Origin: an uncultured bacterium | GTDB taxonomy: Bacteria; Krumholzibacteriota; Krumholzibacteriia; JACNKJ01 | DNA length: 64,000 nt | NCBI GenBank assembly: GCA_964344565.1 | Contig: CAYFNT010000012.1 | Location: 30,648 to 94,647, forward strand | Direction of reading: 5' to 3' | Shown: positions 1 through 64,000 of the stretch, in pieces | Layout: every line of letters begins with the position of its first letter | How positions within the stretch are numbered: position 1 is the stretch's first letter | Made by a program: the position numbers and the translations under genes | The notes under the pieces: model-generated | Databases searched by the model: none | What the model was told of the DNA's origin: nothing | The model's input: the letters and a program-made list of their open reading frames with translations, nothing else

Positions 1-596
1 ATCACGCCTGAGATCGACTTGAGAGGTTCCATCAGAAAACTCGGACGAAGGGTGATGCCCACCCGGCCCGGATCGAGAGCCTCGAAGAGCTTGCCCTGTC
101 CGCTCACGTGCCATCCGCAGTAGCCCGGCGAGTAGCGCAGGCATCGGTTCTCGGCATCGTGGGCCCCGCTTCCGTTCCAAACCCGCTGAGCTTCCGCCTG
201 CAGGCGCGTCGCCGCGATTTCGGCACCCTCCGACGCGGCGCTGTCCAGCATGGAGGCCAGGGGGAACTCTCGATCCTCGAAGAGTTCGTCGATCTTTCCG
301 CTCACCTCGGCGCCCAGGGTGAGTGCGAAGAGGGCCAGGTTCTTCGCTCTTGGATAGATTTCAGCGAGGGGGCTGGACTCCGCGTTGTTCCCGGTTCCGG
401 GGTAGATCTCCGCGAACTCATCTCGGGAGATTTCCTGGAAGGTCCCGCGGCCCTCGGCGCAGCTTCGCAGCAGTTCGAGGGCCTCTTCGGCCAATCCACG
501 AAAGGAGTCCGCCGACCGATGGCCGGGATCGACCCCCTGAGCCCGGAGCAAATCGTCGACGCCGGGGCAGAGCTCCTCGCCGGTCCAGTCCAGCAC
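1..596 (-). CDS. Partial (3' end of window) vitamin-B12 methionine-synthase activation-domain-like protein (Met_synt_B12 family)
   Basis: Minus-strand frame is open from GTG at 596-594 (TAGTG overlap with the stop of the upstream mttB-like gene) to the window edge. The translation ...RCLRYSPGYCGWHVSGQGKLFEALDPGRVGITLRPSFLMEPLKSISGV matches the C-terminal motif block of the MetH reactivation domain (R.APGY...ELL...G.KLTESFAM.P.ASVSG). GC3 is high, consistent with coding. I found it by hand translation; it is absent from the ORF track because it runs off the window. Confidence 0.5.
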   Translation of the reverse strand, partial: MLDWTGEELCPGVDDLLRAQGVDPGHRSADSFRGLAEEALELLRSCAEGRGTFQEISRDEFAEIYPGTGNNAESSPLAEIYPRAKNLALFALTLGAEVSGKIDELFEDREFPLASMLDSAASEGAEIAATRLQAEAQRVWNGSGAHDAENRCLRYSPGYCGWHVSGQGKLFEALDPGRVGITLRPSFLMEPLKSISGV

Positions 597-2062
597 TATC
601 GCCACGGTTCGCGCTCCGGAAGCTTATCCATGCCGTGCCGGCGCGCCTCGGCCTGCATGAGGTCGATCAGTTCATCCTTGGTATCTGCGGGCAGCTCCGT
701 GGGCTGCCAGGCCTCCACCTTGGCCTTCACCTCGGCATTGGCACGCTGGCCCAGGCTGAGCGAGCCCTCCTCCTTCCAGCGGGAGAGGTTGGCGCGCGCG
801 ATGGCGGGGCCGGGCCAGTAGTGCTCCTCGCGCATGTACTTCATGGTGTGCTCGGAAATGAGCAGGTGGCCTTCGGAGAGCATCTCCTCGAAACGCGGAA
901 GGGCGGGGAAGTCCTCTCGAGGCTCCACGCCGCGGATCATTCGCAGGGCCAATCCCGCGATCTCGTTGTCGACCACGAGCTTCTCCAGGCTCTGGCAGCT
1001 CTCGAAGTCGAGCATGCCGGGACCCGAGATGCTGTTCACGCCCGACAAGGCGGCCAGGGTCACGCCCATGGAGCTTTCCAGTCCGGCCTGGGCATCCAGA
1101 TCCTTGGCGTCGCTCAGTCCGATGTAGGCCTGGGTGGGCAGGCCCAGATGCTTGCCGATCTCCGAGTAGGCGCAGTCAATCATCTGGGTCTCCACGGCTC
1201 CCATGGGCGTGGTCTCGTATCGGATATCGAAGGCCGCCGGCGATCCTCCATAGAGCGCGGGACAGCCCGGCGCGGCCAGCTGGCTGATGACGATGCCGCT
1301 GAGGGTTTCGGCGGTGTGCTGCACGATGGAGCCCACCAGGGTGATGGGGGCCATGAATCCCGAGAGCGGCATGGAGATGTACTCCACGGGGATTCCCGCC
1401 CGCGCGCAGTCGATGAGGTTCTGCGAGGTGACCTCGCTCCACTTCAGGGGCGCCGTGGGACAGCAGGAGAAGACCGTCAGGGGCTTCGCGGTCAGCGCCG
1501 CTTCGGATCCGCGCACGGCCAGCTGCAGATTCTTCATCAATTCGAAGGACCCGATGGTGAAGGCGCCGGTGACCACGGGTTTCTCGCCGTAGAGCAGACT
1601 GAGGAAGAGGCGGTAGCTGTCCGAGATTCCTTCCTGAACGTCGGCGGGGATGAAGGCCGTGCTCTGGGCGGCGATGTTGTCCAGGCCCTCCACGAGTTTC
1701 ACGTGACGCACGTAGTCGGCGCTGTCTGGCTTGCGGATCTTCCCGCTCTCGAAATCGAGCAGGTTGATGGCGGCCGAGCCCGGCGTGAAGTGCACATTGT
1801 CCCCGGACATGTCATGGCTGCGCCGTCCGCGGGTATCGAATAACTCGAAAGAGGAGGGGGCGGTGCTCAGCGCCTTGTCGATGAGCTCGCCGGGGAAACG
1901 AACGCGTCCGGCCGCCTCCTCCACCTGGGCGCCGTGGTCGCCCAGGAGCGCTTTGACCTCGTCGTTGTGGATGGCCATTCCCAGCTTCGCGAGGATGTCC
2001 CTCGCCTCGCCGAGAATGCGTTCGATCATGGCCTCGTCGAGAAATCGCAGCTTCGGTCTCAC
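596..2062 (-). CDS. mttB: MttB-superfamily methyltransferase (trimethylamine/glycine-betaine:corrinoid methyltransferase family), non-pyrrolysine type
   Basis: 488-aa ORF with a GTG start at 2062 and an SD GGAAGGAG 7 nt upstream. Full-length similarity to the MttB/MtgB family (e.g. ...CCPTAPLKWSEVTSQNLIDCARAGIPVEYISMPLSGFMAPITLVGSIVQHTAETLSGIV...). There is no in-frame UAG, so it is a Pyl-independent member. Stop TAG at 598-596. Confidence 0.8.
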   Translation of the reverse strand: MRPKLRFLDEAMIERILGEARDILAKLGMAIHNDEVKALLGDHGAQVEEAAGRVRFPGELIDKALSTAPSSFELFDTRGRRSHDMSGDNVHFTPGSAAINLLDFESGKIRKPDSADYVRHVKLVEGLDNIAAQSTAFIPADVQEGISDSYRLFLSLLYGEKPVVTGAFTIGSFELMKNLQLAVRGSEAALTAKPLTVFSCCPTAPLKWSEVTSQNLIDCARAGIPVEYISMPLSGFMAPITLVGSIVQHTAETLSGIVISQLAAPGCPALYGGSPAAFDIRYETTPMGAVETQMIDCAYSEIGKHLGLPTQAYIGLSDAKDLDAQAGLESSMGVTLAALSGVNSISGPGMLDFESCQSLEKLVVDNEIAGLALRMIRGVEPREDFPALPRFEEMLSEGHLLISEHTMKYMREEHYWPGPAIARANLSRWKEEGSLSLGQRANAEVKAKVEAWQPTELPADTKDELIDLMQAEARRHGMDKLPEREPWR

Positions 2063-2113
2063 ACCGGCTCCTTCCGCGTCGGGAAGCGAGCATAGGGGAG
2101 TGGATCCTTTGGA

Positions 2114-3061
2114 TCAATAGAAGCGGCGCTTCAGTTCACCCCAGGGGAGGTTCTCGCGGACCTCGGGCGCGGAAGTGGGGCCCAGACAACTGACCGGCCA
2201 GGCGCCGATGAGGTCGCAATCCGGGTTCGGCGGCGTATGGGGGCCGCAGGGCGAGCCTTCCCACAGGCCGAAATCGCCCGATTCGGGATAGCAGAACAGG
2301 GGATCCAGTCCGATGTTGCCGTCCACGCCCAGGAGTTCGGCCAGGGGACCGATCCAATTGCCGTCGGGATTGCCAAAGAGATCGCAGCACTCCATCTGCG
2401 GAGCGCTCTCGCAGAGGATCGCTTCACTGCCCGTATTGTGCATGAAGATGCAATTCTCGAAGGTGTAGTCATCTCCCTCGTGCAGATTCACCGCGGCTCC
2501 GAGATTGCTGCTGTTGCCGTAGAAGCTGCAGTTCCGGAAATCCGCGGAACCGTTGATGTCGGCCACCGCGCCGCCGAGCTCCGCCGCGTTGCTCCAGAAA
2601 GTGCAGCCCTCGAAGCGTGCATGGGAGTCGTCGATGGCGACGGCGCCGCCCAGAAGGGCTGAGTTCTCTTCGAAGACGCAATCGCGGAAGACCAGGTCTT
2701 CGCATCTCCAGATGGTCGCTCCGCCGCCGTCGTTGGCCACGCCGCCCTTGATGGTGATGCCCTCGATGATCGTGGGGGCGCCCGACAGCTCGTAGCAGAT
2801 CAGGGCGTTTCCCTGATTCCAGGCATCGACGATCACGCAGGACGGATCGCCGGTCTCGCTGCGCAGGGTGATGCCCGAGTCCATGTTGATCATCCAGGTC
2901 TGGTAGTAGCCGCAGGCGATGAGCACGGTGTCGCCGGGCTCGGCCACCATGATGCCGGCCTGGATGCTGGGAATCTCCCCGGGTACGTGAATGGTGTCGG
3001 ATGTAGCCGGAAGGATGATGAGCAGGGCCGCGAGGGCCGTGATGCATGCGCGCTGGGACAT
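2114..3061 (-). CDS. Secreted right-handed parallel beta-helix repeat protein, paralog 1, with Cys-rich C-terminal module
   Basis: The real start is ATG at 3061 (MSQRACITALAALLIILPATS signal peptide; SD AGGAGGA). The upstream extension of ORF 2114..4174 has no protein-like features. PbH1-like repeats (GGA[VI]..D...[FS]..C.F..N). The C-terminal block CCDLFGNPDGNW...DPLFC...SPC...DC.LIG...C...W..LKRRFY is shared with paralogs 2 and 3. Confidence 0.6.
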   Translation of the reverse strand: MSQRACITALAALLIILPATSDTIHVPGEIPSIQAGIMVAEPGDTVLIACGYYQTWMINMDSGITLRSETGDPSCVIVDAWNQGNALICYELSGAPTIIEGITIKGGVANDGGGATIWRCEDLVFRDCVFEENSALLGGAVAIDDSHARFEGCTFWSNAAELGGAVADINGSADFRNCSFYGNSSNLGAAVNLHEGDDYTFENCIFMHNTGSEAILCESAPQMECCDLFGNPDGNWIGPLAELLGVDGNIGLDPLFCYPESGDFGLWEGSPCGPHTPPNPDCDLIGAWPVSCLGPTSAPEVRENLPWGELKRRFY

Positions 3062-3226
3062 CCCAATCCTCCTGAGGTATCGCTCCCAATTCCCACTAAA
3101 CATGGATTTTACATGATCGTGCCAGATAATACTAGACCCCTTGGTGTTGATCATGGAGGATTCTCGAAGAGAAGATTTCGAAGGATCGTGGTGTCCGCTC
3201 AGGGAACTCATCCCAGGAGGTGGAGG

Positions 3227-4888
3227 ATGGAAAGTCGCAGAAACGAGATGGTATTCGGACCTCTGGCGTTTTTCATCGGGGTCGTTCTCTTCCTGCTTCA
3301 ATTCCCTTCCGAGGCTTGGGGCGATCGATTCGACTTCGAGTACAACACCTCCGGAGTCCTGGACCAGAAGCACGATAGCTGGATGGGTGGCGATTACATC
3401 GTCGCGACCATCGAAAACAAGTCGGGTCAATGGCTCAGACTGCGTGAGCTTTCGCTGCCCCTGGGCGTCGATACGCGACTCGATTCCGAGTGGATCGTGT
3501 TCCTGAACGTGCCTTCCGGAGATCCCCCCGGAAATCCCGAGTTCGCGGACTACTCCGGTACCTTCGATCCGGACACGCCACCGCCAGCCTACACCGACAT
3601 CGATCTCTATCCCCATGGCATCCTGGTGGAGCCCGGCACTGCCTTCTCCGTCGGCATCCGAAGCGCCTACATTCCCTACGATCTCTATGTAGGCACCGTC
3701 AAAGCGACCTTTTCCGCCTATACCTTCCGCTGGATCCCGAGGGGCTGGGAATCTCTGGAAGGGGTGCACGCAGTCACGGCCCTGATCCAGGTCTATGCGG
3801 ACTACGTGGACATGTCCGACATCCTCGTCTTTCCGGACGGCAGCGGTCTTTTCCCGACCATCCAGCACGCCATCGCGGCGGTGGATTTTGGCGGCACCGT
3901 ACGACTGGCCGACGGTGTTTTCAAAGGCGAAGGCAACAGCAAGCTGACCTTCTTCGGCAAGGACCTGACCCTGAAATCGGTCTCGGAAGATCCGAAGACC
4001 TGCATCATCGACTGCGAAGGGGATCTGCCCCTTTCGGGGCCATCTACCGGCACGGGCATCATCTTCAACGAGGGCGAAGGTCCCGGTGCGGTGGTGAGCG
4101 GCATCACCATTCGCAATGGAGTCTTCGAAGTGGGGGCCGGCATCCTGGTGGACAACTCCTCCCCGGTCATCCACAACTGCGTCTTCGAGAACGGATTCTC
4201 CGCCGCCGGCGCGGGAGTCTACGTCTACAAGGGATCGCCTGAGATCGTCGCTTGCGTGTTCCGCGACAACTACGCGGAGTGGTCGGGCGGCGGTCTGCAG
4301 ATGGAGTTATCCGACGGCGTGGTCTCGCACTGCCGATTCGAGAGGAACCACGCCGGCAATTACGGGGGCGGCGCGCTCTTCGGCGATTGCGACGGCACGA
4401 GCCTCGAGCACTCCGTGTTCTACGCGAATTGGTCGGATATCTACGGAGGAGCGCTGCTTCTCGGAGGCACCGCCATTTCCATGAGCCAGTGCACTCTGTC
4501 GGAGAATTCGGCGCCCAAGGGAAGCGCCATCTACTTGGAAGGCCAGGGCCCTGACATCTGGATGAGCATCCTCAGCTTCGGAGACTCTCCGCCCCTCTTC
4601 ATCGACGGGCCCCGATCCGTTCCGGATTTCGTCTGCTGCGACATTTTCGGCAACACCGGCGGAGATTGGGTAGGAGAGATCGCAGATCAGCTGGGCACCG
4701 ACGGCAACTTCAATCTCGATCCCCAGTACTGCGGCGAACTGGGCACGGGGGATCTGACCCTCCAGGACGATTCGCCTTGCGGGCCCGGCGGCAACGACTG
4801 CGGTCTTCTCATCGGCGGCGAAACCGTGGAATGCGACGACACCGTTGCGGCCCCGACCACATGGAGCAGATTGAAACAGCTTTATTGA
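3227..4888 (+). CDS. Secreted right-handed parallel beta-helix repeat protein, paralog 2, with Cys-rich C-terminal module ending WSRLKQLY
   Basis: Start ATG 3227 (MESRRNEMVFGPLAFFIGVVLFLLQFPSEAWG signal peptide, SD AGGAGG). ORF 2987 is an upstream extension. Beta-helix repeats (NCVFENG.SAAGAGVYVY.GSPEI..C.F..N...). The C-terminal 85 aa align with paralog 3 at about 80% identity. Confidence 0.7.
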   Translation: MESRRNEMVFGPLAFFIGVVLFLLQFPSEAWGDRFDFEYNTSGVLDQKHDSWMGGDYIVATIENKSGQWLRLRELSLPLGVDTRLDSEWIVFLNVPSGDPPGNPEFADYSGTFDPDTPPPAYTDIDLYPHGILVEPGTAFSVGIRSAYIPYDLYVGTVKATFSAYTFRWIPRGWESLEGVHAVTALIQVYADYVDMSDILVFPDGSGLFPTIQHAIAAVDFGGTVRLADGVFKGEGNSKLTFFGKDLTLKSVSEDPKTCIIDCEGDLPLSGPSTGTGIIFNEGEGPGAVVSGITIRNGVFEVGAGILVDNSSPVIHNCVFENGFSAAGAGVYVYKGSPEIVACVFRDNYAEWSGGGLQMELSDGVVSHCRFERNHAGNYGGGALFGDCDGTSLEHSVFYANWSDIYGGALLLGGTAISMSQCTLSENSAPKGSAIYLEGQGPDIWMSILSFGDSPPLFIDGPRSVPDFVCCDIFGNTGGDWVGEIADQLGTDGNFNLDPQYCGELGTGDLTLQDDSPCGPGGNDCGLLIGGETVECDDTVAAPTTWSRLKQLY

Positions 4889-4923
4889 GATCGGGATGAA
4901 GTCACTCGACCCGGGAGGTGGTC

Positions 4924-6615
4924 ATGGAGGATCGCTCTCGCCCTAGTCTTCCCCTTTGTATGCTGTCCTTGTTGATTCTGCTCGTTCTCATCCCATCCCT
5001 CTCCTGGGGCGAGGTCGTGCAGCTTTCCTCCGGGTCGCCCGAATCGGCGGATGCTCCGCGTGAGCTCCGCTGGGATTTCGAGCACAACACCTCCGGCGTG
5101 CTCGACATGGACGCCACCCACGTCGGAAATGGAAGCAGCTGGCAGGAAGTCACGGCCACCATTCACAACGATTCGGGTCATTGGCTGAGGCTGAGGGAAC
5201 TGTCCTTCCCGGCCATGATCATGGATTGGAAGGGCGAATGGCACTGGCATATCTGGACAGGCATGTCCGGTCCCGGGCCGCCGCCCACAGAACCCGGCAG
5301 TCCTGATTTCACCGGCAGCTTTCCGCCCCCCGAGGGGATCTGGGACTACACCGTCCTGCCTCTGGATGCCTGGGAGATCTACATCGCCCCGGGCGAGTTT
5401 TTCTCCGCGGGATACGGATCCCCGGAAGGCCACCGTGGCCTACGCGACGTGGTCACCGGCGATACCTACAATTGGTGGAACGATGACTGGCAAAGATGCG
5501 AGAACAACGGCTACACGCTGCTGATTCAGATCATGGCCGAGTATGTGGACACGGGCGAGATCGTCGTCTATCCCGACGGTACGGGCCTCTACCCGACCAT
5601 CCAGAAGGCCATCGACGCAGTGCTGCCCGGCGGTACCGTGCTGCTGGCCGACGGAGTGTTCAGCGGTCCGGGCAACATCGACCTGGACTTCGGCGGGAAG
5701 CACCTGACCCTGAAGTCCGTCTCGGAAGATCCATCGACCTGCATCATCGATTGCAGCGACCCACCTCGCGGACGCGAAGCGAGAGGACTGCGTTTCGTTT
5801 CCGGGGAAGGGCCCGATGCGGTGGTCGAATACATCAGCGTGCTCAACGGATGGACCGAAGGCGGACCGGGGATCCGGATCTCGAACAGCTCGCCCACGAT
5901 CCGACACTGCGTATTCGACAACGGATACTGCATCGATGGGGGAGGAATCCTGATCAACAAGGGCTCACCCGAAATCGTCGGATGCACATTCCTGAATGGG
6001 GATGCGGGATACGGGGGAGGCATCCTTTCCCGCTTGGCCTCGCCCAGCATTCGCCATTGTCGATTCGAATCCAATCAGGCGGGTGTCGCGGGAGGCGCCA
6101 TCTACATGGTCGGCTGTCCGGATGCGCTGATCGAGCACTGCGTCTTCTACGACAATACAGCCAAGGACGGCGCGGGCATCTTCCTGGGGAACTCGCCCCT
6201 GCAGATCACCTCCTGCACCTTCGCGGAAAACGAAGCCGCGAACGGAAGCGGAATCTTCGTGGAAGGTGAGGGCCCCGAAATCTGGACGAGCCTCATCGTA
6301 TTCGGACAAGGCGATGCCCTTTACTGCGTTCCCAACGGACGAGCCCTGCCCGAACTCGTATGCTGCGACCTCTTCGGCAACACCGGAGGAGACTGGACCG
6401 GGTGCATCGCGGACCAATGGGGAGTCGACGGTAACTTCAGCGACGATCCACAGTTCTGCGGTGAACTGGGCACGGGAAACCTGACCCTGCAAGATGACTC
6501 CCCCTGCGCTCCCGGCGGCAACGGCTGCGGCCTGCTCATCGGCGGCGAAACCGTGGAGTGCGATGACACCTACGCCGCTGCGACCACATGGAGCAGATTG
6601 AAACAACTCTACTAG
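4924..6615 (+). CDS. Secreted right-handed parallel beta-helix repeat protein, paralog 3, with Cys-rich C-terminal module ending WSRLKQLY
   Basis: ATG 4924 preceded by GGGAGGTG (ORF-track start 4918 is a GTG two codons upstream). Signal peptide MLSLLILLVLIPSLSWG. Collinear with paralog 2 across the N-terminal domain (WDFEHNTSGVLD...WLRLRELSFP), the beta-helix region and the C-terminus. Confidence 0.7.
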   Translation: MEDRSRPSLPLCMLSLLILLVLIPSLSWGEVVQLSSGSPESADAPRELRWDFEHNTSGVLDMDATHVGNGSSWQEVTATIHNDSGHWLRLRELSFPAMIMDWKGEWHWHIWTGMSGPGPPPTEPGSPDFTGSFPPPEGIWDYTVLPLDAWEIYIAPGEFFSAGYGSPEGHRGLRDVVTGDTYNWWNDDWQRCENNGYTLLIQIMAEYVDTGEIVVYPDGTGLYPTIQKAIDAVLPGGTVLLADGVFSGPGNIDLDFGGKHLTLKSVSEDPSTCIIDCSDPPRGREARGLRFVSGEGPDAVVEYISVLNGWTEGGPGIRISNSSPTIRHCVFDNGYCIDGGGILINKGSPEIVGCTFLNGDAGYGGGILSRLASPSIRHCRFESNQAGVAGGAIYMVGCPDALIEHCVFYDNTAKDGAGIFLGNSPLQITSCTFAENEAANGSGIFVEGEGPEIWTSLIVFGQGDALYCVPNGRALPELVCCDLFGNTGGDWTGCIADQWGVDGNFSDDPQFCGELGTGNLTLQDDSPCAPGGNGCGLLIGGETVECDDTYAAATTWSRLKQLY

Positions 6616-6705
6616 TAGGGGAGGGATTCGGCTATAATCTGATGCGTGGGGACCCCCGCGAACCGGGGCGATGACGCCGGGTACCCGTGAACAGGGGAAA
6701 GCCGA

Positions 6706-7917
6706 ATGCGTCCTGCGCAGCTCAAATCGATCCTCGCAGTCGCCCTCCTGGCGACCTTCGCGATCCTGCCCCTCAGGATCGACGTCGAGCCCGACGCCTC
6801 CGACCCGATTCCGAAACTCCCAGCCCATCACAACTGCCGTTTCTGGGGGGGCGTCTCCACGGTGCTCGACTCGCTCATGCTCCACGACCAGATCATCGTG
6901 CAGCCCCAGTCCCTCGAGAATCTCAGTCCCAGCAATCCCAACGGATGGGCGCTCGCACATTTCCCGGGAGAGGGCGAGCATCCGGTGATCCGGCGCGGAC
7001 CCCACCCGGCCATCGAGGATCCTCTCTACGACATGGCCGTGGCGAGGGCCGGCGCCGATTCGGCGCGCATCGTCATCGGACACGTGCGCAACTGCACCAG
7101 CGGACTCTGCGACATTCCCAATCCCCATCCATTCTATCGATTGTTCGGAGGGAAGCACTGGTTCCTGGGGCACAACGGCAGCATCGACAAGGAAGTGCTC
7201 CTGGACCTGATCCGCCCCGACTTCCTGGCGGCCAATCCGCCGGTGAACGGCTCGGACTTCGAGGAGTGGGTCGACAGCGAGCTGTACTTCCTCTATATCC
7301 TCCAGACCCTCGAGGACCACGACTGGCAGATGGCGCCGGCTCTGGGCGAGGTGGTGGAGTGGCTCAGGGTTCGCATCATCGGCGACATCGAGCAGCTCAA
7401 TTTCGTCATGACCGACGGTGAGACCCTCTGGGCCTATCGCGAAGGCATCGCCCTCTTCTACCACTTCAACACCGACGGCATCGTCCACTCGGCGGTGGCC
7501 TCCAAGCATCCCCCCGAGGAGCAGGGTCCCTGGACCGAGATGGTGGACGGCCAGCTCATCACCCTGCGGCGGGGCATTCCGCCCATCCTGCAGAACGTGG
7601 AGGATTTCTTCACCCACACCCAGGCCGGCGAAACTCCCCTGCCGTCGGCGAAGCTTTCGGCCTGGCCCAATCCCTTCAATCCCAGCACCACTCTGCGCTG
7701 GACCCTGCCCGAGCGGGTCCATTGCCGGGTGAGCATCCACGAGGTGAGCGGCCGGGAAGTGGCCGAACTGGCCGAGGGCGTCATGGAGGCGGGGGAGCAC
7801 GAGCGGGGCTGGACGGCCCGGGACGAGCGGGGCCGGCCCCTCTCCAGCGGGGTCTATATCCTGCGGCTCAGGGCGGGACAGCTTTCCGCCTCCGAGAAGC
7901 TCGTTCTTCTTCAATAG
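6706..7917 (+). CDS. Secreted class-II glutamine amidotransferase-like Ntn hydrolase (YafJ/GATase_4-6 type) fused to a T9SS type-A C-terminal sorting domain
   Basis: Signal peptide MRPAQLKSILAVALLATFAILP. Candidate nucleophile Cys in HHNC|RFWGG, then WALAHFP, VIGHVRNCTSGLCDIPNPHPF and FLGHNGSI motifs collinear with E. coli YafJ. C-terminal 85 aa: WPNPFNPSTTLRWTL...SGVYILRLRAGQLSASEKLVLLQ (Por_Secre_tail / T9SS type-A CTD). Confidence 0.7.
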   Translation: MRPAQLKSILAVALLATFAILPLRIDVEPDASDPIPKLPAHHNCRFWGGVSTVLDSLMLHDQIIVQPQSLENLSPSNPNGWALAHFPGEGEHPVIRRGPHPAIEDPLYDMAVARAGADSARIVIGHVRNCTSGLCDIPNPHPFYRLFGGKHWFLGHNGSIDKEVLLDLIRPDFLAANPPVNGSDFEEWVDSELYFLYILQTLEDHDWQMAPALGEVVEWLRVRIIGDIEQLNFVMTDGETLWAYREGIALFYHFNTDGIVHSAVASKHPPEEQGPWTEMVDGQLITLRRGIPPILQNVEDFFTHTQAGETPLPSAKLSAWPNPFNPSTTLRWTLPERVHCRVSIHEVSGREVAELAEGVMEAGEHERGWTARDERGRPLSSGVYILRLRAGQLSASEKLVLLQ

Positions 7918-7995
7918 AAAGCCTTTCATTCCCGGGCCGATTGCCTATACTGCGGCCATCCGATTTCTCCCCCAAAACGCACGGAAGGAGCAGGG

Positions 7996-10356
7996 ATGGC
8001 CCTGGAATTCGGTCCTCGCCGCGCCCGAACTCTGAAGGTCCTGGACGCCATGGGCGGGATGGATCCCGCGCTGAACCCTCAGGACGCGCCTCACTGGGAG
8101 CGCTTCGATCTCATCTACCGCTCTCTCTGCGCCGTGCTCTTCAACTTCGTGCCCATGAGCGGCCATCCCGGCGGCTCGATCTCATCGGGCCGATTCGCCG
8201 CCTCCCTGCTTTTCCGCTGGATGGACTACGACCCTTCCGATCCCGAGCGGGCCGAAAACGATCTCATTTCTTACGCCGCGGGACACAAGGCCCTGGGCGT
8301 CTACGCCATGTGGGCCCTGCGCGACGAGGTGATGCGCCTGGCGGCTCCCGAACTGCTTCCCGGCGACGTCCGCCAGCGACTGCGCCTGGAGGACCTGCTC
8401 GGCTTCCGCCGCAATCCCGCCACCGATACGCCCTTGTTCAGGGAGTTCGGCAGCAAGGCCCTGGACGGACATCCCACGCCCGCCACGCCCTACCTCAAGC
8501 TGGCCACCGGCGCCTCGGGCATCGGTTTCGCCTCCAGCGTGGGCCTGGGCTTCGCCGCCCGCGACGCCTGGGGTGCGCAGGCGCCCAAGGTGCACATCGT
8601 CGAAGGCGAGGGCGGCATGACCGCCGGACGGGTGAGCGAATCCCTGGCCGCCGCCGGCACCGCGTCCCTGGACAATCTCATCCTGCATCTGGACTGGAAC
8701 CAGGCCTCCATCGATTCGGACTGGGTCTGCCGCGAGGGCGATCGTCCCGGCGACTACGTGCAGTGGGATCCTCGCGAGATGGCCTACCTCCACGACTGGA
8801 ACGTGCTCGAGGTGGCCGACGGGAGCGACCTCGCTCAGGTTCACGCCGCCCAGCGTCTTGCCCTCGACATGGACAGTGGGCAGCCCACGGCCATCGTCTA
8901 TCGTACGGTGAAGGGCTGGCGCTACGGCATCGAGGGGAAGGCCTCCCACGGCGGTGGACACAAGTTCGGATCGGAGGGCTACTACGAAGCCCTCCAGCCC
9001 CTCTCGGAGGCCGCGGGCGTGGCCTTCCCGGCCTGTCCCGACACCAAGGACCCGGCGGATGTCGAGGCCGCCTACTGGGCCACCCTCGAGAGCTTCCGCG
9101 CCCTCATCGAGTCCGAAGGCGACATGCTCGCCTTCCTGGGCGGGCAGCTCGCCGAATCGCGCCGCCGTCTGGAAGACCGGTCCCGCGACTCGGCCAAGAA
9201 CGAAATGCGCCTGGACTCGGTTTGGGAGCGGGCCGAGGCCCAGGGACTCGAGGCGCCCGAGGAGCTCAGCCTTGAAATCGGCGCTTCCGCCACCCTGCGC
9301 GGACAGCTTGGAAAGATCCTCAACTGGTACAACCACGCCTCCGGCGGAGCCATCCTCTCGGCCGCCGCGGACCTCCTGGGATCCACCAGCGTGCTCACCG
9401 CCGGCAAGGGGTTCGGCGAGGGCTTCTACCACAGCGCGAACAACGCCGGGAGCCGCATCCTCTCGGTGGGGGGCATCTGTGAGGACGGCATCAGCGGCGT
9501 CATGAGCGGCATCTCCGCCTACGGCTCCCACCTGGCCGTGGCCAGCAGCTACGGCGCCTTCATCGCGGCGCTGGGGCACGTCTCGGCCCGCCTGCATGCC
9601 ATCGGCATGCAGGCCATGACCGAGCGCATGCCCGAGGAGCCCCTGCGCCCCCTCATGCTGGTCTGCGCCCATGCGGGCATGAAGACCGGTGAGGACGGTC
9701 CCACCCACGCCGACCCGCAGGCACTGCAGCTCCTGCAGGAGAACTTTCCCGCGGGATCGGCCCTTACCCTGACGCCCTGGGATCCCCAGGAGCTCTGGCC
9801 CCTGCTCACCCGGGCCCTTCAGATCCGACCGGCGCTCATCGCGCCCTTCGTGACCCGGCCGGGCGAGAACATCCTGGATCGGGAAGCCCTCGGCCTGGCG
9901 CCGGCCGCCGAGGCGGCTCAGGGGCTCTACCGACTGCGCGCGCCCAAGGGTCGCCCCGACGCCACCCTCGTGCTGCAGGGAAGCGGAGTCACCTACGCCT
10001 TCCTGGAAGGGGCCCTGCCCCTGCTCGAGAAGGAGGGGGTGGACCTCGAGCTCTTCTACGTGGCCAGCGCCGAACTCTTCGACGCCCTGCCCGTGGAGAA
10101 GCAAAGGGAGATCTATCCGGAGGAGAAGGCCCGAGCGGCCATGGGCATCACCGGCTTCACGCCGGCGACCCTGCATCGCTGGATTCTGTCGGAAGCGGGA
10201 CGCGCCGCGACCCTGCATCCCTTCCGGGGCGGGCACTACCTGGGCAGCGGTCAGGCCGACAAGGTCATCGCCCAGGCCGGCATGGACGGGAAGAGCCAGG
10301 CTCAGGCGGTGCTGCGCTACGTGGAATCCCGGGCGGGGACGGCCTCCCGGAATTGA
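7996..10356 (+). CDS. Transketolase-family thiamine-diphosphate-dependent enzyme (786 aa, longer than canonical transketolase)
   Basis: GHPGGSISSG and AAGHKALGVYAMWAL (TPP-binding N-terminal motifs of transketolase), and GEDGPTHADPQALQ (pyrimidine-binding domain GEDGPTH motif). The 684-aa antisense ORF 8182..10236 is rejected. Confidence 0.6.
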   Translation: MALEFGPRRARTLKVLDAMGGMDPALNPQDAPHWERFDLIYRSLCAVLFNFVPMSGHPGGSISSGRFAASLLFRWMDYDPSDPERAENDLISYAAGHKALGVYAMWALRDEVMRLAAPELLPGDVRQRLRLEDLLGFRRNPATDTPLFREFGSKALDGHPTPATPYLKLATGASGIGFASSVGLGFAARDAWGAQAPKVHIVEGEGGMTAGRVSESLAAAGTASLDNLILHLDWNQASIDSDWVCREGDRPGDYVQWDPREMAYLHDWNVLEVADGSDLAQVHAAQRLALDMDSGQPTAIVYRTVKGWRYGIEGKASHGGGHKFGSEGYYEALQPLSEAAGVAFPACPDTKDPADVEAAYWATLESFRALIESEGDMLAFLGGQLAESRRRLEDRSRDSAKNEMRLDSVWERAEAQGLEAPEELSLEIGASATLRGQLGKILNWYNHASGGAILSAAADLLGSTSVLTAGKGFGEGFYHSANNAGSRILSVGGICEDGISGVMSGISAYGSHLAVASSYGAFIAALGHVSARLHAIGMQAMTERMPEEPLRPLMLVCAHAGMKTGEDGPTHADPQALQLLQENFPAGSALTLTPWDPQELWPLLTRALQIRPALIAPFVTRPGENILDREALGLAPAAEAAQGLYRLRAPKGRPDATLVLQGSGVTYAFLEGALPLLEKEGVDLELFYVASAELFDALPVEKQREIYPEEKARAAMGITGFTPATLHRWILSEAGRAATLHPFRGGHYLGSGQADKVIAQAGMDGKSQAQAVLRYVESRAGTASRN

Positions 10357-13300
10357 TCAGCTCCTCACCTTGCTGACCTCGCCGAGCTTCACCCGGACCC
10401 GGTGCTTGGCGCCGTCGTCCTCCAGGGGCAGGACGTCATCCTGCAGACTCCGGCCGTCCAACTCGATGGACTCCACCCGGCCGCTTCCCTCGACCTCGAT
10501 CTCGTAGATGGCCCGCCCGAAGCGGTAGGAAAGCTTGAAGCCCTTCCATTCGGCCGGGATGCTCGGGGACAGGCGCAGGCGCGAACCGGCCAGATCCAGT
10601 CCGAGCACGTCCTCCAGCCAGACGCGGAAGTACCAGCTGGCGGCGCCGGTGTACCAGGACCATCCGCCCATGCCCAGGTGTCCCTCGAGGCGATAGACGT
10701 CGGCGGCGATGACGTAGGGCTCCACCCGATAGCGGTGGGCGCTCTCGCCGTCGTAGGCGTGGCTGATGGGATTGAGCAGGTCGAGGATCTCCACGGCCTC
10801 CTCGCCCCGTCCCCGCAGGGCGAAGGCCTTGGCCAGCCAGGTGGCGGCGTGGGTGTACTGTCCGCCGTTCTCCCGCACGCCCGGCGGATAGCTCTTGATG
10901 TAGCCCGGGTCCATGTCCCACTTCTCGAATGGGGGCGCGAAGAGAAGCACCAGTCGGTCCTCCCGGCGCACCAGTTCCTCCCGCGCCGAATCCAGGGCGC
11001 GGTCGGTGCGTTCCGGATCGCCGAGTCCCGAGATGGCGGCCCAGGACTGGCTGAGGGAATCCAGGCGGGCCTCCTCGCTCCACTTGGAGCCGAGGGGAGT
11101 GCCGTCGTCGAAGAAGGCGCGCAGGTACCAGTCGCCGTCCCAGGCGCTCTTCTCCACGTTGGCGGCGAGCTGTTGCGCGCGACCGAGGTAACCTTCGGCC
11201 TCGTCCTCCCGGCCGAGGCGCCGGCAGATGCGCGCGAAACTCTGCAGCACGTCGCCGAGGAACCAGGCCATCCAGACGCTCTCACCCTTGCCGCCGATTC
11301 CCACGCGATTCATGCCGTCGTTCCAGTCTCCGCTGCCCATGAGGGGCAGTCCGCGCTCGCCGAGGTTCAATCCCTTCTGGATGGCCAGACGGCAATGCTC
11401 GAAGAGGGTGGCGCTCTCCACGGTCTCTGCGGGCTGCACGAAGATCTCGTGCTGCTCCTTGGTGAGAGGCGCGGCCTCCAGGAAGGGCACCTGTTCGTGG
11501 AGAATGGCCTCGTCGTCCATCATTTCCACGTAACGCGCCGTGACGTAGGGCAGCCAGAGCAGGTCGTCCGAACAGCGGGAACGGATGCCCGCGCCGCTCT
11601 GGGGATGCCACCAGTGCTGCACGTCGCCCTCCCGGAACTGGCGCGCGGCCGCACGGAGGATCTGCTCGCGCACGAGCTGGGGCGAGTTGTGCAGCAGGGC
11701 CATGGAATCCTGGAGCTGGTCGCGGAAGCCCACCGCGCCGCCGGACTGATAGAGGGCCGAGCGTCCCCAGATGCGGCAGCTCAAGGCCTGATAGGGGAGC
11801 CAACGATTCAGCATGATGTTCGCGCGATCGTCGGGGGTCTCCACCTGCACGGAGCCCAGGAGCTTGTCCCACCAATCGGTGGTGGCCTCGTAGCTCTCCG
11901 CCCGCCTCTGCGCGTCGGCGAAGCGGGCGACCAGAGCCATGACCTCTTCCCTGGACGCGCCCTGTCCGAGGAGGATGCAGAGCTCCCGGTCCTCGCCCGG
12001 ATCCAGTTCGAGGCTCAGCTGCATGGCGGCGCAGGGATCCAGGCCCGCGCCCGTGCGCCCCGAAAGTCCCTCGCCCTTCAGCGCGGCGGGGTCGGCCGGG
12101 CGACCGTTGCGGCCCAGGAACTCCACCCGGTCGCCCGTGTGATGCTCGGCCCGCGGGCTCATGGCCGCGAAGGCGAGGCGATGTCCGAAATCGGAATGGT
12201 AGCGGTTCCTCGCGAAGAGGATGCCCGCCTTCTCTTCCCACTGGGTGACCACGTGCAGCTGGGTGTCCTCGCGGTTCTCGCCGAGGGTCCACTCGGTGTA
12301 GTAGGTCACCGAGAGCTTGCGGCGACGGCCGCTGTTGTTGCGAAGCCGCAGTCGCTGCACGCGCAGGGGCAGTCCTCCGGCGTCGTCCATGGGCACGAAG
12401 GTGAGCAGGTCCTGCTCGATGGCGTGGCTGTTGTGCTCGAAGCGGGTGTAGCCCGCTCCGTGTCGGATACGGTAGGGCTCGATCTCGCGGATGGGCAGGG
12501 GAGTGGGGGACCAGAGCCGTCCCGACTCCTCGTCGCGAATGAAGATGGCGTCGGAGGGAGGATCCGAAACGGGATCGTTGGCCCAGGCGTTCAGACGATT
12601 CTGCTGGCTGTTGCCGAACCAGCAGAATCCGCCGCCCGACTCGCTCACCATGGCGCCGAACTCGGGATTCGCCATCACGTTCACCCAGGGCGCGGGGGTC
12701 TGCTCGCCCTCGTTCAGGGTGATCACGTACTCGCGCCCGTCTGGAGTGAAACCGCCCAGGCCATTCTCGTGGACGAGTTCCTGATAGGGCAACTTGAAGG
12801 AGGGTTCTTCGGGCAGGGTCTTGAAGCTGCGGGGAGCCGTCTCCGCGCTCCATTTCACGGGCAGGCCGAACTGCTGGGGCAGGGGACCGCGGGCCGCCAC
12901 CAGGTGCACGTGGGACGCGGAGAGCAGCAGGTGAAGGTCGTCCTCCGAAAGCTGATCGGCCCTGCGCAGGAAGACGCCGCCGGGGGTGTCCACGCCCGTG
13001 TACATGCTGTTGGCCTGCACCAGGCGCATGAGCTGTTCCTGGAGCGGCTTGTCGTAGCTTGCGCCCTCTTCGTTGAGGATGACCAGATCGGCGACGAGCC
13101 CGTTCTTCCTCCAGTAGTTGTGAGCGAGCAGGAGCTGGCGCACCAGGGACATGTCGCGCACCTGCCCCACGCTCACGGCCACGATGGGCAGGTCTCCCGA
13201 GATGCCGTGGGCCCAGAGGTTCCGCTGGCCCAGGCGGTTCTGCCGCAGACGATCCTCGGGGGCCCGGAACTGTCGGCTGGGATAGAGCACGTGTGCAGCC

Positions 13301-16300
13301 AGCTGCTGGAAGCGGCGGGCCTCGTCGGGCTGGATGCGCAGGTGACGGAGCTGAAGCTGGGCGTGCCGCCAGGCCAGCTCCAGTTCTCGGGCGATGGCCT
13401 TCTCGTCGCCGTAGCGATCCAGGACGGCCAGCACGCCGTCGCGGGTCTCCGAAGCCGCGAGCAGCAGATTGAATCGCACCCGCGCCTGGGGCTCGAGCAC
13501 GATGGACTTGCGCAGGCTGAAGATGGAGTCGAGTACCCGACCCTTGCCGCCGGAAAGGGGCGCGCCCAGTGCGGCAGGATCGGAGGCGTCCCGTCCGCGC
13601 CAGAGGAAGCTGCGACGGTCCGTCTCGTACTGGAGTCCGGCCTCTGTCCGGTGTTCGAAGACCAGACGGTGCCCCGCCCAGATGGCTTCGCCGTCCGCGT
13701 CCTTGGGACGCCGCTGGGCCAGCAGCGCTTCCGCTTCGGGAAGGAATTCCGTTTCCACGAAGAGCTTCGAATAGGCCTGGTGCTGACGATCCGCCCTGTG
13801 CTCGGCCAGGGCGAGTTCGTAGAAGCTCGTGATCTCCAGGCGGCGCGTTGATGCCGTACGATTGCTCAGGGTGATCTGCCGGATTTCGAGATCGTCCTCG
13901 GGCGCCACGATGATCTCGGTCTCGCAGTGGATTCCGTGATCCAGGCGCCGGAATCGCGCGCGATCCGCGGCGAAGTTCACGCTGAACTCCCCGCCCTCAT
14001 CGCCCAGCGGCTGGAAGGTATTGCTCCAGACCTCCCCGCTTTGCTCGTCCCGGAAGAAGCAGAAGCTGCCCCAGTGATCGCGGGTTCCGTCGGCCCGCCA
14101 GCGGGTGAGATTGACGCCGTTCCAGCGCGAGTACCCGCCGCCGGCCGCCGTGAGCATGATGTTCATGTTGCCGTTGCCCAGCAGCAGGGTCTGGGGCGTG
14201 CGCGTGTGGGGCGTCTCGAAGTTGCGGGTGGCCGGAGCCACGTCGGCCGGAAGCATGCGCGTGGCGGTCCACTGGCGCAGGGGAACCTTGTAGAGTGGCG
14301 GAGCCACGGGGATGCGCTCGTAGAGCAGGGGCTCGGTGGCCTCGACCCGTGGATCGGCATGGAAACGATCCTGGAGGATGCCGTCGAATAGGAAGTTGCT
14401 CAGGGCCAGGAAGCCCATGGCCTGATGATGGATCATGTAGGCGTGCACCACCACGCCGTGTTCTCCGGCCCGGCGTCGCTGGCGTCCGTAGTCGATGGAT
14501 TCGAAGAAGCCGTAGTGCCCGTAGAGGTCGTTGGCCTCCAGCTTGCGCAGGTTGGCGATGGACTCCTTGGGCTTGAAGGGCACGGCCAGCAGGGTCGAAT
14601 AGGGGGAGACCACGAGGTCATCGTCGAGACCGCGCTTGAGCCCCAGGCCGGGGGAGCCGAAGGCCTTGTACTGATAGGTGTTCTGCGCGTCCAGATCGCT
14701 GAAGGCCGATTCGGAGATTCCCCAGGGCACCTTCTGCTGGTTGCCGTAGTGGATCTGCTGGTCCACCGCGTCGCTGCAGGACTTGTCCAGGAGCGATTTC
14801 TCGAAGACCCGCTGGAAGAGCGTGGGCATGAGGTACTCGAACATGGTGCCGCCCCAGCTGAGCAGCACGCGTTTGCGATTGACCATGCCGTAGGGCCTCG
14901 AAAGGGACAGCCAGTGATCGGCGGGCACGTCGCCCCGGGCGATGGCCACGAAGCTGGTGAGGCGGGCCTCGCTGGCCAGCAGGTCGTAGTAGGAGCCGTC
15001 CAGGGTCTCGTCGCCCACCTTGTAGCCGATGGAGAAGAGGCGCCGCTCGCGATCGTAGAGGAAGCGCATGTTCATGCCCGAGGCGAGTTCCCGCGCGCGC
15101 TCGATGAGGCGCTCGGCCTGCTGCATGCGCAGGGCCGCCCTCTCGTGGCATGCGCGGAAGCTGGCTTCCAGACGTTCGATCCAGCGGCGACTGCTGTCCT
15201 GGATCTCGTCCACCGTGGCCAGGGCGAAGATGCGGTTCAGCGCGGGCACCGAGGTGCTGGCCAGTTCGGCCATGGAGGGCGCATGGTCGAGCAGGGCTTC
15301 CCAGTCCGCCTGCCCTTCCTCGCCCAGATGGGGAAGAAGTTCCTGGGGCACTTCGGCCAGCAGTTCCATCCAGGCCAGGTATCGGTCGGCGAGGATGGAC
15401 AGGCTCTCGAGGTCTTCCCGCAGCTTGCCGTTCCAGTAGGACGCCTCGGCCACCTCTCCGCGGCTGCCCATGCCGGCGCCGAGGATCAACTCGCCCGCAT
15501 GGCGCGAGGCCTCGCGGATCTGTCCGAGGCGGCTGAGCAGCTTGCCCGATGGGCGCGAGAGCAGGCGGTCCAGAGCGTCCAGCACCTGCAGGGGTTCGGC
15601 GGCCAGGCGCGAAGGATCGATGCTCTCCATGAGCAGTCGCAGGGAGTCGTTGGGTCCGCTGAAGGAGGCCTCGCGCAGGAGCGGCCGCTCGTAGATCTCG
15701 CGAATGCCGGGACCCAGGGCCCAGAGGCTGCCCAGGAGGTTTCCGCTGTCCACCGTGGACACGTAGCGTGGCTCCAGGGGATGCAGGTCGTTCAAGTCGT
15801 ACCAGTTCAGCAGGTGTCCATGGTAGCGTTCGAGCTTGTCGAGGCTGTCGAAGGTTCTCTCGATGCGATCCACCGCATCGTCGGGGCGGATGAAGCCGAA
15901 GTCCTGGGCGGCCAGGGAGGACAGCATCCAGAGTCCGATGTTGGTGGGACTGGTGCGCATGGCCAGTCCGCCGTCGTAGGAGACCTGGTAGTTGTCCGGC
16001 GGGAGCCAGTGGGTGTCCTCGCCGATGAAGTCGTCGAAGTAGCGCCAGGTGCGGCGGGCGATGCGGCGGAGGTAGAGGTGATCCTGGCGAGAGAGCTTGC
16101 CGAGGGACTCGTTGGTCCGATCGGGACGGTTGAGCCTGAGCGCCAGGACGGGCCCCGCGAACCAGAGTGCCAGGAAGGGCAGGGCGGGCCAGAGGCCGGG
16201 CGCGTCGGTCAGCAGGATTCCGATGAGGAGCAGCAGGGCCAGGGCCGCGCCCACGGCCACGCGAAGGAGGAAGCCGGCCGACTGTCCCCCCGAGTGGGCC

Positions 16301-19300
16301 TTGGCCATGGCGGCGGTGGTCCACTCGAGCATCTTCTTGCCGCTGATGAAGCGGCGGTGCATGGCGCGGAGGGTGGCGTCGAGGGTCATCCACGACTGGT
16401 GGGGGAGCAGGGCCGTGTCCGAGAGGGTCCGAACGAAATCGTAGCCCAGCTCGCGGCGGGAGAGTTTCATCCACTGGCTCGGGGTCAGAAGCCAGGTGCT
16501 CAGTCGCGTGAGCACCGGGAAGAGCAGGACCAGCGCCGCCAGGATCGCCGTGGCGGCGGCGAGGGCCGCACCGGCGAACCATGACAGGGGCAGCAGGGTG
16601 AGCAGGGCGGGCAGGGCCATGCTGCGGCGTAGATTGTCGAAGACCTTCCAGCGGGACAGGGCGTCCAGGGGGTTGGCCGTCTTCTTGCCGTCGCCGCCGG
16701 GAACCCGGGGGGCCGACCAGTCTGCGATCTGCCAGTCGCCTCGGATCCAGCGGTGCTGGCGCATGGCGAAGGAACGGTAGTCGGCGGGGAAATCGTCGTA
16801 GAGCTCGATGTCGGTGGCCAGGCCAACCCGCACGTGGGCGCCTTCGATGAGGTCGTGGCTGAGGATGGTCTGCTCGGGGAAGCGATCGGTGAGCACCTGA
16901 TGGAAGGCGCGAAGATCGTAGATGCCCTTGCCGTGGTAGGAACCCTCGCCGGCGAGATCCTGATAGACGTCCGAGACAGCGCGGGTGTAGGGATCCGTGC
17001 CCGTGGGATCCGTATAGATGCGCGAGAAAAGGCTGGTCATGGCGCTGGGCAAGCCGGTGCTCACCCGCGGCTGGATGAGCGTGTAGCCGTCGATGACACG
17101 CGTTCCGTCGTCGCTGAGCCAGGGACGATTGAGGGGGTGGGCCAGGGTCTCCACCATGCGCCGCGCGGTGTCGCGGGGCAGTTCGGTGTCGGCGTCAAGG
17201 GTGATGACGAAGCGCACGTTGTCCAATAGGCTCGGATCGCCGGCCTGGATGAGCCCATCGCCGGCCCGGGGTCTTTCACCGCTGAGCAGACGGTTCAGCT
17301 CCTCGAGCTTGCCGCGCTTGCGTTCCCAGCCGATGTATCGACCCTCCGATTCGCACCATTCCCGATCCCGGTGGAAGAAGAAGAAACGGTTCTCGCCGTG
17401 GCGGCGAGCCAGTTCATCCACGGCCTTCTTCGCGTGGGCCAGGATCTCCGCATCCCGAGGCGTGGTTTCCTCGTCGGCGTCGGTGAAATCGCCGAAGAGA
17501 CCGTAGAGCAGGTTGTCGCCGGGATTGGCGAGGTATCGGATCTCGAGCTTGCGGAGTTCCTCGTCGATGACCTGCTCGCTGATGGACAGCATGGGCACGA
17601 CCACCAGGGTGCGGAACTCGTCGGGAATGCCCGTGCGCTTGAAGGACATCTTCGGTAGGGCCCTCGGCGTGAGGCCCCGGGAGATGGCGTAGTTGAGCAG
17701 CTGCAGGGAAAGCTGACTGGCCGGGAATGCCGCCAGGATCAGGATGGGCAGGAGCCAGCCGGCCCCGACGCCGGAGGCCAGACCGACCCAGGCCAGGGCG
17801 ACCAGGAGGGACAGGGTCATGAGGCCCAGGGAACCCAGGTAGATCGGCGAGGCCCTGTGGGTGATTCGCCTGCGGGCGCGACGGCGCCAGGAATCGCGGG
17901 TGAAGAGGCTGTCGAGCAGGGCGGGACGGCCCTTGCCCACGAGCCACCAGCCCACATGGCCGAGCCGCTCCTCGTTCTCCTCGCCCTGGGCCGCGGCGGC
18001 CAGCTCGGTGGCCTTGCGCGCCACTTCCTCCTCTCCGAGCTTCGAGGCGCGGGCGACCTCTTCCACCGCGTCGCGGTAGCTGTCGCGGGTGGAGAAGTCC
18101 ATCTTGGAGAAGTGTCCGCCGGGATCCTGCACCAGTACCTTCTCTACCATGCTCTGCTGCTCGAAGATCTCGCGCCAGTCCAGCAGGGTGAGCTGCCTCA
18201 GGCTGGTGATGGCGTTGCCGATGGAGGCCCGGTCGGCGGCTTGCTCGGACTGCTCCCTCTGCAGCATCTCGGCCAGGGGAATGGCCATCTTCTGTTCCAG
18301 CCAGGTGCGCACGGGCACCAGGGCCGCGTCCTCGTCGAAGAGGTGGCTGGTGATCTGCGAGGCGAAGTGGGGGCTGGGCTCGGGATGCTGCTCGGCCATC
18401 TCGGCCAGGATTCGCAGCAGCTGATTCGGATCGCGCCGGCTCGCGGCCAGCAGGCGGTGGGCCCAGAAGTCGGCGCTCTCGCGCTCGTGGAGGCGACGGT
18501 CCACCCGCTGGGTGAGGCGGCAGAGCCCGGTGAGCAGGGCGATGCGCAGCATCATGGGGAAGGCCCAGAGCTCGCCGATGGTCAGGGGCGAGACCGATTG
18601 ATAGGCCTCGAGGAAATCGCCGATGTTGTGACGATCCAGCCAGCCGTCGGTATGCTGGATCATCTCCTTGGCCATGTTGTAGATGCGCGGCAGGCCCCGG
18701 TGGGGGTCGCTATCCAGCACGGGAAGTTCCCGGTAGAAGCCCTTGGGCAGGTTCAGGCGCACGTCGTTGATCTGGCCCTGCACGATGTAGGCGTTGTCGA
18801 GGATCCACTCGGCCGAGGTGGAGATGCGCTGGTCGAGCTTGGAGACGTCCTCCAGGCCCCGGCGGACCTCCTGGATGACCCGCTCGCAGCGATCCAGACG
18901 CTTGAGCAGCGACTCTTCCTTGCCCCGGCTCGGACGCACCTTGTGGCGGGTGGCCAGCTCTCTGGAGTGTTGCCGGAACTGATTGCTTGTCAGGGGGGTT
19001 TGGCGCGTCTCTTCATCCGGAATCTTGTGCTTTCGGTCCGGATGGAAGGTGAAGATGGAGGGCTGGACCTCGCCGATTCGGCGCAGGATGGGCAGCTCGC
19101 CGGCCAGGGAGGAGAAGCGGGCCTGGAGCATCAACATGTTCTCGCCGGTGACCAGGTAGCGGGCGTAGGTGTTCAGGGGCGCGCGGGCCAGACCGAAGGG
19201 AGCGCCCAGGCCGCGCTGGATGCGGACCTGTCCCGATCGGGATTTCCTCAGAACCGCCACCTTCCGGTAGCCCCGTCGCCTCAACTGCTCCAGCGCCCGC

Positions 19301-19365
19301 GCGGCGTCCTCCTGCTCGCGGAAGAAGCCAAGCAGCACTCCCTGCTTGTTCCTGGATAAACTCAT
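10357..19365 (-). CDS. ndvB: Cyclic beta-1,2-glucan synthase (Cgs/NdvB/ChvB-type; GT84 glycosyltransferase plus C-terminal GH94 glucan phosphorylase-like domain), about 3003 aa
   Basis: One continuous ORF. The probable start is ATG at 19365 (MSLSRNKQGVLLGFF, SD AGGTGAG); the listed 3053-aa ORF starts 50 codons further upstream. GT84 region (FFFFHRDREWCESEGRYIGWERKRGKLEELN, ITLDADTELPRDTARRMV) and GH94 region (GDWNDGMNRVGIGGKGESVWMAWFL, YFESIDYG). Multiple predicted TM helices in the N-terminal third. The size and architecture match Brucella/Agrobacterium Cgs. Confidence 0.85.
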   Translation of the reverse strand: MSLSRNKQGVLLGFFREQEDAARALEQLRRRGYRKVAVLRKSRSGQVRIQRGLGAPFGLARAPLNTYARYLVTGENMLMLQARFSSLAGELPILRRIGEVQPSIFTFHPDRKHKIPDEETRQTPLTSNQFRQHSRELATRHKVRPSRGKEESLLKRLDRCERVIQEVRRGLEDVSKLDQRISTSAEWILDNAYIVQGQINDVRLNLPKGFYRELPVLDSDPHRGLPRIYNMAKEMIQHTDGWLDRHNIGDFLEAYQSVSPLTIGELWAFPMMLRIALLTGLCRLTQRVDRRLHERESADFWAHRLLAASRRDPNQLLRILAEMAEQHPEPSPHFASQITSHLFDEDAALVPVRTWLEQKMAIPLAEMLQREQSEQAADRASIGNAITSLRQLTLLDWREIFEQQSMVEKVLVQDPGGHFSKMDFSTRDSYRDAVEEVARASKLGEEEVARKATELAAAAQGEENEERLGHVGWWLVGKGRPALLDSLFTRDSWRRRARRRITHRASPIYLGSLGLMTLSLLVALAWVGLASGVGAGWLLPILILAAFPASQLSLQLLNYAISRGLTPRALPKMSFKRTGIPDEFRTLVVVPMLSISEQVIDEELRKLEIRYLANPGDNLLYGLFGDFTDADEETTPRDAEILAHAKKAVDELARRHGENRFFFFHRDREWCESEGRYIGWERKRGKLEELNRLLSGERPRAGDGLIQAGDPSLLDNVRFVITLDADTELPRDTARRMVETLAHPLNRPWLSDDGTRVIDGYTLIQPRVSTGLPSAMTSLFSRIYTDPTGTDPYTRAVSDVYQDLAGEGSYHGKGIYDLRAFHQVLTDRFPEQTILSHDLIEGAHVRVGLATDIELYDDFPADYRSFAMRQHRWIRGDWQIADWSAPRVPGGDGKKTANPLDALSRWKVFDNLRRSMALPALLTLLPLSWFAGAALAAATAILAALVLLFPVLTRLSTWLLTPSQWMKLSRRELGYDFVRTLSDTALLPHQSWMTLDATLRAMHRRFISGKKMLEWTTAAMAKAHSGGQSAGFLLRVAVGAALALLLLIGILLTDAPGLWPALPFLALWFAGPVLALRLNRPDRTNESLGKLSRQDHLYLRRIARRTWRYFDDFIGEDTHWLPPDNYQVSYDGGLAMRTSPTNIGLWMLSSLAAQDFGFIRPDDAVDRIERTFDSLDKLERYHGHLLNWYDLNDLHPLEPRYVSTVDSGNLLGSLWALGPGIREIYERPLLREASFSGPNDSLRLLMESIDPSRLAAEPLQVLDALDRLLSRPSGKLLSRLGQIREASRHAGELILGAGMGSRGEVAEASYWNGKLREDLESLSILADRYLAWMELLAEVPQELLPHLGEEGQADWEALLDHAPSMAELASTSVPALNRIFALATVDEIQDSSRRWIERLEASFRACHERAALRMQQAERLIERARELASGMNMRFLYDRERRLFSIGYKVGDETLDGSYYDLLASEARLTSFVAIARGDVPADHWLSLSRPYGMVNRKRVLLSWGGTMFEYLMPTLFQRVFEKSLLDKSCSDAVDQQIHYGNQQKVPWGISESAFSDLDAQNTYQYKAFGSPGLGLKRGLDDDLVVSPYSTLLAVPFKPKESIANLRKLEANDLYGHYGFFESIDYGRQRRRAGEHGVVVHAYMIHHQAMGFLALSNFLFDGILQDRFHADPRVEATEPLLYERIPVAPPLYKVPLRQWTATRMLPADVAPATRNFETPHTRTPQTLLLGNGNMNIMLTAAGGGYSRWNGVNLTRWRADGTRDHWGSFCFFRDEQSGEVWSNTFQPLGDEGGEFSVNFAADRARFRRLDHGIHCETEIIVAPEDDLEIRQITLSNRTASTRRLEITSFYELALAEHRADRQHQAYSKLFVETEFLPEAEALLAQRRPKDADGEAIWAGHRLVFEHRTEAGLQYETDRRSFLWRGRDASDPAALGAPLSGGKGRVLDSIFSLRKSIVLEPQARVRFNLLLAASETRDGVLAVLDRYGDEKAIARELELAWRHAQLQLRHLRIQPDEARRFQQLAAHVLYPSRQFRAPEDRLRQNRLGQRNLWAHGISGDLPIVAVSVGQVRDMSLVRQLLLAHNYWRKNGLVADLVILNEEGASYDKPLQEQLMRLVQANSMYTGVDTPGGVFLRRADQLSEDDLHLLLSASHVHLVAARGPLPQQFGLPVKWSAETAPRSFKTLPEEPSFKLPYQELVHENGLGGFTPDGREYVITLNEGEQTPAPWVNVMANPEFGAMVSESGGGFCWFGNSQQNRLNAWANDPVSDPPSDAIFIRDEESGRLWSPTPLPIREIEPYRIRHGAGYTRFEHNSHAIEQDLLTFVPMDDAGGLPLRVQRLRLRNNSGRRRKLSVTYYTEWTLGENREDTQLHVVTQWEEKAGILFARNRYHSDFGHRLAFAAMSPRAEHHTGDRVEFLGRNGRPADPAALKGEGLSGRTGAGLDPCAAMQLSLELDPGEDRELCILLGQGASREEVMALVARFADAQRRAESYEATTDWWDKLLGSVQVETPDDRANIMLNRWLPYQALSCRIWGRSALYQSGGAVGFRDQLQDSMALLHNSPQLVREQILRAAARQFREGDVQHWWHPQSGAGIRSRCSDDLLWLPYVTARYVEMMDDEAILHEQVPFLEAAPLTKEQHEIFVQPAETVESATLFEHCRLAIQKGLNLGERGLPLMGSGDWNDGMNRVGIGGKGESVWMAWFLGDVLQSFARICRRLGREDEAEGYLGRAQQLAANVEKSAWDGDWYLRAFFDDGTPLGSKWSEEARLDSLSQSWAAISGLGDPERTDRALDSAREELVRREDRLVLLFAPPFEKWDMDPGYIKSYPPGVRENGGQYTHAATWLAKAFALRGRGEEAVEILDLLNPISHAYDGESAHRYRVEPYVIAADVYRLEGHLGMGGWSWYTGAASWYFRVWLEDVLGLDLAGSRLRLSPSIPAEWKGFKLSYRFGRAIYEIEVEGSGRVESIELDGRSLQDDVLPLEDDGAKHRVRVKLGEVSKVRS

Positions 19366-19482
19366 CTCACCTGCCAGATTGCGTGGGAATTCGACGGAAA
19401 GCACTATCGGACGCGATTTTGCGCCATGTCCCCGAAATGAACAAGCTCCAAAACGCCGGGACTCGCCAGGGGGCACGAAAAA

Positions 19483-19503
19483 GGCCCCGGCATCGCCGGG
19501 GCC
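19483..19503 (-). terminator. Rho-independent terminator downstream of tricorn-like gene
   Basis: Perfect 9-bp stem GGCCCCGGC / GCCGGGGCC with a 3-nt loop. On the minus strand it is followed by TTTTTCG. It lies 25 nt after the stop at 19528. Confidence 0.6.
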
Positions 19504-19527
19504 TTTCGCAGCGGGCAAGAATCGGTG

Positions 19528-22500
19528 CTAGTTCTCGTTCTCGTAGGCCTCCCGGCTGCGGTCGGGGGCCGGTCCGAAATCGGGCTTTTCGGGGGGATGC
19601 TTCTTGTGGAGCTTCATGACCTCCTCGATGCCCCGTTCCAGCTGGGCGTCGATGCCGCGGGCCAGATCCTGGGGAAGGTTGTCCACCTCGATGTCGGGAT
19701 CCACGCCGTGGCCCTCCAGTCCCCAGCCGTCCTTGCTGTCCCACCACGCGAACTCCGGATGCGTCACCGCGCCGCCGTCCACGAAGGGCTTCACGCCGCG
19801 GATGCCGACCACGCCGCCCCAGGAGCGCTTGCCGATGACCGGCGCCAGTCCTTCGAGCTGCACGGCCGCCGGGAAGATGTCGCCGTCGGAGCCGGCGTTC
19901 TCATTGGTGAGAACCACGAAGGGTCCGTTGAGCACCCGGTAGGGGTAGGTGCTCATGGTGCCGTAGCGCATGCGGTCCCAGCTGATGATGCTGCGTTGGA
20001 AACGCGCGAGGATGAGCTGGGACACGAAGCCGCCGCCGTTCCAGCGGGTGTCGACGATCATCCCTTCCTTTTCCAACTGCGGGTAGAACCAGGTGTCGAA
20101 CTCGACCATTCCGCGTCCGCCCATGTCGGGGATGTGGATGTAACCGATCTTGCCGTCGGTCTTCTCGAGAACGTACTCGCGGTTCTTCCTCACCCAGTCG
20201 GCGTAGACCAGCTGGAAGTTGTTGTAGATGGGACGCACGACCACGTGGCGCGTGTCCTCCGAGCCGAGGCTGTCGACCACCGTGAGCATCACCTCGCGGC
20301 CCGCCAGATTCTCGAAGGCCGCCTCGAAGGGTCGGTCCTCCGGGAAGGACAGCAGGTTCACCTCGAGGATGTAGTCGCCCTCGTCGACGTCCACTCCGGG
20401 CTCGTCCAGGGGCGAGCGCACGCGATCGGGGTGGCCGCCGCGGTAGATGTGATCCACGCGGAAGGCATCGCCCTCCCGCGCGAACTCGGCGCCGAGCAGC
20501 CCCGTGCCGCGCCATTGCGCGCCGGGCTTGTTGTCCCCGCCCCAGACGTAGGTGTGGCCAGTGGACAGTTCACCGATCATCTCGGCGATGAGATCGCGCA
20601 GGTCGGTGCGTCGGGCCAGGCGGGGCAGCATGCTCGCGTACTGGTCGCGGACGGCTTCCCAATCGAGGCCGTGCATGTTCTCGTCCCAGTAGAAGTCGCG
20701 CAGTCCGCGCCAGGCTTCGTGGAAGATCTGCTTCCACTCCTCGCGGGGATCCAGATCGATGACCGCGCCGCTGAAGTCCACGGCCGCGTCGGAGAGGTCT
20801 CCGGGAGGAGCGGCGGTGCCGACCACGAAGATCTGTCCGCGGCCCTTGCTCACGGCCATCTTGCCGGCGCCGGGCTGCAGGTCGTAGCTGAAGACGCCCG
20901 GCATGAACATGGAGGGCTCGTCCTCGCCGATGCCGTAGCTCATCAGATTCACGCCGCCTCCCGGTCCGCTATCGGCCCAGCTCGTGCCGGCCAATCCAGT
21001 CATGGGCGCGGAGTGGTAGAAGATCTTTCCGGAAACGGCGCCCAGGCCCCAGTAGCCTCCGGCGGGGATGGGAAGCTCGACGAATCGATCCGCGATTCCA
21101 TCGAAGTCGATTTCCACGGGCTCGAGTTTCTCTTCCTCATCCTCTTCATCCTCGGCCTCGTCGTCCTCGCCTTCGGCCTCTTCACCTTCCTCGTCATCGC
21201 TGTCGGCATCCTCGCCATCGGCATCATCGCCGTCGGCGTCTTCGCCCTCGCCTTCCTCGGCATCACCTTCTTCGCCTTCGGCCTCGGAGTCCTCATCCTC
21301 GGTCTCGGCGTCTTCTTCCTCCTCATCTTCTTCCACGGGAGGGATGCCGGCCTGATCCAGGAAGGGATTCTCCACGTCGGGACGAAGGAAGAGCATGTAT
21401 GCCTTGGTGGCCTGGTCGATGATGGTCTCGAAGTCGCGGTTGCCGATCAACGGATCGATACTGCGATTGCTCAGGAAATACAGGTACTTGCCGTCGGGAT
21501 CCCAGGCGGGGGAGTAGTCGTCGGTCATGTCGCCTGTGACGATGTGATCCTCCTGCTCCTGGGTGTCGTAGATATGGATCGTGCCGTTGCCGATCATGTT
21601 GTTGGTGGTGTAGGCGAGCCAGCGTCCGTCGGGACTCCACTCGTATTCGTGGATCTCCCAGCCCTCGCTGTGGGCGATCTCGATGGGATCGGATTCTTCC
21701 GCCTCGAGGTCGATGAGGAAGAGGCCGTGGGTGATGTCGCCGTAGGCCAGCCAACGATCGTCCGGCGAGATGCGGGGCATGAAGTATCCGCCCCGTTCGC
21801 CCGCCGGCTTGATGGTCTTCAGATCGCCTCGGCCCCAGGCGTCGGCGTTGACGAGGGCTTCCTCGCCGCTCTCGTCGGTCACGTAGACCACGCGCTCACC
21901 GTCGTCCATGTAGTTGAAGCGACTCTCGCGAGCGCCGCTGCCTCGGGTGACCGGCAGGGTCACCCCGTCCTCCACCGGAATGGTGAACATCTCGCCGCGA
22001 CTCACGATCATCACGCGCTCGCCGTCGGGGGAGAGTCCGTACTCGGTGAGGTAGAGGCCAGAGTTGGGGTAGCGCTTGCGCGTGAAGCTGCGCTCGCTGG
22101 GCAGGTCGATCTCTAGCGTGGTCTCCTCATCCGTGCTCGGATTGTAGAGGTGGATGTCGCCGGCCAGCCCGAAGACGATGCGGCCAGAAGGACCCATAGC
22201 GGGGAAACGGGCGTCCCAGGTGTCGTGGTCGGTCAGACGCTTGCGGCGGCTGCCGTCGGCCTTCATGGACCAGAGGTTGGCCGTGCCACCCATGTCGCTC
22301 AGGAAGTAGATCTTGCCGCCGAACCACATGGGAAAGAGGTCGATGCCGTCGAAGTCCGTGACTTCCCGGTAGTCCTGCTTTCCGGGATCGCCCACCCAGA
22401 TCTCGGGGGCGGTGCCGCCCCGGTAGCGCTTCCAGGTGCCGCCGCCCCAGGTGCGGGTGAAGGCCCAATCGCCGCTGTCCGGATCGATGGCCAGGAAGTT

Positions 22501-22977
22501 GGCGCGGCCGATGGGCACCTGCATCGCGTCCCCGCCGCGGGCGGGAATCATGTAGATCTCGGGATCGAAGTGTGCGCTGTGACGCGAAGCGCGGAAAAGG
22601 ATCTTCTCGCCGTCGGGCGACCAGCCCACGCAGGTGTCGCCTCCCGGATGCCAGGTCAGGCGTCGAGGCTCTCCGCCTTCCACGGGAATCACGTAGAGAT
22701 CCATGTTGCCGTCGTACTGGGCGGAAAAGGCGATGGTCTTGCCGTCCGGAGAGATGTGGGGGCTGAACTCCCGTCCCTCGTGGGCGGTGATGCGATGGAT
22801 GGATCCCACCCTGTCTCCGTCGATGCGACCGGTCCAGAGATCACCTTCGGCGGTGAAGACCAAGAGGTCTCCGTGGATGTCCGGATTGCCCAGGTAGCCC
22901 GGGCGCGCCCAGGCCGTCAGCGCCGTGGCGAGGATCAGAAGCAAGGCCAGATGGATCCGCATTGAGCCGCTACTCAT
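19528..22977 (-). CDS. Tricorn protease homolog (TolB-like beta-propellers plus PDZ plus S41 C-terminal-processing peptidase domains) with an about 70-aa D/E-rich insertion
   Basis: Signal peptide [20 protein letters not shown]-terminal propeller motifs ([27 protein letters not shown]), PDZ, and S41 core ([16 protein letters not shown]..., [18 protein letters not shown]). Acidic tract [37 protein letters not shown]... at about 21060-21330. The antisense 863-aa ORF is rejected. Confidence 0.8.
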
Positions 22978-23182
22978 CGTTCCTCCTTGGAGAGGCTATG
23001 GGGGCGAACACAAGATGGGGGGACGCGAAGGAGCGCCGTTCCCGGCGGGAACGGCGGAATCGCGAAATGGGATGATCCGGAACGACCGGATGCTGCGCTC
23101 CCCCGTAAGAGCGATACGATAACGCTTCCCGTGAAAAGAAGTTACCGGAATGCTGGGGTTATTCTCAAGAAGTCCGCCAATG

Positions 23183-23191
23183 TGCTATAAT
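23183..23191 (+). promoter_or_regulatory. Extended -10 promoter element TGcTATAAT upstream of the CotH/LTD/CTD gene
   Basis: TGCTATAAT at 23183-23191 in an AT-richer divergent intergenic region, about 70 nt upstream of ATG 23262. The same 9-mer recurs upstream of the GH57-CTD gene (38541) and as GGCTATAAT upstream of the GATase-CTD gene (6631). Confidence 0.4.
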
Positions 23192-23261
23192 AATGATCTC
23201 GAAATCGAGGCGGGGTCTTCGATACCGGGCATTCAATACAATCGCAACCAAAGGTCCACCA

Positions 23262-26200
23262 ATGAGTTCGGCGCGTATTCTCAAGTCGATTCTTGGGGCG
23301 CTGGCGCTTCTCCTTCTGCTGGTGCCGCAGACGGAAGCCCAGTCCGCCCCCCAGGACTATTTCATGAGCATCGATCCGGACAGCCTCGATTACATCTACG
23401 AGAACTATTGGTTCGACCACTACGTGCCCTGCACCATCACCATCGATGGACAGCTCTGGCCCGACTGCCGGGTGCGAATCCGCGGAGATTCCTCCCGCGA
23501 GCTGCCGAAGAAGTCCCTCAAGATCAAGACCGATGGCGCTCTCTTCCCCAACGGCAACGACGTGATGAATTTCAACGCCGACTGGTATGACCCTTCCTAC
23601 ATGCGGGTCGTGATGGCCTCCCGATTCTTCGAGTCGGCGGGGGTGCCTTGCTTCTCGGCGGAGCACGGGCGGCTCCACCTCAACGGGAGTTTCTGGGGTC
23701 TCTACGTAGTCATCCAGAACATGGACGAGCTCTTCCTGCTGGAGAACGGGCTCGATCCCACCGGAAACCTCTACAAGGCGACCAAGGACGGCGCCTCCCT
23801 CTTCTACGGCGAGCCCGTGGAGCTGCGATGGGAGAAGAAGTCCAACGATCTCGGACCCTGGGACGATCTCTACTCGCTCATCGACAGCCTGCACTTCGTG
23901 CCCGACGATCGCTTCGGCAGCTGGGCGGTGGACAATCTCGAGATCGACGAGATCGCCAGCATCCTGGCCTCCAACGCACTGCTGGCCAACGGGAGCACCT
24001 ACTACCACAACTACTACATGTACCACGACATCAACGGCACGGGTAAGTGGTCCATGTTCCCCTGGGATCTCGACAAGATCTTCGCCCAGTACGGCGAAAG
24101 CTATCCCTATCATCGCTCGAGCACTTCCTGGCTCCACGACAATCCCCTGGTCGAGAGGTTCTTCGTCACGGATTCCACCTTCGACCTCTTCCACGCGCGC
24201 CTGGACGAACTCGTGGACACGAGCTTCAATCCGGATTTCTTCTACCCCCTCATGGACAGCCTTCAGCTGGTGCTGGAGGAGTCGGTGTTGAACGACGACA
24301 CCGACGACATCCAGAACATCGAGGACTGGTACTGGGTCCTCAACAACGAACGGGTCGTGGGCATCGAGGGGCGCATCGTGGACACGCAGGACCAGCTGGA
24401 CCATTTCCCGCGGCCCATGCGCGTGGAGCCCACGCCCCATTCCTACCAGGATTCGATTCCCTTCAACTGGAATTCCGCCACGGATCCCGACGGGGATCCG
24501 GTGACCTACACCCTCAAGTACTCCCTGAACTACACCTTCCCCGAGGGTTCGACCTACGTGCACGAGGACATCGCCGACACCACCTACACCCTTCGCATGG
24601 CGCCGCCGGAGGGCAACTACTACTGGCGGCTCTACTCCTGCGACGGCGACTCCCTGCACAATGTCGAGGGATGGGACTCCCACGGAACCTTCCGGGTTGA
24701 CCAGGGCACCGTGCTGCCGCCGGTGATTTCCAGCAACATGACCCTCACCAGCTACGGCTCGCCCTACTTCGTCAACGAGGATCTGGTGGTGGAGTCGGGC
24801 GTGACCCTGACCATCTACCCCGCCGCGGAAATCCGGCTCGCCGAAGACGCGAAAATCACCGTTCGCGGCGTCATGGATGCCGAGGGGACCGCGATCAATC
24901 CCATCATGTTCCGCCGCGACATCTTCCAGGACGAGCGTTGGGGCGCGCTCTGCTTCGACTGGGCCGACGGACCGTCCCTCCTGAAGCACGTTAACATCGA
25001 GGGCACCTCGGTGGGGGGCGACTACGTCTGGGAAAAGTCGGCCGTCTCCAGCTATCGCACCGATCTGGTTCTGGACCACGTGACCTTCGACAACTGCCGG
25101 CAGAGCGTCTACTCGCAGGAGGCCGATCTCGTCCTTCGCGATTGCCTCTTCCTGGACACCAATCAGCTTGAGATCCTCAACGTGAAGTACGGAACCGCGG
25201 CCATCGAACGATGCGAGTTCCACAACGCCGGGGTCGACGGCGACGCCCTCGACTTCGACACCGTCGACTACGGGCTCATCAGGGACTGCCGCTTCACCGG
25301 CCTTCCCGGCAGCGACGATCTCATCGATCTGGGAGACGAGTGCGTGGAGGTCGTGCTGGAAAACAACGTGATCGTCGGCGCGCCGGACAAGGGTGTGTCG
25401 GTGGGCGAGAAGTCCCACGCGCTGCTCTTCCGCAACTTCATCGCCGATTGCGCCATCGGCGTGGCCGTGAAGGACTCGTCCGTCTGCGATCTCGATCGGA
25501 ACACCTTCCGCGAGAATCTCACGGCCCTGTCGGTCTATGAGAAGATCTTCGGATCGGGCGGAGGATTCGCCTACGCGGACAACTGCATCTTCTCGGCCAG
25601 CATCAGCGACGACGTGGCCGTGGACGCCCTCTCCACCGGAGAGGTGAACTACTCCCTATCCGATACCGAAGCCCTGGAGGGACTGGAAAATCTCTTCGAG
25701 GATCCCCTCTTCCGTGATCCGGCCGGTGGAGATTTCCGACTGCAGCCGAACTCCCCCTGCGTGGATTCGGGCGATCCGGCCAGTCCCCTCGATCCCGACC
25801 AGACCCGGGCCGACATGGGAGCCTACTTCTACGATCAGGCGCCCCTGGCCCTCGTGATCAACGAGATCAACTACCACTCGGCCCCGGACTACGACTGTCA
25901 GGACTGGGTGGAGCTCCACAATCCCCTGGACATTCCCGTGGAGGTCGGCGGCCTCAAGTTCAAGGACGCCGGACACAGCTTCGTCATTCCCGAGGGTACC
26001 CTCATCGGCGCGCACAACTACCTGGTGATCGCCGAGAACCGAAGCGCCTTCGAAAACTTCCACGGCAGCCTTCCCAACCTTGTGGGCGATCTCGGCTTCG
26101 GTTTCAGCGGAGCGGGGGAAATCCTTCTGCTCACGGGCGCCGACGACACGGTCTACGATTGGGTCATGTACGACAGCCAGCCGCCCTGGCCCCTGGAACC

Positions 26201-26627
26201 GGACGGGCAGGGGCCCACCCTGGAGCTCATCGACTACGCCAGCGACAACACGCTCCCGGAGAGCTGGGGCGCGTCCATGGGGCACGGCACGCCTGGAAGA
26301 ATCAACAGCCTCACAGATCCCACGGCGGTGGAGTCGGACCCGGTCCCAGGGGTGACGAGTCTCGCGGAGGTCTTCCCCAATCCCTTCAATCCCCATTGCA
26401 CGGTTCGCTTCAGTCTGGCCGACGATGCGAAGGTTCGCCTGAGCGTCCATGATCTGCGGGGCAGACGGGTGGTCACCCTTGCGGACGAGTCCCTGCGAGC
26501 CGGTCGGCACGAGCGGAGCTGGGACGGTCTCGACGAGCGGGGGCGGCCCAGCGCCAGCGGCATCTACTTCCTTCGTCTCCAGGCGGAAGAGCTCCGTTTG
26601 TCCAAGAAGCTGGTGTTGCTGCGATAA
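23262..26627 (+). CDS. Giant secreted multidomain protein: CotH kinase-like domain plus parallel beta-helix region plus lamin-tail domain (LTD) plus T9SS type-A CTD
   Basis: Start at MSSARILKSILGALALLLLLVPQTEA (signal peptide). ORF-track start 23193 would overlap the -10 element. CotH motifs (WYDPSYMRVVMASRFFESAGVPC, GLYVVIQNMDELFLLENGLDPTGNLYKA, YYHNYYMYHD, KWSMFPWDLDKIF). Beta-helix repeats (about 24700-25700). LTD (LVINEINYHSAP..DWVELHNP...GEILLLTGADDTVYDWVMY). C-terminus FPNPFNPHCTVRFSL...SGIYFLRLQAEELRLSKKLVLLR. Confidence 0.75.
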   Translation: MSSARILKSILGALALLLLLVPQTEAQSAPQDYFMSIDPDSLDYIYENYWFDHYVPCTITIDGQLWPDCRVRIRGDSSRELPKKSLKIKTDGALFPNGNDVMNFNADWYDPSYMRVVMASRFFESAGVPCFSAEHGRLHLNGSFWGLYVVIQNMDELFLLENGLDPTGNLYKATKDGASLFYGEPVELRWEKKSNDLGPWDDLYSLIDSLHFVPDDRFGSWAVDNLEIDEIASILASNALLANGSTYYHNYYMYHDINGTGKWSMFPWDLDKIFAQYGESYPYHRSSTSWLHDNPLVERFFVTDSTFDLFHARLDELVDTSFNPDFFYPLMDSLQLVLEESVLNDDTDDIQNIEDWYWVLNNERVVGIEGRIVDTQDQLDHFPRPMRVEPTPHSYQDSIPFNWNSATDPDGDPVTYTLKYSLNYTFPEGSTYVHEDIADTTYTLRMAPPEGNYYWRLYSCDGDSLHNVEGWDSHGTFRVDQGTVLPPVISSNMTLTSYGSPYFVNEDLVVESGVTLTIYPAAEIRLAEDAKITVRGVMDAEGTAINPIMFRRDIFQDERWGALCFDWADGPSLLKHVNIEGTSVGGDYVWEKSAVSSYRTDLVLDHVTFDNCRQSVYSQEADLVLRDCLFLDTNQLEILNVKYGTAAIERCEFHNAGVDGDALDFDTVDYGLIRDCRFTGLPGSDDLIDLGDECVEVVLENNVIVGAPDKGVSVGEKSHALLFRNFIADCAIGVAVKDSSVCDLDRNTFRENLTALSVYEKIFGSGGGFAYADNCIFSASISDDVAVDALSTGEVNYSLSDTEALEGLENLFEDPLFRDPAGGDFRLQPNSPCVDSGDPASPLDPDQTRADMGAYFYDQAPLALVINEINYHSAPDYDCQDWVELHNPLDIPVEVGGLKFKDAGHSFVIPEGTLIGAHNYLVIAENRSAFENFHGSLPNLVGDLGFGFSGAGEILLLTGADDTVYDWVMYDSQPPWPLEPDGQGPTLELIDYASDNTLPESWGASMGHGTPGRINSLTDPTAVESDPVPGVTSLAEVFPNPFNPHCTVRFSLADDAKVRLSVHDLRGRRVVTLADESLRAGRHERSWDGLDERGRPSASGIYFLRLQAEELRLSKKLVLLR

Positions 26628-26747
26628 ACCGTTGATTCTGCGGCCATTAACCGACCTATCATTCTTTTTAAGACAAATCTCTCCAGATCCGCTAGACTTC
26701 TAGTGGGGACAAGGATTTCCCCAGTGTCTCATGCGGAAAGGAGAACC

Positions 26748-27356
26748 ATGAATTCCGCGGTTCCTACGACTCCCGAACGGAAACTGATTCTCAAGGACGG
26801 CAGCGAGGTTTGCATCCGTCCCATCCTTCTGGAGGACCTTGACGCCATCTGCGAGTTCTTCGCGGCCCTCCCGGAGGGGGACCGCGCCTACCTGCGCTTC
26901 GACGTCACCGATCGTCAGGTCGTGGAGGATCGTCTGCGCGAGATCCAGAACTGGGGGCGCCTGAAGCGCCTCGTGGCCTGCGCGGGCGAGAAGATCGTCG
27001 GCACGGGAGTGCTAGAACTCAAGGATTCCGAGAAGGAGTTCGATCTGGCCGAGGTCCGTCTCATCGTGGGCCATGACTATCAACGACGGGGCCTGGGCAT
27101 GCTTCTGGCGCGCGAACTCTACTTCCTGGCGGCCCGAGAGAGGATCCGCGAGGTGCGCGCCCGCGCGCTTCGTCCTCAGGAGGCCGCGCTCTCGATCCTG
27201 AGGCGACTAGGATTCCATGAAGTCGAGGTTCTCGAAGACGCCGCCGTCGATCGATATGGCAAGAAGCAGGACGTGATCGTTCTCGCCTGCCCCCTGGAGG
27301 GTCTCTGGAACGAGATGGAGATCCTCGTCGAGGACTTCGATATCCAGCATGGATAG
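26748..27356 (+). CDS. GNAT-family N-acetyltransferase
   Basis: ATG 26748 with SD AAAGGAG. Acetyl-CoA-binding motif region RLIVGHDYQRRGLGMLLARE. Confidence 0.7.
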   Translation: MNSAVPTTPERKLILKDGSEVCIRPILLEDLDAICEFFAALPEGDRAYLRFDVTDRQVVEDRLREIQNWGRLKRLVACAGEKIVGTGVLELKDSEKEFDLAEVRLIVGHDYQRRGLGMLLARELYFLAARERIREVRARALRPQEAALSILRRLGFHEVEVLEDAAVDRYGKKQDVIVLACPLEGLWNEMEILVEDFDIQHG

Positions 27357-27449
27357 CCGCACTTGAACCGAAGGCCCTTCCCATCTAGAGTGACGTGGCC
27401 GTAACCGGCCCGGGCGCCGAAGGTCCGGGCCGTTTTCTGGGGGAAGGGC

Positions 27450-28844
27450 ATGGCGGACTCCGATACCACGAAAAGCTCCGGCACATCCGCGCCGAGAGCC
27501 GCCCAGTACACCGAGGGGAGCGTGATCCGCTCGGTGCTGAACATGGGCTTTCCCTCCATGATCGGATTCGCCGCCACCAACGTCTACGACATCGTGGACA
27601 TGTTCTGGGTGGCCAAGCTCGGCGCATCCAGCGTGGCCGCCGTGACTCTCTTCTTCTCATTCTACTGGGTGATCAGCTCGGCCAACATGATCGCCGGGGC
27701 AGGATCCGTGGCGGTGATTTCGCGCCGTTTCGGCGAGGACGACATCCCCGGCACCGAAGCGGCCATCAAGGAATCGATCCTGCTCAAGCTGGGTCTCGCC
27801 TTGATCGTGGGCTTCGTGGGATACGGATTCCTCTGGCCCGTGCTCAGGCTATTGGGCGCGGAGGGCGAGATTCTGAGGCTCTCGGCCAGCTACGGCAGCG
27901 TGCAGCTCCTGGGCCTCGGCGTGAGCTTCTCGAGCTTCACCATCTACACGGCGCTCAGGAGCGTGGGAGAGCCGCGCAAGGCCATGGTGCTCATGATCGC
28001 GGGTGTGATCCTGAACATCGCCCTGGATCCCTTCCTCATCTTCGGCTGGGGGCCCTTCCCGCGGCTGGAAGTGGCCGGCGCGGCCTGGGCCTCGATCATC
28101 TCCTACGGCTTCACCTTCATCGCCGGCCTGTTCATGTTCTACGGCGGGTTCAGTTCCGTGCGCCTGCATCTGCGCGGGGCCGACCGCGTGAGGCTGAGCC
28201 GCATGATGCACATCCTGCGCATCGGCCTGCCCGCGGGCTTCAACAGCTTCTCCTTCTCACTCGGCCGCGCGGTGATCATGCCCATGGTGGCGGCCTTCGG
28301 CGCCAACGTGGTGGCGGTCTACGGCATGTCCATGCGGGTGACGGCTCTGGGCATCATGATCATCGTGGGCATGGGCCTCGGGCTCTCGGCCCTCATCGGC
28401 CAGAACCTCGGCGCCGGCAAGCCGGAGCGGGCCTGGGACACATCCATCGCCTCGATCCGCTTCCTTGTGGGCGTGACCAGCGTATTCTCGCTGATGGTGA
28501 TCCTGCTGGCGAGGCCCATCACCGGGGCCTTCTTCCAGGATACGGACATCCTCGCCATGGGCGTTCCCACCCTTCGCATCTTCGCCCTGGCCCTGCCCTT
28601 CGCCGCCCTGGGCATCACCTTCGACATTTCATGCAGCGGCGCGGGCGAGAACCGGGCGCCCATGCTCTTCTCGATGCTCCACACCTGGGTCCTGCAGATC
28701 CCCTTCATCCTCATCGCGACGAAACTGCTCGGGCTAGGTTATCAGAGCGTCTGGTGGGCCATGCTGCTTTCGGGCGTGATCGGACCGGGCTTCTTCTGGT
28801 TCACGTATTTCCGGAGAAGGACTTGGCTGGCGAGGAAGGTTTGA
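27450..28844 (+). CDS. MATE-family multidrug/oligosaccharidyl-lipid efflux transporter
   Basis: 464 aa with 12 predicted TM helices and a typical MATE N-terminus (IRSVLNMGFPSMIGFAATNVYDIVDMFWVAKLG). Confidence 0.85.
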   Translation: MADSDTTKSSGTSAPRAAQYTEGSVIRSVLNMGFPSMIGFAATNVYDIVDMFWVAKLGASSVAAVTLFFSFYWVISSANMIAGAGSVAVISRRFGEDDIPGTEAAIKESILLKLGLALIVGFVGYGFLWPVLRLLGAEGEILRLSASYGSVQLLGLGVSFSSFTIYTALRSVGEPRKAMVLMIAGVILNIALDPFLIFGWGPFPRLEVAGAAWASIISYGFTFIAGLFMFYGGFSSVRLHLRGADRVRLSRMMHILRIGLPAGFNSFSFSLGRAVIMPMVAAFGANVVAVYGMSMRVTALGIMIIVGMGLGLSALIGQNLGAGKPERAWDTSIASIRFLVGVTSVFSLMVILLARPITGAFFQDTDILAMGVPTLRIFALALPFAALGITFDISCSGAGENRAPMLFSMLHTWVLQIPFILIATKLLGLGYQSVWWAMLLSGVIGPGFFWFTYFRRRTWLARKV

Positions 28845-28849
28845 ATTAC

Positions 28850-28901
28850 GAACTGTGAACTATGAACTGTGAACTATGAACTGTGAACTATGAACTATGA
28901 A
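28850..28901 (+). repeat. Heptamer tandem repeat (GAACTRT)x7 immediately after the MATE stop codon
   Basis: GAACTGT GAACTAT alternating, 7 full copies from 28850 to 28898. It forms the left arm of a larger imperfect palindrome around the 28906-28928 hairpin. Confidence 0.8.
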
Positions 28902-28905
28902 TAAA

Positions 28906-28928
28906 CCCTCCTCGAATCTCGAGGAGGG
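28906..28928. terminator. Bidirectional rho-independent terminator between convergent MATE gene and hdr/kor operon
   Basis: Perfect 10-bp inverted repeat CCCTCCTCGA / TCGAGGAGGG. It is followed by TGTTTCGTT on the plus strand and TTTATTCATA on the minus strand. Confidence 0.65.
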
Positions 28929-28934
28929 TGTTTC

Positions 28935-28962
28935 GTTCTCAGTTCTCAGTTCTCAGTTCTAG
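28935..28962 (+). repeat. Heptamer tandem repeat (GTTCTCA)x4, inverted relative to the GAACTRT array
   Basis: GTTCTCA GTTCTCA GTTCTCA GTTCTAG. AGTTC is the reverse complement of GAACT in the upstream array. It overlaps the stop codon of the small Zn-ribbon ORF. Confidence 0.8.
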
Positions 28963-29087
28963 TCTTTTCCTTCAGGCAACGGCCTTACGCTATTGCTATG
29001 GCACTCCGGGCAGGACCTTTCCTTGGGCACCTTGGGGTCGTAGGGACCCTGGTACTTATGCCCGCAGCTCAGGCAGTGGAAGGTCAC
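28959..29087 (-). CDS. Small Zn-ribbon protein (FmdB-like CxxC...CxxC), 42-47 aa
   Basis: Hand-translated minus-strand ORF (V/M)TFHCLSCGHKYQGPYDPKVPKERSCPECHSNSVRPLPEGKD*. GTG start at 29087, or TTG at 29102 overlapping the hdrA-mvhD stop. High GC3. Too short for the ORF track. Confidence 0.35.
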   Translation of the reverse strand: MTFHCLSCGHKYQGPYDPKVPKERSCPECHSNSVRPLPEGKD

Positions 29088-29094
29088 GGTGGAC

Positions 29095-31590
29095 TCAGCC
29101 AATGGGCACCTCCTTCCCTTCACCCTGGCGACGCTCGAGGATCTTGGCGCGCTGTTTCTCCTTGCGGGCCGAAACCTTGCCCATTTCCTCGTCCAGGATG
29201 CGCTGGGTCTCCTCGATCTCCTCGAGGGTGACGAACTTGCGCATGCGGTCCAGGTCCTTCATCACCTTGGCGAACTTGCTTCCCTGGGCCGCGCTGATCC
29301 ACTCGAGCTGCAGGCGTTCGGGCCTGATGCCGAGCTTTTCGAGGCGGTTCCAGAGCTTCTCCACGCGTTTCTGCGTCCACTGCACCGCGTTGATGTAGTG
29401 GCAATCGGAGAAGTGGCAGCCGCTGACCAGCACCATGGACGATCCCTGGCGGAAGGCTTCGAGCACGAAGTCCTCGTCCACGCGACCCGAGCACATGGTG
29501 CGGATGAGCCGCGCATGGGCCGGATACTGGGAGCGATTGGTTCCGGCAAGGTCCGCGCCCGGATAGGAGCACCAGTTGCAGGCGAAGGTGACCACCTTCT
29601 CGTGGGCCTTCTCCGCGCAGATGGCTTCGATCTGAGCGTAGATCTGGTCATCGTCGTAGTGACGCATCTTGATGACGTCGGTGGGACACTCCGAGGCGCA
29701 GGTTCCGCAGCCGGCGCAGGCTGCTTCGATGACCTCGGGGAAGATCCCGCCCTTCTTGTCGGGCTTGGTGATGGCCCCGTAGGGGCAGACCGTGGCGCAG
29801 ATTCCGCACTGGGTGCAGTAGGTGTGATCGATCACCGAGGTGATGGCCTCGATGGTCACCTTCCCCGCATTCAGCAGAATGCTGGCCCGGCTCGAGGCCG
29901 CGCTGGCCTGCGTCACCGAGTCCTTCACGTCCTTGGGGAACTCGTTGCAGCCCGCGAAATAGACGCCGCGGCTAGGAGCGTCCACCGGCTTGAGCTTCGG
30001 GTGGCTCTCCATGTAGAAGCCGTCCGAGGTGTTCGAGAGATTCAGCAGCTTCTTGATGATGCCGCCGTCCCGCCGCGGGATGAGCCCCGTGGCCAGCACG
30101 ACCATGTCCAGTTCGTGCTTCTCGAGCTTGCCGGTGGTGGTGTTCTCCACGGTGATCTTGAGGTTGTTCGTTTCCGGATCCTCCTCGATGCCGCCGGGAA
30201 GACCGCGAACGTAACGCACGCCCTCGTCCTTGCTGCGCCGGTAGAGATCCTCGAATCCCTTGCCGAAGGCCCGAATGTCCATGTAGAACACCGAGCTCTC
30301 GCTGTCGGGATAGTGATCCGCCAGAAGCAGGGTGGACTTGACCGTGTTCATGCAGCAAATGTTGCTGCAGTAGGGATTTCCCTTGGGGGACAGGTCCCGC
30401 GAGCCCACGCACTGGATGAAGCCGATACGCTTGGGACGCTCCTTGTCCGAGGGTCGCATGAAGTGACCTTCGGTGGGGCCGCCCGCGCAGATCAGCCGTT
30501 CGAATTCCATCGAGGTGATGACGTTCGGGTAGCGCGTGTATCCGTATTCGTCGTACTCGGTGGGGTCGTAGACGTCCGCGCCGGTGGCCACGATGATCGC
30601 GCCCACCTCGACGTTGATGAACTCGTCCTCCATGTCGTAGTCGATGCAGCCCTTCTCGCAGACTTCCTTGCACTTGCCGCAGGCGATGGGATTGGTGCCC
30701 AGGCAGTTGTCCATGTCGATGAGGAAGGACGAGGGCACCGACTGCGGGAAGGGGATGTAGATAGCCTTCCGGCTGGAGAGACCCTCCTGATACTCGTCGG
30801 GAACGGCCACGGGACAGACCTCGACGCAATCGCCGCAGGCGGTGCACTCGGTCTCGTCCACGTACTTGGCCTTCTTGCGCACCGTCACGTGGAAATTGCC
30901 CACGAATCCGGTGACGTTTTCAACTTCGCTGCTGGTGAGGAGCTTGATCTTGGGATGCCGACCGACATCCATCATTTTGGGCCCCAGAATTCATATAGAG
31001 CAATCCATTGTGGGATAGGTCTTGTCCAACGCGGCCATGATCCCACCGATGCTCGCCTCCTTTTCCACCAGATAGACGTAGTGTCCCGCATCGGCCAGGT
31101 CGAGCGCGGACTGTATTCCCGCGACTCCCCCTCCAACGACCAGTGCGGCTTTCGTCACCGGAACTTCGGTCTCGATCTGAGGCTCCAGGAAGCGGGCCCG
31201 GGCCACGGATGAGGCGACCAGGTCCTTGGCCTTGGCGGTGGCCTCGCCTTTCTGCCCCGAGTGCACCCAACTCACGTGTTCGCGGATGTTCGCCATCTCC
31301 AGGAGGTAGGGGTTCAGTCCCGCCTCCTTCAGGCAATTCCGGAACGTGGGCTCGTGGATCTTCGGGGTGCAGGAGGCCACGACGACGCGATTGAGCTTGT
31401 GCTCGTGCACCGCCTTGATGATCTCCATCTGCCCGGGATCCGCGCAGGTGTACTTGTTTCCCACCACCGCCACCACATCGGGCAGGGTTGCCGCGAATTT
31501 CGCGACCTCCGCCGTGTCGACCGTGCCGGCGATGTTCTTTCCGCAATCGCAGACGAACACGCCGATGCGAAGGTCCTGCGGTTTTACCAT
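29095..31590 (-). CDS. hdrA: Heterodisulfide reductase subunit A (HdrA) fused to a C-terminal MvhD/FlpD domain; candidate selenoprotein with in-frame UGA (30993-30991) decoded as Sec
   Basis: ORFs 30991..31590 and 29095..30975 are collinear. They are separated only by TGA plus 15 nt in the same frame: ...[12 protein letters not shown][UGA][18 protein letters not shown]. This aligns with the canonical HdrA ...FPT.DCSMCILAPKMV..GRHPNIKL, with the UGA exactly at the second Cys of the redox CxxC. The N-terminal 4Fe-4S domain ([12 protein letters not shown]) and FAD site ([20 protein letters not shown]) are present. The C-terminal 140 aa are an MvhD domain ([15 protein letters not shown]...[10 protein letters not shown]). 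Confidence 0.75.
30953..30970 (-). ncRNA. Candidate bacterial SECIS-like hairpin about 23 nt downstream of the hdrA UGA
   Basis: mRNA GGAUG-UCGGUCGG-CAUCC: a 5-bp stem with an 8-nt loop containing GGU, beginning 23 nt 3' of the UGA. The position is compatible with a SelB-binding SECIS, but it is weakly defined. Confidence 0.25.
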
Positions 31591-32735
31591 GAACCATTAC
31601 CTCCATCGATGGACTCGGCCACCACCGTGGCGAAGTCGCGGATTTGGAGACTGCTCAATCGATCATCCTTTTCGCTGGCCTGGGCGCAGCGCAAATGAAT
31701 CTGGCATTTGGGACAGGCCGTGACGAGGGTCTCGGCCCCCGCGTCGGCCGCCTCGCGGAGACGCTCGGTCTGGATGCGCTTGGACACCGCGTTGCAGTGC
31801 ATCCAGCCTGAGGTGCCGCAGCAGACGCTGTCCTTTCCGTGATGCTCCATCTCGTGGAAACTCTCGCCGAAGATCTCGCCGAGGGCCGCCCGGGGCGCTT
31901 CGTATTCGCCCAGGTGCCGGCTGAGACGACAGGGATCCTGGAATGTCACCTCGCCCTTCAGGCCGCCGAATTCCACCCCACCATTCTCGCCCTTCCGCGC
32001 GAGGTATTCGGAGAGGTGAAGCGCCTCGTAGGGCACCTCGCCGGCGAGTTTCGGGTAGATCTCCCGCAGCATGAAGACGCATTCGGGACAGGACGAGACC
32101 ACCGTCTTCGCGCCGGCGGCCGCGATCTTCTCCACGTTCTTACTGGCGAGCCGGGCCGCGCTCCTCTCGTCGCCGCTCCAGTACAGGTCATGGCCGCAGC
32201 AGAGCTCGTCGGGCAGCAGCACGGGCTCTTCGCCCAGGGCATTGAGCACGCGGAGGGTGTCCTTGCCGATGCGCTGGGTGTCGGTGCCCAGATGCGTGTA
32301 GTAGCTGTCGTAATAGGGGAGGCAGCCGGTGAAGTAGAGCAGCTCGCCCTCGCCGGCCGTCTTCGCCTCCTCGGGCACCCATCCCAGGCGCTTCTGCTCG
32401 CGGCCGTTCTGGCTCATGATGCGCATCATGTGCTGGAAGACCGCGCCGTGGCTGCAGGCAGGGTCCGCGCCGTCGGCGCGCAATACCTCGCGTCCCTTGC
32501 GGGTGAACTGGGAATAGTCCACTTCTGAGGGACAGACCAGGCTGCAGAGCATGCAGGTGAGGCAGAGGTTGAACTTGGCCGGGGCCTGTCCTTCCGGGGC
32601 ATGCACCGCATGGGTCACCACCATGCGCGGCGAGAACTCCTCGTCGTATCGGGAGACGGGGCAGACGCCCGTGCACTTGCCGCAGTCCTGACAGAGCGTG
32701 GCATGAGTCTCGCGGAGGGCTTCCCTGAGGATCAT
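31584..32735 (-). CDS. HdrD-like Fe-S oxidoreductase (HdrC-type 2x[4Fe-4S] plus two HdrB-type CCG domains)
   Basis: The real start is ATG 32735 ([21 protein letters not shown]); the 511-aa ORF-track version carries a spurious N-terminal extension. Motifs [12 protein letters not shown] and [12 protein letters not shown] (ferredoxin), then LCCGHDLYW and VCCGTSGW (CCG domains). The stop overlaps the hdrA start (ATGGTAA). Confidence 0.75.
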
Positions 32736-33172
32736 CACTTCACCTCCGTGAGCTGGGGGACGGCTCCGATGGGGCCGCGAGGTCCGCTGGCTTCGAGCTG
32801 ATCGCGGAACTCCTGGACCGTTTCGAGGATCCGATCCGCCTTTCCCGGAGGGAAGAAGCGCACCCTGAAACGACTGGATTCCACACCGAGCATGTCCAGC
32901 ATGGGATCCACCCGACCGATGGTGTTCTCGAGCATCGCCGTGCCCGTGCCGTAGTGGCAGTCGCCCTCCTCGCAGGCCGCGATGAAGACGCCGTCGGCGC
33001 CCGACTCGAAAGCCTGCAGCACGAAGGAGGGATGGATGCGCCCCGTGCAAAGACTGCGGAGCACCGCGCTGCCCTCGGGCAGTTCGCGCTCCTCCTCCAG
33101 ACCCAAGGGGAAGCACCACTTGCAGGAGAAGATCATGAGGCGAGGTTTCCAGTTGCCTTCGATGGTTTTCAT
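32735..33172 (-). CDS. mvhD: MvhD/FlpD-like (methyl-viologen-reducing hydrogenase delta subunit family) small Fe-S protein
   Basis: The real start is ATG 33172 (MKTIEGNWKPRLMIFSCKWCFPLG..., SD GGAGGTGA). It shows the MvhD signature with conserved Cys (CKWC...CTGRI...ACEEGDCHY). ATGA overlap with the downstream gene. Confidence 0.7.
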   Translation of the reverse strand: MKTIEGNWKPRLMIFSCKWCFPLGLEEERELPEGSAVLRSLCTGRIHPSFVLQAFESGADGVFIAACEEGDCHYGTGTAMLENTIGRVDPMLDMLGVESSRFRVRFFPPGKADRILETVQEFRDQLEASGPRGPIGAVPQLTEVK

Positions 33173-35169
33173 GAGCTCACCTCCACGCTCTCCCTGAGAA
33201 GGGCGTCGATCTCCCGGCGGACGAAGTCGTTCCGGAAGTATCCCGGAACCATGGCCTGGGTGGGACAGAGGGGCACGCAGTTTCCGCATCCCTTGCAGCG
33301 GTCCGCGAGCACCCTCGCCACCTGGACGTCCTCGCCCCGGTGCTCCATGATGATGGCCTCGTAGTCGCAGCCCTTTAGGCAGTCCTCGCAGCCGCGGCAG
33401 AGCTTCTCGTTCACCTGGCAGACCAGGCTCGAGAGCTTCATGCCCAGGCGTTCGACCACCTTCTTGCCTTCGCGCCGGCTCTTCCATTCCAGAGCCACCG
33501 GTTCGGGAAGGAGGGGGAGCGGGAACTGCTCGTCGTTGTCGGGAATGCGCAGGAAGAGCGGCACGCTGTGCTCGCTCTCATCGAAGGAGAGCAGGCCGAT
33601 GCGGTAGCGGCAATCGCCCGCGCAGGTCTGGCACTCGTCGCAGGGCCCGCAGCGGAGGCAGCGTCCGGCTTCGGCCACCGCCATGTCCTGGGCGAAACCG
33701 AGTTCGACCTCGTCGAAACCGCCTCGCTTCTCCACCGGCAGTTCGGGTTGCACGGCCCGCCTGCGCTCGGAGGGCAGGGGAGGCTGCACGCCCACCTCGA
33801 TGGGACGGGAGGATTCGTCGCCGAAGGCGCGCCCCTCCAGCCAGGCGTGGGCGGCCTTGGCGGCGCGGTGCCCCTGGGCGATGGCGCCGATGACCGTGTC
33901 GGGTCCCAGCACCAGGTCGCCCGCGGCGAAGACGCCTTCCACGTCGGTCATGAGGCTCGCGGAATCGGCCTCGAGGGTGCCCCAGCCGCTTTTCTTGAAG
34001 GGCAGGTCCTCGGGCAGCAGGTCGAGGTTGGCTTCCTGGCTGATGGCCGGAACGATGAGGTCGGCCTCCACCGTGAAGGTGTCGTCCTTGATGGGCACGG
34101 GACGGCGGCGTCCGCTCTCGTCGGGCTCGCCCAGTTCCATGCGCTGGCAGAGAAGCCCCGTGACCTTGCCCTTCTTGCCGACCACTTCCAGCGGTCCGGC
34201 CAGGAAGGTGAAGGTGACGCCCTCGTTCTCGGCCTCGACCACCTCCTCGGGCACGGCGGGCATCTCATCCTTGGTGCGCCGGTAGACCACCTCGACCTTC
34301 TCGAAGCCGAGGCGGCGGGCGGTGCGGGCCGCGTCCATGGCGCTCATGCCGCCGCCCACGACGATCAGGCTCTTCCCCTTTGGAATGGCCTTGCCGCGGC
34401 TGGCCATACGCAGGAAGGTGAGGCAGTCGAAGACGCCCGAGTTCTCCCGCTCGCCGGGCACGTTCATCTTCTTGCCCAGGGCGGCGCCCAGGGCGAGGAT
34501 GACGGCGGCGTAGCCTTCGTCGCGGATTTCTTCCAGGGTGATGTCCTTGCCCACGCGCAGGCCGGTCTTGATCTCCACGCCCAGGGATTCGATGTGGGCG
34601 ACTTCGCCCGCCACGATCTCGCGGGGCAGGCGGAAGGAGGGGATGCACTGAACGAGCATGCCGCCGGCGGTCTCGTCGGACTCGTAGACCGTGACGCCGT
34701 AGCCCAGGTGAGCCAGGTCGAAGGCCGCGGCCAGTCCGGCCGGACCCGCGCCGATGACGGCCACCTTCTCCGGTCTGCTACCGGCCACGCGCGCCGGCGC
34801 CGGACCCGGATTGTCCAGCTCCCAGTCGGCCACGAAGCGCTTGAGCAGCCGGATGGCCAGGGGGTCGTCCAGGTCGCTGCGTCGGCAGTTCAGTTCGCAG
34901 GGATGGGTGCAGACGCGTCCGCAGATGCCGGGCAGGGGACAGTCCTTGCGCACGAGTTCCACCGCCTCGCGGAACTTGCCGTCGGCGATGAGGCCCACGT
35001 AGCCCTTCACGTTCACGCCGGCCGGACAGGCCGCGTGGCAGGGGGAGGCGTCGATGCGCTGGAGCAGGCGGGGACCGTAGCGTCCTCCCAGATCCATTTG
35101 GATACCGCCCGTTTCCAGGGCCTGCCAGAAACTCTCCGGGAATCCCGATTTCCAGAGGGGCTTGACCAA
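33169..35169 (-). CDS. GltD/NfnB/SudA-like NAD(P)H:acceptor oxidoreductase (FAD/NAD binding, N-terminal 2x[4Fe-4S]) with C-terminal ferredoxin-like extension
   Basis: TTG start 35169 with SD GGAGGA 6 nt upstream. N-terminal CHAACPAGVN...CPLPGICGRVCTHPCELNC. Two Rossmann motifs (VAVIGAGPAGLAAA, LIVVGGGMSAMDAA). C-terminal CLRCGPCDECQTCAGDC and CRGCEDC...CKGCGNCVPLCP. Confidence 0.75.
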   Translation of the reverse strand: MVKPLWKSGFPESFWQALETGGIQMDLGGRYGPRLLQRIDASPCHAACPAGVNVKGYVGLIADGKFREAVELVRKDCPLPGICGRVCTHPCELNCRRSDLDDPLAIRLLKRFVADWELDNPGPAPARVAGSRPEKVAVIGAGPAGLAAAFDLAHLGYGVTVYESDETAGGMLVQCIPSFRLPREIVAGEVAHIESLGVEIKTGLRVGKDITLEEIRDEGYAAVILALGAALGKKMNVPGERENSGVFDCLTFLRMASRGKAIPKGKSLIVVGGGMSAMDAARTARRLGFEKVEVVYRRTKDEMPAVPEEVVEAENEGVTFTFLAGPLEVVGKKGKVTGLLCQRMELGEPDESGRRRPVPIKDDTFTVEADLIVPAISQEANLDLLPEDLPFKKSGWGTLEADSASLMTDVEGVFAAGDLVLGPDTVIGAIAQGHRAAKAAHAWLEGRAFGDESSRPIEVGVQPPLPSERRRAVQPELPVEKRGGFDEVELGFAQDMAVAEAGRCLRCGPCDECQTCAGDCRYRIGLLSFDESEHSVPLFLRIPDNDEQFPLPLLPEPVALEWKSRREGKKVVERLGMKLSSLVCQVNEKLCRGCEDCLKGCDYEAIIMEHRGEDVQVARVLADRCKGCGNCVPLCPTQAMVPGYFRNDFVRREIDALLRESVEVSS

Positions 35170-35206
35170 GCTTCCTCCTCAGGCGGCCGGCCGGGCCGGC
35201 GCGATT

Positions 35207-35758
35207 CTAGCCCACGGGGGCCAGGAGTTTTTGTCCTTCCTCGAAGCCCGTCGCGAAGGCCTTGAGGTTGAGTTCGATGGTGCTTCCGGGCACCGAGCTC
35301 TCCACCGCTTTCTCCACCGCTTCCCGGTCGACGATGCCCGTCACGGCCGTGGTGAATCCCACCACGACGATGTTCTGGACGATGCGGTTGCCCAGTTCCT
35401 CGGCCAGTCGCGCCGCCTGAATGCCGTAGGCGTTCACTTCCGGACGATCGTGGGGGCTCACCAGGTCGCTGTCGTAGACGAGGATCGCGCCGTCCTTGAG
35501 CTCGTCGGCGTACTTTTCGTAACCCTCGCGACTCAGCGCGATGAGCACGTCGGTGCCGGTGAGATAGGGATAGGCGATGAACTCGTCGTCGACGACCAGG
35601 GCCGAGGCGCAGGCGCTGCCTCGAGCTTCGGGGCCGAAACTCTGCGTCATGGTCGAGTGGATGTTGCCGAAGATGGCCGCCGCCTTGCCGAAGATGTATC
35701 CGGTCAGAATGACGCCCTGGCCGCCGTAGCCGGTGATGCGAATCTCCGTCCTAGGCAT
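35207..35758 (-). CDS. 2-oxoacid:ferredoxin oxidoreductase gamma subunit
   Basis: Start ATG 35758 (MPRTEIRITGYGGQGVILTGYIFG, SD AAGGAGGA); the listed 205-aa ORF has a spurious extension. POR/KOR gamma family. Confidence 0.8.
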   Translation of the reverse strand: MPRTEIRITGYGGQGVILTGYIFGKAAAIFGNIHSTMTQSFGPEARGSACASALVVDDEFIAYPYLTGTDVLIALSREGYEKYADELKDGAILVYDSDLVSPHDRPEVNAYGIQAARLAEELGNRIVQNIVVVGFTTAVTGIVDREAVEKAVESSVPGSTIELNLKAFATGFEEGQKLLAPVG

Positions 35759-36668
35759 GGAGCTCCTCCTTGCACATTTCGCAGGCTTCCTCGTGGAGGT
35801 AGTACTTCTCGCCGAGCGTGGCATCGTGCTGCTCCATGCTCTTCATCCTCCAGGTGGGACGATCCCGGTCGACGAATCTGCCCACCGTGATCTTGTTCTG
35901 ATAGCCGATGTCGATCTCCCGCGGATCGGCTCCGTGCTGGATCTCGGCGTTGTCGTGGTAGAAACGCATGAGATCGTAGCCGCTGCCCAGCTTGTTGCGT
36001 CGCGCGTAGAGCGTGGAGCAGGGCGCGATGGCCTCCACGAAGCTGAAGCCCGGCTTGAGCAGGGCCTCCTTCAGGGAGTCGGTCAGTCGCCGCACGTGCA
36101 GGGAGGTCCAGCGCGCCACGTAGGTGGCGCCGCAGGCTTCCATGAGGTGGGGAAGGTTGAAGGGCTGCTCGTAGGCTCCGTGGGGAGTCGTCGAGGTGTT
36201 GGCCGTATGGGGCGTGGTGGGGGCCACCTGCCCGCCGGTCATGCCGTAGATGAAGTTGTTCACGCAGACCACGGTGATGTCCATGTTCCGCCGGGCGGCG
36301 TGGATGATGTGATTGCCGCCGATGGCGAAGAGGTCGCCGTCGCCGCTGAAGACCACGACCTTGAGCTTGGGGTTGGCCAGCTTCAGGCCCGTGGCGAAGG
36401 GGATGGCCCTGCCGTGGGTGGTGTGATAGCTGTCCAGCTTCACGTAGCCCGCCACGCGGCCCGTGCAGCCGATGCCCGAGACGATGGCCACGTCGTCGTA
36501 GTCGATGCCGGCCTTGTCGATGGCCTCGGCGAAGCACTTCACCACGGTGCCGATGCCGCAGGTGGCGCACCAGATGTGCGGCAGCCGGTCGGCCCTCAGC
36601 AGGTGATCCATGGGGTGGCGATCTTCCTCCACCGCGTCGTAGCAGGCGTCAATCGTCTTCTCGCTCAT
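35751..36668 (-). CDS. 2-oxoacid:ferredoxin oxidoreductase beta subunit (TPP-binding)
   Basis: Start ATG 36668 ([13 protein letters not shown]). The 661-aa ORF-track version is an extension through the alpha gene in another frame. Motifs WCATCGIG, GIGCTGRV and FSGDGDLFAIGGNH (TPP-binding). Confidence 0.85.
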   Translation of the reverse strand: MSEKTIDACYDAVEEDRHPMDHLLRADRLPHIWCATCGIGTVVKCFAEAIDKAGIDYDDVAIVSGIGCTGRVAGYVKLDSYHTTHGRAIPFATGLKLANPKLKVVVFSGDGDLFAIGGNHIIHAARRNMDITVVCVNNFIYGMTGGQVAPTTPHTANTSTTPHGAYEQPFNLPHLMEACGATYVARWTSLHVRRLTDSLKEALLKPGFSFVEAIAPCSTLYARRNKLGSGYDLMRFYHDNAEIQHGADPREIDIGYQNKITVGRFVDRDRPTWRMKSMEQHDATLGEKYYLHEEACEMCKEELHA

Positions 36669-37825
36669 TTCGCCGCCTCCTCGATGGCCCGGAGAATGTC
36701 CTCCGGGTTGTGCACGGTGCCTCCCATGTGGGGGACCAGTATGGTTTCGGCCTTGCCCTCGGCGCAGCGTTCCACCTCGAGGCTGATCTGGCCGTAGTTG
36801 ATCTCGGGGACCACGATGGCCTTCACCTGTTCGGCGAGTTCCTTCACCCGCCAGTCGGGGAAGGGCCAGACGGTGAGCAGACGAACCGTGCCCACCTTGA
36901 TGCCCTTGGCCCGCGCCGCGTCGATGGCCGCGCGGGAGACCCGCGAGGTGATGCCGTAGGAGAGCAGGATGACCTCGGCTCCCTCGACCTCTTCCTCCTC
37001 GAGCATCACGATGTCCCGGGCATTGTCGCGGATCTTGTCGCAGAGCCGCCGGACCAGGGTGTCCTGCACATTGGCGTCCATGGCGGGATAGCCGCGATCG
37101 TCGTGGGTCAGGCCCGTGATGTGGTAGCGGTGCCCCTCGCCGGCGTGGGCCATGGCGGGGATCTGATCCTCTCCGACCTCGTAGGGCAGGTACTCGCCCT
37201 TGGGCTTGTCGGTCATCTTCCGGGGGAGGATCTTGATCTGGTCCGCCTCGGGAATGACCACCCTCTCGGTCATGTGGCCGATGCACTCGTCGAGCATCAC
37301 GAAGACCGGCGTGCGGTACTTCTCGGCGAGGTTGAAAGCCTTGATGGTCAGGGTGAAGGCTTCCTGGGGACTCTGCGGCGCGAGGGCGATGATCTCGTAG
37401 TCGCCGTGGCTGCCCCAGCGGGCCTGCATGATGTCCTGCTGGCCGACCATGGTGGGCAGACCGGTGGAGGGACCGGCGCGCTGCACGTTCACGATGACGC
37501 AGGGCGTCTCGGTCATGGCCGCCAGGCCGATGTTCTCCATCATCAGGCTGAAGCCCGGTCCGCTGGTCACGGTCATGGACTTCGCGCCGCCCCAGGTCGC
37601 GCCCAGGATGGCGGTGACCGAGGCGATCTCGTCCTCCATCTGGATGAAGGTTCCGCCGAGGGTCGGAATGCGGCGGGCGTAGCGCTCGACCACTTCCGTG
37701 GAGGGCGTGATCGGATAGCCCGCGACGAAATCGCAACCGGCGGCCAGGGCGCCTTCGGTGCAGGCGTGGTCGCCGTCGAGGTAGTGACTGCCCGTGAGCA
37801 CTCGCTTCGGATCAGCTAGCTTCAC
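36665..37825 (-). CDS. 2-oxoacid:ferredoxin oxidoreductase alpha subunit
   Basis: GTG start 37825 with SD GGGGAGGTG. POR/KOR alpha family ([29 protein letters not shown]). ATGA overlap with the beta gene. Confidence 0.85.
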
Positions 37826-38102
37826 TTCGCACCTCCCCTTCCTTCTTCTCCGGCAGGACGAAGATGGCGAAGTCGGGGCAGATCACTTCGCAGAGGTCGC
37901 AGTCGACGCATCGATCGGCCTGCTTCACTTCCGGATAGTGATAACCCTTGGCATTGAACTCGGCGGACATGACGAGCACGTCCCGCGGACAGAACTCCGC
38001 GCAGAACTCGCAGCCTTTGCAACGTTCGATGATGATGTGGATGTCGCCACGCGGGACTTTGATATCGTGGACATCGAGGGGCTCGCGCCAATACCGCGGC
38101 AT
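37812..38102 (-). CDS. 2-oxoacid:ferredoxin oxidoreductase delta subunit (2x[4Fe-4S] ferredoxin)
   Basis: 96 aa with [12 protein letters not shown] and [12 protein letters not shown]. First gene of the delta-alpha-beta-gamma cluster. Overlaps the alpha-subunit start. Confidence 0.8.
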
Positions 38103-38254
38103 CTTGTCCTCTTCCCGGTGAGGGTGGAAGAGCGAGGTTAGTAACCGCTTACTCCGACCCTTACCCTGAGCTGGAAGTGATGCTTCCCCACAAGTCGAAC
38201 CGAGGAGAAGCCGGGCCGACAGAACGATCCAAGGACCGTCTTTATTTAGAGTTA

Positions 38255-38283
38255 AAGATACACGGGTCTTGAGATCTTGTAAA
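38255..38283 (-). promoter_or_regulatory. Candidate sigma70-type promoter for the kor-hdr operon (TTTACA-N17-TATCTT on minus strand)
   Basis: Found in the AT-rich stretch of the 470-nt divergent intergenic region. -35 TTTACA (38283-38278) and -10 TATCTT (38260-38255) with a 17-nt spacer. Confidence 0.3.
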
Positions 38284-38492
38284 CATCAAAATGGCGCCAG
38301 GAATACGAGTTTTCCCCAATTTTCAGAGAAAGGGAAACTCGACGATGGCCCTTCGAGCGCTCCGTTTCGGTAGGACGAGATCTCTCACGATGGCAGCGTC
38401 TGGGGCCTGCCTCAGAGTCGGCAGGAAGGGCCCTCGGCAAGTTTCCAATTGGACCGTGGACGGTTCCTCAGCTCAGGCAGCGATGGCAGGTT

Positions 38493-38506
38493 TGTACACG
38501 TGTACA
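38493..38506. promoter_or_regulatory. 14-bp perfect palindrome TGTACACGTGTACA (LacI/GalR-type operator architecture) upstream of GH57-CTD gene
   Basis: TG..CG..CA spacing identical to the cre/LacI-family 14-mer. It lies 68-81 nt upstream of ATG 38574 and about 35 nt upstream of the TGCTATAAT element. The same sequence recurs at 54934 and 62221. Confidence 0.5.
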
Positions 38507-38540
38507 CATCTGGCCGGTAGCGGGCAGCGGGCCGTGGATT

Positions 38541-38549
38541 TGCTATAAT
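38541..38549 (+). promoter_or_regulatory. Extended -10 element TGcTATAAT for the GH57-CTD gene
   Basis: TGCTATAAT at 38541-38549, 25 nt upstream of the ATG. SD AAAGGA. Confidence 0.45.
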
Positions 38550-38573
38550 CGAATCCCAGCCCGAAAGGACACC

Positions 38574-41500
38574 ATGCGCAAGGCACTGCTTCTCCTGTTC
38601 CTCGCCGGGGCGAGTCTGGCTTCCACCGGCGTCCACACGACCTACCTCTGGCACATGCATCAGCCCATCTACTGGCCGGACGAGAGCGTTTGGACACCCG
38701 GACGTTACCAAACCGCCTACGAAACCCTCCTTGGCGGCTATTGCCAGAACGACCTGGCCGAGATCTTCGGCAAGGACGACCGCATCGGCGACTACCAATG
38801 GTATCCCCGGGATGCGGTGGCCAGCATGCTGGACCTGCCCGAGGCGGGAGCGCAGGTGTCCTTCGCGGGGGCGCTGGTCGAGAACATCGAGAGCCTGGCC
38901 GAGGCAGGCTGGGACGGTGGGGTCTACGCGAGCGACTGGACCTCGCACTACCGCGAGGCGAGGGGCTGGACCACGAGCGCCGGCGAGCCCAGGCTGGAGC
39001 CGCTGGTGGTGGGATTCCATCACGCCATCGCGCCGCTCATGGACGATGTGGCTTTCCGCATGGAGCTCGCCTGCGCCAAGGCCATCTACGACGAGGCCTG
39101 GGGCGACTCGAATTTCTCGCGAGGTTTCTTCCCCGCCGAGATGTGCTTCAGCGAGCGCCTCATTCCCGCCCTGGTCGACGCGGGCCTCGACTGGTCGGTG
39201 GTGGGGGATCTGCATATCGCGCGGGCCTGCGAGAACTATCCCTATCAGGCGAATCTGGACAACTGCGACCCGCCCAACCGGGCCGACCAGGTGAATCCGC
39301 CCCAGAGCGACTGGACCAACCACAGCATTCCACGGGGCGTGACGCTCAAAGTGCCCTACCCTTACGGCTTCACGCCGCACCGGGCCGAGTACGTGGACCC
39401 GTCCACTGGCGAGGTTTCGAACCTGGTGGTGGTGCCGGCCGCCAACGCCATGAGTTGGGACGAGGGTTACGGCATGTTCGGCACGGGTTCCATCGACGCC
39501 ATCGCCGGGAGCAACGATCCTGCGCATCCCATGCTGATTCTGCTGGCCCATGACGGCGACAACGCCTGGAGCGGCGGACACAGCTACTACTACGAATCGG
39601 TGCCCAACTTCTCCCACGCCGCCGCGGACGCGGGCTACACGCCGAGCACGGTGGCGACCTATCTCGAACATCATCCGGTTCCGCTCGACGACGTGGTGCA
39701 TGTGGAGGACGGCGGATGGGTGAACGCCGACGGCGACTTCGGCAGCCCGCAATTCATCAACTGGAACTGGCCGCCGGTGGACGCGGCGGGGAACTTCGAC
39801 ATACCCGGCGGATGGGCGGAGGACGAGCGCAACTGGGCCGTGCTCACGGCGGCGCAGAACGTGGTGGAATCCGCCGAGGCCGTGGGCGGCGCGCCCGATC
39901 CCGAGCGCGTGGTCTTCCCCTTGAGCGGGGCCAGCGCCGTGGAGCGGGCCTGGCATTTCCTGCTGGCGGGCTACGAGAGCGGCTACATGTACTACGGCTC
40001 GTCGCTGGACATGGAAGTGAAGGCCACCCTCGCCTGCAATGCGGCCCTCGAGGCGGCCCTGCCCCTGGCCGAGAGCGGTGCCGATATCGTAGCGCCCAGT
40101 ATCTGGCTGCCCCAACGCCTGCCATGGAATCCGGGCGGCAAGGGCGGCGGCAGCCTCTGGGGATATCCCGGCGGCGCGGGCGCGGACATGAGCCGCGACT
40201 TCTTCGTCTGGACCTTCATCCACGACATCTCGGGACTCTCGCGTGTCGAGATCATGGTCCGCGAGGATCTGGACGGCCACAACGATCCCGGCAGCCACGA
40301 CAACGAAATCTACGCGGGGGGGCCTGAGGTGGGCGCCTGGTCGGCCCTGCCCATGAACCATCGCGCGATGCCCCTGGGCGAGCCCTGGGACATCCCGGGC
40401 ATCGATTTCACGGTGCTGCCCGAGCGCATCGCCGACGAGTACTGGATCGAATTGACGGGCTACGGCGATGTGCTGCTGGACTACTACGTGGAGGCCGAGG
40501 ATTCTCTGGGCAACGTGAAGAGGAGTCCCATCCAGCACGTCTACGTGGGCACGGGCGACGCGGGCGGCGACGGTTCGGCATGGTGGGAGCCCGAACTTCC
40601 GGAAGCCGGCGATTGGATCACCGTCTACTACGATCCTGCCGGTGGACCCCTGGACGGCGCGGCGGAGATCATCCTGCACCACGGCATCAACGGCTGGCAG
40701 GAAGTAGGTGATACGCCCATGGACTGGAACCTCGTCGACGAGCACTGGCATAAGGGCATCCAGCTGCCTGAGCACGCGTCGAGTTTCGAGTTCGTCTTCC
40801 ACGACGGCCTCGGCAACTGGGACAACAACGGCGGCGCCGATTGGATCGTGCCCGTGAGCGGCGGAGGCGGCGGCTTCGTCATGGACGGCCTTCTCGATGA
40901 GGGCGTATTGCAGATCTCCGGCGACGGGATGAACCTCTGGGTCGCCCGCGAAGGCGACCAGCTCTATCTCGCGACCGAGGGTACCGGCGCGACGGGGCTC
41001 GATCACTTCCTCTTCCTGCTCGACGAACCGGGCGCTCCAGTTTCCGCACCCTGGGCCAAGGCGGGACAGGTTCTGCCCTGGGCCTACTATCTCGGGGCCG
41101 AGAGCTCCAACGGCTGGTTCGCTTGGTTCGATGCTGGCAGCAATGTGCAGATCGGTCCCGAGTTCTCATCGGCCCAGGGCGAGGTGCTCGAAGGATTGCT
41201 CGATCTCGACTCGCTCTTTGCATCCGTTCCGCCGGAAAGCCTCTGGGTGGCCGCCGCGGGATACGACGATCCCGACGCAGGTTCCCTGATTGCCCAGGCG
41301 CCCTTCGGCGACGGCGACGGCGACATGGAAGCGCACGAGTACTATCTACTCCTGGACCTGTCCACCCGGGTGGACGAGTCGCCCGAGGCGCCGCTCGCGG
41401 TCTCGCTTTATCCGAATCCCTTCAACCCGGATGTCCGCCTGAGTTTGGACAGCCCGGATGGTGACCTGACAATACGCATCTATGACCTGGAAGGCCGCTA

Positions 41501-41660
41501 CGTCGCGACCCTCCACGAGGGGCTTGCTGCGGAGGGTCGCCACATTTTGGGTTGGAACGGACAGAATGCGCGCGGGTACCCCTGCCCTAGCGGGATCTAC
41601 CTGTTCCAGATCAGCTGTGGAACGGAGGCTCGAAGCTTGAAGGGTCTGCTCCTGAAATAA
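38574..41660 (+). CDS. Secreted GH57-family alpha-glucan hydrolase (amylase/pullulanase-like) with starch-binding module(s) and T9SS type-A CTD
   Basis: Signal peptide MRKALLLLFLAGASLAS. GH57 motif TTYLWHMHQPIYWP. CBM25/26-like module (GDWITVYYDPAGGPLDGAAEIILHHGINGWQ). C-terminus YPNPFNPDVRLSL...IRIYDLEGRYVATL...SGIYLFQISCGTEARSLKGLLLK. The antisense 864-aa ORF is rejected. Confidence 0.8.
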   Translation: MRKALLLLFLAGASLASTGVHTTYLWHMHQPIYWPDESVWTPGRYQTAYETLLGGYCQNDLAEIFGKDDRIGDYQWYPRDAVASMLDLPEAGAQVSFAGALVENIESLAEAGWDGGVYASDWTSHYREARGWTTSAGEPRLEPLVVGFHHAIAPLMDDVAFRMELACAKAIYDEAWGDSNFSRGFFPAEMCFSERLIPALVDAGLDWSVVGDLHIARACENYPYQANLDNCDPPNRADQVNPPQSDWTNHSIPRGVTLKVPYPYGFTPHRAEYVDPSTGEVSNLVVVPAANAMSWDEGYGMFGTGSIDAIAGSNDPAHPMLILLAHDGDNAWSGGHSYYYESVPNFSHAAADAGYTPSTVATYLEHHPVPLDDVVHVEDGGWVNADGDFGSPQFINWNWPPVDAAGNFDIPGGWAEDERNWAVLTAAQNVVESAEAVGGAPDPERVVFPLSGASAVERAWHFLLAGYESGYMYYGSSLDMEVKATLACNAALEAALPLAESGADIVAPSIWLPQRLPWNPGGKGGGSLWGYPGGAGADMSRDFFVWTFIHDISGLSRVEIMVREDLDGHNDPGSHDNEIYAGGPEVGAWSALPMNHRAMPLGEPWDIPGIDFTVLPERIADEYWIELTGYGDVLLDYYVEAEDSLGNVKRSPIQHVYVGTGDAGGDGSAWWEPELPEAGDWITVYYDPAGGPLDGAAEIILHHGINGWQEVGDTPMDWNLVDEHWHKGIQLPEHASSFEFVFHDGLGNWDNNGGADWIVPVSGGGGGFVMDGLLDEGVLQISGDGMNLWVAREGDQLYLATEGTGATGLDHFLFLLDEPGAPVSAPWAKAGQVLPWAYYLGAESSNGWFAWFDAGSNVQIGPEFSSAQGEVLEGLLDLDSLFASVPPESLWVAAAGYDDPDAGSLIAQAPFGDGDGDMEAHEYYLLLDLSTRVDESPEAPLAVSLYPNPFNPDVRLSLDSPDGDLTIRIYDLEGRYVATLHEGLAAEGRHILGWNGQNARGYPCPSGIYLFQISCGTEARSLKGLLLK

Positions 41661-41710
41661 GGACTCGGGATGAAAGTGGCCACCTGGGTGATTCGATCCT
41701 GGAAGAGAGA

Positions 41711-43171
41711 GTGGTTTTGCGGATTCTGATCCTGATAATATCAATGATGACAAGCGGATCTGTATACGCACTAACTCTCGATGCAGCGAGGGAGTTTCTG
41801 CAGTGCCTTCGATCATCCCCTGATTCAGCTGAGCAGTTTGTGCATCCCGACGACTTGAAGATTTCTCGTCGATTGGGAATCACCTATCCCGAATCGCAAT
41901 CGAAGGCACTGATCTCCTGGGGATTGACCGAAGAAGAGAGGCGGCGATTGTCCCAGACGACAATCGAGCAGCAGATCCGAATCGATCAGCTGGAAGACGG
42001 CTACTCCAGACTCATCCTCTTTCCAGACGATACCATCGCGTCGCGCTCATGGATCTTCAAGGATGGCAAGCAGGTATCGTCCATCCTCTACAAGGTGAAG
42101 GATTGGGTGCTTCGCGAGTCGAAACATTTCAGGTTTTATCTGAGTGATCCGTCGCGATTCCATGATAAGAATGTCGAGGTGCTCGAGGCATTTCTGGTGG
42201 AGACGGCTGAGTTGCTTGGAATCACGGAATCCCGACTGGAGCGGCTCGAGGACGAGAAGATCATCTATTGCTTCTGCCAGAATCAGGAAGAGATCCGTGA
42301 TCTGACGGGCTTCTTCGCGAGGGGGATGTACATTCTCTCCCATGATCTAATCGTGTCGACCTACAGTTCACACGCCCATGAACTCGCTCATCTCTTGATC
42401 AACTACAGACTTGGCACTCCGCACCTGTTCACTCATCCCATGCTCCTGGAAGGCTTCGCCGTCGCAAGGGGAGGGAGAGGGGGCAGGGCTCCGCGGATTC
42501 AGCATCAATTGGGTGCTTTCTTGCATCGATCCGGTTGGGTGACTCCGGATGATCTGCTGGATGCTGCCTCCTTCTTCCGGCTCAACGCATCCATTTCCTA
42601 TCCGGGGAGCGCCCTGTACAACGAGTTCCTCATCGAATGTCTGGGCATCGAGAAGTACCTGAAGCTCTACCTGGAGTCGGGCGGCGATGCCGAACGAGTC
42701 TCATATCTACGGATCTCTTCAAAGGATTTGCCGGATGAATCCCGCTGGCTGGCCTATCTAGATTCTCAACCCACGATAGGGGCTGTCGCACCGTCGGCTG
42801 GTGCGTTTCCTTCAACTTCGGATCCAGTACTGTTCGAGAACGATCCCGATGCTGATCGCTATAGGTTCGTCCTGCCCGAAGTCGCGGTTCTGGTCGATGG
42901 CTCTGAAGTATCCGACTACAGGAGCTTCCTGTTCAAAGAACTGGTCCCGGACAGGCCCTACTCCGGAGGCCGGTACCTGTTGACCTGTTCACGTGCGGAA
43001 GTCGGGCTGTACGACCTATACACGAATACCATGATCGCCCACTATGCGGCTGCGTTCGCGGAGAATTCTATCGAGATACCCGAGAACGATGGTCGGTACA
43101 GCTTCACAATCGAGGCGGACTTGTTCGATCTGGACATCGATCCACCCCGTTTCGAGTTGGCGAGAGAGTAG
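41711..43171 (+). CDS. Secreted hypothetical protein with HExxH motif (possible zinc metallopeptidase-like); low-GC island
   Basis: GTG start 41711 gives the signal-peptide-like MVLRILILIISMMTSGSVYA. Motif SSHAHELAHLLINYRLG. GC is about 52% versus about 66% for its neighbours. No recognisable family. Confidence 0.5.
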   Translation: MVLRILILIISMMTSGSVYALTLDAAREFLQCLRSSPDSAEQFVHPDDLKISRRLGITYPESQSKALISWGLTEEERRRLSQTTIEQQIRIDQLEDGYSRLILFPDDTIASRSWIFKDGKQVSSILYKVKDWVLRESKHFRFYLSDPSRFHDKNVEVLEAFLVETAELLGITESRLERLEDEKIIYCFCQNQEEIRDLTGFFARGMYILSHDLIVSTYSSHAHELAHLLINYRLGTPHLFTHPMLLEGFAVARGGRGGRAPRIQHQLGAFLHRSGWVTPDDLLDAASFFRLNASISYPGSALYNEFLIECLGIEKYLKLYLESGGDAERVSYLRISSKDLPDESRWLAYLDSQPTIGAVAPSAGAFPSTSDPVLFENDPDADRYRFVLPEVAVLVDGSEVSDYRSFLFKELVPDRPYSGGRYLLTCSRAEVGLYDLYTNTMIAHYAAAFAENSIEIPENDGRYSFTIEADLFDLDIDPPRFELARE

Positions 43172-43203
43172 GCCGCGCTACGTCGATTCAGTGAACCTGG
43201 CCT

Positions 43204-45273
43204 TCAGAGTTTTTCCAATCGCAGCCGATAGCCGAAGACCGCCGGCTTGCCCTTGCCGAGGGTCACGGGAACGCAGACGGCGATCCAGGAACCCTGGTAG
43301 ACGCGCTCGAAGCCGTCCTCGGACATGCTCACCGTTTCGATGGGCTCGCGCCAGATTCTCAAGCCCTCACCCTCGATGATCACCGACAGGCCCGACCACT
43401 CGTCGCGCAATTCGAAGGTCGAGGACGGCGACTCCCAGCCGCGACTGCGAAGCTGCGGCTCGTCGGCCTTCGCGCCGTCCACGAGGAAGTAGCGATCGTG
43501 GGCCTCCGGCGCCAGGAAGTTGAAGTTCCATCCCGAGGCGAAGGTGAGGTTCTTCTCGGTCTCGCCGATGTATTTGAGCTGGTAATCCACTTTCAGGGCG
43601 CGGCCCTCGTCGTCCCAGCGCAGGCTCTTTCGGATCTTCAGGCTGGCATCGTCCAGCTCGCCGGATGACCTCAGCCGCAATTCTCCCTGGGGATCCTCCG
43701 GAACTTCGGCCGAGAAACACCAGGATCGCAGATCGAGCAGGCTCGTCTCGTAGGGGGCCGAATCCGCGCCCGCCTCGTAGATTCGATCCTCGAGACCGGC
43801 TCGGGTGTGCGGATCGTAGACGAGCAGCTTCTCGAGGCCGCGCTCCTTGGCGGCCTTGACCTCGTGGATGGAGAGGGAACTGTCTTCGTCCGGCGAGAGC
43901 GCGTCGGCGACATCGCGATGATAGAATTCGCGGCGCCTGGAGAGCGTGTTGGTCACGGGAAAGGGTTTCTCGAGGAAATCGAGTTCCCTGACCGTACCGC
44001 CGTCGTCGGGCTTCAGGAAGAGCTGGGCATGGGGGCTCGTCCAGTGGATCTCCTCGCGGCCGTCCATGTCGAGGTCGCGCCGAGCCATCGAATAGCCGTT
44101 CGCGGCCAGCATGGCCTCGGCGCGCACGATGCGCTCGAAGACGGCTTGCCGGAGGTGGGGCAGGTAGAGTCCGCCGAAGAGACCGTGCCAGTAGGCGCAG
44201 TTGCACTGGGACTGTAGAACCTGGTCGCGAGCCTGCTCGCGCAGGGCATTGGGAATGCCCTCGGCCGTCTCGCAGCGTTCGCTGGCCAGGAGCATTCGCT
44301 TGTGCATCCAGTGGCTTTCCGGGTACTTCACGAAGAAGTTGCGCCAGAAACCGCCGCGCAGGAATGGGGCGTCATCGGGACGGTCGCCGAGGCTCAGGCC
44401 CAGATTGTGGAAGCGCTCGGCCGCCTTTTCCGGCAGGGACCACTCGCCCATCTCCTGATAACTTCCCGTGGGAAGGTAGGCGCTGCCGCGGGGCTTCCGT
44501 TCGTCGAGCCATTGGGAATAGAGCACCGTGCGCGCGAGTTCGCTCTCCTCGAGGTAGGCGAAGAGCTCGTCGAGGTAGCCTTGCTCGTAGCAGTGTTCAT
44601 GGGTGCCGCGCCAGAGTCCGAACTTCTCGCCGTCGTCGAAGAGCACGCCGAGACCGTTTTCCGGCAGGGCCGCGAGATGCTCGTTCAGCTCCGGGATAGG
44701 GCGGAAAGGGATGAGATAGCGCAGGGCCATGGAAACGGGAAAGATCGCTACGGCGCGGCCGCCTTCCTCGCTGAGGAAGTGTCCGTGCAGGGCCTCGGGC
44801 GCGAACCCCGCTCCGAGGAAATGACTGTCGTCGAGCAGGACATAGTCCACGCCCTCCTCGGCCAACACCCGAGGCAGGTGAGGTTCCCATATCCGCTCGG
44901 CCAGCCAGAAACCGCGGGGGCGAACGCCGAAGAGCTTCTCGACCTCGCCCTGCATGCGGCGGATCTGAGCGCGTTGATCCCGCTCGGGCAGCACGCTGAG
45001 GATGGGCTCCCAGTAGGCTCCGCCGACGACCTCGGCCTGTCCGGCCTCGACCAGAGCGCGCAGTCGTTTCAGATACTCGGGGCGCGCGTTCTTCATCCAC
45101 TCCAGCAGGGGGCCGCTGGTGTGGAAGCTCATCTTCACCGAAGGATGCTTCTCGAGTACGTCGAAGAAGGGCCCGTAGGCGCGCTGAAAAGCGTCTTCGA
45201 TCACATGACCGAAGTTGCCGACGGGCTGGTGGTTGTGCACGCCGAGGGCGAGAGAGGCGCGCGCCGGCATCAT
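43204..45273 (-). CDS. GH57-family 4-alpha-glucanotransferase/alpha-amylase-like enzyme (cytoplasmic)
   Basis: LALGVHNHQPVGNF (GH57 region I), no signal peptide, 689 aa. Last gene of a 7-gene minus-strand operon (43204-52694) with overlapping stop/start codons. Confidence 0.8.
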   Translation of the reverse strand: MMPARASLALGVHNHQPVGNFGHVIEDAFQRAYGPFFDVLEKHPSVKMSFHTSGPLLEWMKNARPEYLKRLRALVEAGQAEVVGGAYWEPILSVLPERDQRAQIRRMQGEVEKLFGVRPRGFWLAERIWEPHLPRVLAEEGVDYVLLDDSHFLGAGFAPEALHGHFLSEEGGRAVAIFPVSMALRYLIPFRPIPELNEHLAALPENGLGVLFDDGEKFGLWRGTHEHCYEQGYLDELFAYLEESELARTVLYSQWLDERKPRGSAYLPTGSYQEMGEWSLPEKAAERFHNLGLSLGDRPDDAPFLRGGFWRNFFVKYPESHWMHKRMLLASERCETAEGIPNALREQARDQVLQSQCNCAYWHGLFGGLYLPHLRQAVFERIVRAEAMLAANGYSMARRDLDMDGREEIHWTSPHAQLFLKPDDGGTVRELDFLEKPFPVTNTLSRRREFYHRDVADALSPDEDSSLSIHEVKAAKERGLEKLLVYDPHTRAGLEDRIYEAGADSAPYETSLLDLRSWCFSAEVPEDPQGELRLRSSGELDDASLKIRKSLRWDDEGRALKVDYQLKYIGETEKNLTFASGWNFNFLAPEAHDRYFLVDGAKADEPQLRSRGWESPSSTFELRDEWSGLSVIIEGEGLRIWREPIETVSMSEDGFERVYQGSWIAVCVPVTLGKGKPAVFGYRLRLEKL

Positions 45274-46661
45274 TCCCCGTCCTGGTCGATGGGGATGACG
45301 ACGACTGAGCCGGGACTCTCGATAGTGCCGGCGGGAATCGGATCTTCCATGGCAGTTTCATTGGCGGCCGCGAGAATTGCGTAAACACCCAATCTAGAAA
45401 GCACCGGCACACTTCCTTCTCCGCCAAGTTCCGGGTAGAGCAGACTCCAGGGGATGGCAAGCTCAAAGGCATCAGTGGAGCGGTTCATGTTTACCACTTC
45501 CACAGGCGTGGCGTACCCAGTACTCGGATCAACTACTGCCATGGTCGGTGGACTATCTCCGTATGCACAGGCGATGAACTCGATGCCGAAATCCGGAACG
45601 GATGAGAAATCGATGTTCTTGTTCATGTATGAGAGTGGGGCCGTGTAGTCCTCTTCCCCGTTTAGCAAACCAAGATCATTCAGGCCAGTCTGGGCACCAT
45701 AGTCTACGTCTAGATAGAAGAGGACGGCATTCGTCCAGGCGGTATTGAACTCACCTGAGAGACCCAAGTATAAAGTATCGCCAGTCCAACTGGTATGAAG
45801 GGAATCAAGCTCCCATCCCACTATCCACCAAGGGCTATCGACGTTGTTGCCGTCGAAGGCTTCCCAGCCCTCGTCGATGATTCCGTCGATAGTTCTCTCG
45901 TTCCAGGGTTGGTCGGGGTTGGCGCTCTCCAAGGGCTCGCCGAAAGCGAAATCGAAACTCGCAACCTGCCCGCCGGACACGCGCACCTGTTCGGTGAGGC
46001 TGCCGTATCCGTTGGCCGTGGCGATGAGCGTGTAGAGGCTGTCGGCGAGGTTGGCGAACTCGTAGTCGCCACCGTCGGCCTGGACCGTCCAGAGCTGGGC
46101 GTCGCCGTGTTCGTTCTCCGCCCAGATCTCGACGGTCGCCGCCGGCGGATCGGGACCCTCGAAGCTCATGCCGCCGGCGATGCCGCCGGTGGCCAGATCG
46201 AGTTCGTGGGAATAGCGCAGGGACTGGTCGTTCATCCAGATCTTGTAGAATCCCGGAGGACCTTCTGTGGAGATCACACAATGGGCGGGATCACCGCTCT
46301 GGAAGACCAGCAGGCCCTCTTCATCGGGGCTGGAGCCGAAATTCTCTGGTTCCCAACTCGCTCCCGTCGTGAACTTGAAACGGATCTCGGTGTCGCTCCC
46401 ATAATCCGATTCCAGTACCGAAACCCAGATCGACCAGACATAGTCTGCCTCAAGGCTCAGATAGTGTCTCGGATCCGTCGGATCCCAGTTCACGCCTGAG
46501 AAATCGCCATTGATTTGAATGTCGGGGAACTCGGATACGTACTCCGAAGGCGGCGCGCCCGGGGCCTCCAGGACGGGACCCTCCGGATTGGGCAGGCAGG
46601 CAGCCATGAGAACCAGCACGATGAAAGCGGGTGCGATGCGTTGCATGCTCACTCCGATCAC
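45270..46661 (-). CDS. Lipoprotein of unknown function (candidate surface glucan-binding protein)
   Basis: Signal peptide plus lipobox (AFIVLVLMAAC). 463 aa with no recognisable catalytic motifs. Operon context with CBM48 proteins. Confidence 0.55.
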   Translation of the reverse strand: MIGVSMQRIAPAFIVLVLMAACLPNPEGPVLEAPGAPPSEYVSEFPDIQINGDFSGVNWDPTDPRHYLSLEADYVWSIWVSVLESDYGSDTEIRFKFTTGASWEPENFGSSPDEEGLLVFQSGDPAHCVISTEGPPGFYKIWMNDQSLRYSHELDLATGGIAGGMSFEGPDPPAATVEIWAENEHGDAQLWTVQADGGDYEFANLADSLYTLIATANGYGSLTEQVRVSGGQVASFDFAFGEPLESANPDQPWNERTIDGIIDEGWEAFDGNNVDSPWWIVGWELDSLHTSWTGDTLYLGLSGEFNTAWTNAVLFYLDVDYGAQTGLNDLGLLNGEEDYTAPLSYMNKNIDFSSVPDFGIEFIACAYGDSPPTMAVVDPSTGYATPVEVVNMNRSTDAFELAIPWSLLYPELGGEGSVPVLSRLGVYAILAAANETAMEDPIPAGTIESPGSVVVIPIDQDGE

Positions 46662-47059
46662 TTCACCACGAGCAGTGAGTTGGTGAAGCCGCCCTCAGAG
46701 GCGGTGGATGGATTGTTGGGATCGGTGTTCCAGGTGTTGTTGTCGATGACGAACTTGTACTGGTAGCGACCGGGGGGAAGGTCCACAACGATGGTCCAGA
46801 TACCGTCCCCGTCGGCATCCTCCATGCGACCGATTGTATTGTCGTAGCGAGCGCTGGGGCTGGCCGTGCCACCCCACCAATTGCCCTCCCAGTTCCCCGC
46901 CAAGGTTACGATGGTCGCGGCGGGAGCCTCATAGGAGAACAATACGCCTCCGTCCACTGGATGGGGAGGTGGCAGGCGCTTCTTGACGATGTTCATGCTG
47001 CAGCCGGATGCCAGGACTAGCATCGGCAGAAGCAGGGGAAAGACTCTCTTAGAAATCAA
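46658..47059 (-). CDS. Small lipoprotein consisting of a CBM48/AMPK-beta-like glycogen-binding module
   Basis: Lipobox LVLASGC. Motif GRYQYKFVIDNNTWNTDPNNP (CBM48/CBM20-like YKF.VDG.W..DP). Confidence 0.65.
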   Translation of the reverse strand: MISKRVFPLLLPMLVLASGCSMNIVKKRLPPPHPVDGGVLFSYEAPAATIVTLAGNWEGNWWGGTASPSARYDNTIGRMEDADGDGIWTIVVDLPPGRYQYKFVIDNNTWNTDPNNPSTASEGGFTNSLLVVK

Positions 47060-49106
47060 AACGCGCCTCCAGGGTCAGCAACCTGGCCTCGCTGAGCGCC
47101 GTTTCAGCTCGATCGACCACGCGGCCGAGGCCCAGATAGGACTCCTTCATGGCCGTATCGTTCAGGCCGTTCTCGGCCAGAAACTCGCGTCTGCCATGGG
47201 GGAGGAACTGCTTGCTCAGGCCGTCGAGCCAGTAAGGATCGACACCCCAGCCCAGCGCGAGATAGCTGCGCTTGTTCAGGTGGTAGCTGATTTCCAGGAA
47301 GCTGGATCCGTAGCCGTGGGAGATGTCCAGGAAGTCCTGATCGTAGCGGGCCATCCTCTGATTGAACAGGAAGGACCATTCCTTGTGGAAACGCCAATCG
47401 AGCTCGACGATCACTTCCCAGTAGAGCGGTTTGCGATCGAGCCGAGTGGAGGCCACGGTGTGGGACAGGTTCAAGAGCATGTCGCCGGCGCTGCCCTCGT
47501 CCAGCAGCATCGCGATTCGCTGATTCAGCCGCGAGGTGCTTCCGTATCCCAAGGTGGTGTAGGCGTCCAGGGGAAGCTTGTCACCCGTGATCCAGCTGTT
47601 GCCGTATCCCACTTCGCCCGCGGCGAAGATGAACTGGTCACCCCAGCCAAGTCCCTCATCGTAGTAGTACTCCGACTGTTCGAGATCGATGCTGTAGTCC
47701 AGTCGTTTCGACTTCCAGGCGATCTCGCCTCCGTAGTGCAGCGCTCTCGCCGATAGCTCCTCGCCGCTTTCGACGAGGATGTTCCGATTCTCCTGGAAAC
47801 TGTGCTTGGCGGAGACGTGGATTCCGAAGGGGAGGAGCGTGTGGCCGGCGAACACGAGGCCGCGGGTCTCCTGGATCTTCCAACTCACTTCGGCCTGCTC
47901 GTTCCAGTTGAATTCCTCCCCCGCCCTGGCTTCCCACTGACGGTCCTTGGCCTGAAGCTTCGACTCGCCCTGGATTCCCTCGATCTCCAGGTTCGACTCG
48001 CCCAGTTCAACTCGATAGCTGAGCGCGTGGAGAAAGTTGTTCTGGACCGTGCGGTAGTAGTAGTAATCGGCAAGGCCGACCATTTCCCCGTCCCAATCCT
48101 GGTACCAGAGGTTGCCCGGCGTGAGGCCGCGGGTCGCATGCCCGAGATAGAGCACTCGGCCGGGACCCAGGCCCCGTGAGAGCTGAAGAACCCAATCGTC
48201 CCGGAAGCCATCGTCCTCGTTGCGATTGTAGTTGATCACATTGTCGAGTTCCTCGCCCTCCTCGACGGTCCGGTCAGGATCTCCCGGACGCCAGGGATTG
48301 GCCACGCTCGCATCGGCCACCATCGCCTTCAGGTCGAGGCCGAGGGGCAGGGTGGCGCGCAGGAGTCCGCCTCTCGCCCCGTAGCCATAGTCATAGCCGT
48401 ATGTGCTCACATCCCCGATCAGGGCGGCGGCTTCGTCGCTGAGGAATGTGGCTTCATTGTCGAATAGCGTGAAGGTGAAGGCCGGTCTCGTCAATACGAG
48501 GCGCGCGCGTTGGAAATTCAGGGCCGTCCGCCACATCTCCGACGGATTGGCGATGTTGTCGGCCGAAAGCTCGACGCGTCCCGCAAGGGATGGGTTGAGT
48601 TCCACGTCGAAAGCCATATTGAGGCTGTGAGTCGGTTTCTCGATGAGAACCCGATCGTTCTCGCTATCGAGAGCCTCGGCCTCGAGCCGGGCATAGTAGA
48701 ATCCGTCGACGTAGAGTTTGCTGTTGAGGGGCGAAGGCTGAGGCCCGCCGCCCGCTTCGACGACTTCGCCCTGAGCATCGACCTTGATCATCGAGTTGCC
48801 GTAGTCTCCGCCAGTCTGGGTGTTCGAAGGGTCGGTGATCCAGTTGCCGTCGACCACGAACTTGTACTGGTGTTCTCCCGGTCCGAGGGGAAGCACGAGA
48901 GTGAAAACGCCATCGCCATCGTTTCCAAAGATGTTGGCGTTGGTGTTCCAGCCGTTGTACTCACCCGCCCAGGCCACGTTGCTCGCGCCGTCATCCCGGT
49001 AGGTGAAGAGGATGCCGTCATCGACCTTCCTGGGGAAATCGGAAGCCAGGGAAGGCAAGGCCAATAGGAGCAGGGCCAGTGACAGTAGTTTGCTCAGTCT
49101 GTTCAT
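47049..49106 (-). CDS. Outer-membrane beta-barrel protein with N-terminal CBM48 glycogen-binding module (candidate alpha-glucan porin)
   Basis: Real start ATG 49106 (MNRLSKLLSLALLLLALPSLASD signal peptide); the 762-aa ORF-track version has a spurious extension. CBM48 motif GPGEHQYKFVVDGNWITDPSNT. About 580 aa with alternating amphipathic segments ending ...ARLLTLEARFDF, a C-terminal Phe as in OMPs. Confidence 0.6.
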   Translation of the reverse strand: MNRLSKLLSLALLLLALPSLASDFPRKVDDGILFTYRDDGASNVAWAGEYNGWNTNANIFGNDGDGVFTLVLPLGPGEHQYKFVVDGNWITDPSNTQTGGDYGNSMIKVDAQGEVVEAGGGPQPSPLNSKLYVDGFYYARLEAEALDSENDRVLIEKPTHSLNMAFDVELNPSLAGRVELSADNIANPSEMWRTALNFQRARLVLTRPAFTFTLFDNEATFLSDEAAALIGDVSTYGYDYGYGARGGLLRATLPLGLDLKAMVADASVANPWRPGDPDRTVEEGEELDNVINYNRNEDDGFRDDWVLQLSRGLGPGRVLYLGHATRGLTPGNLWYQDWDGEMVGLADYYYYRTVQNNFLHALSYRVELGESNLEIEGIQGESKLQAKDRQWEARAGEEFNWNEQAEVSWKIQETRGLVFAGHTLLPFGIHVSAKHSFQENRNILVESGEELSARALHYGGEIAWKSKRLDYSIDLEQSEYYYDEGLGWGDQFIFAAGEVGYGNSWITGDKLPLDAYTTLGYGSTSRLNQRIAMLLDEGSAGDMLLNLSHTVASTRLDRKPLYWEVIVELDWRFHKEWSFLFNQRMARYDQDFLDISHGYGSSFLEISYHLNKRSYLALGWGVDPYWLDGLSKQFLPHGRREFLAENGLNDTAMKESYLGLGRVVDRAETALSEARLLTLEARFDF

Positions 49107-49114
49107 GTCGGACC

Positions 49115-50650
49115 TCAGAACCATGTCTTGAGGGTGAGCTTGAATTCGTCGCGCATCCGTCCACCCGACTCGAAATCGCTGTCGTTCACCAATTCGCCCC
49201 AGTCCCCGTAGTTTTCGGGACCATAGGAGAGGAAGAATTCGAGATTGTCGTGAGGACGGTATTGAATCTGTGTGTAGAGCATCGAACGCGCCTCGATGGC
49301 GTCGCTGGCCACCATGAACCTGTTGTACCATTTCCACTGCGTGGTGAGGTTCAGAGTGGTTTCGAGTCCATAGATGCGTTTCTCGCTGCGGGTGTCCCAG
49401 TCCTTGATCTTGAACTGGGTTTTCAGCCAGGCCAGGCGATTCTCCACGATGAGTTCCACGAGCCAGTCGTAGTGCTTATAGTGGACGCCCTGCCAGGTAT
49501 CGTCGAAACGCTGGTGGCTGAGGTTCACCTTGAAGCCGTTGATGAACTCGACGTAGACGTTCTGGTTCATCCAGCGTTTCGGATCATTGGTCAAGAGCAG
49601 CGTGCGACCATCATCGATGGAATCGTAGATGTAACGATCCACGCGCCGCTTGGCGCCCCATTCGAGTGTGTAGGTGATCGCCCTCTGAGGCAGGATGTAG
49701 TAGCTGTGAAGGTTGTAGCCGACCTCGTTGGTGGCGTCGCCGCCCTGATAGTTCTTGTAGTCGGGCCCCAGGCGCCAGTAGCTGAGATTGACAGTGTAGT
49801 GGCCGAGTGCGTGATTGCCCATCTGGAAGTTGCGCATCTCGGCTTTGATCGCCGCGTCCCTTGGGACGGCGGCCTCCAGCCATGCGAAGGGCTTGCCGCC
49901 GTGCCAATCGGGTAGGTCCCAATGATCGTCGCCGATGGTCTCGGAGGGCACCCGGCTGGCAGCGTACTGGGCCGAAAAATCGGCCACGGGGCTGACCCAT
50001 AGGAAGTCGCCGCTGATCACGCTGTTGTACTGCTTTGTGAAGTCGGTGTCGACGTCGGCGTAGTTCTTCCGAACATAGGACATGCCGAGGTAGGATCCCG
50101 AATCACCCAAACGCCGGGTTCCCCGGAGGAGATGGACGTCATCGGTGACTTCGATGGCATCGGTTCCGTAGTCATCCTGCGAGGAAAAATCGCTGAAGAC
50201 GTAGACACCGTACCAGGGATCGGCCCACCCCTCCATGCGCAGGCCTTGGGCGTTGTCGCCGTCCTTGACGTTGTCTTCCTTGACCAACTCCAGCAGATGG
50301 TTTCCGATCCAGAAGCGCTTTTCGCGGGTGAAGAGGAAGGCTTCGGCGGCCTTGGGCCCGTCCTCGACGCGATACTTGAGATGCCCCTCGTAGAGGAAGA
50401 AGGCCGGTTGTGGCGCTGAGTTGTTCCAGCGGTCCCAGCGCGAACCCAGCTTTGCCCAGAGTTCGCCGCGATGGGACAGGTTCGCCCGCAGCTTCATTTC
50501 GAAGTAATTGCTGGGGCGCCAGAGGTCCCAGCTCTGGTCGTCGTTGACCCGCGTGCCGCCCACATTGCTTTCCCAGTAGCCCTCGAGCACCGTGGCTGCC
50601 TGCGCTGAGACCGAGCCGAGAAGAAGGATCAGAAGGAGCGCTCGCTTCAT
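49115..50650 (-). CDS. Outer-membrane beta-barrel protein (C-terminal ...FKLTLKTWF), unknown specificity
   Basis: Signal peptide MKRALLLILLLGSVSAQA. Tyr/Trp/Asn-rich alternating pattern and a terminal aromatic residue. Confidence 0.55.
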   Translation of the reverse strand: MKRALLLILLLGSVSAQAATVLEGYWESNVGGTRVNDDQSWDLWRPSNYFEMKLRANLSHRGELWAKLGSRWDRWNNSAPQPAFFLYEGHLKYRVEDGPKAAEAFLFTREKRFWIGNHLLELVKEDNVKDGDNAQGLRMEGWADPWYGVYVFSDFSSQDDYGTDAIEVTDDVHLLRGTRRLGDSGSYLGMSYVRKNYADVDTDFTKQYNSVISGDFLWVSPVADFSAQYAASRVPSETIGDDHWDLPDWHGGKPFAWLEAAVPRDAAIKAEMRNFQMGNHALGHYTVNLSYWRLGPDYKNYQGGDATNEVGYNLHSYYILPQRAITYTLEWGAKRRVDRYIYDSIDDGRTLLLTNDPKRWMNQNVYVEFINGFKVNLSHQRFDDTWQGVHYKHYDWLVELIVENRLAWLKTQFKIKDWDTRSEKRIYGLETTLNLTTQWKWYNRFMVASDAIEARSMLYTQIQYRPHDNLEFFLSYGPENYGDWGELVNDSDFESGGRMRDEFKLTLKTWF

Positions 50651-51516
50651 CTCGCTACCTCCCGGCTACCGAAGATGGGTGAGAGCGAGAAGGTTAGGGT
50701 GTTGCCCAGGCGCCCACGGCTCTGGAATGCGAAGTCCATGTTCCAGCGTGCTGCCCTCAGGCCGAAGCCGGCGGTGGCGTAGCGCCCGGTGGTGCCGCCG
50801 CGAATGTGGAAGGCGTCGAAGAAGCGAAGCTCGGAGCCGAAGATGAGTTCGGCTTCCCGTCCGGGGATCGACCTGTACTCGAAGAGCAAGGCGAGATTGC
50901 TCCTCCAGAGGTAGGTGGCGGCCAGGCGGCTCTCGCTTCTCGCCATGCCCCAGGATTCCCCTCCATCGAGCATCTCGATCTCGCTGGCTGCAAGACTCTT
51001 CGCCAGGATCGCGAAGGACAGGTTCCTGCTGTAGGGAAGCAGGACAGAGGCGTCGAAGGTGAAGCCGCGCATGGAATCGATGAGGTCGCTGCCGTCGTAG
51101 CCGGGTACGTCGAGGATCAGACCCCGGAACCGCATGCCAATGCCCAGGTTCCGTCCTAGGAACTTGATACTCCAACCCGCCCCCAGGCTGATCTCGTCTT
51201 CCACCCAGAGATCGCTCAGTCCGTATCGATGCCAGGCGACCGAGAGTCCTCCCGAGCGATAGGGCTGCAGCCAGGCCGCCGTCGATGAACGCACGCCACT
51301 GCCGTACCAGTCGTGCAGCAGGAAGTGTGCGCCTGCTCCCTGCAGATAGGGGAGCCGCGCCGGATTCGCGAGGGATGAGGCCGCATCGGTCTCGATACCC
51401 GTGGCGTTGCCTCCCAGGGCCTCCGAACGTCCGTCCAGTACGATCTGCGAGAAGAGCTCGGCTTGAGTCGATGAAGCGAGGGCCAGTACCCCGAGAAGGA
51501 GCAAGAGTCTCTTCAT
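50647..51516 (-). CDS. Putative PorP/SprF-family T9SS outer-membrane protein (cognate partner of the adjacent type-B CTD cargo)
   Basis: Real start ATG 51516 (MKRLLLLLGVLALASSTQA). N-terminus ELFSQIVLDG...SLANPARLPYLQGAG resembles the PorP/SprF FSQY...NPAyaG signature. Size (about 290 aa) and beta-rich composition fit. It lies immediately downstream of a type-B CTD protein. Confidence 0.45.
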   Translation of the reverse strand: MKRLLLLLGVLALASSTQAELFSQIVLDGRSEALGGNATGIETDAASSLANPARLPYLQGAGAHFLLHDWYGSGVRSSTAAWLQPYRSGGLSVAWHRYGLSDLWVEDEISLGAGWSIKFLGRNLGIGMRFRGLILDVPGYDGSDLIDSMRGFTFDASVLLPYSRNLSFAILAKSLAASEIEMLDGGESWGMARSESRLAATYLWRSNLALLFEYRSIPGREAELIFGSELRFFDAFHIRGGTTGRYATAGFGLRAARWNMDFAFQSRGRLGNTLTFSLSPIFGSREVAR

Positions 51517-52694
51517 CGCAGAACCGCCATGGGAAGGAGGAAACGGTCCACGCCCTCGATCTCCACTCGCGCGTAGTAGAGGCCGGGTTCCTGCAATTCG
51601 CGCTCCTTGTTGCGCCCCTCCCAATAGAAGTCCAGCTGAACATCCGAATCGCCCAGAACGACGAACTCTCGCGTGAGGAAATGGATGCGTCGACCCGTGC
51701 CGTCGTAGACGTCTCCGAAGATTCGATCATGCACCAGTTCGAGAATCGACTCGGTAGTGAGGTTGTGGGAGATGAACATTCGGAAGTGGGCTATATCATG
51801 CAGCCCGTCGCCGTTGGGGCTTATGGCATCGACGAGGCTTTCGGGCTCGGTGGCGCCGATGCTCGAATTGCCCGGATTGAAGAAGAACTCCATGGGTGGG
51901 ATATCGCTGATGACGTCCGCGCTGCGCCACGAGGGTGCCACTCCGATGTCGGGCAACCCATCCAGGTCGCGGTCGGGTCGGAGGATGATGAAATTGTCAA
52001 GGAAGGCGATCTCCCCGGAGTTCTCTGGCATTCCGGGCAGATCGAAGAAACTCGAATTGTCGGGTGCGCAGTCCGGGCCTGACTGTCCGTCGGAACCCGA
52101 AACCACGACCGCGACCAGCCCGATCTCGCGTCCGGCGGGGATGAGCCCGTCGTGGCCGGGGAAGACCTCGGCCCAGGGGATCGCCGCCTCCATCGAGGCG
52201 AAGGGTCGCCCTTGGTTGAAACTTGCAGAAGCGATGAATTGGCTGTTCACCACCAATTGCTCTGCGCTGGTCTGGTCGCCGGTCTGCACTCGCCACATCT
52301 GCGGATCGGTATTCGTGTCCCAGGTCGCGAGGAAGAGGTCTGGAGCCTGGTTCAGGAAGCGCAGCTTTCGTCGCCAGCCCGTGGTGACCAGGTCCATGTC
52401 GGGGATGCCGCTGGAAGGCGTGGTGTCGAAGAACAACATGATGTTGTTGCCCCAGCATCGACCGTCGACGGCGACGAAAAGGGAGTCGGTGTTCCAGGTG
52501 GCACGAATCTGATTGATGTCGTTGTTTTCGCCCCAGCGGGAATCGAAGGCGAGTTCTTCCCCGGGGTTGAAGAACACTTCCTCGGACTGGAAGTCCGAAC
52601 TGTCGCCGTCGATGACTATGCTGCGATCGGTAGCCGTGTAAGCCTGGGCCGAAATCGCAAGTCCGATCAAGAGGCAGGTGGACAATCGCCGCAT
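51513..52694 (-). CDS. Secreted protein with T9SS type-B C-terminal sorting domain (gliding-motility-type CTD); N-terminal putative carbohydrate-binding domain
   Basis: Signal peptide MRRLSTCLLIGLAISAQA. C-terminus ISPNGDGLHDIAHFRMF...DRIFGDVYDGTGRRIHF...FYWEGRNKERELQEPGLYYARVEIEG matches the type-B CTD pattern (SPNGDG.ND.F.I...I.....G..V...........W.G.......PG.Y.Y...). First gene of the operon. Confidence 0.6.
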   Translation of the reverse strand: MRRLSTCLLIGLAISAQAYTATDRSIVIDGDSSDFQSEEVFFNPGEELAFDSRWGENNDINQIRATWNTDSLFVAVDGRCWGNNIMLFFDTTPSSGIPDMDLVTTGWRRKLRFLNQAPDLFLATWDTNTDPQMWRVQTGDQTSAEQLVVNSQFIASASFNQGRPFASMEAAIPWAEVFPGHDGLIPAGREIGLVAVVVSGSDGQSGPDCAPDNSSFFDLPGMPENSGEIAFLDNFIILRPDRDLDGLPDIGVAPSWRSADVISDIPPMEFFFNPGNSSIGATEPESLVDAISPNGDGLHDIAHFRMFISHNLTTESILELVHDRIFGDVYDGTGRRIHFLTREFVVLGDSDVQLDFYWEGRNKERELQEPGLYYARVEIEGVDRFLLPMAVLR

Positions 52695-52801
52695 GATCCC
52701 TCCCAGGAAAGCGAATCGACAAGCTAACAGATCGCCTATCCATCATCAAGGGTGGTCGACACGGGCCTGGGAACTTGGTAGGAATAGGGGCGGGAGGCCC
52801 C

Positions 52802-55078
52802 ATGAGAACCACCCTGATCGCTCTGATCTCGATACTGTCGGCGGTCCACGCCGAGACTCCGCTGGAAGGCGGCGTGCCCTTCGCGCCCCTGGCGCCCGGT
52901 GAGCTGAGCCGCGAGGTCATCCTGTCCGGCGGCGGGGCCACGCACTTCGCCTGCGAGAGCCACGACGAGCACCGCCGCGCCTACCACGGTCTCTACAATC
53001 GCATGCACGAGTTCCTAGACGGCTGGCGATTCCGCGTGGGGGAGCGGATCCTTCATCCCGCTGACGGTTCCCTCGAACTCTGGCCCTGGACCTTCCATCG
53101 CAGCTACGAAGGCGGGCCGATCGAATCGCTCTTCATGCCGAGGGGTATTCCCGGCGTGATCGTCTCGCTCTCCGGCGCGGCCGGAAACTGCGAGTTCGAA
53201 CCCCACATCGACATGCGTTTCATATGGGACGTTCCCCGCCCCGACTACGAGGTCGAATGGAACGAACGGCTGGGCGCGCTCTTCATCCGCCGAGTCGAAT
53301 TCGAACCGCCGGCGGAAGTGCCACGAGTCGTCGCCATCGTGCCGGGATTCTGGTCCACCTGGCGCTACGCCGACGCCTGGCTTCCCAACGACTACACCCG
53401 CGACAAGGCGCGCCGGGCCATGGAGAAGGCGAACCCATGGATCCCGGGCAGCTTTCACCTGGAGCTTTACGAGGGCGACGTGGCCGATTTCGCCGTGGGC
53501 CTCGGCGCCGATGAACGCGAGGCCTTCGCCGTGGCCCGCGATCTGCTCGACAGGCAGGATCTGCTGCGCGCCGAAGCCCGCGACCACTTCACGGAGCTCT
53601 CGACACGCGTCCCCCGCACCAGTGATGAACGCCTGAACAAGGCTCTCACCTGGGCGCGCTACTCCATGGACCAGCTCATCATGAACTCGCGGGGACCGGG
53701 CATCTACGCGGGCTACCACTGGTTCACCAACTACTGGGGACGCGACACCTTCATCTCGCTGCCGGGCGCCTGCCTGGTCAGCGGCGACTTCGAGCGGGCG
53801 CGCGCCATCCTGGCGAGTTTCGCAGACTATCAGCTCACCGATCCGTCGAATCCGCGCGAAGGGCGCCTGCCCAACATCGTGAATCCCGACAATCTGCAGT
53901 ACGCGGGCGTGGACGGTACCTGGTGGTGGGTGAGGGCCCTGCGCATCTATCTGGACTACACCCGCGACCTGGACTTCATGCGCGAGATGCGTCCGGTGGT
54001 GGACCGGGCGATTGCGGGCGCGCTGCGTCACGCGGTCGACGAACACGGCCTGCTCACCCACGGCGATGGCGAGACCTGGATGGACGCCGGCGGCGAGGTC
54101 AATCCGCGCTCGCCCCGCGGCAACCGCGCCGTGGAAGTCGAGGCCCTGTGGATCGACGGCCTAGATTCGGCCGCCCTTTTCGCCCGTGTGGACGGTGACT
54201 CGGCCGCGATGCGCCGCTACCAGACCCTCGCCGACAAGGCGCGGGCATCATTTCTCGAGTTGTACACCCGGGTGGACGGATTGGGACTCGCCGACCATCT
54301 GAATGTTGACGGAAGTCAGGATCTGCAGATCCGGCCGAATCAGCTGCTTGCGATTACGATTCCAAGAGGCTCTCCACGGAAGAACAGGATCTGGGGAGCG
54401 GAATGGATTCCCGAGGCGATCGAACTCGATGTCGTGAAAACGGTGATGCAGCATCTCGTCAGGGAAAACGGAGTCACTAGTTTGAGCCCATCGGATGATT
54501 CGTGGATTCCTCGACATGTGGATTGGACCAGAAGTCATTTCGATGACGCATACCATAACGGTGACGTGTGGCTATGGCTTTCTGGCGCTGCGATGGAAGC
54601 TAGAGAGGTGGCGAATTGGAGTTTCTATCATCGCACGAGGGAGCAAATGAATGTCCTGATAGAGGACACCATTGAGCATGGGGCCCTAGGTAGCCTCCGG
54701 GAAATCCGTGATGGAGAGCTTTCCCTGAAGGAGGACTATGGGGGCGCTACCAGCCAGGCCTGGTCACTCGCGGAGTTGCTTCGGGTTCAGTTCGAGTCGG
54801 TTCTAGGAATCAAACCTCTCCTCCTGGACAGGTTAGTCCTGTGGGATCCGGCTTCGGTCGGTCTGCATGCCCGAGTATTCTTGGGTGGTCAGGAATGGAG
54901 TGTTTCGCTGGAGGAAGAGAAGCCTTCGAATATTGTACACGTGTACAATGGGTGGAAGTACGTAGGTGGAACATGGCCCGACGGAATCAATGGCTGGGAA
55001 GTACAATCTCCCAATCGTAGCCCAGAGACATTGACCGAGCAGGGGCTGCCCTACAGGGAGTCCGGTGAGGTTTGGTAG
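52802..55078 (+). CDS. Secreted amylo-alpha-1,6-glucosidase / glycogen-debranching enzyme (GDE_C family)
   Basis: Start ATG 52802 (MRTTLIALISILSAVHA signal peptide, SD GGGAGG). GDE_C motifs GYHWFTNYWGRDTFISLPG and YHNGDVWLWLSG. The 3' 830 nt have markedly lower GC (about 52%). Contains the ATTGTACACGTGTACAAT palindrome at 54932-54949. Confidence 0.8.
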   Translation: MRTTLIALISILSAVHAETPLEGGVPFAPLAPGELSREVILSGGGATHFACESHDEHRRAYHGLYNRMHEFLDGWRFRVGERILHPADGSLELWPWTFHRSYEGGPIESLFMPRGIPGVIVSLSGAAGNCEFEPHIDMRFIWDVPRPDYEVEWNERLGALFIRRVEFEPPAEVPRVVAIVPGFWSTWRYADAWLPNDYTRDKARRAMEKANPWIPGSFHLELYEGDVADFAVGLGADEREAFAVARDLLDRQDLLRAEARDHFTELSTRVPRTSDERLNKALTWARYSMDQLIMNSRGPGIYAGYHWFTNYWGRDTFISLPGACLVSGDFERARAILASFADYQLTDPSNPREGRLPNIVNPDNLQYAGVDGTWWWVRALRIYLDYTRDLDFMREMRPVVDRAIAGALRHAVDEHGLLTHGDGETWMDAGGEVNPRSPRGNRAVEVEALWIDGLDSAALFARVDGDSAAMRRYQTLADKARASFLELYTRVDGLGLADHLNVDGSQDLQIRPNQLLAITIPRGSPRKNRIWGAEWIPEAIELDVVKTVMQHLVRENGVTSLSPSDDSWIPRHVDWTRSHFDDAYHNGDVWLWLSGAAMEAREVANWSFYHRTREQMNVLIEDTIEHGALGSLREIRDGELSLKEDYGGATSQAWSLAELLRVQFESVLGIKPLLLDRLVLWDPASVGLHARVFLGGQEWSVSLEEEKPSNIVHVYNGWKYVGGTWPDGINGWEVQSPNRSPETLTEQGLPYRESGEVW
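54932..54949. promoter_or_regulatory. 18-bp perfect palindrome ATTGTACACGTGTACAAT (candidate LacI-family operator) about 150 nt upstream of the malE-like gene
   Basis: Perfect palindrome with the TG-N4-CG-N4-CA core. It also contains a TACAAT -10-like hexamer. It lies inside the 3' end of the GDE gene and upstream of the ABC transporter genes. Confidence 0.5.
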
Positions 55079-55097
55079 ATTCGCAAGGAGAGTTACT

Positions 55098-56342
55098 ATG
55101 AAGAGAGTTCTCGCAATGCTGCCTTCAGTGGCTGTTCTTCTACTTCTCGCCTGCGGCGGCGGAGGGTCCGACGGCAAGCTCTTCATCTGGGAGCAGATGG
55201 ATCCCAGCGAACAGGAACTGCTCGATGAACACCTGGCGCGTTTCATGGAGATGCATCCGGACATCGTCGTCGAGCGCGTGCACTACGAAACCGAGCAGTT
55301 ACGCACCCAGTTCCAGAACGCGGCCCTCGCCGGCGCGGGCCCCGAACTTGTCTACGGACCCGCCGACCAGGTGGGGCCCTTCTCGACCATGGGGCTCATC
55401 GAACCCCTGGACCAGCACTTCAGCCAGGCCAAGCTCGACTCCTTCTACACCGACGCACTGCCTCGCCTCGCCCGCCGGGGCGACGATACGGCCAAGCTCT
55501 GGTGCCTGCCCGACCAGCTGGGGAATCACCTCACGCTATGCTTTAACAAGGCGATGGTACCCCATGCGCCCCAATCGTTTAAGCACTTGGTTGAGATGGG
55601 AAAATACTGGACCAAGGACGAGGACGGCGACGGCCGCCCCGAGACTTACGGCCTGGTCTTCAACCAGAAGGAGCCCTTCTGGCTGGTGCCCTTCCTGGGC
55701 GGATTCGGAGGTTGGGTGGTGGACGAGCAGGGCAACCCGACCCTCGACAGCCGGGCCATGGCCAGCGCCCTCTCCTATGTGCAGTTCCTCAAGTTCGACG
55801 AGGGCATCATGCCGCGCGAGGCCGACTACGAGGTGGCCGACGCGCTTTTCAAGGAGGGCAAGGCGGCCTTCATCATCAACGGACCCTGGTCCTGGCAGCA
55901 GTATCTCGACGCGGGAATCGACCTGGGCCTGACGCCCATCCCGACGCTATTCGGCGGGGGATGGCCCGTACCCATGGTCAGCGCCAAGGGCTACAGCCTC
56001 AACGCCAACCTGCGGGGCGAGAAGCGCGAGCAGGCCCTGGCCCTGCTCGACTACCTCACCAGCGAAGCGGTGCAGGTGGAGAAATCCGCGGCCATGGGCA
56101 TGATCCCCAGCCGCAAGAGCGCGGCCGAAAAGGCCGAGGGCAGCCATCCACTGGTGGGGCCCAGTCGCGCGCAGATCGAGAAGGGGCGGGCCATGCCGGT
56201 CATCCCCGAGATGCGGGCCATCTGGGACGTCATGCGTCCGGCATACCAGGAGGTTCTGGGCAATCGGCTGGAACCTCGCGAGGCGGCCGTCCAGATGCAG
56301 GAGCAGGTAATCAAGAAGATCGAGGAAATGGGCGGAAACTAG
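55098..56342 (+). CDS. ABC transporter substrate-binding lipoprotein, MalE-like (maltose/maltodextrin family 1 SBP)
   Basis: ATG 55098 with SD AAGGAGAG. Lipobox LLLLACGGGGS. SBP_bac_1-type sequence. Confidence 0.8.
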   Translation: MKRVLAMLPSVAVLLLLACGGGGSDGKLFIWEQMDPSEQELLDEHLARFMEMHPDIVVERVHYETEQLRTQFQNAALAGAGPELVYGPADQVGPFSTMGLIEPLDQHFSQAKLDSFYTDALPRLARRGDDTAKLWCLPDQLGNHLTLCFNKAMVPHAPQSFKHLVEMGKYWTKDEDGDGRPETYGLVFNQKEPFWLVPFLGGFGGWVVDEQGNPTLDSRAMASALSYVQFLKFDEGIMPREADYEVADALFKEGKAAFIINGPWSWQQYLDAGIDLGLTPIPTLFGGGWPVPMVSAKGYSLNANLRGEKREQALALLDYLTSEAVQVEKSAAMGMIPSRKSAAEKAEGSHPLVGPSRAQIEKGRAMPVIPEMRAIWDVMRPAYQEVLGNRLEPREAAVQMQEQVIKKIEEMGGN

Positions 56343-56349
56343 CCGCCGT

Positions 56350-56378
56350 TTGACAGGGGCAATGCGGGACCCTACTCT
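56350..56378 (+). promoter_or_regulatory. Candidate sigma70 promoter TTGACA-N17-TACTCT upstream of GH13 amylase gene
   Basis: TTGACA at 56350-56355 and TACTCT at 56373-56378 with a 17-nt spacer, about 35 nt upstream of ATG 56414. Confidence 0.45.
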
Positions 56379-56413
56379 GTTCGGATTCCCGAAGCCCATT
56401 CCATGGAGGCCTC

Positions 56414-59311
56414 ATGCGAAGCGCTATCCTGATTCTCGCCACGGCAATCATATGTCTGGCTCCCGCCGCGATGGCGACCACCGTCACCTTCCACATGGCG
56501 GCCCCGGCAGCGGGTCAGGTCTACCTGGCCGGCACCTTCAACAACTGGAGCGCCAACACCGACATGCTGAGCGACGAGGATGGCGACGGCGTCTTCAGCA
56601 TCACGGTGGAACTCGATCCGGGCGAGTACCAGTACAAGTTCGTCATCGACGGCACCTGGAAGGAAGATCCCCATGCCGCCGACTACGTGGACGACGGTCA
56701 TGGCGGGCGCAACGGCATCGTCGCGGTCGAGGGTGAGGCCATGGAGGTCGGCAACCAGGACGCTCCGGAGAAGAAGCCCGCGGTGAAGAAGCGCGCGCCG
56801 GCCGGATCCCGCGATGTGACATTCAAGCTCGAGCCCAAGATCGGTGGCGTCAGCGAGGTCTACGTCGCCGGCTCCTTCAACGACTGGAACGCCTCGGCCG
56901 ATCGCATGACCGACGAGGACGGCGACGGCGTCTACGAGGTCACGATCTCGCTGCCCAAGGGCGAGCATCCCTACAAGTTCGTGGTGGACGGCAACTGGAT
57001 GGCCGACGAGAACGCCGAGGACTTCATCGACGACGGATTCGGCGGACAGAACTCCATCGTTCTCGTGGGCCTGAGTTCGGAGGACGGCATGAAGCTGCGC
57101 CGAGTACCCTTCATCTTCACGACCGCCGACGAGTACGGAGCGGTCTATCTGGCCGGAACCTTCAATGACTGGAATCCCGGCAAGACCCTCATGGAAAAGG
57201 GAGAAGGCGAGTGGCGCCTGGACCTGCTGCTTCCTCCTGGCGAACATCTCTACAAGTTCGTGGCCGACGGCAAGTGGATCACCGATCGCGATCGCGGCGA
57301 TGCCTTCGTCGATGACGGTCACGGCGGCGAGAACAGCGTGGTGATGGTGGACGACCGCTTCGAGGCCATCGACCGCAAGGTGGGCGACGGCAAGATCGAA
57401 GAGGGCTCCCTGCGCTTCACCCCCGACTTCCCCGATCTGAACCGGTCGGATCCCTCCATCATCGAGGTGAATTTCCGCACTGCGGCCGGCGACGTGGAGA
57501 AGGTGGAGATCGTGGTGGACGGCAAGGTCAAGGCCATGCGGAAGGCAGCCTCCGACGCCGCCGAAGATCTCTGGCGCGCCGACGTGCCCGTGCTCGACGA
57601 CAACGTGTCCCTCGCCATGAGTTTTCTCATCCACGACGGAGGGGAAAAGGTGAAGTTCGGCTACGGCGGTCTGGGCGGCGGGCCCATCCGCGTGCGTCCC
57701 GGCCAGCTCGAGACATTCTACACCCCGGCCTGGGTCGCCGACGGCGTCTTCTACCAGATCTTCCCCGACCGCTTCTTCAACGGCGACAAAGCCAATGATC
57801 CGGACTTCAGCGAGGAATTCTACAAGGGTCTCAACAAGCTTCCGGCCAGCGGTAAGACCAACGACGAGTACTTCCACCTGGAAGAGAACTGGAACGACTA
57901 CCGCGGTCTGACGCGCAGTGCCTATCGCACCGACGGCAAGCCCGATTACTACAGCTTCTACGGCGGCGACATCGAAGGCGTGCGCCAGAAGCTGGACTAC
58001 CTGGTCGATCTCGGCGTGAGCATCATCTACTTCAACCCGGTCACCCTGGGCAAGAGCAACCACAAGTACGACGCCGGCGACTACATGACATTGGATCCCC
58101 ACTTCGGATCGAAGGCGGACTGGAAACGCTTCATCGCCGAGGCCCACGACAAGGGAATCCGCGTGGTGGTGGAGGCCGTCTACAACCATTGCGGCGACAC
58201 CCACTGGGCATTCCAGGACTGCGTGAAAAAGGGGCCCGACAGCGAATACTGGCAGTGGTACGAATGGAAGAACTGGCCTCTGCCCGAGCAGGGCAGCTAC
58301 GAGGCCATCCAGTACTACGATTGCTGGTGGGGCTTCGGGCTTCACCCGAATCTGAACTTCGACAAAACCCGCATTGCCGAGCAGGAGAACGGCGTGCGGG
58401 ACATCGCCGAGGGCGATCCCAACTGGCCGGTGGTGAACCACCTGCTCGACGCCACGGAGTTCTGGCTCACCGAGATGGACGTGGACGGCTTCCGCATGGA
58501 CGTGCCCAACGAGGTGCCCTTCTGGTTCTGGAAGCTCTTCCGCGAGCGCGTTCGCTCCATCAAACCCGACGCCTACCTCGTGGGCGAGCTCTGGAGCACA
58601 GCTCCCGAGTGGGTGGGCAACGACACCTTCGACGCCGTGATGAACTATCGCCATTTCAAGGATCCGGTGAACAACTGGATCGGCCACGGCCGCGGCAACG
58701 CCCAGAGCTTCGAGGCCGGGCTAGCGCCGGGCCGCACCGCCTATCCCAGCCAGGCCGTGCGGGTGATGATGAACCTCATCGACAGCCACGACACCGTGCG
58801 CTTCATCACCACAGCCGGCGGCGACCGCCGGCGCCTGAAGCTCGCCGCGCTGTTCCAGATGAGCTACATGGGCGCGCCCCACATCTGGTATGGCGACGAG
58901 ATCGGCATGGAGGGTCAGCGCGATCCGGACTGTCGACGTCCCTTCTACTGGACCTACGAGGAGGATCCCGGCCGGGTGGAGATGCGCGATTTCTACAAGA
59001 GCGTCACCCATCTGCGTCGCGACAACTCGGCCCTGCGCCGCGGCGACTTCCGTCTGGCCCTGGCCAAGGGCAAGGACTACGCCTTCATGCGCGAGGACTC
59101 AGCCGGCGCTTTCCTGGTGGTGCTGCACAATGACGCGACGCCCGGCTCGGTGGTCGTGGACCTCGGCGCCCTGGGATACTCGGACGGCATCCGGTTCGGT
59201 TCGGCCGCCGGCACCAAGCGCGCACCGGTCTCGCAGCGGTACAAGGTCGAGGGGGGTAAGATCAGCATCCAGATGGAGGCCCTCGAGGGCATCATCCTCC
59301 GGAAGCTCTAG
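56414..59311 (+). CDS. Secreted GH13 alpha-amylase/neopullulanase-type enzyme with three N-terminal CBM48/E-set glycogen-binding modules
   Basis: Signal peptide MRSAILILATAIICLAPAAMA. Three repeats of ..GEYQYKFV(I/V)DG.W..D... GH13 regions YQIFPDRFFNGD, GGDIEGVRQKLDYLVDLGVSIIYFNPV, DGFRMDVPNEV, YLVGELWS and LIDSHDTVRF. Confidence 0.85.
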   Translation: MRSAILILATAIICLAPAAMATTVTFHMAAPAAGQVYLAGTFNNWSANTDMLSDEDGDGVFSITVELDPGEYQYKFVIDGTWKEDPHAADYVDDGHGGRNGIVAVEGEAMEVGNQDAPEKKPAVKKRAPAGSRDVTFKLEPKIGGVSEVYVAGSFNDWNASADRMTDEDGDGVYEVTISLPKGEHPYKFVVDGNWMADENAEDFIDDGFGGQNSIVLVGLSSEDGMKLRRVPFIFTTADEYGAVYLAGTFNDWNPGKTLMEKGEGEWRLDLLLPPGEHLYKFVADGKWITDRDRGDAFVDDGHGGENSVVMVDDRFEAIDRKVGDGKIEEGSLRFTPDFPDLNRSDPSIIEVNFRTAAGDVEKVEIVVDGKVKAMRKAASDAAEDLWRADVPVLDDNVSLAMSFLIHDGGEKVKFGYGGLGGGPIRVRPGQLETFYTPAWVADGVFYQIFPDRFFNGDKANDPDFSEEFYKGLNKLPASGKTNDEYFHLEENWNDYRGLTRSAYRTDGKPDYYSFYGGDIEGVRQKLDYLVDLGVSIIYFNPVTLGKSNHKYDAGDYMTLDPHFGSKADWKRFIAEAHDKGIRVVVEAVYNHCGDTHWAFQDCVKKGPDSEYWQWYEWKNWPLPEQGSYEAIQYYDCWWGFGLHPNLNFDKTRIAEQENGVRDIAEGDPNWPVVNHLLDATEFWLTEMDVDGFRMDVPNEVPFWFWKLFRERVRSIKPDAYLVGELWSTAPEWVGNDTFDAVMNYRHFKDPVNNWIGHGRGNAQSFEAGLAPGRTAYPSQAVRVMMNLIDSHDTVRFITTAGGDRRRLKLAALFQMSYMGAPHIWYGDEIGMEGQRDPDCRRPFYWTYEEDPGRVEMRDFYKSVTHLRRDNSALRRGDFRLALAKGKDYAFMREDSAGAFLVVLHNDATPGSVVVDLGALGYSDGIRFGSAAGTKRAPVSQRYKVEGGKISIQMEALEGIILRKL

Positions 59312-59320
59312 GGGGCTCCC

Positions 59321-60226
59321 TTGGCCGGCACGAGCATGAGCGGAAAAGGGCGGGAGGCGCGGCTGGCCGCGGCCTTCGCCCTGCCCGCCCTCGTGGCCAT
59401 GATGACCGTGGTGCTCTATCCCTTCCTCTACAACGTCTATCTGTCGATCACGGACATGGGCCTCTACACCTGGCGGGATCCGAGCATCCAGAGCCCCATC
59501 TGGAAGAACTACACCGAGGTGTTGCTCAATCCGGAACTCTACGGCGTCTTCCTCAAGACCGTGCTCTGGACGGGCATTAACGTGTTCTTCCACGTGGCGA
59601 TCGGCATCTTCCTGGCGCTCATCCTGAACCAGGCCCTGCCGGGAAAGACGCTTTTCAGGGTGCTGTTGATCCTTCCTTGGGCCATGCCCCAATACATCAG
59701 CGCGCTCACCTGGAAGGGCATGCTCAACTACGAGTGGGGGGCGATCAACGCGCTACTCGGCAAGATCGGTCTACCGGCCATCGCCTGGTCCAGCGATCCC
59801 TTCTGGGCCTTCATGGGCCCGCTCATCACGAACATCTGGTTGGGCTTTCCCTTCATGATGATCATCGCCCTGGGCGGCCTGCAGGCGATTCCTCCCTCGG
59901 TCTACGAGAGCGCCGAGGTGGACGGCGCGGGGCCGGTGCGCAGGTTTTTCAGCGTGACCCTGCCCATGCTCAAGCCCGTGCTGGCGCCGGCGGTGATGCT
60001 CGGCACCATCTGGACCTTCAACAACCTGAACGTGATCTGGCTGGTGAGTAACGGAGGCGAACCGGGGGATCGCACGCATATCCTGGTGAGCTATGTCTAC
60101 AAGGCCGCCTTCACCTACTACCGCTACGGCTATGCGGCGGCTTTCAGCATGCTGATCTTCCTGGTGCTCTTCGGATTCGTCTGGGCGCAGAACCGCCTGG
60201 GCAAGGCCTCGGAGGTGAGCTGGTGA
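59321..60226 (+). CDS. Sugar ABC transporter permease (MalF-like)
   Basis: Six TM helices and EAA-loop region (binding-protein-dependent transport system inner membrane component). ATGA overlap with the next permease. Confidence 0.8.
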   Translation: MAGTSMSGKGREARLAAAFALPALVAMMTVVLYPFLYNVYLSITDMGLYTWRDPSIQSPIWKNYTEVLLNPELYGVFLKTVLWTGINVFFHVAIGIFLALILNQALPGKTLFRVLLILPWAMPQYISALTWKGMLNYEWGAINALLGKIGLPAIAWSSDPFWAFMGPLITNIWLGFPFMMIIALGGLQAIPPSVYESAEVDGAGPVRRFFSVTLPMLKPVLAPAVMLGTIWTFNNLNVIWLVSNGGEPGDRTHILVSYVYKAAFTYYRYGYAAAFSMLIFLVLFGFVWAQNRLGKASEVSW

Positions 60227-61062
60227 TGCGCGGGCGCGGACGAATCGTGAAGCTCTTCCTCAGCTATGCCGTGCTGATCCCCGCGGCGCTGGTGAGCGTG
60301 TTTCCGATTCTGCAGATCCTGAACATCTCGCTGAGGCCCTCGGACCAGTTCGCGAGCACCAGCCTGGGCTTGATTCCCGATGGGGCCACCCTGCGCGCCT
60401 ACGCGGTGATGCTCTTCGAGAAGGACTTTCCCCTGTGGATGATGAACAGCCTCATCGTGTCCCTGGCCACGACCATCATCGGCATCGCCCTGGCCAGCAC
60501 CGCGGGCTACGCCTTCAGCCGTTTCCGCTTCCCGGGGCGACGGGCCGGCCTCATGATCTTCATGGTGAGCCAGATGTTTCCCGCCACCATGCTGCTGCTG
60601 CCCCTGTTCATCCTGATGCGTCGTCTCGGCCTGGTGGACAGTTTCATCGGCGTGACCATCGCCTACGTGGTCACGGCCCTGCCATTCTGCGTGTGGACCA
60701 TGAAGGGCTACTACGACACGATTCCCCGCGAGCTGGAAGAGGCGGCCTGGGTGGACGGCACCAGCGAACTCGGTGCCTTCTTCCGCGTGTCCCTGCCGCT
60801 GGCGAGTCCCGCACTCGTGATCACCGCGCTCTTCAGCTTCATGACCGGCTGGAACGAGTTCATGGTGGCGCGGGTGCTGCTGTCATCGAAACGACTCTTC
60901 ACCCTGCCTCTCGGACTCGAAAACCTCACCGGCACCTTCTCCACCGAATGGGCGAACTACGCCGCCGGCAGCCTCATGGTCTGCATTCCTGTGGTTGTTC
61001 TGTTCGTGGTGCTCAGCAAGTATCTTGTGGGAGGGTTGACCCTGGGAGGAGTGAAGGGGTAG
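60223..61062 (+). CDS. Sugar ABC transporter permease (MalG-like)
   Basis: 279 aa with an EAA motif region (EAAWVDGTSELGAFFRVSLPLASPALV). Confidence 0.8.
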   Translation: MMRGRGRIVKLFLSYAVLIPAALVSVFPILQILNISLRPSDQFASTSLGLIPDGATLRAYAVMLFEKDFPLWMMNSLIVSLATTIIGIALASTAGYAFSRFRFPGRRAGLMIFMVSQMFPATMLLLPLFILMRRLGLVDSFIGVTIAYVVTALPFCVWTMKGYYDTIPRELEEAAWVDGTSELGAFFRVSLPLASPALVITALFSFMTGWNEFMVARVLLSSKRLFTLPLGLENLTGTFSTEWANYAAGSLMVCIPVVVLFVVLSKYLVGGLTLGGVKG

Positions 61063-61125
61063 TCGTCAGTCTCCAGTCTCCAGTCGCCAGTCTCCAGTCT
61101 CCAGTCGCCAGTCTCCAGTCTCCAG
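61063..61125 (+). repeat. Heptamer tandem repeat (TCKCCAG)x9, equivalently a 21-mer x3, filling the gap between convergent malG-like and phosphorylase genes
   Basis: TCGTCAG TCTCCAG TCTCCAG TCGCCAG TCTCCAG TCTCCAG TCGCCAG TCTCCAG TCTCCAG, running from immediately after the TAG stop (61062) to 5 nt before the TGA stop of the minus-strand gene (61131-61133). The core CAGTCTC is related to CAGTTCT of the 28935 array. Confidence 0.8.
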
Positions 61126-61130
61126 CAAGA

Positions 61131-62804
61131 TCAGTAGTATAGGTCGCGATACTCCCGGACCATGCGATCGGCGCTGAAGCGCTCGGGCAGGGTTGCGAGG
61201 GAGCGGCGGATGCGCGCGACCCATGCGAGCGGGACGCCGCTCTCATCGCGGTCGTAGAATTCTGGCAGGACCTGTTCTTCCAGTACGCGGAACAGGGCTT
61301 CGCGGTCGCGGCGATCCTGTTCGTCGGCGTCACCGGGCTCCTCCCGATCGCTGATGGCGAAGCCGTTCTCGCCGTCATAGGCCTCGTCCCACCAACCGTC
61401 CAGAATCGACAGGTTCAGCCCACCGTTCAGCGCGGCCTTCATGCCGCTGGTGCCGCTGGCTTCCAGGGGGCGGCGGGGCGTGTTCATCCAGACATCGACG
61501 CCGGCCACGAGCTTGGCGGCGAGCTCCATGTCATAGTTTTCCAGGAAGAGGATCTTGCCGCGGAAAGGGGCCTCGCCGCAGAGGGCGATGAGCCGCGCCA
61601 TGATGTCCTTGCCCGGCTCGTTGTGGGGGTGGGCCTTGCCCGCGAAGAGGAACTGCAGGGGGCGTTCGGTCGATTCGAGCAGGGCGGACAGGCGCTCGGG
61701 ATCGTCCATGAGCAGCATGGCACGCTTGTAGGGAGCGAAGCGGCGGGCGAATCCGAGGGTGAGGGCGTCAGGATCGAGTCCTTCTTCCGCGCCTTTCAGT
61801 ACAGCGGGCACTCGCGCAGGCAACCAGTCGATGAGTTCGCGACGCAGTTCACAACGCCGATTCCAAAGGGCGGCATCGTCAAGGTCGGCTAGGTCTGCGG
61901 CCTTCGGGGAGGTCCAGGTGCTGCCGTGTACACCATTGGTCACGTGTCCTATTTCGGTCGATCCCTCAAGGCCGTCCCACATGCCGCGTGCCACTTCGCC
62001 GTGTAGCTTCGACACGCCGTTGGAACTGCCGGACATGCGCAATGCCAGCGTGGTCATGCAGAACTGGGAATCGTCGCCATGACGGCCGAGAGCCAGGAAC
62101 TCATCCACGTCTGTCTCGCAGGATTCGATGAAAGGAGCGAGTAGCTCGGCGACCATCGTGGCCTCGAAGCGGTCGTGTCCCGCATCCACTGGAGTGTGGG
62201 TGGTGAAGTGCAGGCGCGATTGTACACGTGTACGGTTTTCGGCGAAGTCGCCGTCGAACTGCTGGGCGAGGGCCAGGGCGGCGAAGGCCACGTGTCCTTC
62301 GTTCAGGTGAATCTCGCAAGGCTCGATGCCGAGAGCCCCGAGAGTGTAGACGCCGCCGACTCCGAGCAGGTATTCCTGCAGCAGTCGCATGCGGCGGTCG
62401 CCGCCGTAGAGGTGATCGGTGAGTGCGCGCAGTTCATCCGAGTTCTGGGGATGATCCGCGTCGAGCAGGTAGAGCTCGCCGCCATGGCGCGTCTCTTCCC
62501 AGACTTTGAAGTGAAGGGTGCCCGCACCCGACTCGAGAGAACCCTCCATGATGAAGCGAAGTCCCAAATCCTCCGGGCTACGACGGTCGTATTCTTCCCG
62601 CTGACGTCCGCCTTCGCCAATGACCTGGCGAAAGTACCCCTCGTGATAGAAGAGCCCCACGCCGACCAGGGGCAGATCGAGGTCGGCCGCGGCCTTCAGG
62701 TGGTCGCCGGCCAGGATGCCCAGGCCGCCGGAGTAGGTGGGCAGGTCGGCCCGCAGGCCGAACTCCATGCTGAAGTAGGCGACGAGGTTCTCAGGATTCG
62801 ACAC
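61131..62804 (-). CDS. Alpha-glucan (glycogen/maltodextrin) phosphorylase, GT35 family, short form (557 aa)
   Basis: [45 protein letters not shown] (phosphorylase N-terminal signature) and the pyridoxal-phosphate region (…[25 protein letters not shown]). Confidence 0.8.
62219..62235. promoter_or_regulatory. Partial copy (15/18) of the ATTGTACACGTGTACAAT palindrome inside the phosphorylase coding region
   Basis: gATTGTACACGTGTACgg. The 14-mer core matches 13/14. It lies about 570 nt into the minus-strand gene. Confidence 0.3.
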
Positions 62805-62908
62805 GCTATGACTCCTCAGGGAAGAAGCGCTTTCTAGCGTAGATCATGCCGGCCGTCAAGGTCCTCGATGAGTCTGAGGGCTGCAGCTTTCCCGAGCATT
62901 TGATTCAG

Positions 62909-62916
62909 TGTATAAT
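62909..62916 (+). promoter_or_regulatory. -10 element TGTATAAT upstream of low-GC secreted beta-helix gene
   Basis: TATAAT at 62911-62916 preceded by TG. SD GAGGAGGA at 62930-62937, then ATG 62946. Confidence 0.45.
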
Positions 62917-62945
62917 TCTAGGGTGCTGCCGAGGAGGATTGCGGT

Positions 62946-64000
62946 ATGAACAAGTTTCTTTCAACTATAGCAATGATGCTGATTTTGGCATCACTAACCA
63001 TGGCCGCTGATCGCATGGCCGTGGTCGATGGATACTGTTTCCTACAGGACCAGAGTGACCATAGCGGGAGCAAGGTGGTTTTTCTGGCAGATTCACCTTC
63101 GGCAGAATCAGATAGCGTATACACCGACCAGGAAGGTTTCTTCGAACTCGGTCTTGAGGAGGGGCTCTATTGGGTGTCTTACTCTCACGATGGATTCTCT
63201 TCCTATAGTATCCCAAACCATGTCGTCATCACCTCTCATGTGACCCTTCCAGATGTAACCCTTGCGAACATGGTAGAGGAGGTCTCAGGTGATGTCAGCG
63301 GCTATTGGGGAATGGAACACCAAACCTACTACGTCATCGGTGATGTGATAGTACCGGAGGGTGATTCGCTGTTCATTCTTCCCGGTACCGATGTTCTGTT
63401 CTTAGATGATACTGAGCTATGGATCGATGGATACCTTGAGGCTTGCGGGACACAAACAGATAGTATCGTGTTTTCTTCATCCTCAGAGAGTCCAGGGCCT
63501 GGGATATGGGAGGGGCTGAAGTTCAACCGCGAATCAAGTCTTGGGGGTGGCGGCAAGATTTCCTACTGCCTTTTCGAGTACGCGAGTTTGCATACTGCGA
63601 CTAACTACGGTGGAAACTACGACTCACTCCTGGTGGAAAACTCAGCTTCTCGTTTTTGCGTCTATGGCTTGATCGTTGGCGGCGACAATCTGCTCGTACA
63701 GAGATTTCAAAGCAGGTATTGCACATACGGGGCCTACCTCAACCTATGGGGATGTGAGGTATCTGATTGTGAGTTCAGCTTCAATTCGACTGGCATGTTT
63801 TTAGAGGAAGGCCTGGCCACCCATAACTTGATCGCATCTAACAGCGGTCCCGGAGTAACGAAAATCGGCGGAGATCTTGTCGGCAATTCAATTGTCAATA
63901 ATGGTGGACTAGGGGTTAGCGTTTCCTACGCATTCGGATCTATTCAGGGCAACAGGATCTCGAGTAATCAGGGAGGTGTCGGGCTATACAATCAGTGGGG
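62946..64000 (+). CDS. Partial (continues beyond window) secreted protein with carboxypeptidase-regulatory-like / beta-sandwich N-domain and parallel beta-helix repeats; low-GC (about 48%)
   Basis: Hand-translated: MNKFLSTIAMMLILASLTMAADRMAVVDGYCFLQDQSDHSGSKVVFLADSP...LYWVSYSHDGFSS..., then repeats such as GNSIVNNGGLGVSVSY and GNRISSNQGGVGLY. There is no stop through position 64000. It is absent from the ORF track because it is open-ended. Confidence 0.6.
   Translation, partial: MNKFLSTIAMMLILASLTMAADRMAVVDGYCFLQDQSDHSGSKVVFLADSPSAESDSVYTDQEGFFELGLEEGLYWVSYSHDGFSSYSIPNHVVITSHVTLPDVTLANMVEEVSGDVSGYWGMEHQTYYVIGDVIVPEGDSLFILPGTDVLFLDDTELWIDGYLEACGTQTDSIVFSSSSESPGPGIWEGLKFNRESSLGGGGKISYCLFEYASLHTATNYGGNYDSLLVENSASRFCVYGLIVGGDNLLVQRFQSRYCTYGAYLNLWGCEVSDCEFSFNSTGMFLEEGLATHNLIASNSGPGVTKIGGDLVGNSIVNNGGLGVSVSYAFGSIQGNRISSNQGGVGLYNQW

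What the first reader, a model, noticed from the sequence alone, without database searches (positions are those of the whole stretch)
29095..38102. Nine-gene redox operon coupling a 2-oxoacid:ferredoxin oxidoreductase to an HdrA/MvhD/HdrD-like/NfnB-like module: candidate flavin-based electron-bifurcating complex
The genes run contiguously on the minus strand in this order: korD-korA-korB-korC, GltD/NfnB-like NAD(P)H oxidoreductase with extra ferredoxin domains, MvhD-like, HdrD-like (2x CCG), HdrA(Sec)-MvhD, small Zn-ribbon ORF. The boundaries are tight or overlapping (ATGA, ATGGTAA), which suggests one transcript. This combination resembles Flx-Hdr and Nfn-type bifurcating systems. The difference is that it is physically linked to a ferredoxin-reducing 2-oxoacid oxidoreductase. 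It also has an HdrD-like CCG protein in place of separate HdrB and HdrC. The gene set would allow coupling of ferredoxin, NAD(P)H and a disulfide/thiol or quinone-type acceptor. This exact arrangement is not a textbook operon.
Basis: inference. Interest (0 to 1): 0.7.

Follow-up and report, generated by a model that had tools for sequence, protein, structure and literature searches.

The report
Conserved 2-oxoacid oxidoreductase–heterodisulfide reductase operon
A real nine-gene operon joins a 2-oxoglutarate-type ferredoxin oxidoreductase to a selenium-containing HdrA electron-bifurcation module and an NAD(P)H flavoprotein; the same linkage recurs in many uncultured anaerobic phyla, so it is probably one redox machine, but nobody has yet studied this variant biochemically.

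Summary
Nine minus-strand genes (28959-38102) encode KorD, KorA, KorB and KorC, a GltD/NfnB-like flavoprotein with an HdrA-type C-terminal ferredoxin domain, MvhD, an HdrC-HdrB fusion ("HdrD-like", two complete CCG motifs), HdrA-MvhD with an in-frame UGA, and a 42-aa zinc ribbon. Genes overlap or are at most 37 nt apart. One promoter-like site lies upstream, and the only minus-strand terminator hairpin follows the last gene.

The UGA is a genuine selenocysteine codon. It aligns with Sec197/Cys197 of methanogen HdrA, is TGA in 45 of 48 orthologues, and is followed by a conserved SECIS-like hairpin.

The linkage is not unique. Of 28 related loci with enough upstream sequence, 26 carry kor upstream on the same strand. 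These loci span Neomarinimicrobiota, KSB1, Calditrichota, Zixibacteria, WOR-3, Chloroflexota, Planctomycetota, Desulfobacterales and others. Citrate synthase or malate dehydrogenase is often adjacent.

The most likely function is a flavin-based bifurcating or confurcating system. It would link NAD(P)H, the 2-oxoacid/acyl-CoA couple (or ferredoxin) and an unknown high-potential acceptor.

The idea has a precedent: korABCD interleaved with flxABCD-hdrABC in tubeworm-symbiont rTCA clusters (PMC6315080). This is therefore a new, widespread variant of a proposed but uncharacterised kind.

The parts
38255..38283 (-). sigma-70-like promoter candidate (TTTACA-17-TATCTT), about 150 nt upstream of korD
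   Evidence: It is the only promoter-like match upstream of the unit. This is a consensus match only, and FCB-type promoters are not covered by the scan.
37812..38102 (-). korD: delta subunit, 96 aa, two CxxCxxCxxxCP [4Fe-4S] motifs
   Evidence: Fer4_7 E=1.3e-10; OGOR_delta 71.9 bits, below its cut-off of 125. Conserved upstream of korA in 32 related loci.
36665..37825 (-). korA: alpha subunit, 386 aa, GTG start, overlaps korD by 14 nt
   Evidence: POR_N 1.6e-72, PFOR_II. (PRK08659 573 bits, above its cut-off of 411). (PDB 1yd7 E=2e-115; 8ys5 2-oxoglutarate synthase; 6n2n MmOGOR).
35751..36668 (-). korB: beta (TPP) subunit, 305 aa, ATGA overlap with korA. Contains a GDGD...NN motif and the Cys ligands of the [4Fe-4S] cluster
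   Evidence: (TPP_enzyme_C 1e-35).
35207..35758 (-). korC: gamma subunit, 183 aa, 8-nt overlap with korB
   Evidence: POR 6.7e-34. (PRK08537 188 bits).
33169..35169 (-). GltD/NfnB-like NAD(P)H flavoprotein, 666 aa, TTG start. Domain order: N-terminal 2x[4Fe-4S] (Fer4_20), FAD and NAD(P)H Rossmann folds with a VVYRR motif, a Cys-rich CLRCGPCDECQTCAGDC stretch, and a C-terminal HdrA-type 2x[4Fe-4S] ferredoxin domain (residues about 578-661)
   Evidence: PRK12771 495.6 bits. (9bov, 9n5u, 8oh5, 4ylf_B, 5jca_L; C-terminus matches HdrA 8rvu_a/5odc_A residues about 571-656). Present in the same position in 19 related loci.
32735..33172 (-). free-standing MvhD ([2Fe-2S] connector), 145 aa, ATGA overlap with the GltD-like gene
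   Evidence: FlpD 2.9e-27. (VhuD, and the HdrA2 C-terminus).
31584..32735 (-). HdrD-like protein, a soluble HdrC-HdrB fusion of 383 aa. It has two CxxCxxCxxxC motifs plus two complete CCG motifs (C138..C179C180..C216xxC219 and C269..C305C306..C341xxC344)
   Evidence: two CCG domains, 1.4e-30. (all these Cys are invariant in 30 homologues). (profile matches HdrC 5odc_C at E=1.7e-16 and HdrB 8rvv_B at E=1.7e-08).
29095..31590 (-). HdrA-MvhD fusion selenoprotein, 831 aa including Sec200; ATGGTAA overlap with the HdrD-like gene
   Evidence: 785 bits; residues 6-658 align with 5ODC_A residues 3-650; residues 664-780 align with MvhD 5odc_D. (HdrA2 NF040770: 296.5 plus 836.2 bits for the two halves).
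30991..30993 (-). in-frame TGA, a selenocysteine codon in the motif [18 protein letters not shown]
   Evidence: (TGA in 45 of 48 orthologues). (aligns with Cys197 of 5ODC_A). (Sec197 of M. maripaludis HdrA, PMC13518236).
30953..30970 (-). SECIS-like hairpin GGAUGUC-GGUC-GGCAUCC, starting 20 nt after the UGA
   Evidence: Synonymous sites are frozen across 43 distinct sequences (GAT 42/43, GGT 42/43, CAT 43/43). One stem pair covaries: U-A 25, C-G 9, U-G 7, mismatches 2. No Rfam family matches.
28959..29087 (-). 42-aa zinc-ribbon protein (CxxC...CPxC-SNSVR), GTG start
   Evidence: weak Zn_ribbon_8; weak FmdB family. Homologues sit directly after hdrA in 41 hits across the fetched loci, one of which (L081) is the window's own contig; motif FKCLRCGHEY..ER.CPKC.SNSVR.
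28905..28929 (-). intrinsic-terminator-like hairpin (11 bp, 7 GC pairs) followed by a short U-rich tail (TTATTCAT)
   Evidence: It is the only minus-strand terminator-like site between 28500 and 39000.

Best explanation
The nine genes form one transcription unit. It encodes a four-subunit 2-oxoglutarate-type 2-oxoacid:ferredoxin oxidoreductase (KorDABC) together with a dedicated HdrA-type flavin-based electron-bifurcation module.

Proposed electron path (inferred, by analogy with solved Hdr complexes):
- Input: NAD(P)H is oxidised at the FAD of the GltD-like protein. Electrons pass through its Fe-S clusters and its HdrA-type C-terminal ferredoxin domain to the free MvhD [2Fe-2S] cluster, and from there to the FAD of the HdrA-MvhD selenoprotein.
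- Low-potential branch: electrons leave through the HdrA ferredoxin domains to KorD and Kor. This would be either direct, as in the Hdr-Fmd/Fwd supercomplexes and class II benzoyl-CoA reductase, or through free ferredoxin. It drives succinyl-CoA + CO2 -> 2-oxoglutarate.
- High-potential branch: electrons leave through the HdrC-like cubane clusters and the two non-cubane clusters of the HdrD-like protein to an unidentified disulfide or protein acceptor.
- Reversibility: during catabolism the same machine would confurcate 2-oxoacid-derived and thiol-derived electrons into NAD(P)H.

Shown here: gene content, cofactor motifs, operon structure, the Sec codon with its SECIS-like hairpin, and conservation of the linkage.

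Inferred: the physical complex, bifurcation itself, the direction of operation, and the identity of the 2-oxoacid and of the high-potential partner.
For: - Tight operon: overlapping stop and start codons, a single terminator, no internal minus-strand terminator.
- HdrA is colinear over its full length with structurally characterised bifurcating HdrA. This includes the CxxC/U pair at position 197 and the Lys that aligns with Lys409.
- The HdrD-like protein keeps all ten CCG cysteines.
- The GltD-like protein carries an HdrA-type C-terminal ferredoxin domain and is followed by MvhD, the arrangement expected of an electron-input arm.
- Linkage: 26 of 28 loci with the orthologous HdrA have kor upstream on the same strand, against 2 of 14 loci that lack it. 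Nineteen loci from at least six phyla have exactly the window's architecture.
- Reciprocal test: 3 of 4 KorA-seeded contigs carry the module.
- Gene order is shuffled but the linkage is kept. In L084 korC lies after hdrCB and korB overlaps the next hdrA-like gene by 4 nt. In L036 kor is divergent, and in L044 korD abuts gltD.
- TCA-cycle context: citrate synthase is next to the cluster, or inside it, in 7 loci, and malate dehydrogenase in 5.
- Published precedents: the korDABC/hdr/flx interleaving, with co-expression, in rTCA clusters (PMC6315080, PMC11636981); hard-wired low-potential branches in Hdr-Vhu-Fwd and BCRII.
Against: - There is no biochemical, transcript or structural data for this variant.
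- The 37-nt korC-gltD gap separates two translationally coupled blocks, so two separate enzymes that share the ferredoxin pool would fit equally well.
- One close KorA homologue (73% identity, Sumerlaeota, L086) has no hdr module.
- In 13 kor-linked loci the NAD(P)H module is replaced by a tandem-HdrA selenoprotein. NAD(P)H is therefore not a universal partner.
- No candidate thiol or disulfide carrier, thiol:fumarate reductase, ETF or membrane anchor is encoded in the window operon.
- The host looks like a polysaccharide-degrading heterotroph, which does not obviously need a reductive OGOR.
- OGOR-specific NCBIfam models score below their cut-offs.
Confidence: 0.55

Rival explanations
1. Two independent enzymes are merely co-transcribed. 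One is an ordinary KorDABC that reduces free ferredoxin. The other is a separate soluble Hdr/GltD-type NAD(P)H:ferredoxin:(disulfide) oxidoreductase that balances the ferredoxin and NAD(P)H pools. There is no physical wiring between them.
For: The 37-nt gap between korC and gltD contrasts with the overlaps elsewhere. KorD is a normal ferredoxin-like delta subunit. A close Kor homologue exists without hdr (L086), and mvhD-hdrD-hdrA modules exist without kor in Dehalococcoidia, Desulfobacterales and Bathyarchaeia. Castelle et al. treated co-clustered OGOR, PFOR, Mvh/Hdr and Nfn as separate ferredoxin-dependent enzymes.
Against: The Kor linkage is specific to one HdrA/HdrD orthogroup (26 of 28 against 2 of 14). 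kor genes are interleaved with hdr genes, or translationally coupled to them, in some lineages (L084, L083). Solved Hdr-type complexes wire their low-potential branch directly to a partner enzyme.
Confidence: 0.25
2. A linear, non-bifurcating NAD(P)+-dependent 2-oxoacid oxidoreductase. Electrons from Kor flow downhill through the Fe-S and flavin subunits to NAD(P)+, as in NADH-dependent phenylglyoxylate dehydrogenase PadEFGHI. The CCG protein would be only an Fe-S wire or a thiol-based regulatory element.
For: OFOR enzymes with an added NAD-reducing flavoprotein subunit are known; NCBIfam names the Pad subunits, which show weak similarity to KorA, KorB and KorC. A GltD-like module is a typical NAD(P)(H) site. 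In BCRII the HdrD-like BamD does not reduce a disulfide.
Against: It does not explain why a complete, highly conserved bifurcation-type HdrA is retained: 785 bits to 5ODC_A, Sec197 kept in 45 of 48 orthologues, two MvhD modules, and both fully liganded non-cubane cluster motifs. In 13 loci the NAD(P)H module is missing but the rest is kept.
Confidence: 0.1
3. The system bifurcates as in the best explanation, but the high-potential acceptor of the HdrD-like subunit is not a low-molecular-weight disulfide. It would be a redox protein (ETF-, DsrC- or thioredoxin-like) or menaquinone, encoded elsewhere in the genome.
For: BamD, an HdrBC fusion, passes electrons to ETF. DsrC is the 'bacterial heterodisulfide' for Flx-Hdr. 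These bacteria are not expected to make CoM or CoB (Castelle et al.). No thiol-handling gene lies in the operon.
Against: Unlike most BamD proteins, which have lost the distal non-cubane cluster, this family keeps all ten CCG cysteines invariant. That is the arrangement used for disulfide chemistry in HdrB. No ETF, DsrC or membrane partner is consistently adjacent in 39 loci.
Confidence: 0.3

Closest known systems
rTCA gene cluster of tubeworm symbionts (Ca. Endoriftia, the Escarpia symbiont) and Thioflavicoccus mobilis: tfrBA-hdrC-hdrB-korD-korA-korB-korC-hdrA-flxD-flxC-flxB-flxA-aclBA (Rubin-Blum 2019, PMC6315080; Mitchell 2024, PMC11636981)
   Same: A four-subunit korDABC sits in the same orientation within or next to hdrA, an MvhD-like gene (flxD), CCG proteins and a pyridine-nucleotide module. 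The authors propose that bifurcated electrons are delivered directly to OGOR. Co-expression across intergenic regions has been reported.
   Different: There, the NADH module is FlxABC rather than a GltD-like protein. HdrB and HdrC are separate. Thiol:fumarate reductase and ATP-citrate lyase are in the cluster, and the hosts are autotrophic Gammaproteobacteria. In the window, HdrA is fused to MvhD, a second MvhD and a Zn-ribbon protein are present, and the hosts are mostly heterotrophic FCB, Chloroflexota and similar lineages. Neither system has been characterised biochemically.
Methanogen HdrABC-MvhAGD and the Hdr-Fdh-Fmd / Hdr-Vhu-Fwd supercomplexes (PDB 5ODC, 7BKB, 8RVU; PMC13518236)
   Same: HdrA is colinear over its full length (785 bits), including the Cys/Sec197 pair. 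MvhD acts as the connector. HdrC-type and HdrB-type clusters are present. The low-potential branch is hard-wired to a CO2-reducing enzyme.
   Different: The input is NAD(P)H through a GltD-like protein instead of H2 or formate. The partner enzyme is an OFOR instead of formylmethanofuran dehydrogenase. HdrB and HdrC are fused. CoM-S-S-CoB is not expected in these bacteria.
Methanosarcina HdrA2B2C2 (NCBIfam NF040770, HdrA2)
   Same: HdrA-MvhD fusion architecture; it is the best NCBIfam match (296.5 plus 836.2 bits).
   Different: HdrA2 uses F420H2 and separate HdrB2 and HdrC2 subunits. It has no Kor and no GltD-like module.
Class II benzoyl-CoA reductase BamBCDEFGHI (bioRxiv 10.64898/2026.04.10.717634)
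   Same: The modular logic is the same: an HdrA-like selenoprotein (BamE), an HdrBC fusion (BamD), an MvhD-like protein (BamF), a pyridine-nucleotide module, and a catalytic module wired to the low-potential branch. The tandem-FAD BamE resembles the tandem-HdrA variant seen in 13 kor-linked loci.
   Different: The catalytic module is a tungsten AOR-type enzyme rather than an OFOR. The NADH module is NuoEFG/HydBC-like. BamD has a degraded distal cluster and reduces ETF.
HdrL / HdrA-NfnB fusion proteins (Desulfobacterium autotrophicum, PMC2702500; ANME-1 HdrA9-11, PMC9012536)
   Same: A GltD/NfnB-like NAD(P)H module is joined to HdrA-type domains and followed by mvhD, and the proteins are often selenoproteins. 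L020 (WOR-3) carries such a fusion of about 1460 aa in the same position.
   Different: The window protein keeps only the GltD-like part plus the HdrA C-terminal ferredoxin domain. The papers read here do not report kor next to HdrL loci.
NfnAB/NfnSL and the Bfu-type NfnABC/StnABC transhydrogenases (PDB 4YLF, 5JCA, 9BOV, 9N5U, 8OH5)
   Same: These are the closest solved homologues of the GltD-like module (E=1e-87 to 1e-117).
   Different: There is no NfnA/PyrK-like partner and no HydB/C-like partner in the operon, so it is not an Nfn enzyme.

Membership tests
Four-subunit 2-oxoacid:ferredoxin oxidoreductase (Kor/Oor alpha-beta-gamma-delta type) | Alpha subunit with POR_N and PFOR_II domains | tested here: met
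   (1.6e-72; 1.1e-21). (PRK08659 573 bits, above its cut-off of 411). (1yd7 E=2e-115).
Four-subunit 2-oxoacid:ferredoxin oxidoreductase (Kor/Oor alpha-beta-gamma-delta type) | Beta subunit with the TPP fold (GDG..NN) and [4Fe-4S] cysteines; gamma subunit with a POR domain; delta subunit with 2x[4Fe-4S] | tested here: met
   (TPP_enzyme_C 1e-35; POR 6.7e-34; Fer4_7 1.3e-10). The motifs were read directly in the sequences printed.
Four-subunit 2-oxoacid:ferredoxin oxidoreductase (Kor/Oor alpha-beta-gamma-delta type) | Specificity for 2-oxoglutarate | tested here: inconclusive
   OGOR-specific equivalog models score below their cut-offs: KorA PRK09627 396 against 579, KorB PRK09628 251 against 364, KorD 72 against 125. 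Context favours the TCA cycle, with citrate synthase in 7 loci and malate dehydrogenase in 5.
HdrA (bifurcating subunit of heterodisulfide reductase) | Full domain set: N-terminal cluster domain, TrxR-like FAD domain, and inserted and C-terminal 2x[4Fe-4S] ferredoxin domains | tested here: met
   residues 6-658 align without large gaps to residues 3-650 of 5ODC_A (785 bits).
HdrA (bifurcating subunit of heterodisulfide reductase) | CxxC/U redox pair at position 197, next to the FAD | tested here: met
   DCSI-U aligns with DCSIC197, which is Sec197 in M. maripaludis. The codon is TGA in 45 of 48 orthologues.
HdrA (bifurcating subunit of heterodisulfide reductase) | Electron-bifurcating activity | not testable with these tools
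   Requires enzyme assays.
HdrA2 subtype (HdrA-MvhD fusion; NCBIfam NF040770) | C-terminal MvhD domain, and a score above the curated cut-off of 1100 | tested here: inconclusive
   The MvhD domain is present (FlpD 5.3e-44). The two halves had to be scored separately because of the Sec codon: 296.5 plus 836.2 bits. This sum is not a formal score.
HdrBC / soluble HdrD-like CCG protein | HdrC-type 2x[4Fe-4S] plus two complete CCG motifs (ligands of two non-cubane clusters) | tested here: met
   all Cys invariant in 30 sequences; matches HdrC and HdrB.
HdrDE (membrane-bound heterodisulfide reductase) | Cytochrome b subunit HdrE or another membrane anchor encoded alongside | tested here: not met
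   The unit contains no such gene. The flanking genes are unrelated and on the opposite strand.
NfnAB (NfnSL) transhydrogenase | GltD-like large subunit together with a PyrK-like NfnA/S subunit ([2Fe-2S], FAD) | tested here: not met
   The GltD-like module is present, but no PyrK-like gene is in the operon.
FlxABCD-HdrABC | The FlxABC NADH-dehydrogenase subunits | tested here: not met
   Only the FlxD equivalent (MvhD) and Hdr parts are present. The NAD(P)H site is a GltD-like protein.
Kor-Hdr rTCA cluster of Endoriftia type (PMC6315080) | korDABC co-oriented and contiguous with hdrA, an MvhD-like gene, CCG genes and a pyridine-nucleotide module | tested here: met
   compared with the gene order given in the paper's supplement.
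Kor-Hdr rTCA cluster of Endoriftia type (PMC6315080) | tfrAB and aclAB (rTCA marker genes) in the same cluster | tested here: not met
   Absent from the operon and from the flanking genes examined in the 64-kb window. Related loci carry citrate synthase and malate dehydrogenase instead.

The most novel reading that the evidence does not exclude
The operon would encode a hard-wired OGOR-Hdr supercomplex, a new class of flavin-based electron-bifurcating enzyme present in more than ten mostly uncultured phyla. NADPH-derived electrons would be split at the HdrA flavin, assisted by the conserved Cys-Sec relay. One half would be injected directly into a 2-oxoacid synthase, or withdrawn from it in reverse. 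The other half would reduce a still unknown 'bacterial heterodisulfide'. This would give Rnf-independent control of the most reducing step of the TCA cycle.
Probability: 0.3. Interest if true: 0.8.

Novelty: new variant of a known kind. Interest (0 to 1): 0.6.

Why it matters
HdrA-type bifurcation is best understood in methanogens. In bacteria its partners and its 'heterodisulfide' are largely unknown.

This operon ties a near-canonical HdrA selenoprotein to the most reducing reaction of the TCA cycle. It does so in at least eight bacterial phyla that dominate anoxic sediments, including Neomarinimicrobiota, Calditrichota, KSB1, Zixibacteria, WOR-3, Chloroflexota and Planctomycetota.

If the proteins form one machine, three things follow:
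- It would explain how these organisms make or dispose of -500 mV electrons.
- It would extend the rTCA 'Hdr-Flx-OGOR' hypothesis well beyond tubeworm symbionts.
- It would give a defined nine-gene target for finding the missing thiol or protein acceptor.

It also flags a systematic annotation error: hdrA is split at the Sec codon in public gene calls.

Tried and rejected
- Rfam scan of 28500-38600 at E<=1 found nothing. The SECIS-like hairpin is therefore supported only by my own comparative analysis.
- A Rex operator search (TTGTGAAnnnnTTCACAA, up to 3 mismatches) found nothing near the operon.
- The C-terminal CxxC (CEMC) of KorB looked like a possible docking or Zn site. It is not conserved in other kor-linked loci, so I dropped it.
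- I expected the 'second flavoprotein' of variant loci to be a GltD homologue. It is instead a tandem-HdrA selenoprotein that shares only the C-terminal ferredoxin domain with the window protein.
- Whole-stretch folding of the region after the UGA is not more stable than shuffled controls (z = -0.04). Only the local hairpin is informative.
- I looked for a conserved thiol carrier, ETF, DsrC, TfrA or membrane-anchor gene around 39 kor-linked loci. Only TCA-cycle, Fe-S assembly, GAF/Rrf2 and hemerythrin genes recur.
No paper describes the GltD/HdrD-type kor-hdr operon.
- Pereira et al. 2011 is not held in the library, and I did not look up Appel et al. 2021 (BBA). An earlier description in either cannot be excluded.
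- No tRNA-Sec gene is in the window. I did not look for sel genes, so the Sec machinery was not verified.
- Structure prediction and fold search were not used, because sequence-level matches were already decisive.

Full report
**Observation**

The region holds nine co-directional genes on the minus strand. I checked them by ORF listing, by reading the sequence directly, and by setting start codons.

- korD (38102-37812), korA (37825-36665), korB (36668-35751) and korC (35758-35207) carry the four canonical domain sets of an alpha-beta-gamma-delta 2-oxoacid:ferredoxin oxidoreductase. Pfam gives POR_N E=1.6e-72, TPP_enzyme_C 1e-35, POR 6.7e-34 and a dicluster ferredoxin. NCBIfam PRK08659 scores 573 bits against a cut-off of 411. 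The nearest solved KorA homologues are 1yd7, the 2-oxoglutarate synthase 8ys5, and MmOGOR 6n2n.
- After a 37-nt gap comes a 666-aa GltD/NfnB-like flavoprotein (35169-33169).
- It is followed by a 145-aa MvhD (33172-32735), a 383-aa HdrD-like protein (32735-31584), an 831-aa HdrA-MvhD fusion (31590-29095) and a 42-aa zinc-ribbon protein (29087-28959).
- The junctions are ATGA, TGATG, ATGGTAA, or overlaps of 8 and 14 nt. Every gene has a GGAGG-type ribosome-binding site.
- The only minus-strand terminator-like hairpin between 28500 and 39000 lies directly after the zinc-ribbon gene (28929-28905). The only promoter-like match lies upstream of korD.
- The flanking genes are a MATE transporter, a GNAT acetyltransferase and a secreted GH57/CBM53 protein. 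They are unrelated and on the opposite strand, so the unit is discrete.
- The window is part of a 96.9-kb ENA metagenome contig. Public gene calls on that contig split hdrA in two at the UGA.

**The selenocysteine codon**

- The in-frame TGA (30993-30991) sits in the motif [18 protein letters not shown].
- HdrA aligns over its full length (785 bits, residues 6-658) with the crystallised HdrA of Methanothermococcus thermolithotrophicus. The UGA falls on Cys197.
- In Methanococcus maripaludis that position is Sec197. It forms a Cys-Sec pair between the FAD and cluster A3 (PMC13518236).
- Of the 48 HdrA hits in L001-L080 that are at least 58% identical and cover this position, 45 have TGA there; the three with Cys are from archaeal (Bathyarchaeia) and Chloroflexota MAGs.
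- Twenty nucleotides after the UGA lies the hairpin GGAUGUC-GGUC-GGCAUCC. Across 43 distinct sequences from genomes of very different base composition, its synonymous sites are almost frozen: GAT 42/43, GGT 42/43, CAT 43/43. One stem pair covaries: U-A 25, C-G 9, U-G 7, with 2 mismatches.
- I read this as a bacterial SECIS element, although no Rfam model matches.

**The other Hdr-module proteins**

- HdrD-like protein. Its N-terminus has two CxxCxxCxxxC motifs. It also has two complete CCG motifs, and all ten of their cysteines are invariant in 30 homologues. A profile of the family matches HdrC at residues 13-107 and HdrB at residues 159-375 of solved Hdr complexes. It is therefore a soluble HdrC-HdrB fusion. 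It is not HdrDE, because no membrane partner is encoded.
- GltD-like protein. Its closest solved relatives are the NADPH-binding GltD-like modules of Bfu-type NfnABC/StnABC and NfnB (E=1e-87 to 1e-117). Its last roughly 85 residues match the C-terminal ferredoxin domain of HdrA. No NfnA-like partner is encoded, so it is not Nfn.
- NADPH preference. The VVYRR motif after the second Rossmann strand suggests NADPH. This rests on my own knowledge of GltD and NfnB and was not tested.

**Is the linkage conserved?**

- The HdrD-like protein has more than 1500 homologues.
- A scan of one genome per species returned at least 589 loci, of which 80 were kept. I compared all nine window proteins with these loci by tblastn.
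- Among loci with an orthologous HdrA (at least 58% identity) downstream and at least 7.5 kb of upstream sequence, 26 of 28 carry korDABC upstream on the same strand. Among 14 loci without that HdrA, only 2 do.
- Nineteen loci have exactly the window's architecture. They come from Neomarinimicrobiota, KSB1, WOR-3, Dehalococcoidales and Anaerolineae, Desulfobacterales, an 'FCB group' MAG, and several unclassified MAGs.
- Thirteen further loci come from Calditrichota, Ignavibacteria, Zixibacteria, Gemmatimonadota, Planctomycetales, a Cytophagia-labelled MAG, a Pseudomonadota-labelled MAG and unclassified MAGs. In these a roughly 1015-aa tandem-HdrA selenoprotein replaces the GltD-like gene.
- A WOR-3 chromosome carries a roughly 1460-aa fusion of both types, which is HdrL-like.
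- The zinc-ribbon gene follows hdrA in 41 tblastn hits, one of them on the window's own contig (L081); the consensus is FKCLRCGHEY..ER.CPKC.SNSVR.
- The reciprocal test started from KorA homologues at 70-80% identity. Three of four long contigs carry the hdr module (L083, L084, L085). One Sumerlaeota contig does not.
- Gene order varies while the linkage persists. In L084 korB overlaps the next hdrA-like gene by 4 nt and korC lies after an extra hdrC-hdrB pair.
- Clustering of ORFs around 39 linked loci found no recurrent thiol carrier, ETF or membrane anchor. It did find citrate synthase in 7 loci (once inserted between mvhD and hdrD, in L033) and malate dehydrogenase in 5. Fe-S assembly genes, GAF and Rrf2 regulators, and hemerythrin also recur. 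This places the Kor enzyme in a TCA-cycle context.

**Mechanism**

The steps below are inferred from solved Hdr complexes. In those complexes MvhD and the C-terminal ferredoxin domain of HdrA form the electron-input path, the flavin bifurcates, HdrC and HdrB take the high-potential electron, and the ferredoxin domains pass the low-potential electron to ferredoxin or directly to a CO2-reducing partner.

- Input: NAD(P)H -> FAD and Fe-S clusters of the GltD-like protein -> its HdrA-type ferredoxin domain -> free MvhD -> HdrA FAD.
- Low-potential branch: to KorD and Kor, or to free ferredoxin.
- High-potential branch: through the HdrD-like protein to an unknown disulfide or protein.
- The reaction would be reversible. 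The host encodes many secreted starch- and glucan-active enzymes, so it looks like a heterotroph. In such a host the confurcating direction (2-oxoacid plus thiol to NAD(P)H) or an anabolic 2-oxoglutarate synthase role are both conceivable, and I cannot decide between them.

Three rivals remain open: two separate enzymes that share the ferredoxin pool, a linear NAD(P)+-dependent OFOR, and a non-disulfide high-potential acceptor as in BamD-ETF. They are set out in the rival-explanations section.

**Comparison with what is known**

- Closest published case. In the rTCA cluster of tubeworm symbionts and Thioflavicoccus mobilis, korDABC lies between hdrCB and hdrA-flxDCBA. The authors proposed a complex that bifurcates NADH electrons directly to OGOR and to thiol:fumarate reductase (PMC6315080). 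Later work showed co-expression across the cluster (PMC11636981).
- Differences from that case. The window operon has a different pyridine-nucleotide module (GltD-like instead of FlxABC) and a fused HdrCB. It also has the HdrA-MvhD fusion, a second MvhD and the zinc-ribbon protein. It lacks tfrAB and aclAB, and it has a different and much broader host range.
- Related components. HdrL fusions have been described in D. autotrophicum (PMC2702500). HdrA-NfnB fusions and HdrD-like genes in hdrA clusters have been described in ANME (PMC9012536).
- Genome papers on lineages that carry the operon treat OGOR and Hdr as separate enzymes: Zixibacteria, WOR-3 and Caldithrix.
- Within the searchable library I found no description of this variant. 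Pereira et al. 2011 is not held in the library and I did not look up Appel et al. 2021 (BBA), so neither review was checked.

**Verdict**

The interpretation as a candidate bifurcating complex is supported by comparative evidence but remains unproven. It is best filed as a new and widespread variant of a proposed, still uncharacterised kind of system (OFOR coupled to HdrA-type bifurcation). It is not categorically new.

Noticed in passing
window 28842-28901 and 28935-28960: Two short heptamer tandem arrays flank the operon terminator. TGAACTA occurs 8.6 times (better described with a 14-nt period, TGAACTATGAACTG) and GTTCTCA occurs 3.7 times. They lie in the convergent intergenic space between the Zn-ribbon gene and the MATE gene.
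   Followed up: partly
window 38487-38512: A near-perfect palindrome (…TGTACACGTGTACA…) lies in the roughly 470-nt divergent intergenic region between korD and the GH57/CBM53 gene. It could be an operator. A second 10-nt inverted repeat lies at 38306-38341, just upstream of the promoter-like site.
   Followed up: no
window 29095-31590; L081 16236-18731: Public gene calls split the HdrA selenoprotein into a 199-aa ORF and a 626-aa ORF at the UGA. The same split appears in related contigs (L083-L085). This is a systematic mis-annotation of a conserved Sec gene.
   Followed up: yes
L083 12558-15617; L084 12138-15293; L020 about 5036-9424: In many kor-linked loci the GltD-like gene is replaced by a roughly 1015-aa tandem-HdrA selenoprotein with two HdrA-like FAD domains. 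In WOR-3 it is replaced by a roughly 1460-aa HdrA-GltD-HdrA fusion. Extra hdrC and hdrB genes follow the Zn-ribbon gene in L083 and L084.
   Followed up: partly
L033 8377-9678; L015, L030, L037, L079, L010, L041; L022: Citrate synthase lies directly beside the kor-hdr cluster, and in KSB1 locus L033 it is inserted between mvhD and hdrD. Malate dehydrogenase is adjacent in 5 loci. A hemerythrin gene sits between hdrA and the Zn-ribbon gene in L009, L022, L033 and L038.
   Followed up: partly
window about 35754-35800 (KorB C-terminus): KorB of this lineage ends with a CxxC (…EEACEMCKEELHA). This is absent from KorB in the other kor-linked loci.
   Followed up: yes
window 10357-19527 (-): A giant 3056-aa ORF contains GH94 supersandwich and catalytic domains plus a glucoamylase-like domain. 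It resembles a cyclic beta-1,2-glucan synthase or phosphorylase.
   Followed up: no
window 596-2113 (-): An MttB-family (trimethylamine methyltransferase-like) protein, Pfam E=3.7e-78. I did not check whether it is the pyrrolysine or the non-pyrrolysine type.
   Followed up: no
window 23193-26627, 38574-41660, 43204-45357, 47049-49475, 56354-59311: The window is rich in starch- and glycogen-active enzymes (GH57, GH13, CBM48, CBM53, AMPK1_CBM) and also holds a CotH-domain protein. Several of these carry FlgD_ig or Por_Secre_tail C-terminal sorting domains, which suggests an FCB-type polysaccharide-degrading host. A tricorn-type protease lies at 19528-22995.
   Followed up: no

What the first reader, a model, noticed from the sequence alone, without database searches (positions are those of the whole stretch)
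38493..62235. Recurrent palindrome ATTGTACACGTGTACAAT marks an alpha-glucan regulon (candidate LacI/GalR-family operator)
There are two perfect copies of the 14-mer TGTACACGTGTACA, at 38493 and 54934. The second extends to a perfect 18-mer. A 13/14 copy lies at 62221. Three near-identical 14-mers in 64 kb of about 65% GC DNA is very unlikely by chance. All copies lie within or next to starch/glycogen genes: upstream of the GH57-CTD gene, upstream of the malEFG and GH13 cluster, and inside the phosphorylase gene. An extra half-site TTGTACAC lies at 54260. The TG-N4-CG-N4-CA layout is the signature of LacI-family (MalR/CcpA-like) operators. No LacI-family gene is present in the window.
Basis: seen in the sequence. 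Interest (0 to 1): 0.65.

Follow-up and report, generated by a model that had tools for sequence, protein, structure and literature searches.

The report
Strain-specific palindrome in starch-gene cluster
A 14-18 base palindrome really does occur three times inside one starch/glycogen gene cluster of an uncultured Krumholzibacteriota bacterium and is most likely a binding site for an unidentified regulatory protein, but its assignment to the LacI family and to a conserved "regulon" is not backed by the comparative evidence.

Summary
TGTACACGTGTACA is exact at 38493 and 54934 and 13/14 at 62221 (0.01 expected), and an independent assembly reproduces it. All three copies lie in the 24-kb alpha-glucan cluster; about 58 kb of flanking DNA from the same population has none (p~0.03).

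The even palindrome with a central CG fits LacI/GalR operators, and site 1 sits about -56 from a conserved extended -10 promoter. However:
- Two of the three sites are inside coding sequence.
- The cluster's main divergent promoters carry no copy.
- No LacI-family gene, or any regulator gene, is found in about 82 kb. None is found in 62 related glucan loci either.
- Sites 1 and 2 are absent from the same positions in every close relative.
- Only the site inside the phosphorylase gene is retained (13/14 in three relatives). It is coding there, though built from rare codons.

Best reading (about 0.5): recently gained high-affinity sites for one dimeric DNA-binding protein encoded elsewhere, probably a transcription factor. 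Main rival (about 0.2): a lineage-specific iterated palindrome unrelated to transcription. A second clade shows a different repeated palindrome, TTGCGCCGGCGCAA. A whole-MAG motif scan would decide.

The parts
38492..38507 (.). Site 1: TTGTACACGTGTACAC, with a perfect 14-mer core at 38493-38506. It is intergenic. Its centre is 44.5 nt upstream of the -10 hexamer, about -56 from the inferred transcription start, and -81..-68 from the ATG at 38574.
   Evidence: It is identical in the independent assembly L149. It is absent from the orthologous promoters of L067, L154, L155 and L156.
38541..38549 (+). Extended -10 promoter TGCTATAAT of the GH57-CTD operon.
   Evidence: The same TGnTAnnnT element sits at the same place in about 20 orthologous upstream regions. 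The transcription start itself is inferred, not shown.
38574..43171 (+). Operon downstream of site 1. It holds a secreted GH57 + CBM53 + FlgD_ig/T9SS C-terminal-domain enzyme (38574-41660) and a secreted HExxH protein (41711-43171).
54932..54949 (.). Site 2: the perfect 18-mer ATTGTACACGTGTACAAT. It lies inside the 3' tail of the GDE_C gene, encoding N-I-V-H-V-Y-N, and -164..-151 from the malE ATG at 55098.
   Evidence: It lies in a low-GC (53%) segment, 54353-55146, that has no detectable DNA homology to relatives. It is absent in L002, L003 and L005. Four of its seven codons are non-preferred; P(codons|peptide) = 5.8e-5.
55098..61062 (+). Genes downstream of site 2: a malE-like binding protein, a GH13 enzyme with three CBM48 plus X25 domains, malF and malG.
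62219..62234 (.). Site 3: ATTGTACACGTGTACG (13/14 over the core). It lies inside the phosphorylase gene on the minus strand, at codons 191-195: CGT ACA CGT GTA CAA = R-T-R-V-Q.
   Evidence: It is retained at 13/14 in L005, L003 and L153. All five codons are rare (3-9% usage). P(codons|peptide) = 1.2e-6, the 9th most extreme of 15,096 five-codon runs.
61131..62804 (-). Short (557 aa) alpha-glucan phosphorylase gene that contains site 3.
52716..52784 (.). Divergent promoter-like blocks between the leftward seven-gene operon and the GDE gene. On the minus strand, TGTTAGCTT at 52729-52721. On the plus strand, TCGACA-17-TAGGAA at 52756-52784. They are conserved in four species and carry NO copy of the palindrome. 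This is a negative part of the picture.
   Evidence: No match with up to 3 mismatches lies in the promoter blocks themselves; the nearest is at 51629.

Best explanation
The three copies are high-affinity binding sites for one homodimeric, sequence-specific DNA-binding protein. Its half-site is ATTGTACAC. It is encoded outside the roughly 82 kb recovered.

The protein is most probably a transcription factor that links three alpha-glucan transcription units: the GH57-CTD operon, malE-GH13-malFG, and the phosphorylase gene.

Shown:
- The sites exist, are non-random, and are reproducible across assemblies.
- They are confined to the glucan cluster.
- They use disfavoured codons where they are coding.
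- The phosphorylase site is old, being present at 13/14 in four species.
- The two perfect sites are new to this lineage. They arose in fast-evolving, low-GC stretches just upstream of operon starts.

Inferred:
- At the GH57-CTD promoter the protein sits just upstream of the -35 region, at about -56. From there it could repress through RNA polymerase contact, as GalR does at OE (-60.5), or activate in the class-I manner.
- At the two intragenic sites it would act as a roadblock, or on a weak internal malE promoter.

The protein family is unresolved. LacI/GalR-like geometry is the best single guess.
For: - Statistics: 3 matches against 0.01 expected. There are only 6 perfect 14-nt palindromes in the window and two are identical.
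- No extended flank similarity, so this is a short protein-sized site, not a repeat element.
- It is not an assembly artefact.
- All three copies lie in the 24.3-kb glucan cluster. There are no copies with up to 3 mismatches in the 9.4 kb upstream or 8.8 kb downstream of the window, nor with up to 2 mismatches in window 1-38,000. (24.3/82.2)^3 = 0.026.
- DNA-level selection is suggested by runs of rare codons at sites 2 and 3. ACA and CGT are retained in all four species, although the peptide is variable in the wider family.
- Site 1 lies at a fixed, sensible distance from a promoter whose -10 is conserved in about 20 orthologues.
- An even palindrome with a central CG matches the LacI-family rule.
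- From established knowledge, E. coli GalR acts from OE at -60.5 and from an intragenic OI. LacI uses O2 inside lacZ and O3 in the end of lacI.
Against: - No regulator gene of any family is seen in about 82 kb, so there is no candidate binding protein.
- Two of the three sites are intragenic and far from promoters. Site 2 is about 130 nt from the nearest -10-like element. Site 3 is 570 nt into a gene.
- The main divergent promoters of the cluster lack the motif.
- Sites 1 and 2 are not conserved in any relative.
- Retention of site 3 is not significantly above the synonymous background: 3 of 4 and 4 of 5 codons against 36% and 50%.
- The association with glucan genes rests on three sites and 82 kb (p about 0.03).
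Confidence: 0.5

Rival explanations
1. The palindrome is the operator of a LacI/GalR-family (MalR/CcpA-like) repressor. The repressor is released by maltodextrin and defines an alpha-glucan regulon.
For: - Even palindrome with a central CG.
- 12 of 14 positions agree with the cre consensus TGWAANCGNTNWCA, and the half-site resembles gal OE GTGTAAACG. Both comparisons are my own, from memory.
- Site 1 falls in the -140..-30 zone where more than 75% of LacI sites lie.
- The targets are sugar genes.
- A distant GH57 locus does carry an adjacent lacI-type gene with a classic operator, TTCGTAACGTTACGAA (L123 and L124).
Against: - tblastn with LacI and CcpA finds no family member in the window, in the extra same-genome DNA fetched by then (L001, L147), or in any of the 62 GDE-centred relatives' loci. 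It easily detects the two distant ones at 27-28% identity.
- About three quarters of local LacI regulators are autoregulated and sit next to their targets.
- Fewer than 1% of LacI sites are in coding DNA, yet here 2 of 3 are.
- Sites 1 and 2 are not conserved in orthologous loci.
- The layout is shared with other families.
Confidence: 0.2
2. The palindrome is a lineage-specific iterated palindrome, or the site of a non-transcriptional DNA-binding system. Candidates include something HIP1/REP-like, or something ParB/Noc/KorB-, SlmA- or MatP-like. Its position in glucan genes would then be a sampling accident.
For: - The copies are near-identical, which is not typical of operator sets.
- They lie in coding and non-coding DNA alike, without a fixed relation to promoters.
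- They are lineage-specific.
- A second Krumholzibacteriia clade shows the same behaviour with an unrelated palindrome, TTGCGCCGGCGCAA. It has 9 perfect and 2 one-mismatch copies in about 66 kb, next to a sigma-54 activator and other non-glucan genes.
- The centre CACGTG is that of parS (10 of 16 match, my comparison).
Against: - No copies are found in about 58 kb of neighbouring non-glucan DNA of the same genome.
- No canonical parS, ori, parAB or other partner genes are present (and the gene calls in 13, 37, 53, 63).
- The density of 3 per 82 kb is far below that of known iterated palindromes.
- Two of the sites lie just upstream of operon starts.
Confidence: 0.2
3. Only the two perfect copies are functional and related. 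The phosphorylase copy is an unrelated piece of conserved coding sequence that happens to resemble them.
For: - The site is coding and lies in a well conserved stretch (88% local DNA identity to L003).
- Its retention is not significantly above background.
- Its relatives carry no other copy in 32-40 kb of their glucan loci.
Against: - A 13/14 match is expected only 0.01 times in 64 kb.
- It consists of five consecutive rare codons, P = 1.2e-6.
- The R/C-T-R-V-Q peptide is not conserved in the wider phosphorylase family.
Confidence: 0.1
4. The two perfect copies are attL/attR-type or invertase crossover sites bounding a 16.4-kb mobile or invertible segment (38507-54932).
For: A perfect 15-nt repeat flanks a discrete segment. 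A palindrome is at once a direct and an inverted repeat.
Against: - The segment's genes are in the same order and orientation in the relatives RRYU, L003/L154 and L005, which lack the repeats.
- No integrase or recombinase gene is present in about 82 kb.
- The site has no asymmetric spacer of the kind tyrosine recombinases use.
Confidence: 0.03

Closest known systems
LacI/GalR-family operators (E. coli gal OE/OI, lac O1-O3, Bacillus cre, Thermobifida CelR box TGGGAGCGCTCCCA)
   Same: - Even palindrome with a central CG.
- 14-18 bp long.
- The targets are sugar genes.
- One copy lies upstream of the -35 region, as gal OE does at -60.5.
- Other copies lie inside neighbouring genes, as lac O2/O3 and gal OI do.
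- The same perfect 14-mer recurs at several genes, as the CelR box does.
   Different: - No family member is encoded nearby or in related loci.
- There is no partner operator within looping distance.
- Positions 5 and 10 differ from the AA/TT of most family motifs.
- Two of the three sites are deep in coding DNA or far from promoters.
- There is no cross-species conservation at sites 1 and 2.
AraR / GntR-family boxes (ATTTGTACGTACAAAT; PMC1950556)
   Same: The outer arms TTGTAC/GTACAA are identical. The generic GT...AC signature is present. The target is a sugar regulon with several boxes per regulon, some of them cooperative.
   Different: The arms are 4 bp further apart here (ACGT inserted). 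No GntR-type gene was found. AraR boxes sit in promoters.
CopY/BlaI/MecI 'cop box' TACAnnTGTA (PMC7253601)
   Same: The central 10 bases, TACACGTGTA, are a perfect cop box.
   Different: None of the four specified flanking positions of the refined 16-mer RNYKACANNTGTMRNY is met. No cop/bla genes and no Penicillinase_R regulator are present.
YefM-YoeB / Axe-Txe operators (paired TGTACA cores; PMC1802561)
   Same: Two TGTACA hexamers.
   Different: The hexamers are 8 bp apart centre to centre, not 12 bp. There is no toxin-antitoxin operon next to any copy.
Chromosomal parS (TGTTNCACGTGAAACA) and other intragenic organising sites (NBS, matS, KorB OB)
   Same: A 16-bp perfect palindrome with a CACGTG centre. 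There are few near-identical copies, kilobases apart, and often inside genes.
   Different: Only 10 of 16 positions match parS. There is no ori, parAB or noc context. The copies are restricted to one functional gene cluster in the DNA available.
Highly iterated palindromes (cyanobacterial HIP1 GCGATCGC) and the TTGCGCCGGCGCAA copies seen here in loci L027/L034/L055/L064
   Same: Lineage-specific, perfectly repeated palindromes found in genes and between them.
   Different: HIP1 is 8 bp long and occurs thousands of times per genome. Here there are 3 copies in 82 kb, all in one cluster.

Membership tests
LacI/GalR-family operator | Even-length palindrome (16-22 nt) with a central CG pair | tested here: met
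   The core TGTACA-CG-TGTACA extends to 16-18 nt at site 2. The rule comes from PMC4052901.
LacI/GalR-family operator | Site lies in the promoter zone, about -140 to -30 from the start codon, and is rarely in coding DNA (<1%) | tested here: inconclusive
   Site 1 meets it (-81..-68). Site 2 is at -164..-151, inside the GDE gene. Site 3 is at +571..+584 inside the phosphorylase gene.
LacI/GalR-family operator | A cognate LacI-family regulator gene, usually adjacent and autoregulated | tested here: not met
   None is found in about 82 kb of this genome or in the 62 GDE-centred related loci (tblastn, Pfam and gene calls). The rest of the genome is not available.
LacI/GalR-family operator | Sites conserved upstream of orthologous operons in related genomes (phylogenetic footprint) | tested here: not met
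   Site 1 is absent in L067, L154, L155 and L156. Site 2 is absent in L002, L003 and L005. Only the intragenic site 3 is retained.
LacI/GalR-family operator | Binding by the regulator, relieved by a sugar effector | not testable with these tools
   Needs EMSA or DAP-seq.
CopY/BlaI cop box | Core TACAnnTGTA | tested here: met
   TACACGTGTA is in all three copies.
CopY/BlaI cop box | Refined 16-mer RNYKACANNTGTMRNY, located upstream of a cop/bla operon with a Penicillinase_R repressor | tested here: not met
   Flank positions R1, Y3, R14 and Y16 are all violated by TTGTACACGTGTACAA (consensus). No such genes were seen in the Pfam scans.
AraR/GntR-type box | 16-bp ATTTGTACGTACAAAT-like palindrome with adjacent arms | tested here: not met
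   The arms are identical but separated by an extra ACGT (one search compared).
YefM/Phd antitoxin operator | Paired TGTACA cores 12 bp apart, within about 80 bp upstream of a toxin-antitoxin operon | tested here: not met
   The spacing is 8 bp and no toxin-antitoxin genes are present.
parS / ParB centromere | Match to TGTTNCACGTGAAACA, near the origin with parAB | tested here: not met
   10 of 16 positions are identical. No canonical parS is in the window or the loci. There is no turn in GC skew. No parAB appears in the gene calls.
Dispersed iterated palindrome (HIP/REP-like) | Many copies genome-wide, independent of gene function | tested here: inconclusive
   There are no copies in about 58 kb of flanking DNA, but only about 82 kb of the genome could be read.
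att / recombinase crossover sites | Repeats bound a segment that is absent, inverted or mobile in relatives, with a recombinase gene present | tested here: not met
   The segment is syntenic in relatives that lack the repeats, and there is no recombinase.

The most novel reading that the evidence does not exclude
Krumholzibacteriia lineages each carry their own perfectly repeated palindrome. This organism has TTGTACACGTGTACAA. The L055 clade has ACTTGCGCCGGCGCAAGT. RRYU has a single CTCGGAGGCTCCGAG at the very same promoter position.

This could reflect one of two things:
- Unusually fast co-turnover of a regulator and its operators around the glucan locus.
- An undescribed class of iterated palindromes that includes conserved intragenic copies kept against codon preference.

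Either would be the first cis-element system described for this uncultured phylum.
Probability: 0.15. Interest if true: 0.55.

Novelty: new member of a known kind. Interest (0 to 1): 0.3.

Why it matters
If the sites are operators, they give a first experimental handle on gene regulation in Candidatus Krumholzibacteriota. An 18-mer bait could fish out the regulator. They would also be an example of a regulon being extended by two newly evolved perfect sites, while an older site inside a gene persists.

If the sites turn out to be iterated palindromes, the finding cautions against reading any repeated palindrome in a functional cluster as a regulon marker.

Either way the practical value is modest until the whole genome is scanned.

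Tried and rejected
- Mobile element or MITE: rejected. Local alignment of the three neighbourhoods shows nothing beyond 15-17 nt, and there are no matches in other loci.
- Assembly artefact: rejected.
- Conserved protein motif forcing the DNA at site 2: rejected. The GDE tail is hypervariable.
- Foreign, horizontally acquired patch carrying site 2: rejected. The same low-GC patch exists in L002, L003 and L005.
- attL/attR island or invertible segment: rejected on synteny.
- RNA-level element: nothing in Rfam near the sites. Site 1 lies upstream of its promoter.
- Sigma-54 promoter or enhancer reading: by eye, only a weak GG-N10-GC lies directly beside site 1 and none lies downstream of site 2. 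Not pursued.
- Regulator hidden among the cluster's unannotated genes: relaxed Pfam scans gave none. The 41711-43171 product is a secreted HExxH protein.
- A different shared operator in relatives: no repeated palindrome in L002, L003, L005, L006, L007 or L010. The conserved blocks in the divergent intergenic region are promoter-like and single-copy.
- Literature: the 14-, 12- and 10-mers appear only as eukaryotic primers or constructs.
- Viral, plasmid and E. coli collections, structure prediction and covariance models were not used, because none bears on a 14-bp DNA site.
Full report
**Observation**

TGTACACGTGTACA occurs exactly at 38493 and 54934, and with one mismatch at 62221. No other match with up to 2 mismatches exists on either strand, against 0.01 expected from shuffles. 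The repeat finder recovers the same three as a 15-mer family.

The window contains only six perfect 14-nt palindromes, and two of them are this sequence. Site 2 extends to the perfect 18-mer ATTGTACACGTGTACAAT. Local alignment of the three neighbourhoods shows no similarity beyond 15-17 nt. The unit is therefore a short site, not a repeat element.

A contig from another sample is 100% identical over 15,959 bp including site 1. Two further assemblies reproduce site 3. The extra half-site at 54260 exists but is at chance level.

**Context**

The source is a 96.9-kb metagenome contig, ENA ERZ930068. Related loci are titled Candidatus Krumholzibacteriota or Krumholzibacteriia.

Positions 38.5-62.8 kb form an alpha-glucan cluster:
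- A secreted GH57 + CBM53 + T9SS-CTD enzyme with a secreted HExxH protein, on the plus strand.
- A leftward seven-gene operon ending in a GH57 amylase/4-alpha-glucanotransferase.
- GDE_C, malE, a GH13 with CBM48/X25 domains, malF and malG, on the plus strand.
- A short phosphorylase, on the minus strand.

The three sites sit as follows:
- Site 1 is intergenic, -81..-68 from the GH57-CTD ATG. It ends 37 nt upstream of the -10 hexamer of the extended -10 element TGCTATAAT. That TGnTAnnnT element recurs at the same place in about 20 orthologous upstream regions. The site centre is therefore at about -56 from the inferred start.
- Site 2 is inside the last 50 codons of the GDE gene, about 157 nt before the malE ATG.
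- Site 3 covers codons 191-195 of the phosphorylase gene.

**Same-genome distribution**

Two look-ups added DNA from the same population: 9.4 kb upstream of the window (L147) and 8.8 kb downstream (L150). Neither has a copy with up to 3 mismatches, and neither has a regulator gene.

All three copies therefore fall in 24.3 kb out of about 82 kb. If placement were uniform, p would be about 0.026. This is suggestive, not strong.

The conserved divergent promoter-like blocks at 52716-52784 serve most of the cluster's genes. They carry no copy.

**Comparative test**

I fetched 62 GDE-centred loci from GTDB genomes, 80 GH57-CTD-centred metagenome loci, and several contigs by exact protein look-up. 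Together these total 1.9 Mb.

The motif with up to 2 mismatches appears in only two kinds of place:
- The orthologous phosphorylase position in L005 (TGTACACGTGTACG), in L003 and in RRYU/L153 (both TGTACACGTGTCCA).
- One stray 2-mismatch hit.

Site 1 is absent from the orthologous promoter in four relatives, although the -10 and the start of the gene align well. Site 2 is absent in three relatives. The GDE C-terminal tail is hypervariable in all eleven homologues aligned.

Both new sites lie in stretches that have lost DNA-level homology to relatives: 38339-38559 and 54353-55146. The second stretch is a low-GC patch, and the relatives share that low GC. It is therefore a fast-evolving region, not a foreign insert.

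**Is site 3 more than coding sequence?**

Its five codons, CGT ACA CGT GTA CAA, have usages of 9, 5, 9, 3 and 9%. The probability of these codons given the peptide is 1.2e-6. This is the 9th most extreme of 15,096 five-codon runs.

The peptide (R/C)TRVQ is conserved only in the four closest species. It is variable in the 50%-identical homologues.

Codon retention is 3 of 4 against L003 and 4 of 5 against L005. The backgrounds for A/T-ending codons are 36% and 50%. This leans towards a DNA-level constraint but is not significant.

Site 2 likewise uses four non-preferred codons (P = 5.8e-5).

**Which protein?**

No regulator gene is visible in about 82 kb.

tblastn with LacI and CcpA finds no family member in the window or in any of the 62 GDE-centred loci. 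It does detect lacI-type genes at 27-28% identity next to GH57 in two distant AT-rich loci. Those loci have a classic operator, TTCGTAACGTTACGAA.

The LacI-family survey (PMC4052901) supports the central-CG, even-palindrome rule. It also reports that:
- More than 75% of sites lie -140..-30 from the start codon.
- Fewer than 1% lie in coding DNA.
- About three quarters of local regulators are autoregulated.

The same 14-mer also fits features of other families:
- It contains a perfect CopY/BlaI core, but fails all four specified flank positions of the refined consensus.
- It has AraR-type arms at the wrong spacing.
- It has YefM-type TGTACA hexamers at 8 bp rather than 12 bp.

No paper in the library describes the sequence as a bacterial site. 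The family is therefore open. LacI/GalR geometry, and the GalR OE-like position of site 1, make it the best single guess. That comparison is from established knowledge, not tested here.

**A parallel that strengthens the main rival**

A search for repeated perfect palindromes across all the loci found one other case. TTGCGCCGGCGCAA occurs as 9 perfect and 2 one-mismatch copies in four mutually related loci of another clade (L027, L034, L055, L064). It is absent everywhere else.

In L055 the copies are placed as follows:
- Two lie between a sigma-54 activator gene and the next ORF.
- One lies inside the activator gene.
- One lies 41 nt upstream of a -10 element that precedes the GDE gene.

RRYU has a single perfect CTCGGAGGCTCCGAG at the same distance from the GH57-CTD promoter as site 1. 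This was noticed post hoc and may be chance.

Lineage-specific perfect palindromes are thus a recurring feature near this locus. That fits either fast operator turnover or iterated palindromes.

**Verdict**

| Reading | Confidence |
|---|---|
| Recently gained binding sites of one dimeric DNA-binding protein, probably a transcription factor for glucan genes | about 0.5 |
| The LacI-family version specifically | about 0.2 |
| An iterated or non-transcriptional palindrome | about 0.2 |

The finding is a new member of a known kind and of modest interest. A whole-MAG motif scan would settle it.

Noticed in passing
L055:9561, 13628, 13719, 13962; L034:12966, 13648, 15360, 15482; L064:6018, 7772; L027:8264: A different perfect 14-bp palindrome, TTGCGCCGGCGCAA (often ACTTGCGCCGGCGCAAGT), recurs 11 times in four related loci of another Krumholzibacteriia clade. 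It occurs nowhere else in 1.9 Mb. In L055 it flanks and enters a sigma-54 activator gene, and one copy lies 41 nt upstream of a -10 element before the GDE gene.
   Followed up: partly
L067:5924-5938: The relative RRYU has a single perfect palindrome, CTCGGAGGCTCCGAG. It ends 13 nt upstream of the -35-like GAGGCA of the GH57-CTD promoter. This is the same place where the window has TGTACACGTGTACA. It is single-copy in 40 kb of that genome and may be chance.
   Followed up: partly
window 54300-55200: The last ~240 codons of the GDE gene plus the malE signal-peptide region form a low-GC (52-57% against 64-70%) patch with no DNA-level homology to relatives. The very C-terminal ~90 aa are hypervariable at the protein level. 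The relatives show the same GC dip.
   Followed up: yes
window 43200-64000 compared with L005: Identity to the closest relative is mosaic. It is 82-84% nt left of 54.35 kb but 91% right of 55.15 kb. The phosphorylase is 90.7% identical at the protein level, and its upstream intergenic region is nearly identical. This hints at recombination between lineages.
   Followed up: no
window 61061-61125: A heptamer tandem repeat (CAGTCTC/CAGTCGC, 8.4 copies; also readable as 21-mer x3) fills the gap between the convergent ends of malG and the phosphorylase gene.
   Followed up: no
window 1018-1117 (minus strand): Rfam PYLIS_3 (pyrrolysine insertion sequence of mttB) matches at threshold (38.3 bits against 38). 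It lies inside an MttB-family gene (596-2062) that has no in-frame stop, so this is a non-pyrrolysine homologue. B12-binding and methyltransferase genes follow it in L147.
   Followed up: no
window 38200-38340: An intergenic block is strongly conserved with L067. It contains a minus-strand promoter-like TTTACA-17-TATCTT (38283 to 38255) for the ferredoxin/POR operon. A small RNA is not excluded.
   Followed up: no
window 38541-38549, 52721-52729, 52776-52784, 55070-55078, and the upstream regions of about 20 loci (L067-L117): Promoters in this lineage look like extended -10 elements, TGnTAnnnT, with weak or absent -35 hexamers.
   Followed up: partly
window 41711-43171: A secreted protein with an HExxH motif and atypical codon usage follows the GH57-CTD gene in this organism. 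Relatives (RRYU, L154) have a GT2 glycosyltransferase on the other strand at that place.
   Followed up: partly
window 57351-57368 and 62159-62176: An 18-nt perfect reverse-complement match links the GH13 gene and the phosphorylase gene. Both stretches encode D-R-F-E-A with preferred codons. It is probably a coincidence of a shared peptide and codon bias.
   Followed up: no
window 45270-52694 (minus strand): Six genes of the leftward glucan operon have no Pfam assignment, or only carbohydrate-binding (CBM48/X25) or CarboxypepD_reg domains. This may be an uncharacterised surface starch-binding apparatus, conserved in L002, L003 and L005.
   Followed up: no
window 10357-19518 (minus strand): A 3053-aa protein carries two GH94 supersandwich domains, a GH94 catalytic domain and a glucoamylase-like domain. 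This resembles a cyclic beta-1,2-glucan synthase.
   Followed up: no

What the first reader, a model, noticed from the sequence alone, without database searches (positions are those of the whole stretch)
43204..52694. Seven-gene operon: T9SS type-B cargo, PorP/SprF-like partner, two outer-membrane barrels (one with built-in CBM48), CBM48 lipoproteins and GH57. A Sus-like alpha-glucan capture system without SusC/SusD
All seven minus-strand genes overlap or abut. Three features of this operon stand out. The 685-aa protein (47049-49106) joins an N-terminal glycogen-binding CBM48 to a large C-terminal beta-barrel ending in Phe, so the porin carries its own starch-binding module. A standalone CBM48 lipoprotein and a second lipoprotein follow it. 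The operon is headed by a type-B CTD protein and a PorP/SprF-like gene. Together with the secreted GH57, GDE and GH13 enzymes and the MalEFG transporter nearby, this outlines a complete pathway. Surface glucan is bound and cleaved, dextrins cross the outer membrane by barrel uptake, ABC import follows, and cytoplasmic GH57 and phosphorylase finish the breakdown. The outer-membrane components differ from the Bacteroidota Sus paradigm.
Basis: partly seen in the sequence, partly recalled or inferred. Interest (0 to 1): 0.7.

Follow-up and report, generated by a model that had tools for sequence, protein, structure and literature searches.

The report
Conserved outer-membrane alpha-glucan uptake gene cassette
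Seven tightly packed genes encode a previously undescribed set of outer-membrane proteins: three beta-barrels (one fused to a glycogen/starch-binding module), a surface protein with a secretion tail, and starch-binding lipoproteins. The same set sits next to starch-degrading genes in dozens of uncultured bacterial species that lack the classic Sus system, so it is probably their way of getting starch-like sugars across the outer membrane.

Summary

Two labels need correcting. The first protein's C-terminal domain matches type-A, PorU and PorZ-like T9SS tails rather than type B. The second gene matches the PorV/PorQ family better than PorP/SprF.

The main new result is that genes 1-5 form an invariant, ordered cassette. 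They appear complete and in order in 47 of 69 species-level loci, and the rest are contig-truncated or interrupted runs in the same order. The loci come from Krumholzibacteriota, Cloacimonadota, Neomarinimicrobiota, Fibrobacteraceae, Latescibacterota and others. A CBM48-rich GH13 lies within 10 kb in 42 of the 69 loci and MalEFG in 32-34. Every barrel-family member examined carries CBM48 with intact glucan-binding residues, and the two large barrels are distant paralogues.

The strand and loop pattern puts the fused CBM48 on the periplasmic side, so I do not accept surface capture by that module. My best reading is a dedicated outer-membrane alpha-glucan import module that is independent of SusC/SusD and LamB and has no TonB-dependent features. 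I found no published description.

The parts
51513..52694 (-). g1, 393 aa. It has a signal peptide, a conserved ~230-aa N-domain of unknown fold (also found at the C-terminus of g6), and a ~100-aa T9SS-type C-terminal domain.
   Evidence: - ORF.
- CHU_C at E 0.065 for the window protein.
- Among 26 orthologues, FlgD_ig hits 22, TIGR04183 type A 17, the PorU model 14, the PorZ model 5 and TIGR04131 type B 1.
- The CTD part of the g1 HMM also hits three other CTD cargo proteins in the window.
- The N-domain has no Pfam, NCBIfam or PDB sequence hit.
50647..51516 (-). g2, 289 aa. A signal peptide followed by a small FadL-like outer-membrane barrel of the PorV/PorQ family type.
   Evidence: - NF033709 PorV/PorQ at 2.1e-11 (44 bits against a cut-off of 90).
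- All 44 orthologues hit NF033709, 42 hit PorV2 (NF052325) and 25 hit PorP/SprF (TIGR03519).
- The family profile hits F. johnsoniae PorV (6h3i_F) at 2.3e-6.
- ATGA overlap with the g1 stop codon.
49115..50650 (-). g3, 511 aa. A signal peptide followed directly by a large beta-barrel of about 24 strands with no plug domain, ending in ...KTWF.
   Evidence: - AF2 pLDDT 84.9.
- No Pfam or NCBIfam family.
- C-terminal Phe in 63 of 64 orthologues.
47049..48719 (-). g4 barrel part (aa 130-685). A beta-barrel of about 22 strands with a conserved helical last loop, ending in ...RFDF. It is a distant paralogue of g3.
   Evidence: - AF2.
- No sequence hit in the PDB outside the CBM48.
- hhalign against the g3 family gives 94% probability, E 1.4e-7.
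- Only 97 representatives among 1.84 billion proteins.
48756..49031 (-). g4 N-terminal CBM48 (aa 26-117), preceded by the signal peptide (aa 1-22).
   Evidence: - PF16561 at 3.7e-13.
- AMPK beta CBM at 1.2e-10 for the single sequence and 2.5e-17 for the profile.
- W53, K82, W89 and N104 are conserved in 58-59 of 59 orthologues.
- All 10 distant barrel relatives sampled also carry CBM48.
46658..47059 (-). g5, 133 aa. A lipoprotein (LASG-C) with a conserved basic tether (IVKKRLPPPH) followed by a CBM48.
   Evidence: - PF16561 at 1.8e-9 and PF02922 at 5.5e-5.
- AMPK beta1 CBM at 2.2e-6.
- Tether and lipobox are conserved in the g5 orthologues aligned.
45270..46661 (-). g6, 463 aa. A lipoprotein (LMAA-C) with a CarboxypepD_reg-like domain and a C-terminal domain homologous to the g1 N-domain. 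It is an accessory, variable member.
   Evidence: -.
- g6 and g1 HMMs cross-match at 1e-11.
- Present in 16 of 69 loci.
43204..45273 (-). g7, 689 aa. A cytoplasmic GH57 4-alpha-glucanotransferase, a lineage-specific addition to the operon.
   Evidence: - Pfam GH57, AmyA-A_glucT_m and AmyA-gluTrfs_C.
- 1K1W at 2.6e-130.
- No signal peptide.
- Linked to the cassette in only 1 of 69 loci.
38574..41660 (+). Context: a secreted GH57 with CBM53 and a T9SS C-terminal domain. It is the probable extracellular or surface alpha-glucan-cleaving enzyme.
   Evidence: - Pfam hits.
- Signal peptide.
- The CTD is hit by the g1 CTD profile.
52775..62804 (.). Context, divergent from g1:
- GDE-type debranching enzyme with signal peptide (52775-55078, +)
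- MalE-like lipoprotein (55065-56342, +)
- GH13 with three CBM48, a signal peptide and no CTD (56414-59311, +)
- MalF and MalG (59321-61062, +)
- glucan phosphorylase (61131-62804, -)

Best explanation
Genes g1-g5 encode a dedicated outer-membrane module for acquiring alpha-1,4/1,6-glucans (starch, glycogen, large dextrins). It occurs in mostly FCB-type lineages that lack SusC/SusD.

Proposed working, with each step marked as shown or inferred:
1. A T9SS-secreted GH57 (38574-41660) and the surface protein g1 act outside the cell. g1 is exported by the T9SS and stays on the surface because its uncleaved C-terminal domain is held by its cognate PorV/PorQ-like barrel g2, as PorZ is held by PorQ and PorU by PorV. 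This step is inferred from homology and invariant adjacency.
2. The paralogous plug-less barrels g3 (about 24 strands) and g4 (about 22 strands) provide a wide passage through the outer membrane for long or branched dextrins, with no sign of TonB dependence. The fold is shown by prediction. The transport role is inferred.
3. The CBM48 fused to the N-terminus of g4, and the CBM48 lipoprotein g5 on its short conserved tether, sit at the periplasmic mouth. They bind the incoming chain, which biases movement inward, and pass it to the periplasmic GH13 (three CBM48) and the debranching enzyme. The sidedness is inferred from strand and loop topology. The ratchet idea is speculative.
4. Products are taken up by MalEFG and processed by the cytoplasmic GH57 4-alpha-glucanotransferase (g7) and phosphorylase. 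This step follows from standard pathway logic.

g6 and g7 are lineage-specific additions.
For: Operon structure:
- The genes overlap in a way that suggests translational coupling.

Folds and modules:
- The CBM48 modules are genuine, and their glucan-binding residues are essentially invariant in 59 orthologues.
- Every sampled member of the g4 barrel family has CBM48, and one has three.
- g3 and g4 are paralogues.

T9SS-type parts:
- g2 falls in the PorV/PorQ family in 44 of 44 orthologues, and its profile hits the PorV structure.
- The g1 CTD is of the type-A, PorU and PorZ kind and is shared with other cargo in the window.
- Published work describes cognate PorV-like barrels retaining uncleaved CTDs (PMC10202324; PMC9143113).
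- T9SS genes have been reported in other FCB phyla (PMC11285876).

Conserved context:
- g1-g5 are in the same order in 47 of 47 loci that hold all five.
- No locus shows a different order. The other 22 are cut by contig ends or interrupted.
- GH13 lies within 10 kb in 42 of 69 loci and MalEFG in 32-34 of 69.
- The same pattern was seen in Krumholzibacteriota, Cloacimonadota and a Spirochaetes-labelled MAG by an independent look-up.

Periplasmic processing:
- GH13 and GDE have signal peptides and no CTD, so CBM48-bearing enzymes are expected in the periplasm.
- g4 has 22 strands with alternating long loops and short turns, and g1-g4 have SPI-type signal peptides.
Against: - There are no experimental data of any kind, and every carrier is an uncultured MAG.
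- No multimer prediction could be run and no model coordinates were available. Which proteins touch each other, what closes two wide barrels, and where AF2 placed the CBM48 are all unknown.
- The strand count from DSSP involved merging one kinked strand (290-313). An odd strand count, or a linker threaded through the lumen, would put the CBM48 outside.
- Whether g5 and g6 face the surface or the periplasm cannot be told from sequence in these phyla.
- The g2 and g1-CTD matches are all below the curated family cut-offs.
- T9SS core genes were not seen in the 64-kb window itself.
Confidence: 0.55

Rival explanations
1. The CBM48 of g4 and the lipoproteins g5 and g6 are exposed on the cell surface and capture starch there, like the Sus surface glycan-binding proteins. 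The barrels then take up the cleaved dextrins.
For: - The CBM48 modules have intact binding sites.
- Surface lipoproteins are common in the related phylum Bacteroidota (general knowledge).
- The 20-30-residue spacing between the CBM48 core and strand 1 could in principle thread through a wide barrel.
- g6 shares a domain with the surface protein g1.
Against: - The N-terminus of a 22-strand barrel normally lies in the periplasm (topology).
- The g5 tether is basic (KKR), unlike the acidic lipoprotein export signal of Bacteroidota (general knowledge).
- The system already has a T9SS-delivered surface protein (g1).
- The periplasmic GH13 itself carries three CBM48, so periplasmic CBM48 is normal in this organism.
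Confidence: 0.25
2. The barrels are not channels. They form an anchoring platform, a T9SS-associated attachment complex, that displays g1 and perhaps the amylolytic enzymes on the surface. Dextrins would enter through unrelated porins.
For: - g2 is PorV/PorQ-like and g1 has a PorU/PorZ-like tail.
- In the distant clade g1 is a giant adhesin-like protein of 1760-2100 aa with Big_1, CarboxypepD_reg and Glucodextran_C domains.
- The best structural match of g3 is a protein-translocating usher.
Against: - Anchoring does not explain two large, conserved, plug-less barrels.
- It also does not explain an invariant CBM48 fused to the periplasmic end of one of them, or a tethered CBM48 lipoprotein.
Confidence: 0.12
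3. The module exports or anchors a self-made alpha-glucan, such as a capsule or biofilm polymer, rather than importing one.
For: - A periplasmic CBM could feed a polymer outward.
Against: - No glycosyltransferase or synthase is linked to the cassette in the loci scanned.
- The constant partners are catabolic: GH13, GDE, the MalEFG importer and phosphorylase.
Confidence: 0.05

Closest known systems
Bacteroidota Sus / SusCD 'utilisome' (starch utilisation system)
   Same: - A locus-encoded outer-membrane apparatus dedicated to one glycan class.
- It combines a ~22-strand barrel, lipoproteins, starch-binding modules and surface or periplasmic amylases.
- It feeds an inner-membrane importer.
- It is likely to import large fragments for periplasmic breakdown.
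   Different: - No SusC features: no plug, no TonB box and no TonB_dep_Rec hit.
- No SusD-like lipoprotein.
- The binding module is fused to the barrel's N-terminus.
- There is a second, paralogous 24-strand barrel.
- The surface component appears to be delivered and held by T9SS-type parts (a CTD plus a PorV/PorQ-like barrel), not by lipoprotein export.
T9SS attachment pairs PorZ-PorQ and PorU-PorV, and type-B cargo with PorP/SprF-like barrels
   Same: A CTD-bearing protein is encoded immediately upstream of a small FadL-like barrel of the PorV/PorQ/PorP superfamily. The published model is that such cognate barrels hold an uncleaved CTD and so anchor the protein at the surface.
   Different: - g2 scores below the curated cut-offs of all these families (44 bits against 90).
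- The g1 CTD is not a clear type-B domain.
- The pair is embedded in a glycan-uptake cassette rather than in secretion, sortase or gliding functions.
- Binding between g1 and g2 is untested.
Maltoporin LamB / CymA / chitoporin (substrate-specific porins)
   Same: These are outer-membrane passages for oligosaccharides that need no TonB energy and are linked to an ABC importer of the MalEFG type.
   Different: - Those are 14-18-strand barrels with internal greasy slides and no fused binding module. Here the barrels have about 22 and 24 strands.
- There is no sequence relationship.
AMPK beta-subunit / SEX4 / isoamylase-type CBM48
   Same: The g4 and g5 modules match this family, with the Trp-Lys-Trp-Asn glucan-contact residues in place.
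   Different: Known CBM48s are attached to enzymes or kinase scaffolds. In the searches run here I found no described case of one fused to an outer-membrane barrel or standing alone as a small lipoprotein.

Membership tests
SusC / TonB-dependent transporter | N-terminal plug domain (PF07715) and a TonB box ahead of the barrel | tested here: not met
   There is no Plug hit in g3 or g4 or among 39 g3 orthologues. The g4 N-terminus is a CBM48 beginning about 8 residues after the signal peptide. g3 starts its first strand directly after the signal peptide.
SusC / TonB-dependent transporter | 22-strand barrel that matches the TonB_dep_Rec sequence family | tested here: inconclusive
SusD-like lipoprotein | Match to the SusD/RagB TPR-like families | tested here: not met
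   g5 and g6 give only CBM48 and CarboxypepD_reg hits. g6 has no PDB sequence hit.
Maltoporin (LamB, PF02264) | Sequence match to the family; an 18-strand trimeric porin | tested here: not met
PorV/PorQ family (NF033709) | Score above the curated cut-off of 90 bits | tested here: not met
   Window g2 scores 44 bits, E 2.1e-11. All 44 orthologues match, with a best E of 2.7e-20, and the profile hits the PorV structure 6h3i_F at 2.3e-6. g2 is therefore related at the superfamily level but is not a bona fide PorV or PorQ.
PorP/SprF family (TIGR03519 / PF11751) | Sequence match to the family model | tested here: not met
   The window protein has no hit at E <= 0.1. Among orthologues, 25 of 44 (TIGR03519) and 10 of 44 (PF11751) match weakly, always below PorV/PorQ.
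T9SS type-B C-terminal domain (TIGR04131 / PF13585 CHU_C) | Match to the type-B CTD models | tested here: not met
   Window g1 hits CHU_C at E 0.065, 13.8 bits against a cut-off of 27. TIGR04131 hits 1 of 26 orthologues, and CHU_C hits 13 of 26 weakly.
T9SS type-A C-terminal domain (TIGR04183 / PF18962) | Match to the type-A CTD models at the extreme C-terminus | tested here: inconclusive
   The window protein has no hit at the E <= 0.05 limit used. Among 26 orthologues, TIGR04183 hits 17, FlgD_ig 22, the PorU model 14 and the PorZ model 5. The g1 CTD profile finds the CTDs of three other cargo proteins in the window, all three hit by FlgD_ig and two also by Por_Secre_tail.
T9SS cargo (functional) | The genome encodes the T9SS core (SprA/Sov, PorK/L/M/N, PorV, PorU) | not testable with these tools
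   Only 64 kb of the genome is available. Presence is inferred from multiple CTD proteins in the window and from literature reporting T9SS genes in other FCB phyla.
CBM48 (PF16561 / PF02922) | Profile match above the cut-off and conserved glucan-contact residues (AMPK beta1 W100, K126, W133, N150; numbering from my own knowledge) | tested here: met
   - g4 scores 49.9 bits against a cut-off of 26.8, and g5 scores 38.1 bits.
- The residue-level alignments show W, K, W and N in place.
- These positions are conserved in 58-59 of 59 g4 orthologues and in the g5 consensus.
GH57 4-alpha-glucanotransferase (T. litoralis type) | Three-domain architecture and close similarity to the solved enzyme | tested here: met
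   All three Pfam domains are present, and 1K1W matches at 2.6e-130 over residues 5-499. The catalytic residues were not checked individually.

The most novel reading that the evidence does not exclude
A new class of outer-membrane glycan importer. A heteromeric pair of paralogous plug-less 22- and 24-strand barrels admits large, even branched, alpha-glucan fragments without TonB energy. Directionality comes from periplasmic CBM48 modules, one fused to the barrel and one lipid-tethered, acting as a binding ratchet. The surface-capture arm is a T9SS cargo protein docked permanently on a private PorV/PorQ-like barrel. This would be the functional counterpart of Sus in mostly FCB-type phyla outside Bacteroidota. 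It would also be the first case of T9SS attachment parts co-opted into a nutrient-uptake machine.
Probability: 0.3. Interest if true: 0.85.

Novelty: new variant of a known kind. Interest (0 to 1): 0.68.

Why it matters
Glycan capture at the outer membrane is understood mainly through the Bacteroidota SusCD system and proteobacterial porins or TonB-dependent transporters. How the many uncultured FCB-type phyla that matter in sediments, digesters and the ocean (Cloacimonadota, Neomarinimicrobiota, Krumholzibacteriota, Latescibacterota, Fibrobacterota relatives) take up polysaccharides is essentially unknown.

This cassette gives a concrete, testable candidate for one abundant substrate class. 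It defines three unannotated protein families: the g3 barrel, the CBM48-barrel fusion and the g1/g6 domain. It also gives a simple genomic marker, five genes in fixed order, for alpha-glucan use in MAGs.

If the periplasmic-CBM idea holds, it would be a new way of driving polymer import without TonB. If g1 and g2 bind as predicted, T9SS-type anchoring would have a role in nutrient uptake.

Tried and rejected
- The type-B CTD and PorP/SprF labels were tested with Pfam and NCBIfam on the window proteins and on 26 and 44 orthologues. I rejected them in favour of type-A/PorU/PorZ-like and PorV/PorQ-like.
- The idea that the g1 N-domain is a Glucodextran_C module, suggested by the giant orthologues, was rejected. 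hhalign gave 0.1% probability, and that module sits in the inserted region instead.
- Sequence searches of g1, g2, g3, g6 and the g4 barrel against the PDB gave nothing useful beyond the CBM48, FlgD-like tail and PorV matches.
- CBM48 acting as an in-barrel plug in the manner of a TonB-dependent transporter was considered. It is unlikely as a general rule because one family member has three CBM48 in tandem.
- The promoter and terminator scan of the operon found nothing above shuffled expectation.
- Seven literature searches found no description of the cassette. The Ca. Stygibacter paper describes secreted GH enzymes and Mal transport but not these genes.
- The AFDB Foldseek library was unavailable.
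- Model coordinates are not exposed, so I could not read the position of the CBM48 in the AF2 model.

Full report
**1. What is in the sequence.**

The region 43204-52694 holds seven minus-strand ORFs with coding-type codon bias.

Their junctions are as follows:
- ATGA or GTGA start/stop overlaps at g1/g2, g2/g3, g5/g6 and g6/g7
- an 8-nt gap at g3/g4
- an 11-nt overlap at g4/g5

The real g2 start is the ATG at 51516.

No internal promoter or terminator signal exceeded the shuffled expectation.

g1-g4 have SPI-type signal peptides. g5 (LASG-C) and g6 (LMAA-C) have lipoboxes. g7 has no signal peptide.

**2. The individual proteins.**

*g4 (685 aa).* It has a robust CBM48 at residues ~26-117. Pfam gives 3.7e-13, and the family profile matches the AMPK beta CBM structures at 2.5e-17.
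- The residue-level alignments show the glucan-contact Trp, Lys, Trp and Asn in place. The AMPK numbering is from my own knowledge.
- Across 59 orthologues W53, K82 and N104 are invariant and W89 is kept in 58.
- The rest of the protein has no sequence relative in Pfam, NCBIfam or the PDB.
- AlphaFold2 (pLDDT 76) predicts an all-beta barrel.
- From the DSSP string I count 22 strands, merging 290-295 and 303-313 into one kinked strand. Eleven longer loops alternate with ten short turns, which is the usual signature of extracellular loops and periplasmic turns.

*g3 (511 aa).* It is predicted with pLDDT 85 as a barrel that begins straight after the signal peptide.
- I count 24 strands.
- Both g3 and g4 end in Phe, as do 63 of 64 g3 and 56 of 59 g4 orthologues.
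- A profile-profile comparison of 59 g4 barrels with 64 g3 sequences gives 94% probability (E 1.4e-7) over the first ~180-200 residues. With smaller alignments the value was 45%.
- The two barrels are therefore distant paralogues. g4 is in effect CBM48 plus a g3-like barrel.

*g2 (289 aa).* It matches the NCBIfam PorV/PorQ family at 2.1e-11, 44 bits, below the 90-bit cut-off.
- Among 44 orthologues, all 44 hit PorV/PorQ and 42 hit the 'PorV2' model.
- 27 hit PorV and 21 hit PorQ.
- 25 hit PorP/SprF, more weakly.
- The profile hits the solved F. johnsoniae PorV at 2.3e-6 and FadL-like TodX and CymD weakly.

*g1 (393 aa).* It has a conserved ~230-aa N-domain and a ~100-aa C-terminal domain.
- The window protein itself reaches only E 0.065 on CHU_C.
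- Across 26 orthologues the tail hits FlgD_ig (22), the type-A model TIGR04183 (17), the PorU (14) and PorZ (5) models and CHU_C (13).
- It hits the type-B model TIGR04131 only once.
- The tail part of a g1 HMM also finds the tails of three other secreted proteins in this window, all three hit by FlgD_ig and two also by Por_Secre_tail.
- The N-domain has no Pfam, NCBIfam or PDB sequence match. It is homologous to the C-terminal domain of g6 and is not a Glucodextran_C module.

*g5 (133 aa).* It is a small lipoprotein: a lipid-attachment Cys, a conserved basic tether (consensus x3-[IFV][IV][KR]xR[LV]xxP[H]) and then a CBM48 with the binding residues.

*g6.* It carries a CarboxypepD_reg-like domain plus the g1-type domain.

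*g7.* It is a close homologue of the T. litoralis GH57 4-alpha-glucanotransferase, 2.6e-130.

**3. Context in the window.**

Upstream and divergent from g1 lie:
- a GDE-type debranching enzyme with a signal peptide
- a MalE-like lipoprotein
- a GH13 with three CBM48, a signal peptide and no T9SS tail
- MalF and MalG
- a glucan phosphorylase

Downstream lies a GH57 with CBM53 and a T9SS tail.

**4. Related loci.**

The closest full-length g4 relatives number about ten, and one is labelled Candidatus Krumholzibacteriota. g3 relatives are more numerous.

Look-ups of four relatives showed the same gene order beside GH13, MalEFG or GDE in three of them; the Spirochaetes-labelled locus showed g1-g4 without those neighbours. 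They came from a Krumholzibacteriota MAG, two Cloacimonadota genomes and a Spirochaetes-labelled MAG.

A scan of one genome per GTDB species with the g3 profile returned 69 loci.
- All are MAGs.
- They come from Krumholzibacteriota, Cloacimonadota, Neomarinimicrobiota, Fibrobacteraceae, Latescibacterota, a 'Gemmatimonas' MAG and unclassified bacteria.
- A few carry implausible labels (Thermoplasmata, Patescibacteria, Verrucomicrobia) that probably reflect mis-binning.

I built HMMs of g1-g6 and scanned all ORFs of all loci. The 69 loci scored are the 74 then held minus five duplicates.
- 47 loci show g1-g2-g3-g4-g5 complete and in order.
- The other 22 are cut by contig ends or interrupted and show consecutive subsets such as 1234, 2345 or 345. 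None shows another order.
- g6 occurs in 16 loci and g7 in 1.
- A GH13 catalytic domain lies within the ~10-kb flanks in 42 loci and MalE, MalF and MalG in 32-34.

In the more distant clade (Fibrobacteraceae, Latescibacterota and other Krumholzibacteria), g1 is 1760-2100 aa long. The same N-domain and tail bracket a ~1400-aa insert with CarboxypepD_reg, Big_1 and Glucodextran_C domains.

An exhaustive HMMER search with the g4 barrel alone found only 97 representatives in 1.84 billion proteins. Nearly all are 600-790 aa, with the barrel starting near residue 125-150. All ten distant ones I scanned carry CBM48, and one carries three.

The fusion is therefore ancient and invariant, and the system looks specific for alpha-glucans.

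**5. How it most likely works.**

*Shown:*
- the operon structure
- the CBM48 identity and its conserved binding residues
- the family relationships of g2 and the g1 tail
- the paralogy of g3 and g4
- the conserved five-gene order and its association with alpha-glucan catabolic and import genes

*Predicted:* the barrel folds and strand numbers.

*Inferred:*
- g1 is a T9SS cargo that remains on the surface because its tail is held by its private PorV/PorQ-like barrel g2. The published precedents are the PorZ-PorQ and PorU-PorV pairs and the binding of type-B cargo to PorP/SprF-like barrels.
- T9SS genes have been reported in other FCB phyla.
- g3 and g4 provide a wide passage with no TonB-dependent features.

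The sidedness argument rests on four points:
- The g4 N-terminus is on the side of the short turns.
- The spacing from the CBM48 core to the first-strand motif is 20-30 residues in all orthologues.
- The system's own GH13 and debranching enzyme look periplasmic, and the GH13 is rich in CBM48.
- A family member with three tandem CBM48 speaks against an in-barrel plug role.

I therefore place the g4 and g5 CBM48 at the periplasmic mouth. There they could hold incoming chains and hand them to the enzymes. This ratchet idea is speculative.

A periplasmic debranching enzyme implies that branched, hence bulky, dextrins enter the periplasm, which fits the large barrels.

The rival models cannot be excluded with the tools available. 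I weigh them in the report sections.

**6. Comparison with known systems.**

In function the closest system is the Bacteroidota Sus/utilisome. In its parts the closest are the T9SS attachment pairs (for g1 and g2) and generic large barrels (for g3 and g4).

Membership tests:
- SusC, SusD, LamB, PorP/SprF and type-B CTD were tested and not met.
- PorV/PorQ is met only at the superfamily level.
- Type-A CTD is inconclusive for the window protein, but the family evidence favours it.
- CBM48 and GH57 glucanotransferase are met.

**7. Novelty and verdict.**

Seven full-text searches found no description of this cassette. Neither did a reading of the Ca. Stygibacter (Cloacimonadota) genome paper, one of whose species carries the cassette (L035). 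g3, the g4 barrel and the g1/g6 domain have no Pfam or NCBIfam family.

I rate it as a new variant of a known kind: a glycan-specific outer-membrane acquisition system built from different parts. There is a real chance, about 0.3, that it is a mechanistically new importer.

Interest is 0.68. The conservation and architecture would surprise specialists in glycan uptake and in the T9SS. Against that, everything functional is inferred, and all carriers are uncultured.

Noticed in passing
window 10357-19518 (-): A 3053-aa protein with a glucoamylase-like domain plus the GH94 supersandwich and catalytic domains. This is the architecture of a cyclic beta-1,2-glucan synthase-like giant enzyme.
   Followed up: no
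window 23193-26627 (+), 6706-7917 (+), 38574-41660 (+): Three more proteins end in FlgD_ig-type tails, two of them also hitting Por_Secre_tail, that the g1 tail profile also recognises. They are a CotH/LTD/beta-helix protein, a GATase_4-like protein and the GH57+CBM53 enzyme. The organism evidently has many T9SS-type cargo proteins.
   Followed up: partly
window 46658-47059 (-) and g5 orthologues in L001-L074: Directly after the lipid-attachment Cys there is a conserved basic tether (IVKKRLPPPH in the window). Its core positions (I, R, P) are kept in at least 80% of the 44 sequences aligned, across all the phyla. This suggests a specific docking contact rather than a free linker.
   Followed up: partly
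L039:3014-9055, L042:3756-9053, L046:3032-9031, L064:2870-9016: In Fibrobacteraceae, Latescibacterota and deeper Krumholzibacteria the g1 position is occupied by a protein of 1760-2100 aa. It keeps the g1 N-domain and tail but has a ~1400-aa insert with CarboxypepD_reg, Big_1/invasin and Glucodextran_C domains.
   Followed up: partly
protein P0180 (922 aa): A member of the g4 barrel family has three tandem CBM48 modules ahead of the barrel instead of one.
   Followed up: no
L045, L059, L071: Contigs carrying the cassette are labelled Thermoplasmata archaeon, Patescibacteria group and Verrucomicrobia. These are probably binning errors, since all other carriers are diderm lineages, mostly of FCB type.
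   Followed up: no
window 46658-47059 (-); L075/L077: Public gene calls disagree on the g5 start, giving 121 or 133 aa. Only the longer form, which uses a TTG start overlapping the end of g4, gives a complete lipoprotein signal peptide.
   Followed up: partly
window 41711-43171 (+): A 486-aa ORF with a signal-peptide-like N-terminus has no Pfam family. It lies between the secreted GH57 and the operon, in the lowest-GC stretch of this part of the window (0.58).
   Followed up: no
L043:2931-4426, L035:3233-4530: In two Cloacimonadota loci g3 is split into two ORFs, either by a frameshift or by an assembly error. In L043 no g4 or g5 follows, although about 9 kb of contig remains.
   Followed up: no
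window 596-2062 (-), 29095-30975 (-), 33169-37825 (-): Anaerobe-type energy metabolism genes lie nearby: an MttB-family methyltransferase, an FlpD/MvhD-like ferredoxin protein, an NADPH-dependent oxidoreductase with Fe-S domains and a 2-oxoacid:ferredoxin oxidoreductase.
   Followed up: no
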